This document shows, piece after piece, positions 1 to 64,000 of a stretch of DNA of 64,000 nucleotides. Position 1 is the first letter of the stretch, and each line of letters opens with the position of its first letter. Both the position numbers and the translations under genes were made by a program. This stretch comes from Marsupella aquatica (lineage: Eukaryota; Plantae; Marchantiophyta): the NCBI GenBank assembly GCA_973895155.1, contig OZ316895.1:18774508-18838507 (forward strand), read 5' to 3'. The notes under the pieces are model-generated. The model ran no database searches. It saw only the letters and a list, made by a program, of their open reading frames with translations, and had not been told where the DNA came from.

Positions 1-87
1 TGCAAGCAATGAGAGTTGCTTACCATTCTCCTGAGTTTGAGATCGAAGATCACTAATCAACCTCTTTTGCTTGACATTCTCATTCTT
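1..87 (-). mobile_element. Inverted LINE ORF1 fragment (5' inversion of LINE copy 1), continues beyond window start
   Basis: 1-87 is the reverse complement of 1060-1146 (LINE ORF1) and joins the ORF2 3' part through TTCTT microhomology. Confidence 0.9.
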
Positions 88-933
88 GAGATGGAGCTTG
101 GGATCAAGTCACAAACCCCATATGCACTTACACTTGCAGAGGCAGGCTTGTTTCCTTTGGAGGTGGAGGCACTCTTCCACACACTCAAATACATCATGCG
201 TGTAAGAGAGTTGGAGGAAAACAGATTTCCTTTTCATGCCTTGCGCTCATCTTCAGCTAAAGGGTGGTATGCAGATGTGTGCAGGTGGGCCCATGCTTGG
301 GATTTTCCTGAACATGAATGGCCAACACACCCAACCAAGCTAAGAGCAAAACTTGAGCAAAAGGCTTTGCACAAACTTTGGCATGAACCTAGCCCACGGC
401 AGCAATACTACATGAGAGATGTGAACCCCATGAAGAAATATCGAGAACAAGAATACTTATCTAGCACTATCTCAGTACAACTTAGACAACTTATTGCTCA
501 GTATAGACTAAGCTCACACCACCTTGAAGTAGAACAAGGGAGATGGAAGGATATTGACAGGAAAAAGAGGGTTTGTCAACTATGTGATAGCTCTAGTATA
601 GAGAATGAATATCATGTATTCATTGCTTGCAAGTTTTATGAGGGGGTTAGGATGGCATCTCAAATCTTGGTGAAAGATTTGTATGCATTGTTTGGTCTGC
701 CCCCTCAACAACTTGGAAGATATATCTTTGCGGTGGATAGGGAAAGGAGAATAGGTTTGGAAAATCTTTCAGGGCTCTCTAGGTCCATAGTTTCTTTGAG
801 GACATAGTTGTCCTCTTCTGAGCAATCTCTTTTGGTTGCTCTTTTCTTTGATTGCATTGTACTTTACTTTTTGTGGCAGCTCCTTTGACTTTCATGGTCC
901 CGGAGCTTATAATACATTACCATTACCATTACC
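83..933 (+). mobile_element. LINE copy 1, 5'-truncated (ORF2 C-terminus, 3'UTR, CATTAC tail)
   Basis: Near-identical to 31614-32487; C-terminal R-x-C-x2-C...E-x-E-x-H-x4-C zinc finger; ends TACATTACCATTACCATTACC. Confidence 0.95.
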
Positions 934-945
934 AGTTTCAGCTTT

Positions 946-1719
946 GTGATGGCAACGGAGGAGATTGCCCATCTCAAGGCTTTGCTTGAGAAAATCTTAG
1001 TTGTGGTTGAAAACTCCGCAATTGAGATTACCACACTCAGCAAGGAGGTGACGGAGCTAAAGAATGAGAATGTCAAGCAAAAGAGGTTGATTAGTGATCT
1101 TCGATCTCAAACTCAGGAGAATGGTAAGCAACTCTCATTGCTTGCATCGTGTTTTGGAGACATGGAGAAGAGTATGTGCCCAGAGAAATCAGTGATACAT
1201 GAGGCTGTAGGGGAGATTGAGGAAAAGCTCAAAACCTTTGCACAGGCTGCAAAACAATCACATATGGAATTTGTCCAAGCCAAGGAGGAGGAGAGGAGAG
1301 CACTAGAGGAAGAACACAAGAACCAGCATGCAAGAGTCAGCAACTGCAAAATATCAGGCCTTGTTGAGGAGGAGAAGGAAGACACCAAGAAGGTAGCAAT
1401 TTCATTCTTCCAATCTCAGATGAAAGTGCATGACCCTATCATTTTGCAAGCATATAGGATTGGGCAAAAGAAGTGGGACCTTCCACGTCCAATCTTGGTG
1501 AAGTTTGCAGCTGAATCCGAGAAAGCTAGAGTGATGGCTAACAGGAGCATGCTTAAAGGGCTAAGGATTTGGTTGGATGATGATCTGACTCCCACACAAG
1601 TCCAAGCAAGGAAAATTGAGCTTGAGAAGGTGAGGGTAGCCAAAGACCAAGGATTGGTAGCCTACTTGCGCAATGGACAAGCTGTTGTTACCAATAAGAA
1701 GAGAGTTGTTTCTAAATGA
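946..1719 (+). CDS. LINE ORF1 (coiled coil plus RRM/CTD-like L1 ORF1p-type region)
   Basis: 257 aa; heptad-rich N-terminus, then ISGLVE, AYRIG, PRPILVKF and IWLDDDLTP motifs typical of non-LTR ORF1; directly upstream of the APE domain. Confidence 0.88.
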   Translation: MMATEEIAHLKALLEKILVVVENSAIEITTLSKEVTELKNENVKQKRLISDLRSQTQENGKQLSLLASCFGDMEKSMCPEKSVIHEAVGEIEEKLKTFAQAAKQSHMEFVQAKEEERRALEEEHKNQHARVSNCKISGLVEEEKEDTKKVAISFFQSQMKVHDPIILQAYRIGQKKWDLPRPILVKFAAESEKARVMANRSMLKGLRIWLDDDLTPTQVQARKIELEKVRVAKDQGLVAYLRNGQAVVTNKKRVVSK

Positions 1720-1731
1720 TGGATCGGGACC

Positions 1732-2580
1732 TTGAGAGTCATGGCATGGAATGTTTCAGGACTTTCCATAGAAACAGCAATTGGAGGGGAACCTTTGTTT
1801 GAGAATTTTGACATCTTGCTTTTCACGGAGACTTGGGAATATGAGGGAAATGCTCTACCTAGCATTAAAGGCTTTACTTGCATACAATCCATCTTCAATG
1901 AGAAGAAGACCACACGGGGAAGAGGGTTTGGAGGCATTGCTGTCTACACCAAGAATCAACTTCAACACATCACCTCTATTGAGCATGAAGATCCCAGCAA
2001 GCAGTTCATGGTGGTGAGACTTCATACCAGAGGTACTCCATCATTTCTGATTGTCACCTACTTTGCTCCCCTTAATATGAATGTCTATAAGATGGGAATT
2101 GCTGATGCACATTATCCATTTCATAGGTTAATCCAAGTCATTCATGATATATCACCACTAGGGGAGACATGGATAGTGGGGGACTTTAATGCCAGGGTAT
2201 CTAATGAACAATTTACTGAAAGTGAGGACTTAGGAACTTTACCTTGGTCATCATGTAGTGAAGAGCTACCTTGGGTGAGAGAGGCTCTTGACACCAGAAC
2301 AAATGACATGACACGTCACTTTTTGCATTTGGGAGCTTCTTGTAATCTAAGAATATTGAATGGGCTTGAGAGATTTCCCCAATCATCTGGTTACACTTTT
2401 AGATCTAAACAAGGATGTAGTACCATTGATTACCTTCTTGCCACACCTACCTCTGCCACTAGAGTGGTTGACTTTCAAATACTTGATCAACAACCAGAGT
2501 CTTCACACTTGCCTTTGTTGTTCCATCTTGACCTGACCACAATCCCAAACAAAGTGCATAGAAAGCCAGTACCCAAACCT
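1732..2580 (+). pseudogene. LINE copy 2 ORF2 5' half (APE endonuclease), broken at 2580
   Basis: WNVSGL, LFTETW, VGDFNAR, STIDY and ESSHLPL APE motifs; matches 29143-29991, then switches to unrelated sequence. Confidence 0.92.
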
Positions 2581-3422
2581 TCCGCAGCGGTCGCCTTCCA
2601 CAGGGATTGCCTTCACAACTCCAATGTCACCTTTCGTAGTAGCAAACAATTGCCTCCCTGCTCAGCCTCCTTTGAATGCCTCCGCAAGCTTAAGGACCCA
2701 ATGCAGTCCACCTTCTACAGCGATTGCCTTCCGCAGGGATTGCCTTCCTTAGCAATTTCCTTCCATAGTCCACCTTCTGATTGCAGCAATCACCTTCCGT
2801 AGGAGCATGCAGGTCCACCTTCCGCAGCAGCAGGTTGGTCACTTGAGGATTTGTTGAACTTGGAACCTTAGCTCTCCTCCCACCAAACTCCCACCACTAT
2901 TCGACCACACAAGCTTTCGTGCGTGAAAAAGCAATGCCGCAAAGCTCCAACTTTGGAGCTTATGACAGACCTTTGCAACCGCAATGGCGCAAAGCTCCTC
3001 CCTCAGCTTATGATAGACCTCGGCACCTCAGCACCTTCCCAGATCATAGCTCCTCCCCTCAACACCTCCCCTCAGCACCTCCCAGACCGCAACTCACTGA
3101 AAACCTAAGCACTCAGGAGTGCCCTCGACAATGTTGTTGTTGTGTTGCATATTGCCATTTTGCGCAACATTTCTCATAAGGAATGGAATGACCTAGCACT
3201 CAGGACTACCCTGGACATTGCCGTCGCGCTCCACATTGCCCTGCTGCATGACATTTCTTGGTAGAAATGGAGTAGACCAAGGTTGGCTACTTCTGTGTCC
3301 TCCCCGTAGCTTTGTTGTAACAGAATGCGGGAATACTCCCATTCACATGTGATAGTCCTCCCACAATGCAAGGCGTCATCTCAGTCGTCGGCATTTGTGT
3401 AGGTGCCAACAAGAAGGTTAAG

Positions 3423-3918
3423 ACGTCTCCAGTTTCGCGATTCTGAGCTCGGGGCGAAATTTCACTTCGAGTTGGAAGGGCAATCAGCTGCGGTTTGAGC
3501 TCAAATTTTGCCAGAGCATTGGAAACAGCAAGAATGTATCACTGGCAAAGTTAGAGCTACAACCGACATCGTTTGATATGCACTTTAGCATGCACGATCT
3601 GTTACGTCTCCAGTTTCGCGATTCTGAGCTCGGGGCGAAATTTCACTTCGAGTTGGAAGGGAAATCGGCTGCGGTTTAAGCTCAGACTTTGCCAGAGCAT
3701 TGGAAACAGCGAGAATGTATCACTGGCAAAGTTAGAGCTGCAACCGACATCGTTTGGTATGCACTTTAGCATGCGCGATCTGCTACGTCTCCAGTTTCGC
3801 GATTCTGAGCTCGGGGCGAAATTTCACTTTGAGTTGGAAGGGCAATCGGCTGCGGTTTGAGCTCAGATTTTTCCAGAGCATTGGAAACAGCAAGAATGTA
3901 TCACTGGCAAAGTTAGAG
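3423..3918. repeat. 181-bp tandem repeat, about 2.7 copies
   Basis: ACGTCTCCAGTTTCGCGATTCTGAGCTCGGGGCG recurs at 3423, 3604 and 3785. Confidence 0.92.
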
Positions 3919-3921
3919 TTG

Positions 3922-4935
3922 GTCATTTGTTCTGGTGTCAAGAGCCTCTCTCACCCAAGGTATCTCTTCACTACATGATGACCAAGGTAAAGTTCCTAAG
4001 TCCTCACTTTCAGTAAATTGTTCATTTGGGGAGCAGGTGTGTCTAAATCTGGGTGACAACAGATTGAGGGGCTGCAAAAGCTATTTCTTGAGATGGAGCT
4101 TGGGATCAAGTCACAAACCCCATATGCATTTACACTTGCAGAGGCAGGCTTGTTTCCTTTGGAGGTGGAGGCATTCTTCCACACACTCAAATACATCATG
4201 CGTGTAAGAGAGTTGGAGGAAAACAGATTTCCTTTTCATGCCTTGCGCTCATCTTCAGCTAAAGGGTGGTATGTAGATGTGTGCAGGTGGGCCCATGCTT
4301 GGGATTTTCCTGAACATGAATGGCCAACACACCCAACCAAGCTAAGAGCAAAACTTGAGCAAAAGGCTTTGCACAAACTTTGGCATGAACCTAGCCCACG
4401 GCAGCAATACTACATGAGAGATGTGAACCCCATGAAGAAATATCGAGAACAAGAATACTTATCTAGCACTATCTCAGTACAACTTAGACAACTTATTGCT
4501 TAGTATAGACTAAGCTCACACCACCTTGAAGTAGAACAAGGGAGATGGAAGGATATTGACAGGAAAAAGAGGGTTTGTCAACTATGTGATAGCTCTAGTA
4601 TAGAGAATGAATATCATGTATTCATTGCTTGCAAGTTTTATGAGGGGGTTAGGATGGCATCTCAAATCTTGGTGAAAGATTTGTATGCATTGTTTGGTCT
4701 GCCCCCTCAACAACTTGGAAGATATATCTTTGCGGTGGATAGGGAAAGGAGAATAGGTTTGGAAAATCTTTCAGGGCTCTCTAGGTCCATAGTTTCTTTG
4801 AGGACATAGTTGTCCTCTTCTGAGCAATCTCTTTTGGTTGCTCTTTTCTTTGATTGCATTGTACTTTACTTTTTGTGGCAGCTCCTTTGACTTTCATGGT
4901 CCCGGAGCTTATAATACATTACCATTACCATTACC
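3922..4935 (+). mobile_element. LINE copy with 5' inversion: about 105 bp of inverted APE region (3922-4026) plus 3' fragment and tail
   Basis: 3922-4026 is the reverse complement of the ORF2 SNEQFTES...RTND segment; from 4024 it is the sense ORF2 3' end, with a CAG>TAG stop at 4501 and a CATTAC tail. Confidence 0.92.
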
Positions 4936-4989
4936 ACATTGACCCTAAACCCATAACCCAGCCCTCATTTAAATAAATTAATCCTTCAT

Positions 4990-6596
4990 GGGAGGTGAGG
5001 GTGTTGTGGATTATACAAGTGTAATTAACTATGTAACGGCCATGTAATCCAAGATAGGTTATGTCTGAAAAAATATATCCATGCATGAACACAATTTTGG
5101 ACTACCTTATTAGTCTCACCATATGATAGTGATACTCATCCAAATGTTAGCATTTAATAGCTCTCCACTTGTGACTGAAATGAGAGAAACCCTCTTGATG
5201 ACTCAAGCACATTTCTAGGGCAACTATTAGTTTCATAGACATGATACGTATAGTATGTGTACTTTTGTACGAGCCCTTGCCGACACCCTCGTCTGGCCCC
5301 TTCCCAGGCCCCTTACGCATGACCACTACATATGAGGCTATGTTGTCTAGGAGTTTTTGAGAGCATTACACCAAAGCATTAACAAGTGAGCCTTCCCATG
5401 ACTATATGACCTCCAATATGCCAACATTAATGGATTCCAAAATGACAGCATGAGTGACCCCACGTTTAGTCATTCAGATTGAAGCACCACTTAATTCACA
5501 AATGACCCAATGAACTCCCTTGTACCCCCCAATAGCCTTTGTAAAGATCACATTTCCAGTCATTTGGTACTTCTGACCTCTAGTATGACAACCAAGATGA
5601 CCCTAATTTGAGGTGTTTTCATTAATGACACACCATGAAGGACCTCTCTAATGACCATGTATGCAGTCATTTGGTCCAAATGACCTCCAATATGACTACC
5701 AAAATGACCCTTACTATAGTCATTGGCATTAATGACACACCATTATGTGAAAATGACCCAATGAAGATTACACTACCTCTTGGAGTGCCCCCTTACAATT
5801 CCTTTGCAATTTAATAGAATATATTCAACATTCAAATATTGGCACAAACATGACATAGTTATATAGAAGGACTTAGTCTTCCACTAGTATTGCACTATAT
5901 ACCTCTTGGAGAGACAAAAACAATTGTTGTTTGCCTTTGGATAGGATGGTATGCATGCATGGTGACACTTTTGGCAAATCACTCCAAAGTTGTATGACTT
6001 GGGAGTGATTTTCCCAAAGTTCCATTGTGCCTAAAGTAAACGCAAAAACACGGCTCCAAAGTGCTAATGGTGTAACTAGTGGTTGGAGAATAATAAATAT
6101 AGTATTTCGCACCTAGTGGAGGGGTTGCGAGCTCTATGTGTGGCCACATGGCACTCTAGGGCCGACCTCCAGCCCTTAGCCCAAAATTGGTCATTCATGC
6201 TTGTCTTCAATGACAGCACTAGGGACCTTTCAAATGACAAAAAGTTCAGTCATTTGACTTATATGACATCCCATATGACTAATTCAATGACCCTACTTGT
6301 AGTCATTGGCACTTATGACAACACTTTGTTAAAAAATGACCCAATGAAGGTCCTAGTACCTCAAGAAGAGTCTGCTCTAGATTCCTTGCAAAATTGGAAT
6401 ATTCCTATACCTTTAACCAACACACACACCATAGAGGGAAGCACCACTACCACGCCCATTCCATTGGTGTTGCACTACCTCTTGGAGAAACAAAACAAAT
6501 GGCTCCATTTGCCTTTGGAACATAAGATATTCATCCATGATGGTGCTTTTGGTAAATCACTCCAATGTTGTATGACTTGGGAGTGATTTCCCCAAG
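4990..6596. repeat. Degenerate ~575-bp tandem repeat (left part; probably internal to the CACTA element ending at 38910)
   Basis: TATGACTTGGGAGTGATTT recurs at 5993 and 6571; the array continues in register at 36811 after removing the 6597-36805 insertion. Confidence 0.8.
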
Positions 6597-7247
6597 TGTG
6601 GTGCATTTCCCAACCCTCTAACCCCAAGAACAATCCACAACCGGCTATGAACCCCTACTTATGGTCGGCTTATGGTGCTTTAGCTGTCATTCGGCTTGGA
6701 AACGCGGTCTACTCTCGATCCACACTATGCTGGACCGATTCTTTCATTGGGCTTGCAAATTGTGTATTGCTGAGACGCCTAATTCTCAATTGACTTTGTC
6801 GGGTATGTTTGTATTCCGCCCCCGAAATGTACCTCTACGGCTTAATCTCTTAAGCGGGCTGAAGGTTTTTCTCAGACCGACTCAACCCACACTTTAACCA
6901 ACAAAACACTCTCAATCCTCAATTTTCTCTCAGAGTTTGGTTTGGCAGTCTCCAATCAAGACAATGCAATCGTATAGCTTTGCAGTCGCTCCATCTGACT
7001 CAAATCGATCAAGCGACAAGTATCACAACACACAATGCCATGACTGAAAGAATCTGCGAACTAGGCAACAAGGCCAACTCAATTCAAACAATTGCACAGA
7101 AATGGAAATTGTGGTTTATTGATAATCCGCGATCTAGATTTAGCCGAGAGGTTATGCTAGTAATACTGAACACTAGAGTCTTGACTAAGAAAAAGCCCCC
7201 CGAGCCACATTGCCCAAGTTTTTATCCTTGCAGCGCATCCAGGGGAA

Positions 7248-7365
7248 CCACAAATTCGGCCTTCCACCGCATTCCGAACCACAAATTGATTCCAAACCAC
7301 AAATCGGTTCCGATCATTCCGAACCACAAATTGATTCCGAACCACAAATCACGGCCTTCCACCGC
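7248..7365. repeat. Short 18-bp tandem repeats (ATTCCGAACCACAAATTG)
   Basis: About 4-5 copies, flanked by CGGCCTTCCACCGC direct repeats. Confidence 0.8.
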
Positions 7366-8337
7366 AAAAATCCAGCTAATTAACTAACACCTAACAAAAT
7401 TTGACTAACCCAAAACCTTGCGGGAATCAAGCATCTAACACTACCTAAGCCAACAGGGCGCTACTTGCCCTGTCCCATCCTACAACGGCCTCGCCCTTCT
7501 GGACCAAGCCCTAGCTTCTCCTACCGCCACGTCCTCCTTCCAACCGATGACTGGCCCTCCTTAATTGTCAGATGACCGGCGGTAAGCCCGAATCTTCCGA
7601 CTCTGCACCTTCTCCTGCCATCGGCTCCGGCTTGATCCCTTTGGCTTCCTCAACCTCGGGTTCTTATTTATTGGCCCCGACATCGGCAGTGGCAGCGGCA
7701 TCTTCCCTGGGAAACGGCTTGGACAGCGTTGGCCTTTACTTCCTCAATCCAAGCCTGCTCTCCAATCCGTTCGGTATCGATCTTCCATGGCTTCACATTC
7801 TGGTAGTCCATGGTGGCTATACCGGTGTCTGAACTTGTTACCGCAGCTCCAAGTTCATCGGCATTACTTATCTCTACCATGACTGCCTTCATAGCAACAG
7901 TCCCACAAATATGAGCGGCCATACTCTCAACCTCCTCCGGAGTGGCCTTGAGAGGTACCCCAACAGTACTTGCTGGCCCCATGAATGTTTTGGCCAGATC
8001 CGCAACCAACAGCATTGCCTTACCCCCAGTTACCCTTGACAATATTGATGTCAGCTTCGGCACCTCAATATTCCTGACTACCATGCCACTAGCGGGAGAC
8101 CGTCCAGTTGGTGATCCGTGCCCGGCTTTGGCATACTTCCGCAACTTCTCTGTTTGATTATCTGCACGCCTCTGCAAGCCGATCATGTTGTCTTTGTCCT
8201 CCTCCAGCTCTTGGGATAAATCCTCAACTTCTTCATTAAGCCAATGCACCTCATCCTTGGCGCTTTGAGCTCTTGTTTAAGATCTGCACGATCTCAAACT
8301 CCTTCTTATCCAAAGTGGCTTTCTAGGAATCGTTGAT

Positions 8338-10836
8338 GAAAGCCAGTACCCAAACCTCTGTTTCTAGACCCTGATAGAGAAGTCATCTTCAAAGCCAACT
8401 TTGAACATCTTCTCCATACCCTGGATGATCAGATTGAGCTCTCAGAAGTCATAGTACAAGCAGCAACCTCTACTTTCTCCACCAAACCCCCTAGAAAGCA
8501 AAACATGAAGGCTTGGTTTGACGAGGATTGTGCTAGAGCAAGGATGCAAGCAAGATCACATTCAGGGGAAAAGAGACTTTTGGCATTCACTATGTACAAG
8601 AACTTCATCAAACACAAGAAGAGGTGCTTCTTGAAGAGTCATCAACAATCACTATGTGAGGAGTTCATCAAACATCCAAAACGTTTTTGGGAGAGAATGC
8701 AATCAGGCAAGACTACTCCCCCCTTGGATCACCAGGACCTGGTAACCTATGTCACATCCTTGTATTTCTTTCCAGATGCTAGTGGCATGCCTTTGCCCCT
8801 TGGGGACACCATTCAGTTTACAGAGAGGGAGGTGAAGGTGCATCTTTCCCACATGCAACATGGGAAAGCTAAAGATCTGTTGGGCCTGAACTTGGAGCTT
8901 CTTTTGTGGGGAGGACCCTCTTTATTAACAAACTTGGTGCATGAGCTGAATCAAGCAATGGCTTTAGGTTTACCTAAAGCTTGGATGACCAGAAGAGTGG
9001 TGCCTATCTTCAAGGCAGGCAACAAGGACGATGTGCACAACTACAGAACCATCATGGTAGGCAATACTTTTGCTAAAGTTTTGGGAGGACTACTTGAAGC
9101 CAGATTAAGCTCTTGGTTGGAGAGTGAGATGAAAAGGGCACCTTCACAAGCAGGTTTTAGGAGAGAATTCAGCACTATGGATCACATTCTCTGCTTGAGG
9201 GTGTTGTGTGAAAAGGCCAAATCTCCACATAAACCATTATTTTGCTTGTTTGTGGACTTCTCCAAGGCCTTTGACAAAGTTTCCCGATCCAAGCTTTGGG
9301 ATAGGATGGTGGAGTTGGAAGTGCCTGAAGAGCTCAGGTTGGCTGTTTCTAAATTGTACCAAGAAGTGCGCATCAAACTTTCAAAGGAAACCTCTGAAGA
9401 AATCTGGAGCACTCTTGGGGTGATCCAAGGTTGTCCTCTCTCACCAACTCTATTTGGCATCTTCATTGATCAGCTACACAACATTTTGGAGGAGCATGGT
9501 GGAGTTGGCACTCAATTGGGTAGTTTGTCCTCCAACTTCTTATATTTGCAGATGATGTGGTCCTACTTGCTCATGCTCAAGAAGCTTTGCAAAGACATCT
9601 CAATGCCTTGGAGGAGTTTTGTCAAGCAACAGGGATGGTAGTCAACCTCAAGAAGACCAAGTGTTTGGGCATTGGCACACGACAAAATCCAGAGCTCTAC
9701 TTCCAAGGGAATCTGGTGGAATTTGTGAGGACCTACAAATACCTTGGGGTGGAGTTCTCTCAAAACTTGAGTTGGGCCTCATGTGTAAAATCTAGGGCTG
9801 CCAATGGGTACAGAGCTTTTTATGCATTCATGAACAAATGCAAAAGAGCTGGTCTACACACTTGGAGGTTAAGGAAACATCTCTTTGGAGCTTTGGTGAA
9901 ACCAGTCATTCTTTATGGAGCACCAATTTGGGGAGCAGGTGTGTCTAAATCTGGGTGGCAACAGATTGAGGGGCTGCAAAAGCTATTTCTTGAGATGGAG
10001 CTTGGGATCAAGTCACAAACCCCATATACACTTACACTTGCAGAGGCAGGCTTGTTTCCTTTGGAGGTGGAGGCACTCTTCCACACACTCAAATACATCA
10101 TGCGTGTAAGAGAGTTGGAGGAAAACAGATTTCCTTTTCATGCCTTGCGCTCATCTTCAGCTAAAGGGTGGTATGCAGATGTGTGCAGGTGGGCCCATGC
10201 TTGGGATTTTCCTGAACATGAATGGCCAACACACCCAACCAAGCTAAGAGCAAAACTTGAGCAAAAGGCTTTGCACAAACTTTGGCATGAACCTAGCCCA
10301 CGGCAGCAATACTACATGAGAGATGTGAACCCCATGAAGAAATATCGAGAACAAGAATACTTATCTAGCACTATCTCAGTACAACTTAGACAACTTATTG
10401 CTCAGTATAGACTAAGCTCACACCACCTTGAAGTAGAACAAGGGAGATGGAAGGATATTGACAGGAAAAAGAGGGTTTGTCAGTTATGTGATAGCTCTAG
10501 TATAGAGAATGAATATCATGTATTCATTGCTTGCAAGTTTTATGAGGGGGTTAGGATGGCATCTCAAATCTTGGTGAAAGATTTGTATGCATTGTTTGGT
10601 CTGCCCCCTCAGCAACTTGGAAGATATATCTTTGCGGTGGATAGGGAAAGGAGAATAGGTTTGGAAAATCTTTCAGGGCTCTCTAGGTCCATAGTTTCTT
10701 TGAGGACATAGTTGTCCTCTTCTGAGCAATCTCTTTTGGTTGCTCTTTTCTTTGATTGCATTGTACTTTACTTTTTGTGGCAGCTCCTTTGACTTTCATG
10801 GTCCCGGAGCTTATAATACATTACCATTACCATTAC
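8338..10836 (+). mobile_element. LINE copy 3 (RT and zinc finger; 1-nt frameshift near 9522), inserted without TSD in the minus-strand TG..CA element
   Basis: QAGFR, FVDFSKAFD, GVIQGCPLSP and (F)ADD RT motifs; CATTAC tail; removing it restores a host frame reading ...DEVTKLEM|INDS... on the minus strand. Confidence 0.95.
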
Positions 10837-13800
10837 CATTTCCAACTTTGTGACCTCATCCGTCCATGCCTGCTTTTGTCCGGGTTATCTCCTCCTGCAG
10901 CTCCTTGCGTATCTGTTGGACTCGGCTGAGGTGATCATTGGCCGCAGTGCACATGGCGTCCTCATGCTTCTCTCGCATGGCCTCCAACCGGTCAAGTAAC
11001 TTGTCATACTTCCTTTGGGCTTCTGCCAAGGCCTTCTTGCTCTGGGTGGCCTGGTCCTTAGCCGTCTTTCTAAGCCTCTCGACTTGCCGATTTAGACCTT
11101 GTACCTCCGCCTTTGAATCGGCTAACTCCAGCTCTACCTTCGTCAAATTTTCCTTGATCTGCTGGTTATCCAATTGGTAGTTTTCCAATTGGTTGTTTGA
11201 CACCTCTAATTCTTGTTGCTTAGCCAAGAGATCTTGCTGAGCTTGTTGATCAAACTTTGTCTTAGCAACTTCGGCTTCCATGGAGCGAAGCTGAGCAATT
11301 ACCTCTTCTTTCTTTAATCGCTCCAACGTCATTGCCTCCTCCAACCTTGTTTGGTCAGCCATTTCCTTTCTAAGAAATGGTCCGGATTCTAACTCATTGC
11401 CGAAGATTTCTAAGGCTAGCAATCCTCACATGTCTCCATACTCCCTAGCCCGATCTTTCGCATATTTTGACTTGCCAGGTGATACTGGCATATGCCAAGG
11501 AGGCCGTTTCTCCCAAGCTTCTGCCCATAATTGATCAAAGTCAGTGAGAGGCTCGGCCTGCTTCTCACTAAGCCATTTTATTTCCTCCGGCCAATCACCG
11601 CTTGGTAGCTACCGTTCCTGTATGTCATTTCGGGCCCTCCACTCGTTGAGTTTCTCCTTCAGACCTGCCTCGGCTTCCTTCCATTTGGTCAAATTCCAAT
11701 GGTGTCACGTCCGGTGGAGGAGACTCTGGGGTTTTTTGATCCTCCGGCTTGCCATAAAAGACTGAGGGAAGTCTTCTACAAAACCTTCCCAACGTTCTCA
11801 CTCCTGGCACCGGTCTCTCCCCATGATCGACATAATCATCATCGTAGTCATCCACATTAACCTGACTATCGAGCATGCCGGCCTCTTCTGCAAAGCCCCC
11901 AATCTACCTCTGAGTATTGTTGGGCTGCCACTGGTTGATTTACCTCCACCGGTTCCTCAACTTGGGCCCGGCTAGAAGCTCTAAGGACTAGCCTCTCCTG
12001 ACTACGGCCTCGGCTTCCATCTTCTGACTCCAAATCCATTTGCTCATCTCGTTTCTTTCTTTCTTCGGTAGTCATCTTCCTCTCTACCAGTTGAATACTT
12101 GCATATGGGTTATTATGAGTAGGCCGTTGCAACGGATTTCTCACCACATCATACGTTACCACCTCTGGTTCCTTGAGAGGGGAATTCTCCCATCCCTGGA
12201 CTGCTTGTGTTGCCGGCCTATTCTCCCGTCCCTGGACTGCCTGTGTTGCCGGCCTCTTCTCTTGCCCTTGCTTGTTCAGGGGCTGCTCGTCCTCCTCCTC
12301 CACCCATGCTGTAATCGGCATCCTCTCCTGTAGTGGTAACACAGGTGCAAAAGACTGGCTTCTTGCATATTGGCAAAGTAATTGTAGATGGTACCCTAAT
12401 CTGGATACCGCTCCTTCCCCAATACTCTATTTCTCTTCATTTAATGCCTTCTTTAACTGCATTAAAAGATAGCCGTTGTAGTCTTGGCTTGAATCGATAT
12501 TCTCCACCAAAAATACCTGGGCCTTGCCGATCTCTACTCTCGGCAATGTACAATGTAGCATGACTTGTAAGAAATCAATCAACTGCCCCACATGTGGATT
12601 AGTGCATTGATTTCTAAAGAACCCATTCTTAGTAGAGGGCCCTCGAAATGATCGGAATTGGTTATCCGGCAATGTCTTTGGCTGCTCCACGTACCTTAGT
12701 TTTATTCCCTTGTGGAAGAGCGAAGATGGCTTCAATTAGTGCTGGCAATAATTCCACCACCTTCCCATACATCAGTAACGTGTTAGAAGAAGCCTCCCAA
12801 CATCCTACGAAGTCTAACAGATCTTCGACTGGTATGCCAATTAACCGCCATGGTAACCAAATGAATCCCTCTAAGCCGGTGTCGTTCATGTATCCAGAAT
12901 ACTTGTTATCCTGGATGGCACAGGAGACCTCATCTTCTTCTCGTGCAAACTGTAGTTGTAAGTCGGCAGGTAGCTTATCCGCCCAACCCGTCATAAACTT
13001 ATCCTCTACTGCCCTATCACAAATTGGCACGGCTTTAGCCTTGGCCTGCCTCTCCGATTGATTCCACTTAGCTGGTGTTGCAAATGCCAAACTACCTTTA
13101 CGCTTCATCTCTTCAGTTCCTAAGAACTCTCCAAGAATGGCTTCCTTCACAACTACATTATCTGCTTGATTAACGTAATTTAAGCAGACGTTAATTGCGA
13201 CGTTCAGTCGACGTGTGGAAAAGTCCCACACAATGACGTTTAAGTAGCGATGTTACTAATGATGTACATCCGGACGTTCTTAACGTAGCATTACACAACG
13301 TACTTAACGTCGCCGACTGTGACGTTCTCCACTTAACGTTGTATTAGACGACATTACCATCAACGCACCATTGTTGATAACATGGCCTATTGATGTGGCT
13401 AGAAATGACGTTAGACATTGTTTAACCAAGTTTGATACGTTGTACATTGCCATGTAAGACACCATGTTTAATAGGTACAACATAATTTAGTTGGTTAAGT
13501 GTGACATTTCTTACGATGTTTGGTACGGTCTACACAGTAAATAACATGGTTATCTACTTCTGTATGCGGACGTACATTGGGGAACGTAGTCCATCACAAT
13601 GTTCGGAACAGTTAAGAGTGTAACACAACAGGATGTATACACGATTAGGCACGGTAGTATACGTGATTAGGCACGATAGTACGTGACTGGTTCGGGTTGT
13701 TGTTCTGGTTCAATATAGAATACATGCATTCATTATACACATTGTAACCTGGAATGATATGCCACCACAAATGGGTGTTTTGAATACAAATCCGAGATGT

Positions 13801-15554
13801 AACATACAAAATTAAACCTCCTAGCTAATGTCGTTGAGATTGCCTATCACATCTTAACTGTCCGCCTCGCAGGCGCAGCTCGTACCTCTGGTCATCTTGC
13901 TCTGAGGTACTACTATCTGGCTCCGGCGCAACCTTGCTTCTTGTTGTTCTAGTGCTACGAGGTACCCTAGTGGAATGCCTCTCACCACTGCTCCTCCTCC
14001 TCTCTCTATCTCTCCGTCTTTCTCTGTCTCCCTCCTTGCATCTCTCCCTCCCTCGTCCTCCTTCAGGGAAAAGATCACGAGAAGTCCCACCATGCTGTCC
14101 GCATGGTACCGGGGCCTCCTCCTGGGTACCCTCCTCAAGCGGGACGGTGTCAGCATCCTCATCCTCTGCAATGGGTCGTGCTACTAAACCCTCTGGTGCA
14201 GTCCAATCCACTTGTATACAAGACACAGTTTCAGTCTAGGTTGGCACAAGATATGCTTTCACTCTACATCTATGGAATGGTGTTAATACAACGTAGCCAA
14301 GACATCACTACTTACTGGGAAGTCTTTGGGAGTTGAATCAAGCTTGCCCATAGGGCTGCCGGGCCATATCGCTTGGAGTACAAGTGCTCCTGCTCACTTG
14401 GGTCGGCATCTCGGCCATACTTTTGCTTCTGCAGCAAAAATCACATTACATCGTTCAAGAGGAGGTACTTTACACACCTCACCACTACGTTAAACCAATT
14501 GCGTCATCCCAAACGACGTTATAGATTACTCGATGGCACTAACATCGCAACAACAACGTGAGGGGTAGTGTAACGTTGTCTTGTGAGACGTAAAGGGTGA
14601 AATACAACAAGTTTAACGACGTTCTATTCTGCAATGGAGATGTTAATCTAAAAGAACGACGTTAGTTACTGTTTCACACCGAAGCAGCACCACAAGGCAT
14701 TGATTTGAATGATTGCGCAATGTGAAATGGAAGATAACTGACATAGGTTGCAAGAAATCCTCCCCATCCTCCCTGCCCCCAGAAATTTGTCACCTTCTTG
14801 CCACTCACTTTTTGAACAACATTGGCCTTGTCTCCCATACGCACTCGCTTTCCAACTGGGGTGTTCGGGGCTGCTTCGAGTTCACTGACAATCAATTTGA
14901 AGTCAGCTTCGCTCATGCCATCAGGTTTCTTATACTCCCCCGTCCTTATGCACCTGAGTTTGCGCACCTTTGCTCTCCACCTGAACCGTCGATCAGCGAG
15001 GTGATTCACAATCTTCTTCCTGATGTGGCGGTAGTCAATCTCTTGCCCATTTCTGAATCCAACCCACACATCATTTAGGAGCACCTGGAACTTCTTTTTG
15101 TTATGTACCAGCTCCTTCCAGGTCGTCCAATCGGGGCAGTGTTTAGTTACACAGGTCTGCACTATGTTTGTGAGTGCTTTCTCATCCAGAACGTCCGGCC
15201 TTGCATCAAAAGCAGCAAGGGTGATGGTGGGGAGGTGCTCCTTGCTGGCAGGAGCTTGTTGAGGATGTGATCGCCGCTCTGAATGTGAGTGCTCCTTTCT
15301 CCTCTCTGCTCCATGATGTCGATCTCCCCTGCGTCTCTTTGACCTTGATGTCTTTGCATTGTGCTCATTGGTTCCTTTCCCCTTTCGCCTTCTCCTTTCA
15401 GTGCTGCTATTTGACAAAGACCGAGATTGCCTCCTCCTCCTATGTGCTTGACGGTCCCCCCTCTCATCGTCTGCCCTGTATCTCTCATGTGCGATCCTCA
15501 CTTGACTCTTGATAGGGGTTTGAGCAGTTGCCTGAGAATCTAGCTGGATCTCAC

Positions 15555-18500
15555 TGTGATGCCTAGCCAGGAATCACTGGGCTAGTTTTAGGGGAAAAGG
15601 GAAGTGTACCCTAGAAACACCTTAGTATAGTTACATAAATAAGGAAAATATAAACAATTAAGGGTGACTATGGAACCCGAGCCGAGGCCGGAAGTAAGGA
15701 CGCCAGGGGAGAGAACACAATTAGGGTTAGGGCACGCTAAGTGTCGATGGCTAGGGGTAACCAACGGGAGGGAGAACCAGAGGAGGAGAGGGGTAAGGAC
15801 CGCTCGCGAGGCTCATTTGCAAACATGAACTGGGCAGGCGACTACGGGCGGCCAACTACTGTCAACTGCTTAGGCAAGCGCTCAGGGTGGGAACAAATAC
15901 CGACTATCAACTCGAGAAGGGTATGAGCAATGTCAATCAAGCGACACATTTTTGGGGATGCCTGTTCGAACAGGCAACTGAGTACATTGGGACTTACGAG
16001 GACGAAGAATCGGAGAGAGCAGCTCGAGAACGGCAGGAGCTCGCCCGATTGTGGGAGCTGCAGAAAGCTGCCTTCTTAGGAGGAGAACTCATCAAGGCTG
16101 AATTCCTGTGGACGCCTACTAGCAACGAGCTAGACGACCTGCTATTTTGCGAAGACAGAGTCGTTGGCATCCGCGAAGCCATTAAACGCTACAACGACAT
16201 ACACTGGGAGTTGAAGGGTAGCACGGAGGGGTGGACAAAGGCAACCGTGCTAGGAGAGACATCCACGGCAGCCGAGATGAAGAGGAAGGGGAACAACGAA
16301 GAGGCCACCTCGGCAAAAAGAACGAGGTTGGCGGCACCAAAGAAGCCAGCAAAAAAGGAGAGCAGGAGGCAGAGAGAAGCTGAGGAGGAGGAGGTCGACC
16401 CCATCAATGCCATTCCAACAAGAGATGACACCTGGAAAGGCTGGGCGGCGATTCTCCCCGAGGAAGTGCAATTACACTTTGCACGGGAGGAGGATGCATG
16501 CTTTACGGCTATGCAGACTCAGAAATACCAGGGCTTCATGGCCGGATCCGGCTTGGAAGTCTTCGTAAAGTTACCGTGGCTGAAGCCGGAGGTGCCGGAT
16601 TCAGACTTACTAGAATTTGTGGGATCATGAGAGTCCGAGACCAATTCCACAAGGTTGTATGGGAAGGATTTCTATCTCACTCCCGAGGTGATTGCCGAAG
16701 TGTTTGGCTTGCCGAAGGGCAATAAAACCAAGGTAGATACCAGGAAGACTTTGCCAGACAAGGAGTTCCGGTCGTTTCCCGGGCCTTCAACAAAGAATGG
16801 CTTCTTCCGAAACACCTGCACCAACCCGCATATAGGAGAGATGATCGATTTCTTGCGGGTGACCATGCATTGCAACTGGCCGAGACCAGAGATCTGCAAG
16901 GCACAGGTCTATCTGGCAGAGAGGCCAGACCCAAGCCGGGACTACAATGGTTACCTCCTCACTCAACTAAAGAAGATCTTGAAGGAGGAACAACTGGTGA
17001 TCGGCAAGGGAAGCGTGTCCCGGCTTGGCTATCACGTACCGCTATTATGCCGGTATGCCCGAAGTAAGACCTTTGCCCCGGTACTTCCCCTACAGGCAAG
17101 GGCACCAGAGGGAGGTTCCGGAACAGAGGCCGGCAACGGAGAAACCCAACCCGCCCGACAGTCCTACAATCGAGCAGGTGTTTAGGCCAAGGATGGAGGA
17201 CTTGCCGATGCAACAACCAGGCATGCAAAATCTGCTGAAATTGCTGGAGAAAGAAAAGAGAACGGCAACGGCAACGGCAACGGCACCAATGCAGGACACT
17301 GCTCCAGAGGTAGGCCTAAGCCGGCTTACAAGGGAAAACCCCTTTACTGGGGTCAAGGAGAGAAGGAGGCCGGAACACGAGCCGAGAGTCCGGATGTTTG
17401 TCGGAGCCTCAAGTCCCAAAGTCGAGGAGAAGCAGGCCGTAGCTCCCGGCCACGACAAGGAGAACAAAAGATCAACACGGAAGCCGGAGGAGGAACCAAG
17501 ACCGGTGAGAGGTGAAGCCGTGTTCACAACAAAACCAGGAGAACAGCGGGAGAAGCCGGTAGTCCAAGCCGAGGAGGAGGCGGTAGAGGACTACAGCAAT
17601 GATGACTCCGGCTACGGGTTGGATCATCATGTTCCAGGAGTAAGGACCTGTGGCCGGTTCATCCCCACGCTCCCAAGAGTAGTTGGAGGAGACCCGAGCC
17701 AGCAGAGCAGACCCGAGTCTCCCCCACCAGATGTCGCTCCCCCGAGCTTTGACGGCATAAAACAGACTGCGCAGGAATTTCAGGAGCAAATCAGGGAGGA
17801 AGAGGAGGCAGCCCTGGCTAGGGAAAAGGATTTACCAAGAGGAGAACGGCCAGAGGACATCAGGCGGCTTGCAGAAAAATGAAGCATCCCTCTAGCCACA
17901 ATAGAAGAGATCCGCAAGGCGGCTTGGGAACAAAGGCCGCGGTGGATGATGCCGATGACTTCTACTTCCTCCACCTATGCTAAAAATAGAGCCATGGAGT
18001 ACGGGGAAATGTGTGGAGAGCTGGCGCTCAACATCTTTGGGGAGGAGTTGGAGCAAGGACCCTTTTTTCAGAGGGAGATGTTGGAGAAGCGCCAATTAGA
18101 AGAAGCAATGGCTTTGGAAAGAAGCAAGAAGGACGAGGTCATCCGTCGGCTTAGGGCAAGGGAAGCCGAAATCAAAGACCTGAGGGCGGCCAAGAAAGCC
18201 CAGGATGAGCTACGGATTAAGCGGCATGAGCTAAATATCATGCAGGGCCAATTGGATATCGCATAGTCTGATAATCGGATTATCAAGAATAAACTGACTC
18301 GAACCCAAGGAGAGTTGGCCGATGCGATCAAGGAGCGGGAGAAGTGGAAGTGAGAGCTGAGGGATGCAGAGGAGGCCCACATAACAGCCAACAACCGGGC
18401 CATGGCGGAGACCCAGAGAAGGGAAAGGGCATTGAAGGGGGAGCTCGAGGTTATCCGCGGAGCCCTTGAGCAGAAGGAGGCCGAGTTAGGGAAATCCTAT

Positions 18501-20254
18501 CAAGGGATTATTGTGCTGCAGCAGGAGCTTGCGTCCCTGACGGCCAGCTTCAAAGCCGACCTACGTGAGAAGGACAATATGCTCGATCAGACTTACGCCA
18601 AGATGAACCAGATGGAGTCTGTCATCATTGCAGAGCTTGACAATGAGTTAAGAGCGACCCGGGAGGAGAGAGCTGCATTTAAAAAGGAATTGGAGGAAGC
18701 CCACAAGGAGCTGGAGGAGGCGTGCAAGGACCTGGACGAAGTGCAAGAAGAGTTGGAGGAAAGCACGCGGAAGCTAGAGAACTTACAACGACGAGCGGAC
18801 AACCAAACGGAGCGGTTGAAGAAACAAGCCGCAGTATTTAAGTGCTTGGCTTCATCAGGGCCAACTCAAATTGAGGCCACTAAGTTACCAGGAGTGGTAC
18901 TGGCCGAAGGACAAGCCGCGCCATTTGCACCAGTGCCGGAAGTAAGTGGGAAGGGGAAGGGGCCAGCTGCCGAACCAGAAAAGAAGAAGAAGCGGAAACC
19001 TTCAAGGTCAAGGACTAATACGGCTCCACAGGCCGTGGTGACCAAGGAGGTAGACCCAGCACCGACCTCAGGCAGGGTTACGGCAGAAGATCCAACTACC
19101 CTAGAAGAAGGGGATGACAAAGCCAAGGCCAGGATACTCGGTAATGAAGCCGAGGCTGAGGCCGTAGCCGAGGCTGATGTTGAAGCCGATGCCAATGCCG
19201 ATGTCGGGGGGGGACCCAGTCAGGCCGATGGAGAGTTGACTCAGTCAAGGGCAGGTAATCTGTCAGAGTACAAACCTACTGCAGTGGTTGAGGAGGAAGC
19301 GTTGGGGGCATCCACTGAGGAACAGACACCGCTGCCATGACGGTGGTGGAGGGCCGCTCCTTTCAAGGAGGGCGGACGTGGAGGGAGGAGGCGTGAGTGG
19401 GCAGGGTGGGCTCAGATCTCTAAGTTTAGGATTAGGATCAGGACCAGGAGGCGGCCCTGACACTTAGCTTAGTGGGATGGCGGTTCCACTGGTAAGAGAA
19501 ACACTTGTACTCCTGCCTCGCTGTACATAGGTAGATTTAGTTAGGTAGATTAGGCTTACGCTGCAAAGAATTAGGCGGATTCACTACCAGGATAAGTACC
19601 TAGGCAGCGGGGAGCTCAGGGCCTCTTCTTTAGCAAGTTTTTAGTTGCACCAGCCGGGCTGGGATCAAGTAGTAAGAGAAGCTCTCGTTTAGTCATACAA
19701 TGACCCTTGTGTATATTCATGTTTCCTCATGCCTAAGAGCTGAATAGAGTTGGCCTCACGGCTTAGTTCGCAGAGCTTGTGTATGAGATGTACTGTTTGT
19801 ATGGCAAGTGCATGGTATGACTCAGTCAGAAGGAGTCATTTTGCTATTTGTGTGTCGCATTAACTTGTGTGAAGAGTGCCCACATCAACTAATAGATGAA
19901 GGAAAGTAAGCAAGGGAGTGAGAGTTGGATGTGTCGAGCTGAGAGAGGTCTTAGCGGCTTAACCAAGCCTATTGGGGATCATTCCGGCGGCGGAATCCAA
20001 ATATACCTAACAAGAAGGAGGGGAAGACAGGGGAAGACAAGGGAAGGCCTAGATTAGGCCGGCTACGTATCTCATGACCCGATGAAGGATCTGTCCAGTA
20101 TATGTGTGTAAAATGTTAATAGTAGTAGTAGAAGGAGGTTAGCAGCGTCCCATGCCACTAAGCCGCGAAAACGGCCTCGCCAACCGCAAAACCTACGGGA
20201 ATCGGCTTGTGAAGGGGGGTTTCTGGGGTTTAGGGAGCCATGGGACGCACCACA
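15555..20254 (+). mobile_element. 4700-bp coding TG..CA element (solo-LTR-like)
   Basis: Starts TGTGATGCC and ends GCACCACA; 5-bp TSD CTCAC (15550-15554 / 20255-20259); no internal LTR pair and no gag/pol. Confidence 0.92.
15670..19340 (+). pseudogene. Decayed ~1100-1200 aa ORF: putative plant-transposon-protein-like domain, low-complexity linker and long coiled coil
   Basis: LLEFVGS*ESETNSTRLYGKDFYLTPEVIAEVFGLP resembles accessory ORFs of Athila/Tat retrotransposons; conserved in three copies; stops are mostly at W/Q/R codons. Confidence 0.6.
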
Positions 20255-21054
20255 CTCACAGAAGGTTGGATCGTCCCAACCATCGTCTGCTAGTGTTGGG
20301 AATGTAGGTAGCAGATCAATCAATGCCCCATCAAGCTCTCCAACGACATCTGGCGCTTCAACCTCAACCACCTCCTCTTGGTCGGGAGCATTGGCCTCAA
20401 TACTCTCTAGGTACTCTATAAACCTGGACTCCTTCGTTCCATGTCCTCCCATGAATTGCCAGCTATGGTTGAAGGCCTGGACTAGTGAATGTGTTGAATG
20501 TAGTGCTGTATGCACCTTCTCCATCTCCTCTGGATCCTCCATGGCCACCTTCACTGCATCAAAGTTCACACTGCATGGAAGGTAGCCTGGATGAGACATG
20601 GCGGGCAATTCTGTGAGGTAGAGGAGACCAAGAGCTGTGAGGATTAGAGGTGCATTGGGGAATGTCAAATGTGACTCGCATTTTAACACGACCCCAATGT
20701 TTTCTGAAGGAAATGACCGGGGAAACGCTTAACCTCGCGGGCTCGCCATTTCTTGCAATTTACATCGTTTTAATGTCTCTTTAACGTCATTTTAATGTCC
20801 TGTTTACGTCGCTTCCAAATGACGTTTCCTATGAACACCTTGTCCTAAACGACGTTAAGTTTAGGAACGTCATGCTGTAAGATGTAACCGACATCGGACA
20901 GGGTTTAAGCGGGACATTAAATGTTAGGGTTTTTTTTTAAATGATGTTAAAACTAATATTAGGTTGTAATTTGTAGGGTTTTAAGGATGGGTTTTTGTGA
21001 GGGGTTTTGTATAGGTTTTTCTCAAATGATAGATGGTTTTATTGGTTGCAGGAC

Positions 21055-21576
21055 ATGGTGATCTATGACTCTCTGTCCGATGACACAAATGATGGGGATA
21101 CAATTGTTGGTCGCAGATACCGGCATCATGATAGGGGTAGGGATTATTCTCCTGATAGTAGGAGGGACTACTCGCCAGAGCGGAGGAGGGACGACTCGCC
21201 GAGAAGGAGGAGGGACTACTCTTCAGAGAGGAGGAGGGACTACTCTTCGAAGAGGAGGAGGGACTACTCTTCGAAGAGGAGGTCGAGACATCGTAGATCT
21301 TGACGTCATCGCCATCGACAGAAGCAGGAGGATAGGAGAGATAGGAGCCCCCATCGGCCATATGACGTTCATCATCATCCAGAGCCCCATGGTCACAGCT
21401 CACCTTCCTCTTTGGACGAGGGGTGTGGAGAGGCCATGGTTGCTCTTCATGGGATTGGACAAGTCCGAAAGATGCCTTGCCCTTGTAGACGATGCAAGGG
21501 TGTTGTATCTCACGAGAGGACTACTGTCGTTAGCCATTTAGGGATGCATGGTTGTCATGTACCACCAATACCCGAG
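21055..21576 (+). CDS. CACTA transposase first coding exon: RRDYS repeats plus transposase-associated domain
   Basis: MPCPCRRCK...TVVSHLGMHG matches the CPC-x2-C...V-x2-HL-x3-G motif; donor GAG|GTGAG at 21576; one CGA>TGA stop at 21301. Confidence 0.8.
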
Positions 21577-21707
21577 GTGAGTTTCCTTCTTATTGCAAAA
21601 CCATTTTGCTTAACTTTAGCTATCACAAGGTTGGAGTACTTTGCCTTCAATCATGAATGCTCAAGTTTGCTGGCATGTTGAGATTTTCTTGCTTACATGT
21701 GGAACAG

Positions 21708-22444
21708 ATTCTGGTTGTGCCGTCACCTCCTAAGGACAGCATGAGAGAGGTTGCACGTCGAGCTCTGACTGCACTGGTGCCCCCATCAGCTCTAGATGCC
21801 ACTTTGAGGGCAATAGACCATGTTTTTGATAGGAGGAGGGTTTCACAGGTGCACCCTATTGAGAGGGGAGTCGTGGTCAATACCAGACCACGGTCTTTGG
21901 AGTCTCGTCCGCCTAGGGCGAGGCCACCACATTGTCCTTTTCTTGATGCATCTATTGCTCGGGCACCGAGAGAGTTGCATGGGAGAGCCTTGGACATTGT
22001 AAAGGACTCCTTCCCTACCCAATTTGGGCTCCCTGTGGACCTTCCAATTAGGGAGCCTATCATAGTTTGGGATCGCCCATGGGTCCTCCTCCCCTCCACA
22101 CTCCTCAGCTCTTTCCATTCTATGGGCCTAAGTATTTTGCTCAACGATGGCGAATCTTGTCTCGACAATGTCCGACCTTTGGTCGATATGGCATGTCGGT
22201 CAAGCTTGACCCTAGGTATGCTCAGATGGATGGTTACCCGCCGCGCATTGGAAACCTGGCGGGTTACATCAATAGCACATTGGGTTCTCGGCGTTCAGGT
22301 TTTAGGCCAAACACTGAGTGGCATGAGTACCATGACCAGACTCACCCTTGTTTGCCCATGGCTTGTACGCATTACATCTTGACCCATGCTACCCGCACCA
22401 TTAGAGCAGGGGAAGAGATTCTTGTAGATTATGATTGGCATTGA
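21708..22444 (+). pseudogene. SET-domain (lysine methyltransferase-like) exon inside the CACTA element; one frameshift near 22067
   Basis: QFGL...FPFYGPKY...MDG...GNLAGYINS...PNTEW...HATRTIRAGEEILVDY matches the SET consensus GN-x-ARFINHSC-x-PN...A-x-R-x-I-x2-GEEL-x-DY. Confidence 0.8.
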
Positions 22445-22558
22445 CGAAATGACATATTTGTAATTTATGGACCCATTGTTGCATAATACATTGTTGCGTT
22501 GTTTACTGCGTTTGATTATATATGACTTTGTATCAAATATTGGATTTTACAATTGTAG

Positions 22559-25500
22559 GATGGTGCATATGTTACTCCTACACCTCACCCATCCATGATG
22601 ACAATGTCAGCGCGTGCCTTTCACCTACGTGCCACTCTAAATTTTGATGATGATGAAGATGATGACTTGGAGCCTGATGATTTGGATAGTGACCATGAGG
22701 AGTACCATGATGCATATGATGGAGACTTTGATGAGGATGATGGAGATGAGGGGGATGCACCCATTCTTGAAGAGGATGCTTTTGCCCACCTTGTGGACGT
22801 TCACTTTGGACCACATGCACCTGAGGGCAAGAGGCCTACCATGGAAGTAGACCAGGATGATTGGGACCAGTTGGAAATGGAAGCCAGAACTCCACTCTTC
22901 TTGGATTCTCCATCATCACGGTAAGCTTCTTTTTTTCACAATATTTAATGAATTTAGGGTTTGATCCAGCCCAAGACTCTACTTATGAACTTGTACAGGC
23001 CACACCCAATGTCATACCTCAAACTAATTATCCCTGGTTTCACAAATGCAAGTTGGGTGCCACTTTGCTGATGTTGAATTTGCAGGGAGTTTTCAACACT
23101 TCAGACGTCCATATAGATGCACTCTTCCAGCTATTCCACCAAAAACTCTTGCCCCAACCAAACACTCTTCCTGGTTGTGTGAGGGAAGCTAAGAAGTTGT
23201 TAACCTCAATTGGATTGGCTTTAGAGACTATCCATATGTGTCCAAGTGGATGCATCCTGTACAGAGGGACATACTTGGGCCACACAGAGTGCCTAGAGGC
23301 ACAATGTAAGCTTCCACGATACCGGCCCGACACCATTGGCGAAAAAATTCCAGAGAAGGTGAGATAAGATCTCCTGCTATGATCGGAAGACATTTGTTAC
23401 AAAATTAACGTAGGAGTCCATAGAGTTACGTTTCAAAAAACGTTGTTTAAATTGTCTTGTGCGGCTTTTTCCTATTTAACGTCGTCTAGGTTAACGTAAC
23501 AGACTTTTACAATGTATATCAGGAGGTATCTTACGTATCATAGTATATAGGACGTACCTTACGTCTTACTAAAGGACGTAAAATTATTAACGTCATGTCT
23601 AACGAGGTTACTTTAAACCTGCCGACGTTAAGAACGTTGTCTAAATTTACCTCGTGTATCACAAGGTATTTAAGGTAACACGGTGATGTGTTTGACGTTA
23701 AATCTCAATTAACATCGGAGGGTTCGTTGTGATTGTGGTTTTTGCAGGTCTTTAGGTATTTCCCAATCACACCCCGACTACAGCATCTATATCGACGGAA
23801 ACATCTATCGGCACTCCAACTTGGCATGCTGAGAACAAGTCCCCACCAGGGATTATGCGGCATCACCACGACAGCCCAGCGTGGAAGCATATTGACACCA
23901 CTTGGCCTGATTTTTCTCTGGAGCCGCGGAATGTTCGATTGGGGTTGGCAATAGATGGGGTAAACCCATACAAGCAACGACGCAAGCCTAAGTCCATATG
24001 GCCAGTTCTCTTGATAAATCAAAATATCCCTCCATGGTTGGCGATGAAGAAAGGTCATGTTCTTCTCCTCACTATCATTCCTGGTCCTCAAGCCTGTAAG
24101 AATCTGGATATTTGTTTGGCTCCAGCTTATGAAGAATTGCAAAAGCTATGGGAGTTTGGGGCAGTGACCACAGATGTCACTCGTGCACCGGATAATGGGA
24201 GGACATTTCAGATGAGGGCGATGATCACCCATTGCACCACTGATGGTCCAAGTAATGCTTAGTCACTGAAAATTTTTGACATGCATTGTGTAGGGTCCTA
24301 TTGCATGGGTCAATGTTTATGGCCTGACAATTTTTTTCCATTCATTCACAGGTATGGCCACAATATCCGGGTTGAAGGTGGCTGGTTATTCTGCTTGCCC
24401 TTCATGTGGTCCCGAGTTGCATGGGAGATATTCTAACCACTTGCACAAAACCACATATGAGGGCAGTAGGGTTCAATTACCAATGGATGATATCTTGCGA
24501 CATAATATCACACATTGGGCTGAGACTGAGTTTAGGCCATGTCCCAATGGGCCCTCTAACTGAGGCCCAAATTCAGATGGCAGAGAAAGTGGAGGCAAAG
24601 TTACTTCAACCCAAGCACTGTGGTGTCAATAGGCGCTCAGCTTTGTGGGACTTGCCATATTGGAGGGTAAGTAAAATAAATTTACCTTCTTTTAAGTTAG
24701 TGACTTGTAGACTTATTCTCTTTATGAATTTCTTACTAACAAAACCTGATTCTCCACTCATTTTGCAGATCCTCCAGATAAGATGGTTGTTGGACCCCAT
24801 GCATATTGAAGTAAATGTCGCCAAGAACCTGGTGAAGCACATTTATGCATGAATGATACTCGTGGGGTCCGAGAGGATGCAAAGCAGGTTGGAGTGGTGA
24901 AGAGTTGTTGGATAACTCGAGATGGGGAGAAGCCACCTGCTCCTTGGGTTTTGCCAAGACAGATATTGAAGGAGATGAATGGGATGATATGTGAAATGGA
25001 GTTCCCTAGCCATTACGGAGCCAGCTTCCGTGGGTGCACTACAAGGGATGACCACATATCCCCAATAGGCTTGAAGTCTCACGATTATCACAAGTTGATT
25101 CAGCATGTGTTACCTGCTGTCTTGCGTTGTTGCGATGATTCTAGAGAGCGACGCCAACTCCGACATACAATGTATGAGTTGTGCTCCATTTTCAGGTGAG
25201 CATAGTCTTGTTGGCATATATTTATGCTATGATCATTGCATATGGTAATGGTAATGGTAATGGTAATGTATTATAAGCTCCGGGACCATGAAAGTCAAAG
25301 GAGCTGCCACAAAAAGTAAAGTACAATGCAATCAAAGAAAAGAGCAACCAAAAGAGATTGCTCAGAAGAGGACAACTATGTCCTCAAAGAAACTATGGAC
25401 CTAGAGAGCCCTGAAAGATTTTCCAAACCTATTCTCCTTTCCCTATCCACCGCAAAGATATATCTTCCAAGTTGTTGAGGGGGCAGACCAAACAATGCAT

Positions 25501-25708
25501 ACAAATCTTTCACCAAGATTTGATATGTTTATCATACTAATAATTTGACAAAATCTTGAGTACCCCATACAGGTGGGTATGCGCCAAGGAAATAAAGGAG
25601 AGTGAGATTCCCGAGATGAGGGAACGGTCTGCCCGTGTTATGTGCAATATGGAGAAGGTGTTTCCCCCATGTATTTTTGACATGCAGTTGCATTTGCTAT
25701 GTCATCTG
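22559..25708 (+). pseudogene. CACTA TnpD-like DDE transposase (Transposase_21 and DUF4218-like), multi-exon and decayed
   Basis: NTLP...AKK...IHMCPSGCILYR; DSPAWKHID...EPRNVRLGLAIDGVNP; WPVLLINQNIPP; LDPMHIEVNV; GLKSHDYH; FDMQLHLLCHL. Confidence 0.92.
25242..25523 (-). mobile_element. Short 5'-truncated LINE copy in a transposase intron
   Basis: (GTAATG)n tail and reverse-complement 3'UTR; ATATG on both sides (short TSD or microhomology). Confidence 0.93.
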
Positions 25709-26261
25709 GTTATGCTACCTCTGACATATAGGCTCACTATCGCCATTTGTATTGACTGTTGTCACTCCTGGCATATAAACACACATATTTCATGGCCTAG
25801 GCATCTGTGTATTTGGAGAGTGGGATGGGCTTGTGTTAATAACTTGGTAAAGAAACAAGTAACAACCATACATTTATGCACATGATCCCTCGGCCTTCTG
25901 CTACAAGGGATACCTGTCATTAACGTCGTCCTTGGAATTTTACGTCAATGCATAATTTTCTATGTTGTTTATAGCTATGCCTCCTCGACGTAACACGCTT
26001 CAACGTCATGTACCAAACCATTATCCGACGTTATAACTCTCTTTAACGTTGTCCTATACTTCGTAACAAGGAAAAAATGACGTACTTAACGATGTATGTC
26101 GCGACAAAATTATATTACCACGAGTATAACGACGTTAGCAATTTACATACGACGTTTCATTCAACGTAACAAATGCTTTTCTACGTCAATCACAAGAAAA
26201 AGATACAACATTCAAACCACACAATTTTTGTGACAAATAACATTCATGGATGTGTTTATTG

Positions 26262-26548
26262 CTCGGGGGGTTAACTAAGTGTATATTTTGGGGTACCACG
26301 TGCAATCCTAACGTAATATAAATAGACCTATTTTATAAATAAAATATTCCAAGAATATTCTCCATTTTCAATATTAATAACTTATTTTACTTTATAAAAA
26401 GTATATATTAGAGAATATTCTATAAACATAAGTTTATAATACCTTCTTTTGCCTCCTACGCTTTTTAAAAATTTAGTTAATTTCTAACAAAAATACCTAT
26501 TTTGGATCGCACGTGGTTCCTAAGATTTTTGATAGTCAACCCCCCGAG
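26262..26548. mobile_element. 287-bp MITE with 8-bp TSD
   Basis: Imperfect ~46-bp TIR CTCGGGGGGTTRACTA...ACCACGTGCRATCC; TSD GTTTATTG (26254-26261 / 26549-26556); AT-rich interior. Confidence 0.88.
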
Positions 26549-26641
26549 GTTTATTGCTGCACATAGACCAAATAGAGATACACTATAGCTCTACCATCCT
26601 TTCTACTGCAAATGTAGCCTACATGAGTCATGGTCATCCCT

Positions 26642-27290
26642 CTACAACCTCCCTCCAGACTGATGTTGATTAAGGAGTCCCTTCTCCAGACCAATAGTAC
26701 TCCTCGTCCGCTTTCCTCTTGTTGTACGAAGCACGCCTTTGGCTGGCATTCCAATTCTTCCGGACAACAGCTTCACCAGCCTGTAGCCTCTGAGTCTCCA
26801 CCTCGGCTGCACAACTTTCCTTGTAATCAAACATAGCAATCTGAAGTTCAGTGGGTGACAGCTCACATTTAGACAAGGTGGGAGGGTAGGCCTCACCATC
26901 ATCATCCTCGGGCGAATCTTCCAGACCACGATCACTGCTCGGATGCAACAAGAACTCTCCTGGGTCTAGCTGCTTGTTGGCAAGAATGGAGCACTCTACC
27001 CACCAAGTAGAGATTAAATGCAAGGTTTCAGCGAAATGCTCGATCAAGCCAGCATAGTCATTGAAGTGCTCCACAACCTGTTTCCATGTAAATCAAGAAA
27101 TTGGTCTGTGAGGTACATAGCTTGTCAACAAGCCCTCCACAACAAAAGAACCCTCGAACCATCTTCTCCTCCTCACCAAGTGGGAGGAAACAACAATGCA
27201 CATTTGCAAAGAACTTCCGCACCATAGCTGAACACTTTGCCTCCCACGGTTCAACTTCTCTACACTGAGGACCTTTGATGTCTTCACTCA
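26642..27290 (-). pseudogene. Third CACTA-borne ORF, unknown function (frameshifted)
   Basis: Coding-like composition (EHFNDYAGLIEHFAETLHLISTWW...) within the element, convergent with the transposase; no recognised motif. Confidence 0.4.
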
Positions 27291-28797
27291 GGAATGCTAG
27301 CTATAGTGAGCCTCCCGCGTATAGTTGAGTCTGTCCAATGCTGATATGTGGAATTAACGCCATTTTTCCCGATATACGTATGGTATTCTATGATGACGTA
27401 TCTGCAGATACGTCGTTCCAAACGCCTAAACTTACGGACGTCGTCCTATACATCGTTCTAATTTACGTCTTTAGGAAACAGGTAAGTTACCTTGTCTAGG
27501 AAGACATAATGTGACGTACAATGTATGATACAAGGTAACTTACCGTGTCTTAAAGGACGTAAACTTGTGATGCCTAGCCAGGAATCACTAGGCCAGTTAA
27601 GTGGGCAAACGGAGGTGTACCTTATAAACATATTAGTATAGTAACAAAAACAAGGAAAATATAAACAATTAAGGGTGACTATGGAACCCGGGCTGTGGCC
27701 GAAGGTAAGGACGCCGGGGGAGAGAACACGATTAGGGTTAGGGCACGCTAAGCATCGGTGGCTAGGGGTAACCAACGGGAGGAAAGACCAGAGGAGGAGA
27801 GGGGTAAGGACCGCTCACGAGGAATGGTGGCTCATTTGCAAGCACGAACTGAGCAGACGACTGCGGAAGGCCAACTACTCTCGGCTGCTTAGGCAAGCAC
27901 TCTGGGCGGGAGCAGATACCAATGATCGAGTCAAGGAGGGTATGAGCAACGTCAATCAAGCGGCACATTTTTGGGGATGCCTGTTCAAACGGGCAACTGA
28001 GTATATTGGGACTTACGAGGACGAAGAATCGGAGAGAGCAGCTCGAGAATGGCAGGAGCTCGCTCGACTATGGGAGCTGCAAAAGTCTGCCTTCTTAGGA
28101 GGAGAACTCATCAAGGCCGAGTTCTTGTGGACTCCTACTGCCAATCAGCTCGATGACCTTCTGTTTTGCGAAGACAGAATCATCGGCATTTGGGAAGCCA
28201 TCAACCGCTGCAACGATGCGCACTGGGAGTTGAAGGGTAGCACGGAGGGGTGGACAAAGGCAACTGTGCTAGGAGAAACATCCACGGCAGCCAAGATGAA
28301 GAGGAAAGAAAACAACAACGAAGAGGCCACCCCGGCAAAAAGAACAAGGGTCGGCGGCACCAAGGAAGCCAGCAGAGCAACAGAACGGGAGGCAGGGAGA
28401 AGCCGAAGAGGAGGAGGTTGATCCCATCAATGCCATTCCAACAAAGGATGACACCTGGAAAGGCTGGGCGGCGACCCTACCAGAGGAAGTGCAATTACAT
28501 TTTGCACGGGAGGAGGATGCATGCTTTACGGCCATGCAGACCAAGAAGTACCAGGGCTTCATGGCCGGATCCGGCTTGAAGCCTTCGTAAGATTACCATG
28601 GCTGAAGCCGATGGTGCCGGACTCAGACTTATTAGAATTCGTGGGATCATGGGAACCCGAGACCAATTCCATGAGGGTGTATGGGAAGGATTTCTATCTC
28701 ACTCCCCGGGTGATTGCCGATGGGTAATAAGACCAAGGTTGATACCAGGAAGACCTTACCTGACAAGGAGTTCCGGTCGTTTCCAGGACCATCAACG

Positions 28798-31700
28798 AAG
28801 AAGGTAGCAATTTCATTCTTCCAATCTCAGATGAAAGTGCATGACCCTATCATTTTGCAAGCATATAGGATTGGGCAAAAGAAGGGGGACCTTCCACGTC
28901 CAATCTTGGTGAAGTTTGCAGCTGAATCCGAGAAAGCTAGAGTGATGGCTAACAGGAGCATGCTTAAAGGGCTAAGGATTTGGTTGGATGATGATCTGAC
29001 TCCCACACAAGTCCAAGCAAGGAAAATTGAGCTTGAGAAGGTGAGGGTAGCCAAAGACCAAGGATTGGTAGCCTACTTGCGCAATGGACAAGCTGTTGTT
29101 ACCAATAAGAAGAGAGTTGTTTCTAAATGATGGATTGGGACCTTGAGAATCATGGCATGGAATGTTTCAGGACTTTCCATAGAAACAGCAATTGGAGGGG
29201 AACCTTTGTTTGAGAATTTTGACATCTTGCTTTTCACGGAGACTTGGGAATATGAGGGAAATGCTCTACCTAGCATTAAAGGCTTTACTTGCATACAATC
29301 CATCTTCAATGAGAAGAAGACCACACGGGGAAGAGGGTTTGGAGGCATTGCTGTCTACACCAAGAATCAACTTCAACACATCACCTCTATTGAACATGAA
29401 GATCCCAGCAAGCAGTTCATGGTGGTGAGACTTCATACCAGAGGTACTCCATCATTTCTGATTGTCACCTACTTTGCTCCCCTTAATATGAATGTCTATA
29501 AGATGGGAATTGCTGATGCACATTATCCATTTCATAGGTTAATCCAAGTCATTCATGATATATCACCACTAGGGGAGACATGGATAGTGGGGGACTTTAA
29601 TGCCAGGGTATCTAATGAACAATTTACTGAAAGTGAGGACTTAGGAACTTTACCTTGGTCATCATGTAGTGAAGAGATACCTTGGGTGAGAGAGGCTCTT
29701 GACACCAGAACAAATGACATGACACGTCACTTTTTGCATTTGGGAGCTTCTTGTAATCTAAGAATATTGAATGGGCTTGAGAGATTTCCCCAATCATCTG
29801 GTTACACTTTTAGATCTAAACAAGGATGTAGTACCATTGATTACCTTCTTGCCTCACCTACCTCTGCCACTAGAGTGGTTGACTTTCAAATACTTGATCA
29901 ACAACCAGAGTCTTCACACTTGCCTTTGTTGTTCCATCTTGACCTGACCACAATCCCAAACAAAGTGCATAGAAAGCCAGTACCCAAACCTCTGTTTCTA
30001 GACCCTGATAGAGAAGTCATCTTCAAAGCCAACTTTGAACATCTTCTCCATACCCTGGATGATCAGATTGAGCTCTCAGAAGTCATAGCACAAGCAGCAG
30101 CCTCTACTTTCTCCACCAAACCCCCTAGAAAGCAAAACATGAAGGCTTGGTTTGACGAGGATTGTGCTAGAGCAAGGATGCAAGCAAGATCACATTCAGG
30201 GGAAAAGAGACTTTTGGCATTCACTATGTACAAGAACTTCATCAAACACAAGAAGAGGTGCTTCTTGAAGAGTCATCAACAATCACTATGTGAGGAGTTC
30301 ATCAAACATCCAAAACGTTTTTGGGAGAGAATGCAATCAGGCAAGACTACTCCCCCCTTGGATCACCAGGACCTGGTAACCTATGTCACATCCTTGTATT
30401 TCTTTCCAGATGCTAGTGGCATGCCTTTGCCCCTTGGGGACACCATTCAGTTTACAGAGAGGGAGGTGAAGGTGCATCTTTCCCACATGCAACATGGGAA
30501 AGCTAAAGATCTGTTGGGCCTGAACTTGGAGCTTCTTTTGTGGGGAGGACCCTCTTTACTAACAAACTTGGTGCATGAGCTGAATCAAGCAATGGCTTTA
30601 GGTTTACCTAAAGCTTGGATGACCATAAGAGTGGTGCCTATCTTCAAGGCAGGCAACAAGGACGATGTGCACAACTACAGAACCATCATGGTAGGCAATA
30701 CTTTTGCTAAAGTTTTGGGAGGACTACTTGAAGCCAGATTAAGCTCTTGGTTGGAGAGTGAGATGAAAAGGGCACCTTCACAAGCAGGTTTTAGGAGAGA
30801 ATTCAGCACTATGGATCACATTCTCTGCTTGAGGGTGTTGTGTGAAAAAGCCAAATCTCCACATAAACCATTATTTTGCTTGTTTGTGGACTTCTCCAAG
30901 GCCTTTGACAAAGTTTCCCAATCCAAGCTTTGGGATAGGATGGTGGAGTTGGAAGTGCCTGAAGAGCTCAGGTTGGCTGTTTCTAAATTGTACCAAGAAG
31001 TGCGCATCAAACTTTCAAAGGAAACCTCTGAAGAAATCTGGAGCACTCTTGGGGTGATCCAAGGTTGTCCTCTCTCACCAACTCTCTTTGGCATCTTCAT
31101 TGATCAGCTACACAACATTTTGGAGGAGCATGGTGGAGTTGGCACTCAATTGGGTAGGTTTGTCCTCCAACTTCTTATATTTGCAGATGATGTGGTCCTA
31201 CTTGCTCATGCTCAAGAAGCTTTGCAAAGACATCTCAATGCCTTGGAGGAGTTTTGTCAAGCAACAGGGATGGTAGTCAACCTCAAGAAGACCAAGTGTT
31301 TGGGCATTGGCACACGACAAAATCCAGAGCTCTACTTCCAAGGGAATCTGGTGGAATTTGTGAGGACCTACAAATACCTTGGGGTGGAGTTCTCTCAAAA
31401 CTTGAGTTGGGCCTCATGTGTAAAATCTAGGGCTGCCAATGGGTACAGAGCTTTTTATGCATTCATGAACAAATGCAAAAGAGCTGGTTGGAGGTTAAGG
31501 AAACATCTCTTTGGAGCTTTGGTGAAACCAGTCATTCTTTATGGAGCACCAATTTGGGGAGCAGGTGTGTCTAAATCTGGGTGGCAACAGATTGAGGGGC
31601 TGCAAAAGCTATTTCTTGAGATGGAGCTTGGGATCAAGTCACAAACCCCACATGCACTTACACTTGCAGAGGCAGGCTTGTTTCCTTTGGAGGTGGAGGC

Positions 31701-32487
31701 ACTCTTCCACACACTCAAATACATCATGCGTGTAAGAGAGTTGGAGGAAAACAGATTTCCTTTTCATGTCTTGCGCTCATCTTCAGCTAAAGGGTGGTAT
31801 GCAGATGTGTGCAGGTGGGCCCATGCTTGGGATTTTCCTGAACATGAATGGCCAACACACCCAACCAAGCTAAGAGCAAAACTTGAGCAAAAGGCTTTGC
31901 ACAAACTTTGGCATGAACCTAGCCCACGGCAGCAATACTACATGAGAGATGTGAACCCCATGAAGAAATATCGAGAACAAGAATACTTATCTAGCACTAT
32001 CTCAGTACAACTTAGACAACTTATTGCTCAGTATAGACTAAGCTCACACCACCTTGAAGTAGAACAAGGGAGATGGAAGGATATTGACAGGAAAAAGAGG
32101 GTTTGTCAACTATGTGATAGCTCTAGTATAGAGAATGAATATCATGTATTCATTGCTTGCAAGTTTTATGAGGGGGTTAGGATGGTATCTCAAATCTTGG
32201 TGAAAGATTTGTATGCATTGTTTGGTCTGCCCCCTCAGCAACTTGGAAGATATATCTTTGCGGTGGATAGGGAAAGGAGAATAGGTTTGGAAAATCTTTC
32301 AGGGCTCTCTAGGTCCATAGGGCTCTCTAGGTCCATAGTTTCTTTGAGGACATAGTTGTCCTCTTCTGAGCAATCTCTTTTGGTTGCTCTTTTCTTTGAT
32401 TGCATTGTACTTTACTTTTTGTGGCAGCTCCTTTGACTTTCATGGTCCCGGAGCTTATAATACATTACCATTACCATTACCATTACC
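28798..32487 (+). mobile_element. Longest LINE copy (truncated within ORF1), RTEX-like two-ORF architecture
   Basis: AAGAA duplicated (28798-28802 / 32488-32492); CATTAC tail; excision restores host GPSTK|NGFFR. Clade assignment is an inference from ORF1, the C-terminal zinc finger and the microsatellite tail. Confidence 0.93.
29143..32355 (+). CDS. LINE ORF2: APE endonuclease, reverse transcriptase and C-terminal CCHC-like zinc finger (1070 aa, open)
   Basis: All APE motifs and LIFADD in one uninterrupted frame; 9-nt deletion relative to copy 3 (GLHTW>GW). Confidence 0.96.
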   Translation: MRIMAWNVSGLSIETAIGGEPLFENFDILLFTETWEYEGNALPSIKGFTCIQSIFNEKKTTRGRGFGGIAVYTKNQLQHITSIEHEDPSKQFMVVRLHTRGTPSFLIVTYFAPLNMNVYKMGIADAHYPFHRLIQVIHDISPLGETWIVGDFNARVSNEQFTESEDLGTLPWSSCSEEIPWVREALDTRTNDMTRHFLHLGASCNLRILNGLERFPQSSGYTFRSKQGCSTIDYLLASPTSATRVVDFQILDQQPESSHLPLLFHLDLTTIPNKVHRKPVPKPLFLDPDREVIFKANFEHLLHTLDDQIELSEVIAQAAASTFSTKPPRKQNMKAWFDEDCARARMQARSHSGEKRLLAFTMYKNFIKHKKRCFLKSHQQSLCEEFIKHPKRFWERMQSGKTTPPLDHQDLVTYVTSLYFFPDASGMPLPLGDTIQFTEREVKVHLSHMQHGKAKDLLGLNLELLLWGGPSLLTNLVHELNQAMALGLPKAWMTIRVVPIFKAGNKDDVHNYRTIMVGNTFAKVLGGLLEARLSSWLESEMKRAPSQAGFRREFSTMDHILCLRVLCEKAKSPHKPLFCLFVDFSKAFDKVSQSKLWDRMVELEVPEELRLAVSKLYQEVRIKLSKETSEEIWSTLGVIQGCPLSPTLFGIFIDQLHNILEEHGGVGTQLGRFVLQLLIFADDVVLLAHAQEALQRHLNALEEFCQATGMVVNLKKTKCLGIGTRQNPELYFQGNLVEFVRTYKYLGVEFSQNLSWASCVKSRAANGYRAFYAFMNKCKRAGWRLRKHLFGALVKPVILYGAPIWGAGVSKSGWQQIEGLQKLFLEMELGIKSQTPHALTLAEAGLFPLEVEALFHTLKYIMRVRELEENRFPFHVLRSSSAKGWYADVCRWAHAWDFPEHEWPTHPTKLRAKLEQKALHKLWHEPSPRQQYYMRDVNPMKKYREQEYLSSTISVQLRQLIAQYRLSSHHLEVEQGRWKDIDRKKRVCQLCDSSSIENEYHVFIACKFYEGVRMVSQILVKDLYALFGLPPQQLGRYIFAVDRERRIGLENLSGLSRSIGLSRSIVSLRT

Positions 32488-35400
32488 AAGAATGGCTTCT
32501 TTCGGAACACCTGCACCAACCCGCACATCGGAGAGATGATTGATTTCTTGCGGGTGACCATGCATTGTAACTTGCCGAGGGTAGAGATCGGCAAGGCTCA
32601 GGTCTACCTGGCAGAAAGGCCAGACCCAAGCCGGGATTACAATGGGTACCTCCTCAACCAACTGAAGAAGATCTTGAAGGAGGAACAGCAGGTGATCGGC
32701 GTGGGAAGCGTGTCCCGACTTGGCTATCACATGAAGCTGTTGTGCCGGTATGCCGGAAGTCAAATCTTTGCCCCAGTACTTCCCCTATCGATAAGGGCAC
32801 CGAAGGAGATTCTGGAGCAGAGGCCGGCAACAGAAGAGCCCAACCAGCCTGCCAGTCCTACGATCGAGCAGGTGTTTCGGCCAAGGAAAGAAGAATTGCC
32901 GATGCAGCAATCAGGCATGTAGAAACTGCTGAAATTGCTGGAGAAGGAGAGAACGGCACCGGCAACGGCACCGCCAACGGCAACGGCACCGGTACAGGAC
33001 ACTACCCCAGAGGCCGGCCTAAGCCGACTCAGGAGGGAAAACCCCTTTACCGGAGCCAACGAGAGAAGGAGGCCGGAACACAAGCCGGGAGTTTGAATGT
33101 ATGTGGGAGCCTCAAGCCCCGAATCGAAGGCAGAGCAGTCTAAGGCTCCTTCCCGCGGAAAGCAGGGGGAGAGGACAGCCTGGAAACCAAAGGAGGAACT
33201 AGAGCCCGTGATCTGTGAGGCCGTTTTCATGGCAGGACCAGGGGAACAGAGGGGGAAGCCGGGAGTCCAAGCAGTGGAGGAGGTGGTGGAGGACTATAGC
33301 AATGATAACTCCGGCTATGGGTCGGATCATCATGTTCCAGGAGTAAGGACCTGTGGCCGGTTTATCCCCACGCTTCCAAGAATAGTTTGAGGGGACCCCA
33401 ACTAGCAGAGTAGCCCCGAGTCTCCCCCACCAGAGGTTGCTCCCCCGAGCTTTGACGGCATAAAGCAGACGGCACAAGATTTTCAAGAGCGACTTAGGGA
33501 GGAAGAGAAAGCAGCCCTGGCTAGGGAGAAAGATTTATCAAGAGGAGATTGGTCGGAGGACATCAGGCGGCTTGCCAAAAAAAGAAGCAACCCTCTTGCC
33601 ACCGTAGAAGAAATCCGCAAGGCGGCTTGGGAACAGAGGCCGAGGTGGTTGATGCCGATGACTTCTACTTACTCCACCTATGCTAAAGATAGAGCCATGG
33701 AGTACGGGGAGATGTGTGGGGACCTGGCGCTCAGCATCTTTGGGGAGGAGTTGGAGCAGGGACCTTTCTTCCAGAGGGAGAGGTTGGAGAAGCACCGATT
33801 AGAAGAAGCGATGGCTTTGGAGAGAAGCAAGAAGGACAAGGTCATCCGGCGGCTTAGGGAGATGGAAGCCGAGGTGGAAGACCTGCAGGCGGCTAAGAAA
33901 GCCCAAGATGAGCTGCAGATTAAGCGGCATGAGCTAAACATCATGCAAGGACAATTGGATGCCGCTCAGTCTGGCAATCAGATTATCAAGGATAAACTGA
34001 CTCGGACCCAAGGAGAGTTGGCCAGTGTGGTCAAGGATAGGGAAAAGTGAAAGCAGGAGCTGAGGGACGCAGAGGAGGCCCACATAACCGCCAACAACCG
34101 GGCCATGGCGGAGACTCAGAGAAGGGAGAGGGCGTTGAAAGGAGAGTTGGAGGATATCCGCAGAGCCCTTGAGCAGAAGGAAGCCGAGTTAGGGAAATCC
34201 TATCAAGGGATTATTGCGCTGCAACAGGAGCTTGCGTCCCTGATAGCCAGCTTCAAGGTCAACCTGCGTGAGAAGGACGACCAGCTCGACCAGACTTATG
34301 CCAAGATGAATAAGATGGAGTCTAAGGTCGTAGCGGAGCTCGACAAGGAGCTAAGAGCAACCCAAGAGGAGAGGGCTACCTTAAAATTGGAATTGGAAGA
34401 AGCCAGAAAGGAGCTGTAGGAGGGACGGAAGGACCTGGAGGAAGCCCAGGAGGAGTTGGAGGAAACCACTAGGAAGATGGAGAACTTACAACGGCGGGCC
34501 GACAACCAAACGGAGCGGTTGAAGAAACAGGCCGCAGTATTTAAGTGCTTAGCTTCATCTGGTCCAACTCCAATTGTGGGAACTCCGTTACCAGGAGGGG
34601 TACTGGCCGAAAGACAAGCCGAGACACACGCCTCGGTGCCGGAGGTAGGTAGCAAGGGGAAGGGACCAGCTACCAAAACAGGGAAGAAGAAGAAGCGGAA
34701 ACCTTCTGGGTCTGGGAGTTATACGGCTTACCAAGCCATTGTGACCCAGGAGGTCAACCCGACACCAACCTTCGGCATGATTACGGCAGTAGATCCACCT
34801 GTTGAAGAAGGTGGGGATGACAAGGTCAAGGCCGGAACAGCTATTGATGAAGCCGAGGTACCGGATCCTCCACTAGAACATGTCGGGGAGGCCGAAGCCG
34901 TATCGAGGGCCGTGACCGATGCTGGGGCCGAAGCCGAGGGTGGACCCAGTCAAGCTGATGAAGAGTTGACTCGGTCCGAGGCAGGTAATCTGTCAGAGGA
35001 CGGACCGACGGCAGTGGCTGCGGGGGAAGCGTTGGGGGCATCCATTGAGGATCCGCCACCGGTGTCGTGACGGTGCAAAGGCGCCGTTCCTTTTAGGAAG
35101 GGCGGACGTGGAGGTAGGAGGCGTGAGTGGGCAGGGCGGGCTCAGATCTCCAAGTTTAGGATTAGGATCAAGACCAGGAGACGGCCCTGACACTTAGATT
35201 AGTGGGATGGCGGATCCACTGGTAGGAGCAACACTTGTGCTCTTGCCTCGCTGTACAGTTAGGTAGATTACAGGTAGGATAGATTAAGCTTACCCAATGA
35301 AGTTCTGGACAGATCCGCTGCCAGGATAAATACCTGGGCAGCGGGGAGTCAAGGGTCTCTTCTTTAACAAGTTTTTAGTTGCACCAGCAGGGCTGGGATC

Positions 35401-36810
35401 AAGTAGTAAGAGAAGCTCTCGGTTAGTTATACAATGACCCTTGTGTATATTCATGTTTCCTCATGCCTAAGAACTGAATAGAGTTGGCCTCACGGCTTAG
35501 TTTGCAGAGCTTGTGTATGAGATGTATTGTTTGTATGGCAAGTACATGGTATAACTCAGTCAGAAGGAGTCATTTTGCTATTTGTGTGTCGCATTAACTT
35601 GTGTGAAGAGTGCCCACATCATAAAGGGAAGTAACAAAGGAGTGAGAGTTGGATGTGTCGAGCTGAGAGAGGTCTTAGCGGCTTAACCAAGCCAATTGGG
35701 GATCATTCCGGCGGCGGAATCCAAACATACCTAATGGAAGACCAGGAGAGGAATACCAGGGAAGGCCTAGAATAGGCCGACTAAGTATCTCATGACCCAA
35801 TGAAGGATCTGTCCAGTATATGTGTGTAAAATGTTAATAGTAGTAGAAGGAAGGTTAGCAGCGTCCCATGCCGCTAAGCCGCGAAAACGGCCTCGCCGAG
35901 GACGAAACCTGCGGGAATCGGCTTGGGCAAGGGGGTTTTCTTGGGTTTGGGGAGCCATGGGACGCACCACAAAACTTAACGTCATGACAATCGACGTTAT
36001 CTGATCCCGTTGAATCTCTGGACGACATCCCACAACAGTCCAGAGATTTACGACGTATAGTCCAACGTTAATGGAAGGAGCTTCTTCTTGGGTTAGGTTC
36101 AACCTGGTCCCGAAATGCAAAAATGTAGTTGTGCTTGGTCCAAGCCGAAGTGTGACCCTTCAACTCCCACACCGGCTGTCCAGCATTCTTAATCGCCTCC
36201 CAAATTCCAATAACTTGATTCTCTCTGATCAGCAACTCGTCAAGCTCGGCACTGGTGGGAATCCATACAAATTTCTCAAGTACCTCCTCCATTCCCACAA
36301 ACGTCGTCTTATGAATTCCCCATAATTGCGCAAGCTCTGCCCGTTCCCTTGCTGCTCGTTCTGGCTCGACGTCTTCGTAAGTTGGTATGAGCTGTCGTGC
36401 TTCTTCAAGCAAACAGCCCCAAAACTTGGCCGCTTGATTCACCGTGGTCATTCCACCGAAAGAAAAAGGAGCCTGAACAATTCCCTAACCACCTCCCTTG
36501 ATCGATCAGCAGCTGCTTCCGCCTCCCTAAGTTGATCGAACAAGCAAATGAGCAAGTGTACAGAGTGTCGGTCCCCTCCCTGCAAAGCCGCCTCCTGATG
36601 GCTTGCCTGATCAAACCCGGATTAGGTCATAACCCTAATCCCGCTCAATCGCGACCATTGGATCTTACCTTATCGCAATCCTCCTCATAACACATTGCAA
36701 TCGGCTTTGGTCTTTATTCCTACCTTATACTATTTAGCCATTATTTTTATTTAGCCATTATTTTAGGCTTAACTAAGTACTTTGTGATCCTGGCAAGGCA
36801 TCACACCAAG

Positions 36811-38230
36811 GTTGCATCATCCCTTAAGTAATTGCAAAAACACGGCTCCAAAGTGCTCATGGTGAAACAAGTGGTTGGAGAATAGTAAGTATAGTGTCCC
36901 GCACCTATTGGAAAGGTTGCCAGCTCCATGAAGGGCCCCATGGCAGTCTAGGGCCCACTTCCAGCCCTTAGCCCCAAACTGGTCATTTATGCTGGTTCAC
37001 AATGACACCATGAGGGGCCTCTGTAATGACCACATATGCAGTCATTTGGTCCAAATGACCGGCAATATGACTGCCCAAATTAGTCATTGGCTTCAATGAC
37101 ACACCATTACTCCAAAATGACCTAGTGAAGATTACACTACCTCTCAGAGTGGCCCCAAGAAAATCCTTAGCAATTTAATAGAATCTTCCTCACCCAAACG
37201 CCAACACAAAAATGACATAATTAAATAGAAGGACAACAACCTTCCACTGGTTTTGCACTAACTCTTAGAGAACGAGAAAACAACTGTTACTTAACTTTGA
37301 ATGTGGTGGTATACATCCATGGTGACACTTTTGGCAAATCACTCCAAAGCCGTATGCCTTGGGAGTGATTTCCCCAAGGTTCCATCATGCCTTAACAAAA
37401 TGCAAAAACATGGCTCCAAACTGTTCATGGTGCAACTAGTGGTTGGAGAATAGTGGGTATAGTACCCCGCACGTAGTGGAGAGGTTGCCACCTTCATGTA
37501 GGGCCCCATGGCACACTAGGGCCACCTTAAGCTCCTAGACCCAAAAGGGTCATTTCTGATGGTCCATAATGATACCATGAGGGACCTCTATAATGACCCC
37601 ATATGCAGTCATTTGGCACAAATGACCTCCAAAATGGCTATCAAAATGACCCTTACTGTAGTCTTGGCATTAATGACACTCTAAATTCCTCCAAATGACC
37701 CAATGAAGATTACAACACCTACTCACAATGCCCCGACACTATTCATATGCAAAATGGAGTATTCCCCATCCAAACACCGGCAGAAACATGACACGGTCCT
37801 AAACGTATGAGAACCTTCCATTGGTGTTGCGCGACTTCTTGGAGAGACAAAAAATGGCTTCATTTTCCTTCCAAACTGATGGTATGCATCCATGGAGACA
37901 CTTTTGGCAAATCACTCCAAAGTTGTATGACTTGGGAGTGATTTCCCCAAAGGTGCATCATGCCTTAAGTAAATGCAACATGTATCCAAAATGTTCATGG
38001 CACAACTAGTAGTTGGACAATGATGAGTATATAGTGTCCCCCACATAGTGGAGAGTTTCCCACCTCTATATAGGGCCCATGGCAAACTCAGGCCCACCTT
38101 AAGCTCGTAGGCCAAAAATGGTCATTTTTGCTGGTCCATAATGACACCATGAGGGATGTCTTGAATGACGACATCCCCGATCATTTGGTCAAAATGACCT
38201 CTAATATGATAGTCAACATTACCCTTACTA
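36811..38230. repeat. ~575-bp tandem repeat (right part)
   Basis: TATG(A/C)CTTGGGAGTGATTTCCCCAA at 37353 and 37926; in register with the 4990-6596 array. Confidence 0.82.
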
Positions 38231-38910
38231 TAGTCATAGACATTCTTCAATGACTCTACAATTATGACCAGTGTCCGTAATGATTGTACAATATTTTAAT
38301 CATTGATATATCCAGGATGCTTCAATGACTCTATAAGTAGTTATTTATGAAACAGTATATATCCTGATTTTTAGATTGACTCTACAAGTAGTCATTTATG
38401 AAACAAGTCCATAATGACTGTATGTTGCTATAAACACTGATATATCCTAATTCTTAGATTGACACTGGATTTAGTCATTTATGAGACAAGTTTGTAATGA
38501 CTGTATGTTATTGTAAACATTGATATCTATTGATTTTTTTATTGACCATAGCTTTAGTCATTTAGCACCGTCAGTTAAAATGACCAAAATAGGTTTTTGG
38601 TCATTTCAATCATTGTCCAAAATGACTACAATGGTGCAAAACACTGATTTATCATTGTTTTGATAGTTTATGTCATTTAAGACATTTGTCTAAATTGACC
38701 ATTTTAAGAAAATTGTGTCATTTTGGTCATATCAGTCATTACCGACATTTTACAAAATGACGCAAAATTGATCATTTTGTCATTTCAGTCTATTGGTCAT
38801 TTTGGACAATCATTCTCTGGTCATTCATTTTGTGTCATTGATGATTTAGGTCATTTATGCATTTCAGTCATTGGCCGGTTGGTCATAAAGGGCCATGTTC
38901 TCTTCTAGTG
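38230..38910. mobile_element. Right end of a canonical CACTA element with dense AATGAC/GTCATT subterminal repeats
   Basis: Ends ...TCTTCTAGTG (reverse complement CACTAGAAGA) at 38910 after many GTCATT motifs; abuts MULE-A transposase coding sequence; left end not found in the window. Confidence 0.7.
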
Positions 38911-40716
38911 ACGTAGCTGTCGAGTACACGCGTTCCCTCCAAGGAAAAGGAGTGGTTCACGTGAAGTTAGAGATGGAAGATGCACCAAGGGTATTCATCT
39001 ACTTTACGTCTGATGGCCAGGACTTATTCCCTAGATCTCAATTGCCGATCAATGTTAGGAACATCACAAGCGAAGAATCATGTCATTTGGCAAAGCAATC
39101 ATTTCCAATGCATCAGTGTAGTAGATCAACGGAGGACGTTCTTCTTGCGTCGAATAGTGGATGTGACAAGCTTCTAAAACCTCCTTCTCTTCCTGTCGTT
39201 TATAGAAGAAGCATAGTAGACGCCCTTTTGAAATCATCTGGTCAAAGTGAGCTATCTTGCTTTGTGCGATCAGAGACTTTCAAGCACGAGCAAGTAGAAT
39301 TACTTCCAAAAACTTACAACGACAATGTTATATTTGAGCTTCCACCTGTCGATTGTGTTGGTTCAAAGGGGAAGCGTCTCCTTAATATGGACCGGTCGAA
39401 GGATTGTTACCTGTGGACTCAAATTCTTCCTACTTCAGCCAATGTCCTGCTAAAGAAGATGTGGGAGTTTGGCAAAGTCAGTTGTAGTGGATCACTTGAA
39501 TGTCAAAACAAAGCCCGTGAGTTTTATATCAGAACCAGTGGTAGGAATTGTACGTCATGGGAAGGGACCCCCAAGTTAGGAGGCCAACATTGTCCAGGAA
39601 AGTTGATTGATGTAGGAGGGATTGTTTGTCGTTATTGTCTTCAACTCCCGTTCTGTTTGGACTCCTGTTCCACAAAAATGTTCTACATGTACCCACAAGT
39701 TTTACTGGATTCGGTGACAACGCAGGATATGTCACGCCTTGCCATCCATATGGGTGTCCATAACCATCCTTGTTGAAAGGTCTGGTCTAGAAGTTTGGAG
39801 ATAATAGCTGTCGAAGAGATTTGAAAAGAGCACTTGAAGAATCCTTCTTCCTTGACCTGTGTTCTTAAAAATGCCATCATTGGATCTTTGAAGGATTCAC
39901 TAGATGAATATGTTGATGATATTTCAAAGATGGAAGAGACTGAGATTTGGCAATCACTTATGCTTGTTTCAACTCTGCAGAAATTCTTTGCCTTGTTTAA
40001 GAGTGTCCAGGAAGATCAGGCGGGGCGAGGACACCTCAAATATCTAGTTTGAATGCAAAAAAATGTCAGGTTCCCGTTTGTTCAAAGGTATCTACTTCCT
40101 GGCAAGGCTGTAAGGAGGACCAAGCTCATATTTTCAAAATGACGATCAAAGGGCATGGATCCGGAGTAGATTTGCTACGACAAATGAAAAAGGGTGGACC
40201 CCTTGAAGGTGCATGGGTGAGTTTTGATGTCATGAAATGAATGTCTAAAGAATGGAGTACTTTTAGTGCCCATGTTTATGACCATAACTATCAAGCTTTA
40301 TGTACAATATTTACGTGTGAGCTGAAAGCGGAGGACACTGAATCTCTTGAGAAAGCCTAGAGATTAATGATTGAGGTTGCCTCAAAAAATGGGGTAGATG
40401 ATGTTCAAATTCATGGATTCATGGTTGATCAATAATGCTCAGTCAGGATGGCATGCAGTAAAAAATGTTTTCTTTGGAGGCCATCCAAATCCGGAGAAAG
40501 AGAGATCGGACGGTTTTCATATTTACCAATCTTTGCAACGCCATTCCATCAAAAGAGTGCTGGAAGACAAATGTTCTGAGCATTGCCTCCTCTGGGATAA
40601 GCTCAGAAATGCATCAACTTTTGTCGAAGCTTACAGGATTTCCCAAGAAATTGATTTATGGTGGAGATCTGGAAATTGCATTCCTGGAAAGCTTCGGATG
40701 CTGCAAGGATGGATCT

Positions 40717-41273
40717 GGTAATGGTAATGGTAATGGTAATGTATTATAAGCTCCGGGGCCATGAAAGTCAAAGGAGCTGCCACAAAAAGTAAAGTACAAT
40801 GCAATCAAAGAAAAGAGCAACCAAAAGAGATTGCTCAGAAGAGGACAACTATGTCCTCAAAGAAACTATGGACCTAGAGAGCCCTATGGACCTAGAGAGC
40901 CCTGAAAGATTTTCCAAACCTATTCTCCTTTCCCTATCCACCGCATAGATATATCTTCCAAGTTGCTGAGGGGGCAGACCAAACAATGCATACAAATCTT
41001 TCACCAAGATTTGAGATGCCATCCTAACCCCCTCATAAAACTTGCAAGCAATGAATACATGATATTCATTCTCTATACTAGAGCTATCACATAGTTGACA
41101 AACCCTCTTTTTCCTGTCAATATCCTTCCATCTCCCTTGTTCTACTTCAAGGTGGTGTGAGCTTAGTCTATACTGAGCAATAAGTTGTCTAAGTTGTACT
41201 GAGATAGTGCTAGATAAGTATTCTTGTTCTCGATATTTCTTCATGGGGTTCACATCTCTCATGTAGTATTGCT
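40717..41273 (-). mobile_element. 5'-truncated LINE copy with an 18-bp GLSRSI duplication
   Basis: (GTAATG)n tail; blunt insertion in MULE-A with CT microhomology. Confidence 0.94.
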
Positions 41274-42243
41274 TGGTGGGTTGTAAGATGGCAACAATGG
41301 GGAAATTTTATTAGACTTGTGAGTACCACCCTTTCCAATTCTATAATAGACTTCTACACTAGCGTCCAATGCTACTATTAAGACTCTTTTTCTTAATTCT
41401 CTCAGTGTTTTTGTCAGCGCCCGGTGCTACTTTAAATTTATAGGTATTGTTGAATAATACCAACATATCTTCCAAAAGTAATATTTGAGATTTGACCAAC
41501 TCATGTTGTCCTGCAGAGCAAAAGTGCACAAGAAGGAGGGGTGATTCCTAATTGCATTGGATCTGAGGCAGTTCATGGTATCATGAAAGCTTGGCAGGGG
41601 GTATAGCCACCGAGACAGGAAATAGGAAAACAGGAATTCTGGTAGCAGATTTTTTTTGCTATTCTCAGGAATATGTTGTTGTTACTAGGAAAAGTTAGTC
41701 ATTGGAACAGGATAATACTTCATTACTTCAAGCCAGATACATCTGAAAAAAATATGCATTGCGCTTCATTTACATTCTAGAGCTTAGAACCAACTAACAC
41801 GACAACAATTGTTGTCTGATGATAAGTGAGTCCGGAATCACCAACATACTTCTGGAAAATAGTGTCCCAAAAACCACAGACACACAACCATTAACCAGTG
41901 AATGCCACAGGAAAAAACATGACATGGTAGGTCCCACCATAAGTGAAAGGCAGAAAACCACAAATGAAAACTCCAGACAATTTGAGAGACCACCAACGAT
42001 GGGCTAGCGCCTGGCGCTAGCTAAAATGGAAACAACCAACACATTTAGAAAATGACATTGGATGAATGCAGAATGTGGCAAACAAAAATTTAAAATATCA
42101 TTTGTAGTGATAGGATTACAATGAAGTAAATGGTAATAAGGAAGACTTCCATCCCAGCGCCAGGCGCTAACACAAAACTATACCATTGTAATACGACAAA
42201 AACTAATATAACCGTTTCGAGTATAGGACAAATATATCCTTCT

Positions 42244-45200
42244 CTATAAACCATGAGCATTCTCCCTTTCCAAGATCAGTCGGACTTCTCCAACTGTGAG
42301 AATTTGTTGGCTGGTCAAAGTAGATTCCTCAACGTCTAGTTTGAAAACGGTCTGGAAAACCCAGTACAAATGTTTGCAAGGCATATATGGATGTCTGCGA
42401 GAATGTCGACGATAGAAATCCTCACAAGAACAAGTCGGGAAAATACAAATCTGCACAGTAACTATTTGGTGTCCTTAGATTCTCATGTGTTTGTACTTTG
42501 AATTGCTTCCCCCATGAGTTCCCAATAGAAACATCCCACTGTCCCTGGACGGACATGGTCTCTTTTCTTGCAGATTCAATCCTCTTCATGTGACCATGGG
42601 TCAAGGTCGATCGAGGAACCGTGTTCTTTCCATTCCGACTCCGGAGATGAACAGTGGATTTCCAAAAGATTGACTCTCTCTGGAAATAAGTTTACATTGA
42701 TTCAAAACTCAAAAAGTGATGGTGGAGGTAGAGGACCGTCTCTTCCTCGGGCTATAGGTATTCCCTGGTCAACAAGATACTTCATCTCAGCTTCCGAAAC
42801 ATTTGTTCCTTTTATAACAGGAAGAACATCAAGAAAGGAGGGTAGGTTCACTACACCACGACGGGGACGGCTCTGATAACATGTGTTGTTTGGGCAGAAC
42901 CATATCATTTCGGCTATGGGTTCCCCCCTGAACATGCGTTGTCCTTTGACAACAATTCCACGACACCGTTTGATGAGGGGAACCCAACTTTCTTCACTCT
43001 ATTTCGACACTCATCTCTCTCGGAACTACCGCCAAATGACGCGTTGCACTGTGGACCAGCCCCAAATCTTGATGTCTGACGCAGATGCCATGAACCCTGC
43101 ATGACTTATGTTTCAAGAACTGGAGATTGGAGCGATGTCTGTTGAAGTATAGTGGGAGCGCTTTGTGAGTATTGTGTTGAACGTGATTGATGTCGACCCT
43201 GCGATGTACTGAAATCATCACGTTTGCATCCCTCGAATCATCACTTCCTGAGAGATTGACAACGGGAATGTCATCAGGTTTTTCTTCCGATACGGAAGCA
43301 AACATTGTGTGGTGCAGATTTTTACGCTTGAGTGATCTGGTATTCGGCAATGTGATAAGGACTTTATCATGCCGGTGGGAGTCTTGTGGCGAGACAATCC
43401 CAATTGCAGGTCCTTTCCTCTTGACAGACTTTGTTAGAACATCTCCGTTGAGAGGAATCATTCTCTCCAAGTCAAACTCAGCTGCATTGGAGAGGAGCAT
43501 GTTCATCGCATCCTTGAACAGCTTTGGGGAACCTGCCTGGTCAGCTGAACGGAAAGCCAGTTTCCATATTGTAGGACCTCTTCCTCTACCCAATCCTTTC
43601 CGATATGCGGTATATGCTGCAACCTGAGATATAGCTCGATTCTGATCCATTTCACATGCCTCGAAGAGCCCCACTTTTTTTTTCATTACCCATGCTTTCA
43701 TTCCTGCGTGAACAGACTCTGATCCGGTACAGTTAGGAATCATAGCGCCTTCTTCAGCACTTTTGTCCTGGAATGACAAAGCATAAACACTAGTAAGAAT
43801 CCGCAAAACATACTAGCGCCAGGCGCTAGGCAAAACATTTCGACAAAACCATCAATATTATTGTGTAATCACATGTTTATGAAAATAAACAGGTCAATAT
43901 TGAGAATCAATTACATTATTTGGATTCTTTGGATGGAATGTTGAGGAATGTCATATGAAAAATGTACTTCTACAAAGGAATCTGACTTGCATATTACTAG
44001 CGCCAGGCGCTATTACTCACCAAGCAAATAAAATTTCCCAACTGCCTCCAACGCACGACCCACCATGATATCCAACTCTGAAGCATTCGGAGCTTCCCAG
44101 GTAAGCAGTTACCCGACTGCCACCATAGGTCAATCTCTCTTGAAAGTCGTTAAGCCTCTACAAATGTTGGTGCGTTCCGTAATTTATCCCATAGCATTTG
44201 ATGTTCCGCCTGCTTCTCTTCCAACACTCCTTCAACAGAATGGCGATGAAAAGCTTGGTAAAAATGAAAAGCGTCCATCCTCTCCCGTTCAGGGTTTGGG
44301 TGCCCTCCAAAAAAAACATTTTGGACTGCTAACCATCCGGCTTGGGCATTGTCTGCCATGAAGCCATGAATGGTTAGATTATCCAACCCATTCTCTTTGG
44401 AAACCTCAATCATTAATCTCTAAGCCTTCTTGAACGACGCCGCGTCCTCTGCTTTTAGCTCGCAAGTAAATATTGTACACAATGCACGGTAATTGTGATT
44501 GTAAACGTGTGCGTTGAAAGTCACCCAATCCTTGGTCATTCGTTTCATGACATCAAAGCTTACCCAGGCACCTTCAAGCATCCCTCCAGGTTGCATTTGC
44601 CGCAAAAGATCCACCCCAGACCCATGGCCTTTGGAAGTCATCTTAAATATGTGAGGTCTGTCTTCTTGAGATCCTTGACCTGGAAGGATGTACCTCTGTA
44701 GAAAAGGCATGTTGATATTCTTTTGATACCGAACAAGAAAATCCAACTCTCCACGGCCTTTCTGGTCCTGCCTAACACCCCTGAAAAGAGATGCAAACTT
44801 ATGTGGAATAGAAACTATAATTAGAGACTGGAAAATCTCTGTCTCTTCGATATCTTCAATCTCACCTAGGTTCTCACACAAAGACTGTACAAAAGATCCT
44901 GTCGCTACATTTTTAATCCCGGCAGGCGTCCAAGTCGGATTGCCTTCCAATTTATTTTTTATGACATCTTCAACTACCTTTTCCGCACTCCGGGAAAATA
45001 CCTTATGACAAGGATGGTTGTGGGTGCCCATATGAATTGCAAGGCAAGACATGTGACTACAAGTATCTGAGTCAAGCAGAACTTGAGGATACATATAAAA
45101 CAGTCTTGCAGAGCATGCCTCTACACAAAAAGGGAGCTGCTAGCAATAATGACAAACAACTCCACCCTGCTCAATGAACGATCCAACACGGCGAGAGCCT

Positions 45201-46006
45201 CCAAGTTTCGGGGTACCAGCCCATGCCTTTGCATTCCTCCTCTTCTTTCGGCGGAAGTAGTCACAAGTTTTATTCCTGCACTCAATAAATCCAGTACAAG
45301 TGACTTTACCAAATTCCCAGTATTTCTTGGGCTGCACGTTTGCAGTGGTAGGAAATATTCTAGTCCAGATGTAGCAATCCTTGGTTCGGTCCATGTCCCG
45401 TAGACGGGATCCTTTGGAAAGAATTCCTGACGATGGAGGCAACTCAAACACTATGTTTCCATTGTACTTCGGAGGCAAACAAGGTACTTGTTCATGCCAG
45501 AAGTTTCCAGCCAAAATGAACCTTGAAAGTTTGCTGGACCCAGTTGACTTGAGCAGCGCGTCCATTGCACTTCTCCGGTATACAATATGGGATTGCGACG
45601 ATGGCATCTCCTCTTTGACCAAGACCACGTCAGGCGCCGAAGGCTCCACAAAGGGGATCCTTGGTGGCTCCTCATCATCACTATCCGAAAGAGTAACTAC
45701 ATCCACCGGATCCCTCTGAGGGGATTGCCGATCTCCTTGATTTGGTTCCCGAACGACAATGGAGTAGCGCAACCAAACATTAAGGTGCCAAAATCTCACC
45801 CCGTCATCAACATCAAAAAGTGCGACAGATTTGAAGTCATTGGCTTCCGTTCCCTCCTGAACAATTGCCTCTATGTCATTCATGCGCAAATCAAACCTTC
45901 CACAAAGATAAACCTCACTTATTTGCCTGTTCCTTTTGGCCACAGACACTGGAATGAAAACAATGTCACCGGTGGACATACGGGTAACTACGATTGACTG
46001 AGACAT
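42244..46006 (-). pseudogene. MULE-B transposase (zinc finger, DDE, SWIM), one intron (about 43769-44020)
   Basis: C-x-G-x2-EC-x-N-x2-C...CHYC...HMGTHNHP; SFDVMK (D); FMADNAQA (D)...AFHFYQ; GSESVH (E); C-terminal SWIM PTCSCEDF...PCKHL. Confidence 0.85.
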
Positions 46007-47005
46007 CACAGAAGCCTCGAAAGCGAATGAGCACAGGAAAATTATGAATCGAAATTCCACCGACAAGGACTGTTATCAATCCTGACTAACATTTCCCTAA
46101 AGCCGTTATAATAAGACAATCCTCTGACACCATAAATGTATTTTGTCGTTATATCAACGTCATTTATGATCAACATCATTAACAATAAACGCCATTTAGG
46201 AAGAACCCTTTTGTTCTAGAAATATCAGATGATGAATAGCGCCAAGCGCTATTAAAAATATTGCAAAAGTAGAGGCCCATGCAGAGTCAATTTATGTGCA
46301 ACGCCTGGCGCTATTAATAACAATCCAAAAGGTTAGGGTCCATGTAACGTCAATTTATGTGTAGCGCCAGGCGCTAATAAAAGAAAATGACATAAAACAA
46401 ATTCCTAAAGGAGACACTGGATGATTAGCGCCAAGCGCTAATACTGATATCATTCATATTATGAACATATACAATGCTAAAAACTTGAAGTAGGAGCCTT
46501 CAAAAGGCTGAAAAGGCTTTGTTTTTTGCTAGCGCTGGGCGCTAGTTTTCTTTTGTATCAGAAATATGAGAAAACCGGATTTTTGGGAAAGTAATGGCGT
46601 ATTAACGCCTCTTATGGCTCTATATTGAATTCCCAACTGACATAAAAATTGAAGATTTTAGGCCTTGGAAATTACTAGCGCCGGGCGCTCTATTTGGTGA
46701 GTAAAAATGAATTCGATATATTCTCAGGTTTTCCTTTCAACGGTCATATTCAATGGTAACTATAGGTTGCGTGACCCTCAATACATTGATCCCCGTTGGT
46801 GTTGTCAAATAAGATAACGACATGTTTCACAGATCCAGGCCAGTGGTTCAGTTTCCTTAACGTATATGTCATGCTCTGTGCTCTAGATTCTTCTTATTTC
46901 CCATGTTAAGTACAGTACGATCGAAGCTGTTTGACGGGATTTTGCCGTTCGCGGTACGGAAAGAGCGCGGTGGTCGTCAGTACTTCCTTTGCCCTTGTGC
47001 GAGCA

Positions 47006-50000
47006 ATGGACCCTGTCTTATCCTCCTCTCAATGCTTTAGTGGAAACGGACACAGAGAGGTCGTTCCCTCACAAACATCTGAGTGCTCATTTTCAGGATC
47101 TGTGTATAGTCATCGAGTGACTCGATCCACTGCTTTGCGAGCTCCTGAAGCACAACCCGTTGTATCGTTCCCAAATAGCAAGAGAGGGAAGATGAATGAT
47201 TTTGATTTGTTTGCTGTGGAGGACTTTGGAGAGACGTCGTTGACTGTTTACGATGTGATCTCCAAACACATTATGTCATTTGGAAAAGATTTCCGAGGAC
47301 ATGACAAGGATCCGCCAAGGATTCCAATGTGCCGACTACTTCATATGGAAGTAGTGCGGATATTACAGAAGGGAAGTCCTTCGATAGAGAAGTCGAAAGA
47401 CTCCTTTCAGAGCACAGGATACAATTCTAAGATCGACATGTTGTTTTACGTCCAACCAACAGATTCCAATGGAGAAGTCCAGATCTGCATGCCAGAGATT
47501 CGTGCTTCCTGGGATGCAATGTGGGTCGCAAAGAACAAAAAGTTTGAGGCGGAATGTGCTGGAAACCCTGACTTCTCCATCTTGCAGGATAAGATGTTTT
47601 CTATGTTTGATGGAAACCATCGACTCTACGCATGGTCCATCGTCACGAAAGAGAATCCGGATGATGTGAAATACCATCCTCGCGTCTAGTGCACAATATT
47701 CAAGGGAGAAAAGGGGTCCTTGATCGAGATTGAGGCGGCGATGCACACTATTAACCAGTAAGTGTCTCTTCCAATATATTTCTATTCTAATCTATGATCA
47801 CAATGTTTCACTAGCACCGGGGGCTACTAACTCCCTCTCTCATTTTCAGGTTTGGGCAGGCAGTGGTCGAACCCTCTTGGATACTTGATGCAGACCGTAT
47901 CAACCGAATTCTCTCAAATGAACTCGATTACTACAAGTCTATCATTGACGCTGCAAACTTCAAGAAGTTTGGGCAGATCATGCAGAAAACACGGAAGGGA
48001 TCGTGGTATACGAAAAAAATGCCTCAAGAAGCGCTTCTGTACATCTTGTGTGAGAATAAGATCAAGTCTTATTCTCGACAGTTTAAGATGGATCCGGAAC
48101 ATACTGCCGCTCAGGGTACACCTTGGTCTCCCGGAGAGATTTCAAAAAGACATGCAACGATGATGAAGGAGGCAACAAAGGATTGGGCAATAAAGGTGTC
48201 AAAAATCACTCCTTTGTTAAGCCCCGCTTTTGAGGATTTCATGCGTACATGTGCTGAGATGTACCCCCTCACAGAGAAGAATAAGAGAGAGAAGAAGCTG
48301 GATGTAGTTGTCTATACAATGGATCAAGCAAGAATTGTTTACCGCTGTCTCTGCCCGCGACCCCAAGCTGAGGAGTACCATTCTGGTTGTCCATTGTACA
48401 TCGGAGCTGAGGAAACAATTCTTCCATCCACAGAGCGTTAATGATGATCTAGTGAAGCAATGGTGCCATACCTGGCAAACTTGGAACACTGTGGAGGGAA
48501 TTGCTATTGGTTTGCTGCAAACCTCCCTACGCCAGGTCAGTGATATAGTCCCCGCCAATCAGTTGCAGGAGTGGGAGTGTGAGTTGATTGAATCGCTTAT
48601 TGAAATAGTCTCAAATGACTTCAAGAAATTTGGAGACGCTGTGAAAGGCAAGTTTTTTAATACAATGTGGCCTTCCAAGTATCCTGACAAGGCTGACTAC
48701 ACCCTCAAGAATCAGAAGAGGGCCAAACGATACCTGTATCGTTTCTTCATGCACATGGAGATTGTGAAGCCAAATTACTTTTGGGCATACCTTGCTGCTT
48801 TCCAAAAGTGGATCGTTGTTCCCGAAGGAGACATACTGGCCGACGTATATTCAATGTATCCCGCTGAAGGGTGTCTTCCACCAAGGAAACTATCAGAATG
48901 GGAGAGAATTCATTGTCCTTGGTATTTGGATACCAATAGATGGGACTCTCCATTCGGAGACACTGAGAAAGACGCATTTCATAAGCTTTCAAAGTCTCAA
49001 GTCCCTCCCAAGTTTGTGTCCGACATGAAGCAGGGAATCAAAGGTGATGTGAGCAAGTCGGCGGCAGAATTGCAAACGGTGTGCGAAACTACGGTTGTTC
49101 ATGTTGACCAAAGTCGCAAACCCAGAGCCAAAGCAAAAACCGAAGCTGCGGCACCGAGTACATCAACGCGGTCTGCCAAAAAATGTAAGTTGTCATTCAG
49201 CTTGTAGCTTCACATTTTGGTTAGCGCCAGGCACTGCTATATGACTATGTCTATTGGTTTGTTTTTTCAATTGGTTTGGACAGCGCCTGGCGCTATTATT
49301 CAGCATTGAATAAATTCTGCTCTTTTTCCTCTAGGTGGGAGAAAGTCTGACGCTGCAACCGACGAAACAAAAGTAGATGCCACTCCGGAGCCTTCCGAAG
49401 CCAATACCGGTGCCCAATCAGACCCAATAACTCCAATTGACAAAGCGAAAGAGATCGTCCCTCTTGATGCAACCAGTACAAAGAAGAAGAAGAAAAGGGC
49501 AATTCAAGCTGGAGAATCTTCCAGAGATGATGCCGCTGGAACTGGTGTTCAGAGAGATGTGGGAACCTTCAAGAGAAAATCTTCTAGGCATTGCATGGTG
49601 GAAACAAGTATCCAAGAATTTATTGATACTGCTTTCAACAAAGCAGCAAAACCAGATTGGGTGACTGATGCAGAGAAATGGGGAAAGGACTTAATCAAGT
49701 CAGGTTCCCGAGAAAAGGGAGTAATCAGAGGAGGAAAAGAAAGATCGTTTGGTGTCAATGCAGGATTCATCTATCTTCCTACTGGACTTAAACCTACGCT
49801 CATGGACCGTCGGGTTCCAAAGTGGAATGTACCAGACCACACAGTTCCCAATTCTTTCTTCAAAGCGATGGACCCTTTCCTTTCTGATGATGGCATGCTT
49901 GCGATCTTGTATTCAGATGCCCATGACCAGGTCTCTCAGGTCATTTCAGCATGCTAGCAGTCAAAAAAAGTTCCATTTTGTCAATTCTCACAATGTCGTC

Positions 50001-51140
50001 ATGTCTATGCCCATGTATAGAGCAAAGACCAATATTTAGGTACAGATCATTGCATCTCTTGTTTATTGTTAGCGCCCGACACTAATTTAGTCTTTGCTGT
50101 AGTTCTCGAAACATTACCCGTCGGTTGATAATTTGAGCCAAACGTGTGCGATGCGTGCAGGTATTTATCCTTAGGCTAGACATATTTTGTCGGACTTCTT
50201 CAAAAGGAAAGGTACCAAAGGATCCAAGGTTTAAGCCTCTATCAATAAGTGAAGATCCTTCGATCTCTAACTTGATTGGGCTCCCAACCTTGAAGACAAA
50301 TCATTGCCCGGAGTTGGATTTTGCAGGGAACGCCTGTCTTTCGGTTGGTTTTATGCAGTCAGTGATAGAGCTTTTTACTCTTCCTGGAGATATTGTCCTT
50401 GACTGGACTGTAGGTTCAGGAAGCACATTCATAGCTGGTGATTTTTCTGGTCGTTCGTGATTGGGTTGGAAAATAGGCATGAGTTTGTTGAGACCGCATC
50501 AAGGGTTTTCTTAGAACTTCTTGATCCCAAGCATGTTCCAATATTGCCTCCTCCCGCGACCAATTTAAGTGGTCGCAAAAAGAAAGATAGGCTCCGATCT
50601 GTTCTCAATTTTGATTCCAACAAAGAGGAAGGTACCTATGGAGACGTCGGAGATGACACAGAGAAAACCCAGGAGGAAGATTCTTTGGAGAAGAGCGAAG
50701 ACTCAAACGAGTAATGTTCTTCCAATAAGCTTCTTTATCCTTTCAAGTGTTGTTGACAATTTTGTGTTCTTGCTCTCTTATCTCCTAAACTCATATTTTT
50801 TTCCGTTTTACTAGATCAGGTCAGAATGGAATCTGAGGAAGCGTTTCCAACTCCGGAGGAGACTAGCTAGGAATGTAATTGTCACTCCTGAGAAGCCGTT
50901 TGTTTTGCCCTCATACGCTGAAAATGCCGCTAGGAGGGTTGAGAAAATTAGAACACTTTGTTGGGAAACAAAGGTCTACGTCTTTAGAGGGGAGCAGACA
51001 GGAAATTCATGAGGAACCCTTATATAGATGATGTTTCCCGAAGCAAGTACATTGATGACGAAGCCGAGTCCACGGACAGATCTGAAAGCTCCGCATCAGA
51101 AACATCTGGTAGTTTATAGGTAGCAATGGGGTTTTCTTCA
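47006..51140 (+). pseudogene. ParB/Srx-like domain + helical region + beta-class N4C/N6A DNA methyltransferase-like fusion gene (about 5 exons, with stops and frameshifts)
   Basis: Exon 1: RIPMCRL...VVR...FDGNHRLYAW. Exon 4: SVGFMQSVIELFTLPGDIVLDWTVGSGSTFIAGDFSGRSVIGLE...FVETA. Exon 3: AGFIYLPTG and FLSDDG. GT-AG introns at 47758-47849, 49185-49334, 50040-50160 and 50711-50814. Confidence 0.78.
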
Positions 51141-53933
51141 AATACGTCATTTAATGTTTCAATATGTAACCATTTTGATAATTGGCTGATTTTAAGCCCT
51201 TTCAACTTTTACTAGCGCCAGGCGCTCCTCAAACATATTGTCACTATTATATTTTTATTTCAAATTCTTGAAGTTTGAGTTGTGAAGACATGTTCTTAGG
51301 TGCAATATTGGCTAGCGCCGGGCGCTTCCCAATTTTCTAAGGGTTCTTGGGTGTGGATTCTTTCCGGGCTGTGGTTGCATAAATGTTTTGTTTTCTGTCT
51401 GATTTTGTGGTATTAGGTGAACTGGTGGGAACAGTCATGGATCTTTGCAGCTAGATGTCTTCTGGAAAGACCCTGATTGGGAGGAGGCTGGAATAGACGA
51501 TGGTTGTCAATTGAGATTACTGTAATAGCGCCAGGCGCTACTAAAAGGTTTTGGTTAATTATAGTTGACTTAAATAGCGTTCCGAGATCAAACATTTCAT
51601 AACCCCCTTAATTAAATATCCTCCGAGAGTGCAATTGGTACAAATTATAGACTCTTCACAGCGCCCGGCGCTAGCAATAATCGTGGAGAGTTCCTACCGC
51701 TACGAGTTTCTTATATTTACTCCTATTTGTTTTTTTGGTGTCTTTTAAAAAAACCTCGCCTTCGGCGCTATTTTTACCAGCGCCTGGTGCTACCAGATTT
51801 TTTTTTCAAAAGTTTGAGACTACAAATTTCCTGTTACTAGTCTTTTTCCCTGTTACCAGTTTCTATTATGAATGCTTGTTTCCTATTTTCTTGCCTTTTG
51901 TAAACACCTCTTGGCAGGGGAAGAAAACTGTCGGCTTATTTGAGGGTTGTAAAATTGACCGCAATCATGCAATCTCTCAAATTGCTGCTTATACTGCCTA
52001 TCGTGATGGTTTACATAGAGGAACAGGTCCTACGGTATTTGAACTAGCTTTCCGTTCAGCTGACCAGGCTGGGTCCCCTCGATTGTTCAAAGAGGCTTCT
52101 AATTTGCTACTAGCTAATGCGGTGGATTTTGATTTGGAGAGGACTTCTCCATTGAACAATGATTTTGTAACCAAATCTGTCAAAAGAAAAGAACCAGCAA
52201 CGGGGAATGTATTGACACAAGACTCCCATCGTCATGACATAATTATGATAACAACACCAAATACACGGGGGTTGAAACGGAGGAATCTGAACTCAACTCA
52301 GTTTTCTCACATTCCTTCAAGGTCTCCTGAAACTCCAATCAATTTTTTTTGGAAGTGACAACTTGGATGACATGCAGGACACACCACCTTTTGGTCGAGG
52401 TGCAGCATCTTCCACATTACCCGAAGTCTCTTTGGACCAAACTCCAGTCCTCCCTAACACGTCACTTTTGGAGATGGATGTTGAACCCGGGTCTTGGCAT
52501 CTTCGTCGAACTTCAAGACTTGGGCCTGGTCCACAGTGTAACGGGACATTGTCCGGGAGATGCGACTGTGATGAGTGTCAAAATTGGATTAAGAAGGTTG
52601 GATATCCTTCCAATGCTGGTGTGATTGGAATTGTTGTTAAGGGACATCGCCTGTTCAGAGGTGAACCTCATGCAAAGTTTGTGTGGTTTGCCCCAATGGT
52701 AGTTGTTGGAAGAGCTGCCCACGTTGAGGCATTGCTAACCTGCCTCCTTATCCAGTGTCCTTGCCAGTACTGAAAGGAACAAATTTGTCAAACTTGGAGT
52801 TACATTTCCAGGAAGAATAGGGTGTTGCAATCTCCACACGACACCAAAGCGTGGCTGCCAACCCTATGCCTTTTGACTTGAGAATCAACATTGATGTTTT
52901 TCCTGAGAAGATCAATATGGCACAAATCAACATCCGTATTTGAACTAGGAATGGGCGCCCAATGAACCCCAGATCAAATTTGACTCAAGAATACCATAGA
53001 AGGATTGAATCTACTGCGAAGAAAACAATGACTCTCATCATAGAATTGGATGTTTCCTCAAGAAACTCTTATGGGAAACGATTACTCATCCAAACACACG
53101 CTCATCGATCTAACACTTATTGGGTGCAGATTTGCATATTTGCCGACATTCTTGAGGAAGACCTTTCATGCCTTGTAAACATTAGTACTGGGTCTACAAA
53201 CAATCTTCAAGCTTGATCCGTTGGATTTGGTCTTACAGAGCCAGCCAATTTTGACTGTCGAGTCGGAGAACTCCAGTTCATTGTAGGAAGGAAGAATCCG
53301 CATGGTTTATAGGAATTTGGATCATTCTACTAGACGTTGAATGGGCATTTTGTTAATGTTGTTTTTAACGGTAACAAACATTTGGTTAGCACTCGGCCCT
53401 AGTAAAATTGGTGTTTCAACAATTGTTGTATTAAACCCTAAACATATTGGAGTTCCTATTGAAATTGGCCTCCTTTTTTGTCTAGAAATATGCCGTGTTT
53501 TGTCGATGATTGTACCAAATCTCTTGTTTTGTTCCCCTCTTTTTCCTGTTATGATCATTACTGTTTCCTGTTTCCTGTCATGGAGGTCGGGCCCACACTG
53601 AGAACAACATAAGGGAAAACAAGACACACAAACCTTGAGGATATGAACTGAATACTGAAGATTTGCACTCCCTTATGAATCACCAAGCATTCCTTCCAAT
53701 GTTTTTGTCTTCCTTCTCTTCTCATGCACCTAGATCAACAACGTACAGTTGTACTCTTGAGAGGGGAGGTAGTCCATCAGTTATCGATCACTGATATCAG
53801 TGGCCCCCCTTTTTTTTGGCAATCTTGGAGACCTCTCCAAGATGGCGACATTTTTTTTGGGCAATCTCGGAGAGCCGACACCCTTCTAGGAGTATCTTGG
53901 AGATACCAAGTTGGTTTGCTCACTATGTCAAAG

Positions 53934-54273
53934 GGGTATGGCATGCGTGACAGTAAACAGGAAACAGGTTTACTGATACCAGCAAAAATTTTCCTGTTAC
54001 CAGCAAAAAGTTACTGTTAGTAGGAAAAATAACCATGTCAAAATATTTTCTAAAAAGTCACATTTTCAAAAAAAAATTAAATTACAACATTTTTGGCTAG
54101 CTTTGGGCGCTAGCATTACCAGCGTCGGGCGCTAGCAAAAAATTAAAAAATTCAAAAAAAACATTTCAAAAAAAAATTCAAAAAAAATTCAAAAAAAATT
54201 ACCACTCATTTTCCTGTTACCAGTTTCTGTTTCCTGTTACTATTTACTGTTTCCTGTCGTTTGTAAATACCCC
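53934..54273. mobile_element. 340-bp non-autonomous MITE of the MULE-B family
   Basis: Ends GGGTATGGC... / ...GTAAATACCCC resemble the MULE-B ends; 9-bp TSD ATGTCAAAG; two central palindrome copies. Confidence 0.9.
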
Positions 54274-54417
54274 ATGTCAAAGAGCCTCTCCGAGTTATCA
54301 AGTCACTTTGCGAACCATCTTTGACTTTCCCATTCTATTTCTCAGACCATCTTGGAGAGGCTCTCCGAGAAACCAGATCACTTTGCTTCTTGAGTCTCAA
54401 GTTTTTGTTCTATTTTT

Positions 54418-54845
54418 CAGACCATTTCGGAGAGCCTCTCCAAGATACCAAGTCTTTTTGTTGACCATCTCGGAGAGCCTCTCCAAGATACCAAGTCTTT
54501 TTGTTGACCATCTGGGAGAGCCTCTCCAAGATACCAAGTCTTTTTGTTGACCATCTCGGAGAGCCTCTCTAAGATACCAAGTCTTTTTGTTGACCATCTC
54601 GGAGAGCCTCTCCAAGATACCAAGTCTTTTTGTTGACCATCTCGGAGAGCCTCTCCAAGATACTAAGTCTTTTTGTTGACCATCTCGGAGAGCCTCTCCA
54701 AGATACCAAGTCTTTTTGTTGACTATCTTGGAGAGCCTTTGTTGACCATCTCGGAGAGCCTCTTTGAGATACCAAGTCACTTTGCAAACCATCTTCGACT
54801 TCCCATTCCATTTCTAAGACCATCTCAGAGAGCCTCTCCTAGATA
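54418..54845. repeat. 43-bp tandem repeat (about 8 copies) with an internal 21-bp palindrome TCTYGGAGAG-S-CTCTCCRAGA
   Basis: TTGACCATCTCGGAGAGCCTCTCCAAGATACCAAGTCTTTTTG at 54461, 54504, 54547, 54590, 54633 and 54676. Confidence 0.93.
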
Positions 54846-54967
54846 CAAATACAAAAAATTTGCAAGTGATGCACATCACATTCACTTTTTATATATATTA
54901 TAATGTGTACACAGAAACACTTCATCATTGCTACCTTCTCTAAAGCTAACTCCTATTGGCCACTACT

Positions 54968-57500
54968 TTATTCTGTTATCTGATATGTGCACAGGTCATA
55001 AATAATCTTCTTTTGCAAGTTTCCTACCTGGCTGCCATCAAAACCCATAGGAGCATCTTGACTTATGCACTCTGTATAGTTAAGGATAAATACCCCATAA
55101 TTTACACTATCTTCTTGTGATGGAAGGCCTGACACTAAAGTTCTAGGCCAGTGGTATGCATCTATTGAGGGCATGCCTCTTTGACTTGCTTCATCCTCGA
55201 TGTACCTTGTTAGAGTATACATGAGATATTCATTTCAAGCCTCCCAAAAGTTTCTTGATTTCTCCCAAAGCGAATCTAGGAACAACACCTCTTTTCCAAT
55301 TAAATCAATCACTGCCAACACCCAATGCTCCCTGTTTGCCTGGTGGATAGGGACCAATATCTTGTCATAATCAAATATGTTTTCTGTTTGGTCCATCGAG
55401 CAACATTGGCAAAACAGTATATGGACGATGAAAGCAACATGTAGAATGTTGTGATGAAAAATGCACACTTTGGATAGCCTCTTGATCTCCCCCTAAACTG
55501 CAACAAGGCCAAGTATGCATTGATGATATCTGAATGTAGCCATTGAGCTGATGTTCTTCCTTCAGACAAGCATCTCATTGACACCCTGGTCAACTTGTAA
55601 TCTACAAAGTTGAACAATACTTCCTCGTCTAGGAGCTCTGTGGATAGACATGTAGATACTATGTTGGATAATTCTTGAGAGCAGACTACATCAGCAAATG
55701 ACCCAGGTATCCGGGTATTCCCACCACGTGCTGCATAGGATTGAACAGCATGGCATGGAATGAACACTCCCTTCTGCGTAAGTTGGAAGGCAAAATATTT
55801 TTGGAGAGAAAGTTTTTGATGCTTCCTCCCATGCTTCACGGACTTTGTCCTTGTCCGATGTGTGTCATTGTTTGGACTCGATGTTCCTGTAGTGAATTGC
55901 CTATTGGTTAAGTAGACAGTTTATGGTAATGGCATAATAATGTGGAACTTCACATTGCTTTTGATCCTCACCATGGCACAATGTAAATTGCAAACTATTT
56001 ACAATAAATGGGTTCTTCAATTCATCATTTACTCACAATCCTGAGCATCCCCACCCTTGCCTTCTGCGGCATCCTCCTCTGAATCAGACTCAAGGACCAA
56101 CTTCTTCCGCCCTTCAGGCTTTGTAGTCTCCTTGGCCTCCTCCTCCTTAGTCTCCTCCTTGCCCTCCGCCTTGGTCTTGTTGCCCTGCTATGTTGAAAGA
56201 AGTTTTGACACCTAAACCAGTCATTCTTTATGGAGCACCAATTTGGGGAGCAGGTGTGTCTAAATCTGGGTGGCAACAGATTGAGGGGCTGCAAAAGCTA
56301 TTTCTTGAGATGGAGCTTGGGATCAAGTCACAAACCCCATATACACTTACACTTGCAGAGGCAGGCTTGTTTCCTTTGGAGGTGGAGGCACTCTTCCACA
56401 CACTCAAATACATCATGCGTGTAAGAGAGTTGGAGGAAAACAGATTTCCTTTTCATGCCTTGCGCTCATCTTCAGCTAAAGGGTGGTATGCAGATGTGTG
56501 CAGGTGGGCCCATGCTTGGGATTTTCCTGAACATGAATGGCCAACACACCCAACCAAGCTAAGAGCAAAACTTGAGCAAAAGGCTTTGCACAAACTTTGG
56601 CATGAACCTAGCCCACGGCAGCAATACTACATGAGAGATGTGAACCCCATGAAGAAATATCGAGAACAAGAATACTTATCTAGCACTATCTCAGTACAAC
56701 TTAGACAACTTATTGCTCAGTATAGACTAAGCTCACACCACCTTGAAGTAGAACAAGGGAGATGGAAGGATATTGACAGGAAAAAGAGGGTTTGTCAACT
56801 ATGTGATAGCTCTAGTATAGAGAATGAATATCATGTATTCATTGCTTGCAAGTTTTATGAGGGGGTTAGGATGGCATCTCAAATCTTGGTGAAAGATTTG
56901 TATGCATTGTTTGGTCTGCCCCCTCAGCAACTTGGAAGATATATCTTTGCGGTGGATAGGGAAAGGAGAATAGGTTTGGAAAATCTTTCAGGGCTCTCTA
57001 GGTCCATAGTTTCTTTGAGGACATAGTTGTCCTCTTCTGAGCAATCTCTTTTGGTTGCTCTTTTCTTTGATTGCATTGTACTTTACTTTTTGTGGCAGCT
57101 CCTTTGACTTTCATGGTCCCGGAGCTTATAATACATTACCATTACCATTACCACTGGAGCTGCTGAGTCACCAAAGTAGTCATGCGCTTCCATCCCAAAT
57201 ACTAGTCGCCCACAATTATTGGCAGTTTTGTAGATAGCACCAAAGTGGACATTCCAAGAAAATATGATACTGCCGAGACTGGTGATGTGCTCTGTGATGC
57301 ATTGCAATGTTGTAGGCGATAAGGTACCCGCCAATTTGTCTCACTGCATCATCTTCCTTTGTAAAATTGGATAGAGCATTGCTCTTTGCTGGGCACAGAT
57401 CACCAGTAATTGACTTCATATGTACCTTTGGGAGGGTCACCTATATACCTTTCATGGCAAATATATCCAAATGCAAATATTGAGCTTGTCACATCACGCA
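54968..57500 (-). pseudogene. Ulp1-like SUMO protease (Peptidase C48) gene, decayed and interrupted by a LINE
   Basis: WLHSDIINAYL...FFITTFY...VARWTK...KILVPIH...HWVLAVID...LDSL...QEDSVNYGVF; the catalytic Cys position reads Tyr; 5' extent uncertain. Confidence 0.85.
56214..57152 (+). mobile_element. 5'-truncated LINE copy inside the Ulp1-like gene
   Basis: ORF2 3' part plus CATTAC tail; blunt insertion (host minus frame AAPV|GVKTS). Confidence 0.94.
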
Positions 57501-58088
57501 AAATATATTTGCACTTGTTAGCAACACTAATTGCTCTACTTTTGACAATGGTCCTACCTATGTTGGAGAGGCTCTCCAAGATGGATCCTACCTATCTTAG
57601 AGAAGTTCTCTGAGATCCATGCTCCCTATCTCAAAGAGGCTCTCCAAGATGGATCTTCCCTATCTCAGAGAGGGTCTCCCATATCAGGAAAGTTTTACTA
57701 TTATCAGCAATGTTTTTACTCACATCAGGAAAAACATTCACAGAATTGTCATCCTCCGTACTGTTGCGAGCAATTAACACCAATAAAAAACATTCAAAAA
57801 TGCCATGAAAAGTGGAGTGCCAAGTCTCTCCAACCACTTAAAAGAGTGTTAAAAACCAATTTTTATAAAAAACGGGGCACTGCCCTAACCTCAAAAGGAT
57901 CATTTTGAGAAAAATATGTAAATAATACTAGCGCCAAGCGCTAGCAATAATCCAACCCTATTTTACAAAACCAAATATTGTCTAATACACTCATTCTCAA
58001 TAAGCTTCTATATATGATAATGCCGTTGGAAAACGACAAAGTACTGACCAATTTAACGTAAACTACACAATAGACACCTCTTTAAATA

Positions 58089-61000
58089 CTACCCTAAACT
58101 TTGTCATTCCAACAAGAGACGTATTTCTCCAACGGTGAGTATAGGCTGACTCGACAACGTTGATTCTTGAAGGTCCAGTTTGAAAACATTCTTATAAATC
58201 CAATACAGATGTTTGCAAGGCAAGAAGGGTTTGCGGTGGGCATGACGATGATAGAAATCTTTGCAAGAACAGCACGGGAAGCAGCAAATCTGAACCCAAT
58301 AGGCAATGACAGAGTGGTGACCAATGTGTGTTTGGATGCAAAATTGTTTGCCCCATCCATTTCTTGTCGCAACATCCCTGGAACAAATTATTTTCATTTC
58401 TTCTTTCTCAGCTGCCTCAATCTTCTTATAGTGCGATTTAGTAAGATGCACTCTCTATAGGCACGTCCTCCCGTTTCGAGATAAATAGCAAATTGTCGAC
58501 TGAAGTAGATTGATCCTTTTCGGGAAAACATTGACATTGATTTGAAGATCTAGTCCACTTGGTGCATTTCTTACACGATCACCTTCACCTCCGATTGATA
58601 TTCCGTTGTCCTTCAGAAACTCTACCTCCACAGTAGAAAGATTTGTAGTCAATGCAATGAGCAAGTGATCACAAGGAGGCGGAACATTCACCACACCTTT
58701 TTGAGGACGACTTCTATAACAAACATTATTTGGACAGAACCAGATCAGTTCTGGATGTGGTTCCCCTCTAAAAATTTGCGCTGCTCGAACTGCGATACCA
58801 ACAACTCCGTTTGACGTCCGGTAGCCTACTTTCTTCAATTGATATCTACATTCGTCACGATCTCCATGTCTGCCAAGGGATCCATTGCACACTGGGCCAG
58901 CACCATGCTTCGAAGTTCTCCTAATATGCCATGCTCCAGAAGGAACATTGGACTCCAACACGGACGGGGTTACTTCTTCAATAACATGTACTGGGGGCGT
59001 GATTGGAGTTGCAGATGACATCGGAGGAGGAGGTGTCCGCTCTTCAAGACTAGCTGAAACATCGCTCTCTGAAATATTGACGACTACACTCTCTTGGGGA
59101 CCTGGTTTAGAAGGAATCGCTGAGAATTTCGTTCTATTGAGATTTCTTCGCTTCAAACCTCGGGTGTTTGGGGTTGTAATGAGGATAGTGTCATGCCTGT
59201 GGGAGTCCTCCACAGAGACATTTCCAGTAGCATGTCCCTTCCTCTTTACTGACCGGGTATGTACATCCCCGTTCAAAGGGGAATTCCTTTCCAAATCGAA
59301 TTCAGCCGTATTGGAAAGGAAAAGGTTTGAAGCTTCTTCAAACAGACGCGGGGAACCCACTAGATTTGCAGAGCGGAAAGCCAGCTCAAACACAGTTGGA
59401 CCATTCCCTCTGTTGAATCCTCTCTTGTAAGCCGTATAGGCTGCAATTTGAGAGATTGCTCTATTCTGGTCGGTTTCACACCCTTCAAAGACTCCAACCT
59501 TCTTCTTTGTTTGCCAGGCAATCATCGATGCGTGAGACGACTCAGATCCACCACAATTTGGAATCATTGCCGCTTCTTCTGCACTCTTGCTCTGCAGAAT
59601 TCATCCGATAAGGTTAGATTTAGGAGTTGAATAGCACCAGGCGCTAGCCAATGAACACATAGAAATAATAGCAGATGTAATCATTTTGAACCTGTATGAG
59701 TAGCGCCAGGCGCTAGCCAATGAACACATAGACACAATAGCATATGTAATCACTTTGAACATGTATGAGTAGCGCCAGGCGCTGACCAACAATTGTTTAG
59801 AATACTTACCAATCGAATAAAGTTTCCCCATTGGCGCCATCGGACAACCCACCATGAAATCCAACCTTGCAACATTCGTAATTTACCAGGATAACAATTT
59901 CTTGCCCTCCACCAAGAATCAATTTCTCTAGAAATATGATATGCCTCGATAAATGACTTTGCATTCCGCAACCTATCCCATAAGGCACGATGTTCACTTT
60001 GCTTTCCCTCAGGAATGCCTTCAATTGAGTGTCTCCGAAATGACTGGAAGAAGTGAAATGCATTTGATCGCTCACGTTTGGGATCAGGAAGTCCCCCAAA
60101 GAACACATTCCTCACAGCATTCCAACCAGCTTGAGCATTGTCCGCCATAAAACCATGAATGTGGACATCGTGAAGACTGTTCTCATCAGCCACCTCCAAC
60201 ATTAAACGCCAAGCCCTCTCAAGGGATTTTGTATCTTCTGCTCGCAACTTGCAAGTGAATATCGTGCAAAGTGCACGATAGTTATGGTCATAAACATGTA
60301 CACTAAACGTAAGCCAATCCTTTGTCATTCGGTGCATCACATCAAAACTTACCCATGGACCCTCAAGAGGCCCTCCGGGACTCATCTGTCGAAGAAGATC
60401 CAGACCACAGCCTTCACCCTTAGTGGACATCTTGAAAATGTGTGCACTCTCATCTCGAGACCCTTGTCCCGGCAACAAGAACCTTTGCAAAAATGGGAAT
60501 GCAATGTTCTTCTACATGCTTACCAGAAATTCCAATTCACCTCTTCCTTTCTGGTCTTGACGGATACTCCTCAGAAGGTTCACAAATTTCTGAGGTGTTG
60601 AGATGACTTGAAGAGATTCAAAAATCTTGGTCTCCTCTATTGGGATCATGTCTTGAACTGATGACTCACACATTGGCTTAAAAAGAGACCCGGTGATGGT
60701 GTTCTTCATACCCGCCGTAGTTGCACGTGGATTCAAAGTCAAACCTTGTTCCATGTGCATCTTTGAAACTTTCTCTGCCTCTCTTGAAAAAACTTGCTTG
60801 CTCGGATGGTTATGATGTCCAATGTGAATGGCAAGCCGCGACATATGCTTAGCAGACTCGGCATCAACTTTGGAAGATGCGTACATGTAGAACATCATTG
60901 CTAGACAGGACTCAACACAAAATGGGCGCTCCCAACAATAATGACAGACAATCCCACCCTCAGGAATGATTTGCTCGACTACGTGCGGTCCAGAAATCTT

Positions 61001-61774
61001 AGGAACTCTTGCCCAAAACTTTGCATTCCTCCTTTTATGTTCGGCCCAGAACTGACATGAATTGTTACGACATTCCAGGGAACCCGTGCAAAAGACTTTC
61101 CCAAAATCCCACACCTTTTTTGGGAGAACATTTGTGGAAGTCGTGACAATCCAAGTCCAATAGTAGCAGTCCTTGCCGCGATCAATGTCCCGGAGGCGTT
61201 CACCTTTTGAGCAAACTCCAACAACTGGAGACAGTTCAAAAACAATATTCCCATTGTACGTGCCAGGCAAGCTTGATACTTGCTCAAATCGGTAATCGTT
61301 CCTTCGCATGAATCTTGAGATCTCACTCTAGCCTTTTGATTGTAGAATTGCATCAAGAGCACTCCTCCGGTACACAACTGACTCGGTCGTCCGCCCATGG
61401 ACAGTCTCCACTTTCACGTTGTTATGAGGAAGACAGAGCTTCGCCAAATCTTCATCATCGCTACTATTTGAAAGGTCAATCAAATCGACTTTCAACTTCC
61501 CCTTTGAGGAGGATGGTACCTCAAATTTTCCCAAACTAACGATGTCATACTTCACCCCACCGCACAACCTCCAATACCAAACTCCTTCAATGAAATAAAC
61601 ATCAACCACCACTTCCTCTCCCGAGATAACTATTCGCTGTATGCTTTCCCTAGGAATTCCAAACCTGGTGGCAAGATATTCCTCAGAAATTTCATCATTT
61701 TTCTTAGGATCGACGAGAAGGATTGTCACAAGGTCGCCAGGCGGACAGCAAGAAATTACAATTCATGAATCCAT
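58089..61774 (-). pseudogene. MULE-C transposase (zinc finger, DDE, SWIM), one intron (about 59592-59809)
   Basis: Same motif order as MULE-B: HIGHHNHP, SFDVMH, FMADNAQA, AFHFFQ, GSESSH, PCCSCKDF...PCKHL. Confidence 0.85.
59632..59785. repeat. 69-bp tandem repeat in the MULE-C intron, each unit carrying the palindrome
   Basis: TAGC(A/G)CCAGGCGCT at 59632, 59701 and 59770 with near-identical spacers. Confidence 0.9.
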
Positions 61775-62639
61775 TGGAAATGGCGTACAGAAATGTGAGG
61801 CTACATAAATTCATTTGTGCTGAATAAAACCGTTATGAATACGACAAAGTGACCTATTGGCAATGAATGCTTGTCGTTTTCTAACGGAATTACACATGTC
61901 AGCACCTACCAAGAAAAGCTTATTGATCAAAATTTGAACATAAATTTCAAGACACACAAATAATAGTGCCTGGCGCTAAGTAAGTGAGATGAAAACTTCA
62001 GGCTCCATATGCACATAGTGATGTATGGTTTGACAAGCATCATCTCAGATGACACGATTGTCCAAGTTCCCTTTGATAGCACCAGGCGCTAGCAAATATG
62101 TATCATGCATATCTGGTCCGTAACGGTAACTCCCAACGCTAGCGCCAGGCGCTATCAAAGGTGTACTCGATAATCAAATGGTAACTTTAACGGTTGTCAG
62201 GTTAATGTTTATTAGCGCCCGACGCTAGTAAACTATTCAAAAAGAAATGGTCTGTTCTCAAAGGAATATTATCTTCCGTGTAAATATATGAGAGGATAAA
62301 GAGACCATAACCGCATCTCCCTATGATAGCGCCAGGCGCTAACAAAACTTTGAGTCAATTTTTGAAGGTTCCAGACTGTAATATTTTACTAGCGCCTGGT
62401 GTCCAACGTCCCCCGACTCACATGCCGCCAGAGGTCCAGTCGTCGTACATTTAGGGTACTTTGCTTCCTTTGGAATTGTTCCTGCTGAGGCAGATTCTTC
62501 TCATTTGCGTTGGTGTCGTTGAGGGATGCGTGTAAGGAGAATCCGCACGATTAAGCGTACAAACTCCCAAACTAACTCTCGTACAAAATGAAATTGAACG
62601 GGAAAAATCTCTGCATCGCAATTGGGAGAGTATATCAAA

Positions 62640-64000
62640 ATGGGATCTGGGTCGCCAAACCATTCCCAGTCCTTAGAGTCATCGTATTCCAGTTGTGTTT
62701 CAAGTCGAAGAGTAACTCAATCCATAGCGCAATATCCTCTCAGTCAAGTTGAGCTTCCTTGTCCAAAACCGAGGCAATTGAAAATGGAACATGTTGGTGA
62801 GTTTGCCATTTAGAATGTCGATGACATTGAGAAATCGGTGGTCAATGTCATTGAAAAGCACGTGATGTCATTTGGAGTTGATGCAAATGGGTTACCAAAG
62901 GAGCCTCCAAGAATTCCTTTATGTCATCTTGTTCACATGGAGGTTGTGCGCACTCTTCAGAGGAACAGTCAATCGATTGAGAAGCTGAAGGACTCGTTTC
63001 GGACATCTGGATACAATTCGTCCATTGGCATGCGCTTTTTTGTTCAGCCATCCAACGTTGAAGGTAATCCGCAAATTTGTACAAATGAAATTTTGGGCAC
63101 TTGGGATCCTCTTTAGATCATGGAGAACCAATTGTTCGAAGCGGAATGTGAATCAGACCCCGCTTTCCACGTCCTCAAGGACAAAATGTTCTATGTTTTT
63201 TATGGAAATTATCGGCTGTTTTCGTGGACTCAAGTCAAAAATGAGAGTCCAGAGAATCCTAAGTATCATCCTCGCGTGCAATGCACAATTTTCAAAGGAG
63301 ACAAGGCATCAATCATCAAGATTGAGGCAACGATGCATATTGTTAACCAGTGAGTTTTCTTTCACCACCGACTACTCTTCCCAATTTTGATTGTTTCCCT
63401 TTGACAATTTCTCCCTTTTTTCAGGTTGTATTGTTAGGTTAGCGCCAGGCGCTATTTCTAATGTCCTAATTTTCATAGGACGGGACAGGCAGTGGTAGAG
63501 TCTTCTTGGATTTTGGATGCGGACAGAATCAGGAGGATTTTGGCTCATGATCTTGAGTACTACAAACCCATAATTGATGAGGCAAATTATGCAAAATTTG
63601 AGAAGATAAGGAAAGGAACCCGAAAGGGTTTGTGGTTTACCAAGAAGATGCCGATGGAGGTGTTGGTATACATCTTGTGTGAAAACAAGATCAAATCATA
63701 CTCGCAGCAATTTCAGGTGATGACGAACCAGGCGAGCAGTTCCGGCGCTCCATGGTTGGTCGAAGAGACGAATCTTTGTCACAGTCAGATGATGAAGGAA
63801 GCCACTAAGGAGTGGACTGTGAAAACTCCGAAGCTCACTTCCTTGCTGAGCCCAGAGTTTGAAGATTTCATGGACACTTGCGCTGAGATGTATTGTCTTA
63901 CAGATCGACTCAAACGTGTAAAGGTCCCTGAAGCTGTATTCTGCACTACGGATAGAGCTCGCTTGTTCACTGCCAATTCGGCATTAGATCCAAAATTGCA
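62640..64000 (+). pseudogene. MULE-C homologue of the ParB-methyltransferase gene (5' part; runs off the window)
   Basis: PPRIPLCHLVHMEVVRTL...KMFYVFYGNYRLFSW...KYHPRVQC; the same first intron position and divergent arrangement as in MULE-B. Confidence 0.8.

Follow-up and report, generated by a model that had tools for sequence, protein, structure and literature searches.

SET domains carried as cargo by DNA transposons have been described in HarbingerS and MuDR elements of Phytophthora and in Helitrons (PMC12730594; Bostrychia preprint). In the accessible portions of these accounts, such elements resemble the one reported here in that the cargo of a DNA transposon includes a SET lysine methyltransferase, and differ in superfamily and host from this CACTA element; HarbingerS is described with an accessory gene, and the same portions mention no sharing of transposase exons. 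The PAG2 gene of Plavaka elements in red algae (bioRxiv 10.1101/2025.02.11.637652) lies within the EnSpm/CACTA superfamily, contains SET, and has been proposed to modulate transcription. Compared by its description in the accessible text, PAG2 is a separate gene in which SET is fused to an N6-adenine DNA methylase, whereas SET here is an exon inside a tnp2-type plant CACTA transposase gene, in frame with a zinc-motif exon and without a DNA methylase. In Arabidopsis Spm3, as far as the accessible text of its report goes, alternative splicing produces both the transposase and an anti-silencing TnpA, which reduces methylation of its own family (bioRxiv 10.64898/2026.08.24.746577). The likeness to En/Spm TnpA/TnpD and to Spm3 is that a single CACTA gene would yield transposase and regulator by alternative splicing; TnpA of En/Spm is described as a transposase derivative that binds DNA, whereas here a captured enzyme domain would take its place.

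In the literature searched, Repbase and most subscription journals and supplements excepted, we found no paper in which a land-plant CACTA element is described with a SET exon, nor any published account of the in-intron form of this cargo, SET cargo as such being already known. SET cargo of transposons elsewhere has been annotated, and no assay of it was found in the literature examined. The factors by which plant transposons are known to counter silencing (VANC, TnpA) are, to our knowledge, proteins that bind DNA. The reading we prefer for the present locus, and to which as a whole we give slightly less than an even chance, is a CACTA/EnSpm family with a conserved SET exon in the first intron of the transposase coding region, two splice products, and an element-marking methyltransferase as one of them. 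Such a family in liverwort genomes, whose own SET would be linked to the transposase through a choice of splice sites, would make histone self-marking by a transposon directly testable.

The window (the whole stretch of 64,000 nucleotides of Marsupella aquatica DNA that was analysed) contains one copy of the element, with the zinc, SET, and transposase exons on the forward strand. The shared N-terminal coding exon (21055..21576, with its ATG at 21055) encodes Ser/Arg/Asp-rich repeats followed by a CxCxxC...H zinc motif, and equivalent open exons are present in two metagenome loci, L007 and L013. The zinc motif scored 21.4 bits against the Pfam family Transpos_assoc (PF13963), under the cut-off of 27.7; scores across all three families considered below were 16–24 bits against the same cut-off, and the eight Riccia models scanned with Pfam gave no match to Transpos_assoc. 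The exon ends in phase 0 (GAG at 21574-21576, GT donor at 21577). An inferred intron of 131 nt (21577..21707, GT...CAG) separates it from a terminal SET exon (21708..22444, stop TGA at 22442-22444), whose acceptor (CAG at 21705-21707, then ATT at 21708) is phase 0 in the frame of the N-terminal half of SET. The non-coding stretch that follows (22445..22558), probably the 3' part of a long SET-skipping intron (21577-22558), ends in a second phase-0 acceptor (TAG at 22556-22558, then GAT at 22559), which is in the frame of the transposase exon. GC content is 0.38 and 0.29 in the two intron stretches, versus 0.52 in both the zinc exon and the SET exon. The donor, the two acceptors, and the SET stop all lie at the positions and in the phases that the initial annotation had assigned to them. 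In intact copies, the shared zinc exon would be spliced to the SET exon, giving a zinc-motif-SET protein of ~445 aa that ends there, or alternatively past SET, giving the DDE transposase; on DNA and gene models, both forms are likely.

The DDE transposase expected downstream of 22559 was borne out by a Pfam match above cut-off to Transposase_21 (PF02992, tnp2-type DDE; 137 bits). Its exons comprise an acidic exon (22559..22920, ends inferred from GT-AG, with a similar exon in L007), one with a Cys-rich motif (22999..23358, boundaries inferred), the tnp2 core (23748..24251, frame break near 23817), the second part of tnp2 (24352..24666, frame break near 24557), a further exon (24769..25195, frame break near 24846), and the last one in the window (25573..25708), which holds the first 45 positions of DUF4218 (34.5 bits, above cut-off). 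No transposase exons were found 3' of 25708 anywhere within the window.

The copy had been credited with a single frameshift, and its damage proved greater. The lesion in the SET exon is a 76-bp deletion at 22100/22103, where sister contigs have 78 letters versus 2 in the window; it takes out SET motif I and breaks the frame. An in-frame TGA at 21301-21303 lies 5' of the zinc motif and, together with the three frame breaks and the absent 3' exons, leaves the copy without a complete open transposase. The window copy is dead and could make neither a zinc-SET protein nor the transposase. The proposal that one locus encodes either product is supported in part, by a SET exon and a phase-0 layout that are conserved in other copies.

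A degenerate motif retrieved 14 metagenome loci and 0 viral stretches; locus scans with protein alignments found nothing. The 14 loci represent two families only, L007 and a 13-copy family, with 41–59% identity over the C-terminal half of SET, and the named relatives of the SET-bearing family are in liverworts. In both L007 and the 13-copy family, the zinc motif is followed by a donor in phase 0, the SET exon opens at an acceptor of that phase and closes with a stop, and the transposase acceptor is again phase 0 (donor GT in 6/6 copies covering the donor, SET acceptor in 6/8, transposase acceptor in 11/12). In 10 of the 14 loci, SET is followed by transposase exons in the same orientation, the remaining four ending too early. 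The families with this layout sit on either side of the deepest split in the SET tree; the phases they have in common are inherited and are not independent evidence.

Comparison of the window with L007 over 107 codons of the SET C-terminal half gave dN ~0.34 and dS ~2.8, with dS near or at saturation, so that dN/dS ratios are rough; identity by codon position is 70/75/41%. For the comparison with the distant family, NG86 estimates of dN 0.65 and dS 1.3 carry no information. Among the best 40 of 202 variant rows, 10/19 variants in the SET exon and 1/8 in the zinc exon are synonymous, counts that carry little weight since the rows mix private decay with subfamily differences. The exon is part of the element and is kept across divergent families under purifying selection, with dN far below dS. 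Neither the absence of the exon from other copies nor its neutral evolution, either of which would have counted against the initial annotation, was observed. CACTA elements capture gene fragments, and the broken state of the window copy would suit a captured host gene fragment carried as a functionless passenger of the Pack-CACTA type. Against this, 99 of the 104 collected SET proteins (a set that takes in near-duplicate cluster members) form one family with invariant residues across 30–70% identity, dN is far below dS, and the position of the exon is fixed across deep clades; we regard a passenger fragment as next to negligible in probability, the conservation data having already largely refuted it.

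The sister contigs bear on how the SET exon is joined to the gene. Their likeness to the window ends at 21584, returns at 21679-21695, ends again at the SET stop (22444), and returns at 22554-22556; these breakpoints indicate that both acceptors are kept while the intron bodies change. In one sister subfamily the body of the 21577..21707 intron is unlike sequence, both splice ends being alike. Alternatively, the transposase intron might house SET as an accessory gene in its own right, with a transcription start and a first Met near the beginning of the exon, as with HarbingerS or Plavaka PAG2, the phase match being incidental. The distance from the SET acceptor to a Met is 0 codons in L007, 3 in the 13-copy family, and 11 in the window, so that a stand-alone SET gene is conceivable in all three families, and transcription separate from that of the transposase is seen for many TnpA-like genes, according to the available text of bioRxiv 10.64898/2026.08.24.746577. 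Such a gene would, however, have only 110–155 nt of intron upstream, and conservation of the acceptor extends 12–29 nt back into an intron whose body diverges. In each of the three families the closest donor is in frame, and the Met is missing in some homologs (P0004, P0016). Nesting appears improbable to us, and splicing of the SET product from the zinc exon probable.

Gene models of Riccia sorocarpa are consistent with the preferred splicing in 7 of 12 cases, in which a Cys/His motif is joined to SET and the model then ends; 4 of 12 run SET into the transposase. The latter would be expected if SET were an internal exon of a single zinc-SET-DDE transposase, with a donor just before the SET stop, so that the transposase itself carried the methyltransferase. 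Models P0074, P0081, and P0099 share one exit point from SET, past the terminal Tyr, from which they run on into the transposase, and P0044 likewise fuses the two. In the window, however, the interval from the terminal Tyr to the stop contains no GT; L007 and the 13-copy family have GTs there, in a phase that does not match the acceptor that follows. Moreover, gene finders tend to chain exons. A search for long fused forms yielded two Riccia gene models only. The Riccia gene set is a mix of ab initio and cDNA evidence, as described in the accessible part of PMC11735767. A single fused transposase is very improbable in our view. Returning to separate zinc-SET and transposase products, none of the contig-derived proteins has a clear zinc motif joined to SET, the match in P0016 resembling intron read-through. 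The GT-AG joins 21576>21708 and 21576>22559 were absent among the joints listed for contigs of four runs of unspecified library type, which says nothing on expression; a search of sequencing runs listed no RNA data set with the locus.

The identity of the SET exon itself is supported by sequence and structure. Pfam SET (PF00856) matched 22052-22441 above cut-off (23.7 versus 22.4 bits, E 6.8e-5), and the predicted model of an intact relative, P0013 (pLDDT 85.7), has SET domains as its only structure matches, as the initial annotation of a SET exon implied. The best match is SET8 (Z 12.7, rmsd 2.2, 122 residues aligned), with SET8, Set1/MLL, EZH2, ASH1L, and SET7/9 tied within 1 Z; a search of solved structures by sequence returned weak SET matches only (E 0.07–1). 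Since no SET subfamily stands out, the CACTA SET cannot be filed under any. Its fold is the same as that of minimal SET methyltransferases (SET8, SET7/9, MLL/Set1, EZH2, and Legionella LegAS4; Z 11.6–12.7), and like them it keeps motif I, GxE, and the terminal Tyr; it differs in its low identity (14–23%), in having Asn-Ser for Asn-His, and in lacking post-SET cysteines. Giant-virus SET clusters are next in rank by structure and by language-model features, which suggests a giant-virus origin of the exon as a lead only.

The departure from the canonical motif III, first seen as YINS in place of FINHS, is indeed present and is a trait of the whole family: at RFINHxCxPN, the Asn is found in 93/97 aligned proteins and the His in 0/97 (Ser in 93, Asn in 4). 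This His is described as required for catalysis (PMC12633793, in its accessible text). The zinc-SET isoform might be made and serve as a pseudo-enzyme or binding module, a decoy or adaptor for histone tails, SAM, or host silencing factors, or else transfer methyl groups to something other than histones, for instance the transposase; the universal absence of the His, the missing post-SET cysteines, and family-specific insertions in the SET core all favor this. Other catalytic features are nonetheless retained, namely the motif I GxG glycines (83/87 and 86/87 aligned rows, the latter for the second Gly; present in sister copies), the motif III Asn, and motif IV GxELxxxY (Gly 89/92, Glu 90/92, terminal Tyr 90/90). 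PRDM9 is active with Asn-Cys at the place of the motif III His, and SET7/9, SET8, and viral vSET are functional although they lack post-SET zinc. On balance we consider a pseudo-enzyme or a non-histone methylase fairly unlikely, and give the SET product, a predicted lysine methyltransferase, a somewhat better than even chance of being catalytically active. Active or inactive, the CACTA family would add a SET subfamily without the canonical His.

For an active enzyme, the N-terminus shared with the transposase, assumed to have a targeting role, would bring the SET product to the element's own DNA or to the transposase complex. Its most likely action there would be methylation of histones, which would keep the element transcriptionally active and mobile; it would then be an enzyme playing the part of TnpA or VANC. 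We put action on the element's own chromatin, to the element's benefit, at even or marginally above. Doubtful, and offered tentatively, is the more specific picture of an old bryophyte CACTA lineage in which splice choice gives either the cutting enzyme or a zinc-targeted histone methyltransferase, from a novel SET subfamily lacking the His, that marks copies of the element and counters Polycomb or H3K9 silencing.

CACTA termini read 5'-CACTA...TAGTG-3' (PMC4158355, in its accessible text). The search for terminal repeats of the window copy was negative, its flanks containing other insertions. L005 is probably a whole CACTA element, with its 5' end (CACTACAACA) at 5681 and its 3' end at 15573; the 3' end differs from the 5' end at 2/10 bases, one of them in the terminal five, and if this degenerate 3' end is accepted, the element is flanked by ACA on both sides (3-bp target-site duplication). 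The 5' end of L013 is the same as that of L005. Unlike En/Spm, the element here appears additionally to have a separate, divergent second gene (14677..20620 in the window, reverse strand), interrupted by a 4.7-kb TG...CA insertion (15555-20254) with a 5-bp duplication, CTCAC. No Pfam family matched this gene, a candidate for the second, ORF2/TnpA-like ORF of CACTA elements. In 3/14 loci (L002, L005, and L013), the strand opposite to SET carries a homolog ~2 kb upstream of it, with 30% identity over 91 aa (E 7e-8).

The first coding exon of the CACTA transposase locus extends from an ATG at 21055 to a phase-0 donor at 21576 (GAG|GT), located 3' of a CPCxxC...H zinc motif. Two phase-0 acceptors follow: CAG|ATT at 21708 opens a GC-rich, 737-nt SET exon ending in TGA at 22442–22444, and TAG|GAT at 22559 opens an acidic transposase exon. 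The initial annotation had proposed the SET exon as an alternative in-frame splice product of this locus (21055–25708), and its coordinates and the phases of the donor and both acceptors all agree with the window sequence. The SET assignment exceeded the Pfam cut-off (23.7 versus 22.4 bits); Pfam also matched Transposase_21 (137 bits), DUF4218 (34.5 bits) and, weakly, Transpos_assoc on the zinc motif (21.4 bits). The stretches separating the zinc, SET and transposase exons look like introns in their composition (GC 0.38 and 0.29, versus 0.52 for exons).

The SET proteins retrieved in protein searches form a coherent family (12 matches, then 36 of 40 after removal of three LRR proteins and one FG-GAP protein, then 42, then 2), and the family profile matched 99 of 104 proteins, cluster members and near-duplicates included. 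All organism-named matches are from liverworts (Calypogeia fissa, 2; Riccia sorocarpa, 12). The SET tree (40 rows; four sequences in which the motif cut failed were omitted) contains two deep clades, both with Calypogeia. The C-terminal half of the window SET domain clusters with a Calypogeia protein (95/85 support) and shares 70% identity with an unnamed protein. A bryophyte is therefore the probable host of the window. A predicted model of the intact relative P0013 (pLDDT 85.7) matched only SET domains, with SET8, Set1/MLL, EZH2, ASH1L and SET7/9 tied, and its fold thus points to no particular substrate. Several contig-called homologues (P0003, P0004, P0010, P0016, P0026, P0038, P0056, P0090 and P0095) have a hydrophobic, intron-like start ending in Gln right before the presumed SET exon, the pattern expected from a phase-0 CAG acceptor, judged by eye and without a control.

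A motif scan identified 14 loci: 13 near-identical copies of one far-clade family, with about 84–95% DNA identity to its member L005, and L007, of the near clade. Exons of tnp2 type lie 3' of SET on the same strand in 10 of the 14, and the remaining four loci stop too early. L005 contains a whole 9.9-kb element that starts CACTACAACA and is flanked on either side by ACA, although its 3' end is degenerate. L007 has the same layout as the window: zinc motif, GAG|GT, CAG|ATG into SET, stop, and CAG|GGA at the start of the acidic exon, with every junction in phase 0. Copies of the far family share this arrangement, with a GTG|GT zinc-exon donor (6/6), a TAG|GG SET acceptor (6/8; TAA in two) and, after the SET stop, a TAG|AAT transposase acceptor (11/12). 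In sister subfamilies from sequencing runs containing the window's DNA, likeness to the window is lost 8 nt inside the first intron, regained 12–29 nt 5' of the SET acceptor, lost at the SET stop and regained at the second acceptor. The exon's presence and constraint in other copies are consistent with the initial annotation: it occurs in three families, with dN 0.34 against dS of about 2.8 for the SET C-terminal half (window versus L007). Transposase exons compared with L003, another scanned locus, gave dN 0.48–0.63 with saturated dS, and constraint on the two regions appears comparable. The feature is real, and the layout evidence represents three families sharing descent, not 15 independent cases.

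The transposase-associated zinc motif usually sits N-terminally. Because Pfam calls the motif transposase-associated, its exon is part of the transposase, and a full transposase therefore requires a 982-nt intron that skips SET. No in-phase donor was found 3' of the SET terminal Tyr in the window, L007 or the far family. Together with the conserved in-frame SET acceptor and the terminal stop, this suggests, as the simplest reading, that the choice of 3' splice site would decide between the transposase and a short protein joining the zinc motif to SET. Arabidopsis Spm3, as described in part of bioRxiv 10.64898/2026.08.24.746577, similarly makes two products from one gene, the transposase and the anti-silencing TnpA, by alternative splicing. 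Riccia gene models join a Cys/His motif to SET and then stop in 7 of 12 cases, and read SET into the transposase in 4 of 12; the annotation combines cDNA and ab initio evidence (PMC11735767, in part), so neither form is proven by these models.

Motif I, the motif III Asn and the terminal Tyr are conserved across the aligned family. The SET product may have methyltransferase activity directed at the chromatin of the element itself; we estimate the chances as slightly less than even. The chief doubt is chemical, since the motif III His is substituted in all 97 aligned rows. PRDM9 works without this His. An excerpt of PMC12633793 calls the residue essential. It seems rather unlikely that the product is a self-marking enzyme, writing marks on the element's own copies.

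Phytophthora HarbingerS and MuDR elements (PMC12730594) and Helitrons have been reported to carry SET cargo. In Plavaka, itself an EnSpm lineage, SET is a separate gene, PAG2 (bioRxiv 10.1101/2025.02.11.637652, in part), whereas in the present family it is an exon within a transposase intron. The definition of CACTA elements follows PMC4158355. In the literature searched, Repbase and supplements aside, no SET exon is described for a CACTA element of land plants, and the sections consulted of PMC11982613 are silent on one. Transposon SET cargo is therefore known already; new are the host group, the site inside the transposase intron with a common N-terminus, and the His-less SET subfamily.

The window copy is a pseudogene. 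The initial annotation had given it one frameshift; a frame change in the SET exon is confirmed and results from a 76-bp deletion at 22100/22103 (78 letters in sister contigs versus 2 in the window), at a point where homologues carry the GxGLF motif I within a segment of about 25 residues, but it is not the only lesion. An in-frame TGA lies at 21301, upstream of the zinc motif, the transposase frame breaks near 23817, 24557 and 24846, and a TG...CA insertion, 4.7 kb long and accompanied by a 5-bp duplication, interrupts the element's divergent second gene. Neither the termini of the copy nor the transposase exons present in relatives beyond 25708 were found within the window. A roughly 290-nt, high-copy, MITE-like insertion with inverted ends (26263–26548) is missing from some sister contigs. 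On the minus strand, 3' of the truncated transposase, a frame-broken coding-like stretch (26670–27300) is covered by sister contigs and has no Pfam match; L005 also has a frame on the minus strand close to its 3' end, but this shows no clear similarity to the stretch in the window. ACGT-rich non-coding tracts in the element's introns and spacers (13170–13480, 20760–20930, 23400–23700, 25900–26200 and 27340–27565) may serve as binding sites for a protein that the element encodes.

Each of two related TG...CA elements (15555–20254 and 27566–35971; about 84–86% identical) has inserted within the CACTA copy or next to it, the former with the 5-bp duplication CTCAC. Their frames are Gag-like and coiled-coil, and Pfam matches no reverse transcriptase in them. 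Of two further relatives, a decayed one is on the minus strand at about 10860–13165, and another begins at about 36080. A young LINE (28795–32488) encodes an endonuclease and reverse transcriptase, with a 1074-aa open frame at 29131–32355; copies or fragments about 99% identical lie near 83–941, 4024–4943, 8338–10845, 40716–41273 and 56177–57160, and they include a 285-nt 3' fragment, with short tandem repeats at its end, in a transposase intron at 25243–25527. Two places 31 kb apart (5576–6304 and 36709–38235) contain diverged repeats whose period is about 570 nt, and a tandem array of about 12 copies of a 43-nt unit spans 54258–54849.

Follow-up and report, generated by a model that had tools for sequence, protein, structure and literature searches.

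In a 64-kb window of Marsupella aquatica DNA (the whole stretch analysed, 64,000 nucleotides, to which all positions refer), two decayed copies of a multi-copy Mutator-like transposon, element B and the partial element C, carry an accessory gene beside their transposase and are strewn with a short palindrome. At a probability of about 0.5, we propose that the accessory protein, which appears to combine a ParB-like with a methyltransferase-like domain, binds the palindromes of its own element as a predicted dimer, and that it acts as a self-recognising regulator comparable to VANC of Arabidopsis rather than as an active methylase.

First, the architecture of the locus identifies B and C as Mutator-like transposons (Table 1). 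As an earlier note on this DNA had described, transposase and ParB-fold gene lie head to head in both, both copies are pseudogenised by stops and frameshifts, and the left end of B is the very position, 41599, from which that note had started its feature. The ends of B and its target-site duplication enclose both genes, which places the accessory gene within the transposon termini, as claimed. The duplications flanking B and a nearby MITE measure 9 bp, with an 8-bp reading fitting too, and MULE duplications span 8-11 bp (PMC6446971). Long terminal inverted repeats are absent from B, and the short imperfect ends seen instead are compatible with non-TIR MULEs such as VANDAL. Since deletion of B together with one copy of its duplication restores the open frame of copy A, B is nested in A, which is also split by a LINE fragment (40722-41273) and holds one palindrome within an intron at 41415 and a weak one at 53387. 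Both this insertion and the MITE, with its related ends and two degenerate palindromes (54098 and 54120), are additional to the earlier note. C shares 55-67% amino-acid identity with B, and synonymous sites are at or near saturation.

Table 1. Positions of the transposons, their genes, predicted domains and palindromes in the window.
Feature	Position	Strand	Details
Copy A, third family member	38889..53590	+	transposase only in view; ends approximate
B target-site duplication CTTGGCAGG, 9 bp	left 41590..41598, right 51910-51918	+	flanks B on both sides
Element B, ~10.3-kb two-gene Mutator-like transposon	41599..51909	.	termini short and imperfect, GGGTATAG.../...GTAAACACCT; subterminal repeats of ACAGGAAA type
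B transposase pseudogene	42244..46006	-	2 exons, intron 43768-44020
B accessory pseudogene	47192..51120	+	5 exons, about 1150 codons; introns 47758-47849, 49185-49334, 50040-50160, 50711-50819; start possibly further upstream, at 47008; collinear with Riccia P0153
Predicted ParB/Srx-fold domain of B	47192..47757	+	conserved R56, DGNHR at 47609-47623, H..N downstream
Predicted beta-class amino-methyltransferase domain of B	49766..50471	+	motif IV YLPT (49772), SAM-binding motif I DWTVGSGST (50401)
B palindromes (19)	42005..51792	.	42005, 42155 downstream of transposase; 43814, 43998 in transposase intron
B palindromes, divergent promoter region	46237, 46299, 46362, 46426, 46530, 46676		partly 63-bp tandem array
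B palindromes, accessory introns	47812, 49222, 49281, 50070		
B palindromes, downstream of accessory gene	51213, 51313, 51526, 51659, 51778		
MITE, non-autonomous, 340 bp	53934..54273	.	ends related, GGGTATGG...ATACCCC; duplication ATGTCAAAG
Element C, partial	57680..64000	.	left end approximate; right part beyond window
C transposase	about 58104-61773	-	intron 59592-59809
C accessory gene	from about 62423/62784	+	intron 63350-63478; continues beyond window
C palindromes (10)	57929..63454	.	57929; 59632, 59701, 59770 in intron (69-bp tandem array)
C palindromes, continued	61964, 62077, 62140, 62213, 62327; 63440		divergent promoter region; intron

The transposase of B has a Cys/His-rich N-terminal part ending in HMGTHNHP, the motifs SFDVM (44546), GFMADN (44348), DAFH (44261) and GSESVH (43708), and a SWIM-type finger CSC...CKH at 42361-42432. 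Inspected by eye in B and its homologues, these provide the DDE, (C/D)xxH and SWIM elements of a MULE transposase, with D in SFDVM, D in GFMADN, DxxH in DAFH, E in GSESxH and CxC..CxH. The Pfam MULE-transposase profile matched neither the 20 window pieces nor the 8 longer homologues searched. The atlas neighbours of a C transposase segment homologous to that of B are MULE/ZSWIM RNaseH-like clusters (best 0.94, 166 shared features), and one piece of a related locus weakly matched ZSWIM1-3_RNaseH-like at E=0.032. Comparison of B with C indicates past purifying selection on transposase and accessory gene alike (pS 0.71-0.83, dN 0.26-0.35).

Second, the palindrome TAGCGCCNGGCGCTA is abundant and confined to non-coding DNA. 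It occurs in the 64-kb window 9 times exactly, 24 times with at most one mismatch, 31 times with at most two and 33 times with at most three, and 100 shuffles gave an expectation of 0 at up to one mismatch; the reported total of more than 30 copies therefore holds when two or three mismatches are allowed and fails at the stricter settings. All 31 sites with at most two mismatches sit at or beyond 41415, 19 of them in B, 10 in C, one in the intron of A (41415) and one in the MITE (54120). Exons, which cover 70% and 80% of B and C, contain none of their 29 sites, as had been noted (P 1.5e-10 and 1e-7); the exon limits used for this test were off by a few bases, and the 3' end of B intron 3 was ~19 bases short, both being refined later. 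The palindrome is identical in B and C although the genes have diverged to the pS and dN values given above, and it has expanded in tandem in the promoter gap and in an intron, like the pattern described for VANC motifs (PMC5735166). Family-specific short non-coding motifs with tandem expansion, a feature of VANDAL/VANC-type systems, are present here. Among the internal mismatches of the motif, 16 of 17 are C>T or G>A, from which we conclude that the B and C copies were likely methylated by the host. CpG retention was considered as a sign of escape from silencing and discarded, the values of 0.69 for B and 0.73 for C resembling those of other elements at 12-24 kb and 32-36 kb.

This placement also bears on an alternative in which a host factor recognises the palindromes, or in which they act as short hairpins in RNA or single-stranded DNA, the accessory gene being cargo with no connection to them. 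A copy in 7 of the 8 GT-AG introns defined would suit such a role, and the sequence could form a 6-bp stem with a 3-base loop, but the promoter gap and the downstream regions hold most of the sites, no Rfam family matched in 41000-64000, and both halves of the palindrome are fixed in sequence beyond mere complementarity. Moreover, related clades carry unrelated palindromes, which favours a reader encoded by the element over a single host factor, and we consider the alternative improbable.

Third, the N-terminal domain of the accessory protein is predicted to adopt a ParB/Srx fold, as the earlier note had proposed, albeit with modest structural scores. Its AlphaFold model has a pLDDT of 92, and in the VIA structure comparison all of the top 10 among 17 rows have the ParB/Srx fold (best Z 5.5, rmsd 2.5, 75 aligned); Foldseek likewise ranks this fold at the top, yet at E>0.1, with no match at E<=0.001. 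No ParB profile was matched in Pfam, PHROGs or NCBIfam, nor by sequence profile against the PDB. The ParB exon retrieved no homologue by word-based search and 183 matches by exhaustive search, the best 150 of which were listed; GNHR of the GxxR pocket is kept among homologues, with [DE]GNHR in 104 of those 150, and DGNHR, located in B as expected, has decayed to YGNYR in C. Close relatives numbered 0 of 103 pattern matches in viral contigs and 0 of 37 in prokaryotic genomes. We take Atu1540, SerK, SbnI and Osa to be members of the ParB/Srx superfamily, and the DGNHR box is presumably nearer to Srx/SerK-type members than to GERR. In bacteria, parS sites are palindromes bound by a ParB-type dimer.

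The downstream half of the protein resembles a beta-class methyltransferase, in agreement with the earlier note. In B, FIYLPTG at 49766-49786 precedes GDIVLDWTVGSGST at 50386-50427, with VIGLE following past a frameshift, so that motif IV lies ahead of motif I in the permuted order. This domain matches PF01555 at E=1.4e-5, slightly short of the curated cut-off, and PHROG 3008 at E=1.1e-5. The model of the Riccia homologue (pLDDT 43.5) gave 49 Foldseek matches at E<=0.001 (best 1.9e-8) and a VIA score of Z 8.9 (rmsd 4.6, 177 aligned), and we regard the methylase fold as demonstrated on this predicted structure. The catalytic motif of amino-methyltransferases is [DNSH]PP[YFW] (PMC4738411), and the aromatic residue of DPPY/SPPY stacks the target base (PMC10406627). 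The B family has YLPT at this position, previously noted for copy B, with Tyr in place of Asp throughout; the Tyr codon is common to related copies and showed no variant at >=15% in 4 runs, two adjacent variants being synonymous. In Riccia the motif reads D[LM][PS][ST], with no aromatic residue in 22 of 22 proteins covering the region (8 of 30 do not cover it), and among 13 metagenome contig clusters with the motif visible, 12 lack an aromatic fourth residue and one has it.

These observations bear directly on the proposal, made earlier and published for algae (PMC12477816), that the protein is an active 4mC/6mA writer, loading at the palindromes to mark the element. The beta-class fold resembles CcrM, M.PvuII and rotifer N4CMT, the GxG of motif I is retained in B, Riccia and the related locus L010, motif IV of most relatives begins with Asp or Asn, and one contig family has DIPW. 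Against this, the base-stacking aromatic residue is absent in 34 of 35 readable cases overall, so that the motif is eroded across the family and not merely in the dead B copy, and a motif X-I match is missing from the long intron-rich contigs except L010 and, weakly, L076. CCNGG, suggested as the methylase target, is not common to the families, a large related clade having a decayed CGGCGCCG core instead. We therefore find an active writer quite improbable; judging from these motifs, the methylase half is likely a dead domain that no longer writes.

Fourth, relatives in Riccia and Adiantum encode the same protein, and the divergent layout is often repeated on metagenome contigs, each clade with its own palindrome. 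Of 23 locus clusters that extend >=3 kb downstream, 18 have the N-half of the methylase there, on the same strand. A related transposase, upstream and oppositely oriented, is present in 7 of the 16 clusters that extend >=4 kb upstream and in one shorter cluster, and went undetected in the remaining 9 of these 16. Thirteen loci have a repeated palindrome of their own, none of the 87 sites falling within coding stretches matched by a profile, and TAGCGCCNGGCGCTA itself occurred in 0 of the 37 loci tested. Palindrome classes track ParB clades. Predictions of motifs in sister taxa were borne out at L070 (2 copies, 3 relaxed), L028 (1, 3 relaxed) and L058 (29), and failed at L010 and L030 (0 each) and at L018, L027 and L057 (1 each); L001, L008 and L009 each offered <2 kb in this check. 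A convincing palindrome is missing at many related loci, among them L010, L018, L019, L027, L030 and L065. Profile matches to the window pieces were excluded as circular, because these pieces are part of the alignment.

As both genes are inherited together, the clade-wise agreement between motif and ParB domain cannot separate the accessory protein from the transposase as reader. The palindromes could instead be bound by the transposase, which would activate its own element and assemble on it, and the ParB-methylase gene would serve some other purpose. Consistent with this, the AtMu1 transposase is reported to bind and hypomethylate its cognate motifs by itself (10.64898/2026.08.24.746577), the transposase here has Cys/His-rich regions of DNA-binding type, the motif is also present in copy A and the MITE, where no accessory gene is visible, and palindromic arrays also occur on other transposons of the window without a visible ParB gene. 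However, AtMu1 is described in that source as binding termini, whereas most of the palindromes sit in introns and the promoter gap, the ends being occupied by the different ACAGGAAA repeats; a ParB-type dimer fits palindromic sites; and in red algae inverted-repeat arrays adjoin ParB-domain genes under a different, unrelated transposase superfamily (10.1101/2025.02.11.637652), which counts for the ParB protein as reader. On balance we think binding by the transposase rather unlikely.

In the self-binding model that we prefer, the accessory protein, not the transposase, would read the palindrome, and the transposase would use the separate ACAGGAAA repeats at the element ends. The ParB pocket may bind CTP or ATP and in this way control loading or release, the methylase domain may be retained as a DNA-contacting module, and many occupied sites would keep the element transcribed or transposition-competent, in trans for MITEs too. 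Counting against self-binding are the modest ParB scores, the middle region of the protein, where a DNA-reading helix-turn-helix was not identified, the many relatives without a convincing palindrome or an upstream transposase, the arrays on ParB-less window elements, the lack of extra CpG in B and C, and the mismatches of host-methylation type.

Contrary to the earlier note, which put it forward as a candidate new system, the system is not new in kind: two algal proposals of 2025 precede it. In Ectocarpus, Sola1-1_Ec32 has a 1104-aa ParB-like and N4C/N6A methyltransferase gene opposite the Sola1 transposase, with self-binding and self-modification proposed (PMC12477816). Compared by description, it shares with our family a protein of about 1100 aa with both domains, encoded opposite the transposase inside the element, and differs from the Mutator-like carrier, land-plant host, precise dispersed palindrome and eroded catalytic motif found here. 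In Bostrychia, Plavaka elements carry tandem inverted-repeat arrays, proposed as sites, beside the ParB-domain accessory genes PAG2/PAG3, as well as a PF01555 methylase, and homologues on Chondrus Mutator elements are reported (10.1101/2025.02.11.637652). ParB-like domain, arrays as proposed sites and PF01555 methylase are thus shared; in Bostrychia, however, the ParB domain is joined to a 2OG oxygenase and the methylase to SET, each pair in a gene of its own, and the tandem arrays adjoin the gene, unlike palindromes scattered over introns and flanks. In the openly available literature that we searched, neither the occurrence of this family in land plants nor its palindromes are described.

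VANDAL/VANC (PMC5735166) shares the Mutator-like type, degenerate ends, an accessory gene and family-specific short motifs, tandemly expanded within introns, intergenic DNA and non-coding terminal regions. The VANC motifs named in that work are 8-9 bases long and non-palindromic, VANC is not described there as ParB or methylase, and anti-silencing is shown for VANC, while for B and C it is our supposition. With bacterial ParB-parS, Noc and KorB CTPase clamps, the protein would share the N-terminal fold, the pocket arginines and many 15-16-bp palindromic sites; it differs in its DGNHR box, and a helix-turn-helix and ParA partner were not identified here. Rotifer N4CMT and Marchantia MpDN4MT1 likewise place a prokaryotic-type beta-class amino-methyltransferase fold in a eukaryote (PMC10406627, 10.1101/2021.02.12.428880), but these are host genes with activity shown (N4CMT has SPPY), MpDN4MT1 being likened by description, in contrast to transposon cargo with an eroded motif.

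A bolder extension, which we advance as doubtful, is that a eukaryotic ParB/parS system exists in non-seed land plants, in which a transposon-encoded, nucleotide-gated clamp would load at clade-specific palindromes and spread along its own element, the dead methylase serving as a DNA-contacting module, so as to keep host 5mC silencing at bay, while protein and palindrome would diversify jointly as orthogonal pairs.

Finally, according to one paper, binding and modification of its own sequence have been demonstrated for VANDAL alone among transposons, and the two algal papers propose the same of ParB-type accessory genes without a defined site or test (PMC12477816, 10.1101/2025.02.11.637652). 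The locus described here supplies a precise candidate site and several clade palindromes as specificity controls, which makes the proposal testable by simple binding assays, and the methylase half is apparently no writer in land plants, so that a different mechanism is to be expected. Should loading and spreading prove real, a ParB clamp would be at work on eukaryotic chromatin, and it might yield orthogonal tools for targeted anti-silencing.

The palindrome TAGCGCCNGGCGCTA occurs 9, 24, 31 and 33 times in the 64-kb window at up to 0, 1, 2 and 3 mismatches, respectively; all 31 copies at no more than two mismatches lie at 41415 or later, and 100 shuffles of the sequence yielded none at up to one mismatch. 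Nineteen sites fall in element B and ten in element C, two Mutator-like elements with a ParB-fold accessory gene opposite a transposase gene; in B the accessory gene ends in a methylase domain. The earlier note's restriction of the palindrome to non-coding parts is borne out, as 0 of these 29 sites are exonic at exon shares of 70% and 80% (P = 1.5e-10 and 1e-7), and seven of the eight introns carry a site. Some copies sit in 63-bp and 69-bp tandem arrays. Of the 17 internal mismatches, 16 are C>T or G>A, a bias that deamination of host 5-methylcytosine would be expected to leave. The palindrome is unchanged across the divergence of B and C, for which a dN of 0.26-0.35 against a pS of 0.71-0.83 in both genes points to past purifying selection on each.

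Element B interrupts A, a third member of the family, and taking B out leaves the frame of A open. The element ends, short and imperfect, are followed by repeats of ACAGGAAA, which differ from the palindrome and form a second motif. The minus-strand gene encodes a D, D, DxxH, E series, to which we presumptively assign transposase roles, and a SWIM-type finger; a Pfam search with this gene returned no match, its Atlas neighbours are MULE clusters, and we treat the element as a divergent non-TIR Mutator-like element. In addition, contigs of four public sequencing runs (393 to 8328 per run) span nearly all of the element at 80-100% identity and have indels at several frameshifts of B, indicating that the family is multi-copy and that the lesions of B are its own.

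Features of the window and of metagenome loci (L-numbers) carrying relatives of the accessory gene
Feature	Position	Strand	Description
Element B	41599-51909		flanked by two copies of CTTGGCAGG
B accessory gene		+	five exons, about 1150 codons
MITE, 340 bp	53934-54273		related ends, own 9-bp duplication, two decayed palindromes
Tandem arrays, 43-bp and 34-bp	54275-54850, 57548-57680		odd palindrome GGAGAG-N-CTCTCC in each unit (8 exact, 10 at one mismatch); the element between them is a further transposon carrying a palindromic array of its own
Ulp1 protease-like frame, weak	55312-55920	-	Pfam C48, E=0.046; in the element with GGAGAG arrays on both sides
Two related AT-rich repeat blocks	5455-6600, 36800-38560		repeated TGAC-N10-GTCA sites (11 exact in window), likely the subterminal arrays of one more DNA transposon
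Young LINE, nearly intact	29131-32355		1074-codon endonuclease and reverse-transcriptase frame, upstream short ORF, CATTAC tail; CpG observed/expected only 0.08 despite its youth
LINE fragments	83-934, 4024-4936, 8338-10845, 25243-25527, 40722-41273, 56214-57153		many truncated copies, 96-99.8% identical
GC-rich element, two copies	12000-21000, 27500-36000		84-86% identical, coiled-coil frames; second copy interrupted by the LINE
Transposase remnant	22800-25900		frames that we take to resemble EnSpm/CACTA type
GGTGCC-N6-GGCACC	L006		17 copies
TTCGGCGCCGAA	L033		palindrome
ACTTT-N8-AAAGT	eight loci		4-10 copies each
ATGGT-N8-ACCAT, CATATG-N8-CATATG, ATGG-N9-CCAT	loci taken further		repeated palindromes
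TAATGGCCATTA	L013:5418-6142, L058		25-bp tandem array, at least 28 units, inside the ParB-methylase gene region; resembles the Bostrychia tandem inverted-repeat arrays
TTTGCGA-N11-TCGCAAA	L023:13714-14340		second palindrome, 7 copies, downstream of accessory gene; possibly the end of its element or another element
Extracellular solute-binding domain, bacterial-type	L030:4060-4440		Pfam SBP_bac_6, E=3.7e-8, upstream of ParB gene; contig otherwise eukaryote-like

The first exon of the B accessory gene has 183 homologues, and the 20 cluster representatives looked up (17 exon-1 homologues and three transposases) include eight from Riccia sorocarpa and three from Adiantum, which makes a non-seed land plant the likely host; tree support for placing the window protein beside Riccia is weak. 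In Riccia, one protein of 1207 aa, P0153, aligns collinearly with B through the ParB, middle and methylase parts, and all 26 matches to the methylase part of P0153 are to Riccia proteins from many contigs. With the exon-1 structure model (pLDDT 92) as query, the ten best of 17 VIA rows are all ParB/Srx-fold proteins, led by KorB (Z 5.5, rmsd 2.5, 75 aligned), and Foldseek ranks Noc, KorB, PadC and ParB first, none at E<=0.001. The ParB fold put forward in the earlier note rests on the agreement among these top rows, whose scores are modest, and on a GNHR box in 104 of the 150 homologues listed. The methyltransferase fold it named was likewise recovered: the B piece matches PF01555 (E=1.4e-5), and for the Riccia domain a model of low confidence (pLDDT 43.5) finds beta-class enzymes with E values as low as 1.9e-8 and a Z of 8.9.

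That this domain is an active 4mC/6mA writer, as first proposed, nevertheless seems quite improbable. Two studies give the motif of active enzymes as [DNSH]PP[YFW], with the aromatic residue stacking the target base (PMC4738411; PMC10406627). The corresponding motif IV is D[LM][PS][ST] in all 22 Riccia proteins that span it (the other eight of 30 do not), and the aromatic residue is absent from 12 of 13 readable contig families, the remaining one having DIPW, an erosion that extends across the family. Among contigs at least 80% alike from the four runs, the Tyr codon of YLPT, the form in the window's family, shows no variant that reaches 15%, and the two listed variants near it are both synonymous; the domain is therefore maintained by selection without its catalytic Asp. 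By its sequence, the methylase domain is likely dead.

Scanning metagenomes yielded 157 relatives; the 80 retained group into 44 clusters. Where at least 3 kb of downstream sequence is available, 18 of 23 clusters carry the methylase N-half there, on the same strand. Of the 16 clusters that extend 4 kb or more upstream, 7 have a related transposase there on the opposite strand, as does one shorter cluster. Thirty loci were scanned for repeated palindromes and 13 taken further; many of the variable centres may be deaminated forms of CGGCGCCG or CGCCGGCG. None of 87 sites falls in profile-matched coding sequence, a weaker test given that such stretches make up only 6-34% of each span. The window's own motif was absent from all 37 related loci tested. 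The suggested co-variation of palindrome and protein subfamily stood in part: motif classes track clades of the ParB tree (35 rows), but of the sister-taxon predictions three held and five did not. Because kin share labels, the clade pattern shows that the motif turns over along with the family but does not say which of the proteins is its reader. In 16 shuffles for the palindrome scan p stayed at or above 1.6e-4, yet two stretches of the window that hold other transposons and served as controls reached 3e-6 and 9e-6, so palindromic arrays are not unique to the ParB-methylase family. That the palindromes are host-factor sites or hairpins we regard as improbable.

The simplest reading that joins these observations, to which we give a probability of roughly one half, is a two-motif element in which the terminal repeats would serve the transposase and the dispersed non-coding palindromes a dimeric accessory protein, which may carry a nucleotide switch and act like VANC. 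The likeness lies in the motifs: those of VANC are also found in introns and in intergenic and terminal regions and undergo tandem expansion (PMC5735166). The transposase itself might instead read the palindromes, as an excerpted account of AtMu1 transposase binding and activating its own family illustrates (10.64898/2026.08.24.746577); we consider this unlikely. CpG content gives no sign of escape from methylation.

Finally, the transposon-borne ParB-methylase gene with its palindromes is not the new system that the earlier note announced. In Ectocarpus, an excerpt describes an 1104-aa ParB-like and N4C/N6A methyltransferase gene that likewise lies opposite a transposase, that of Sola1, and points to similar proteins from green and red algae (PMC12477816), while in Bostrychia, according to parts of a preprint, inverted-repeat arrays adjoin ParB-domain accessory genes and self-binding is proposed (10.1101/2025.02.11.637652). 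The ParB-methylase accessory system is a variant of this already proposed kind, with self-binding as a prediction from sequence; our literature search found no prior account of the land-plant Mutator-like family or its palindromes. Its value lies in a sharply defined candidate site, in natural controls for specificity and in evidence that speaks against the writer model.
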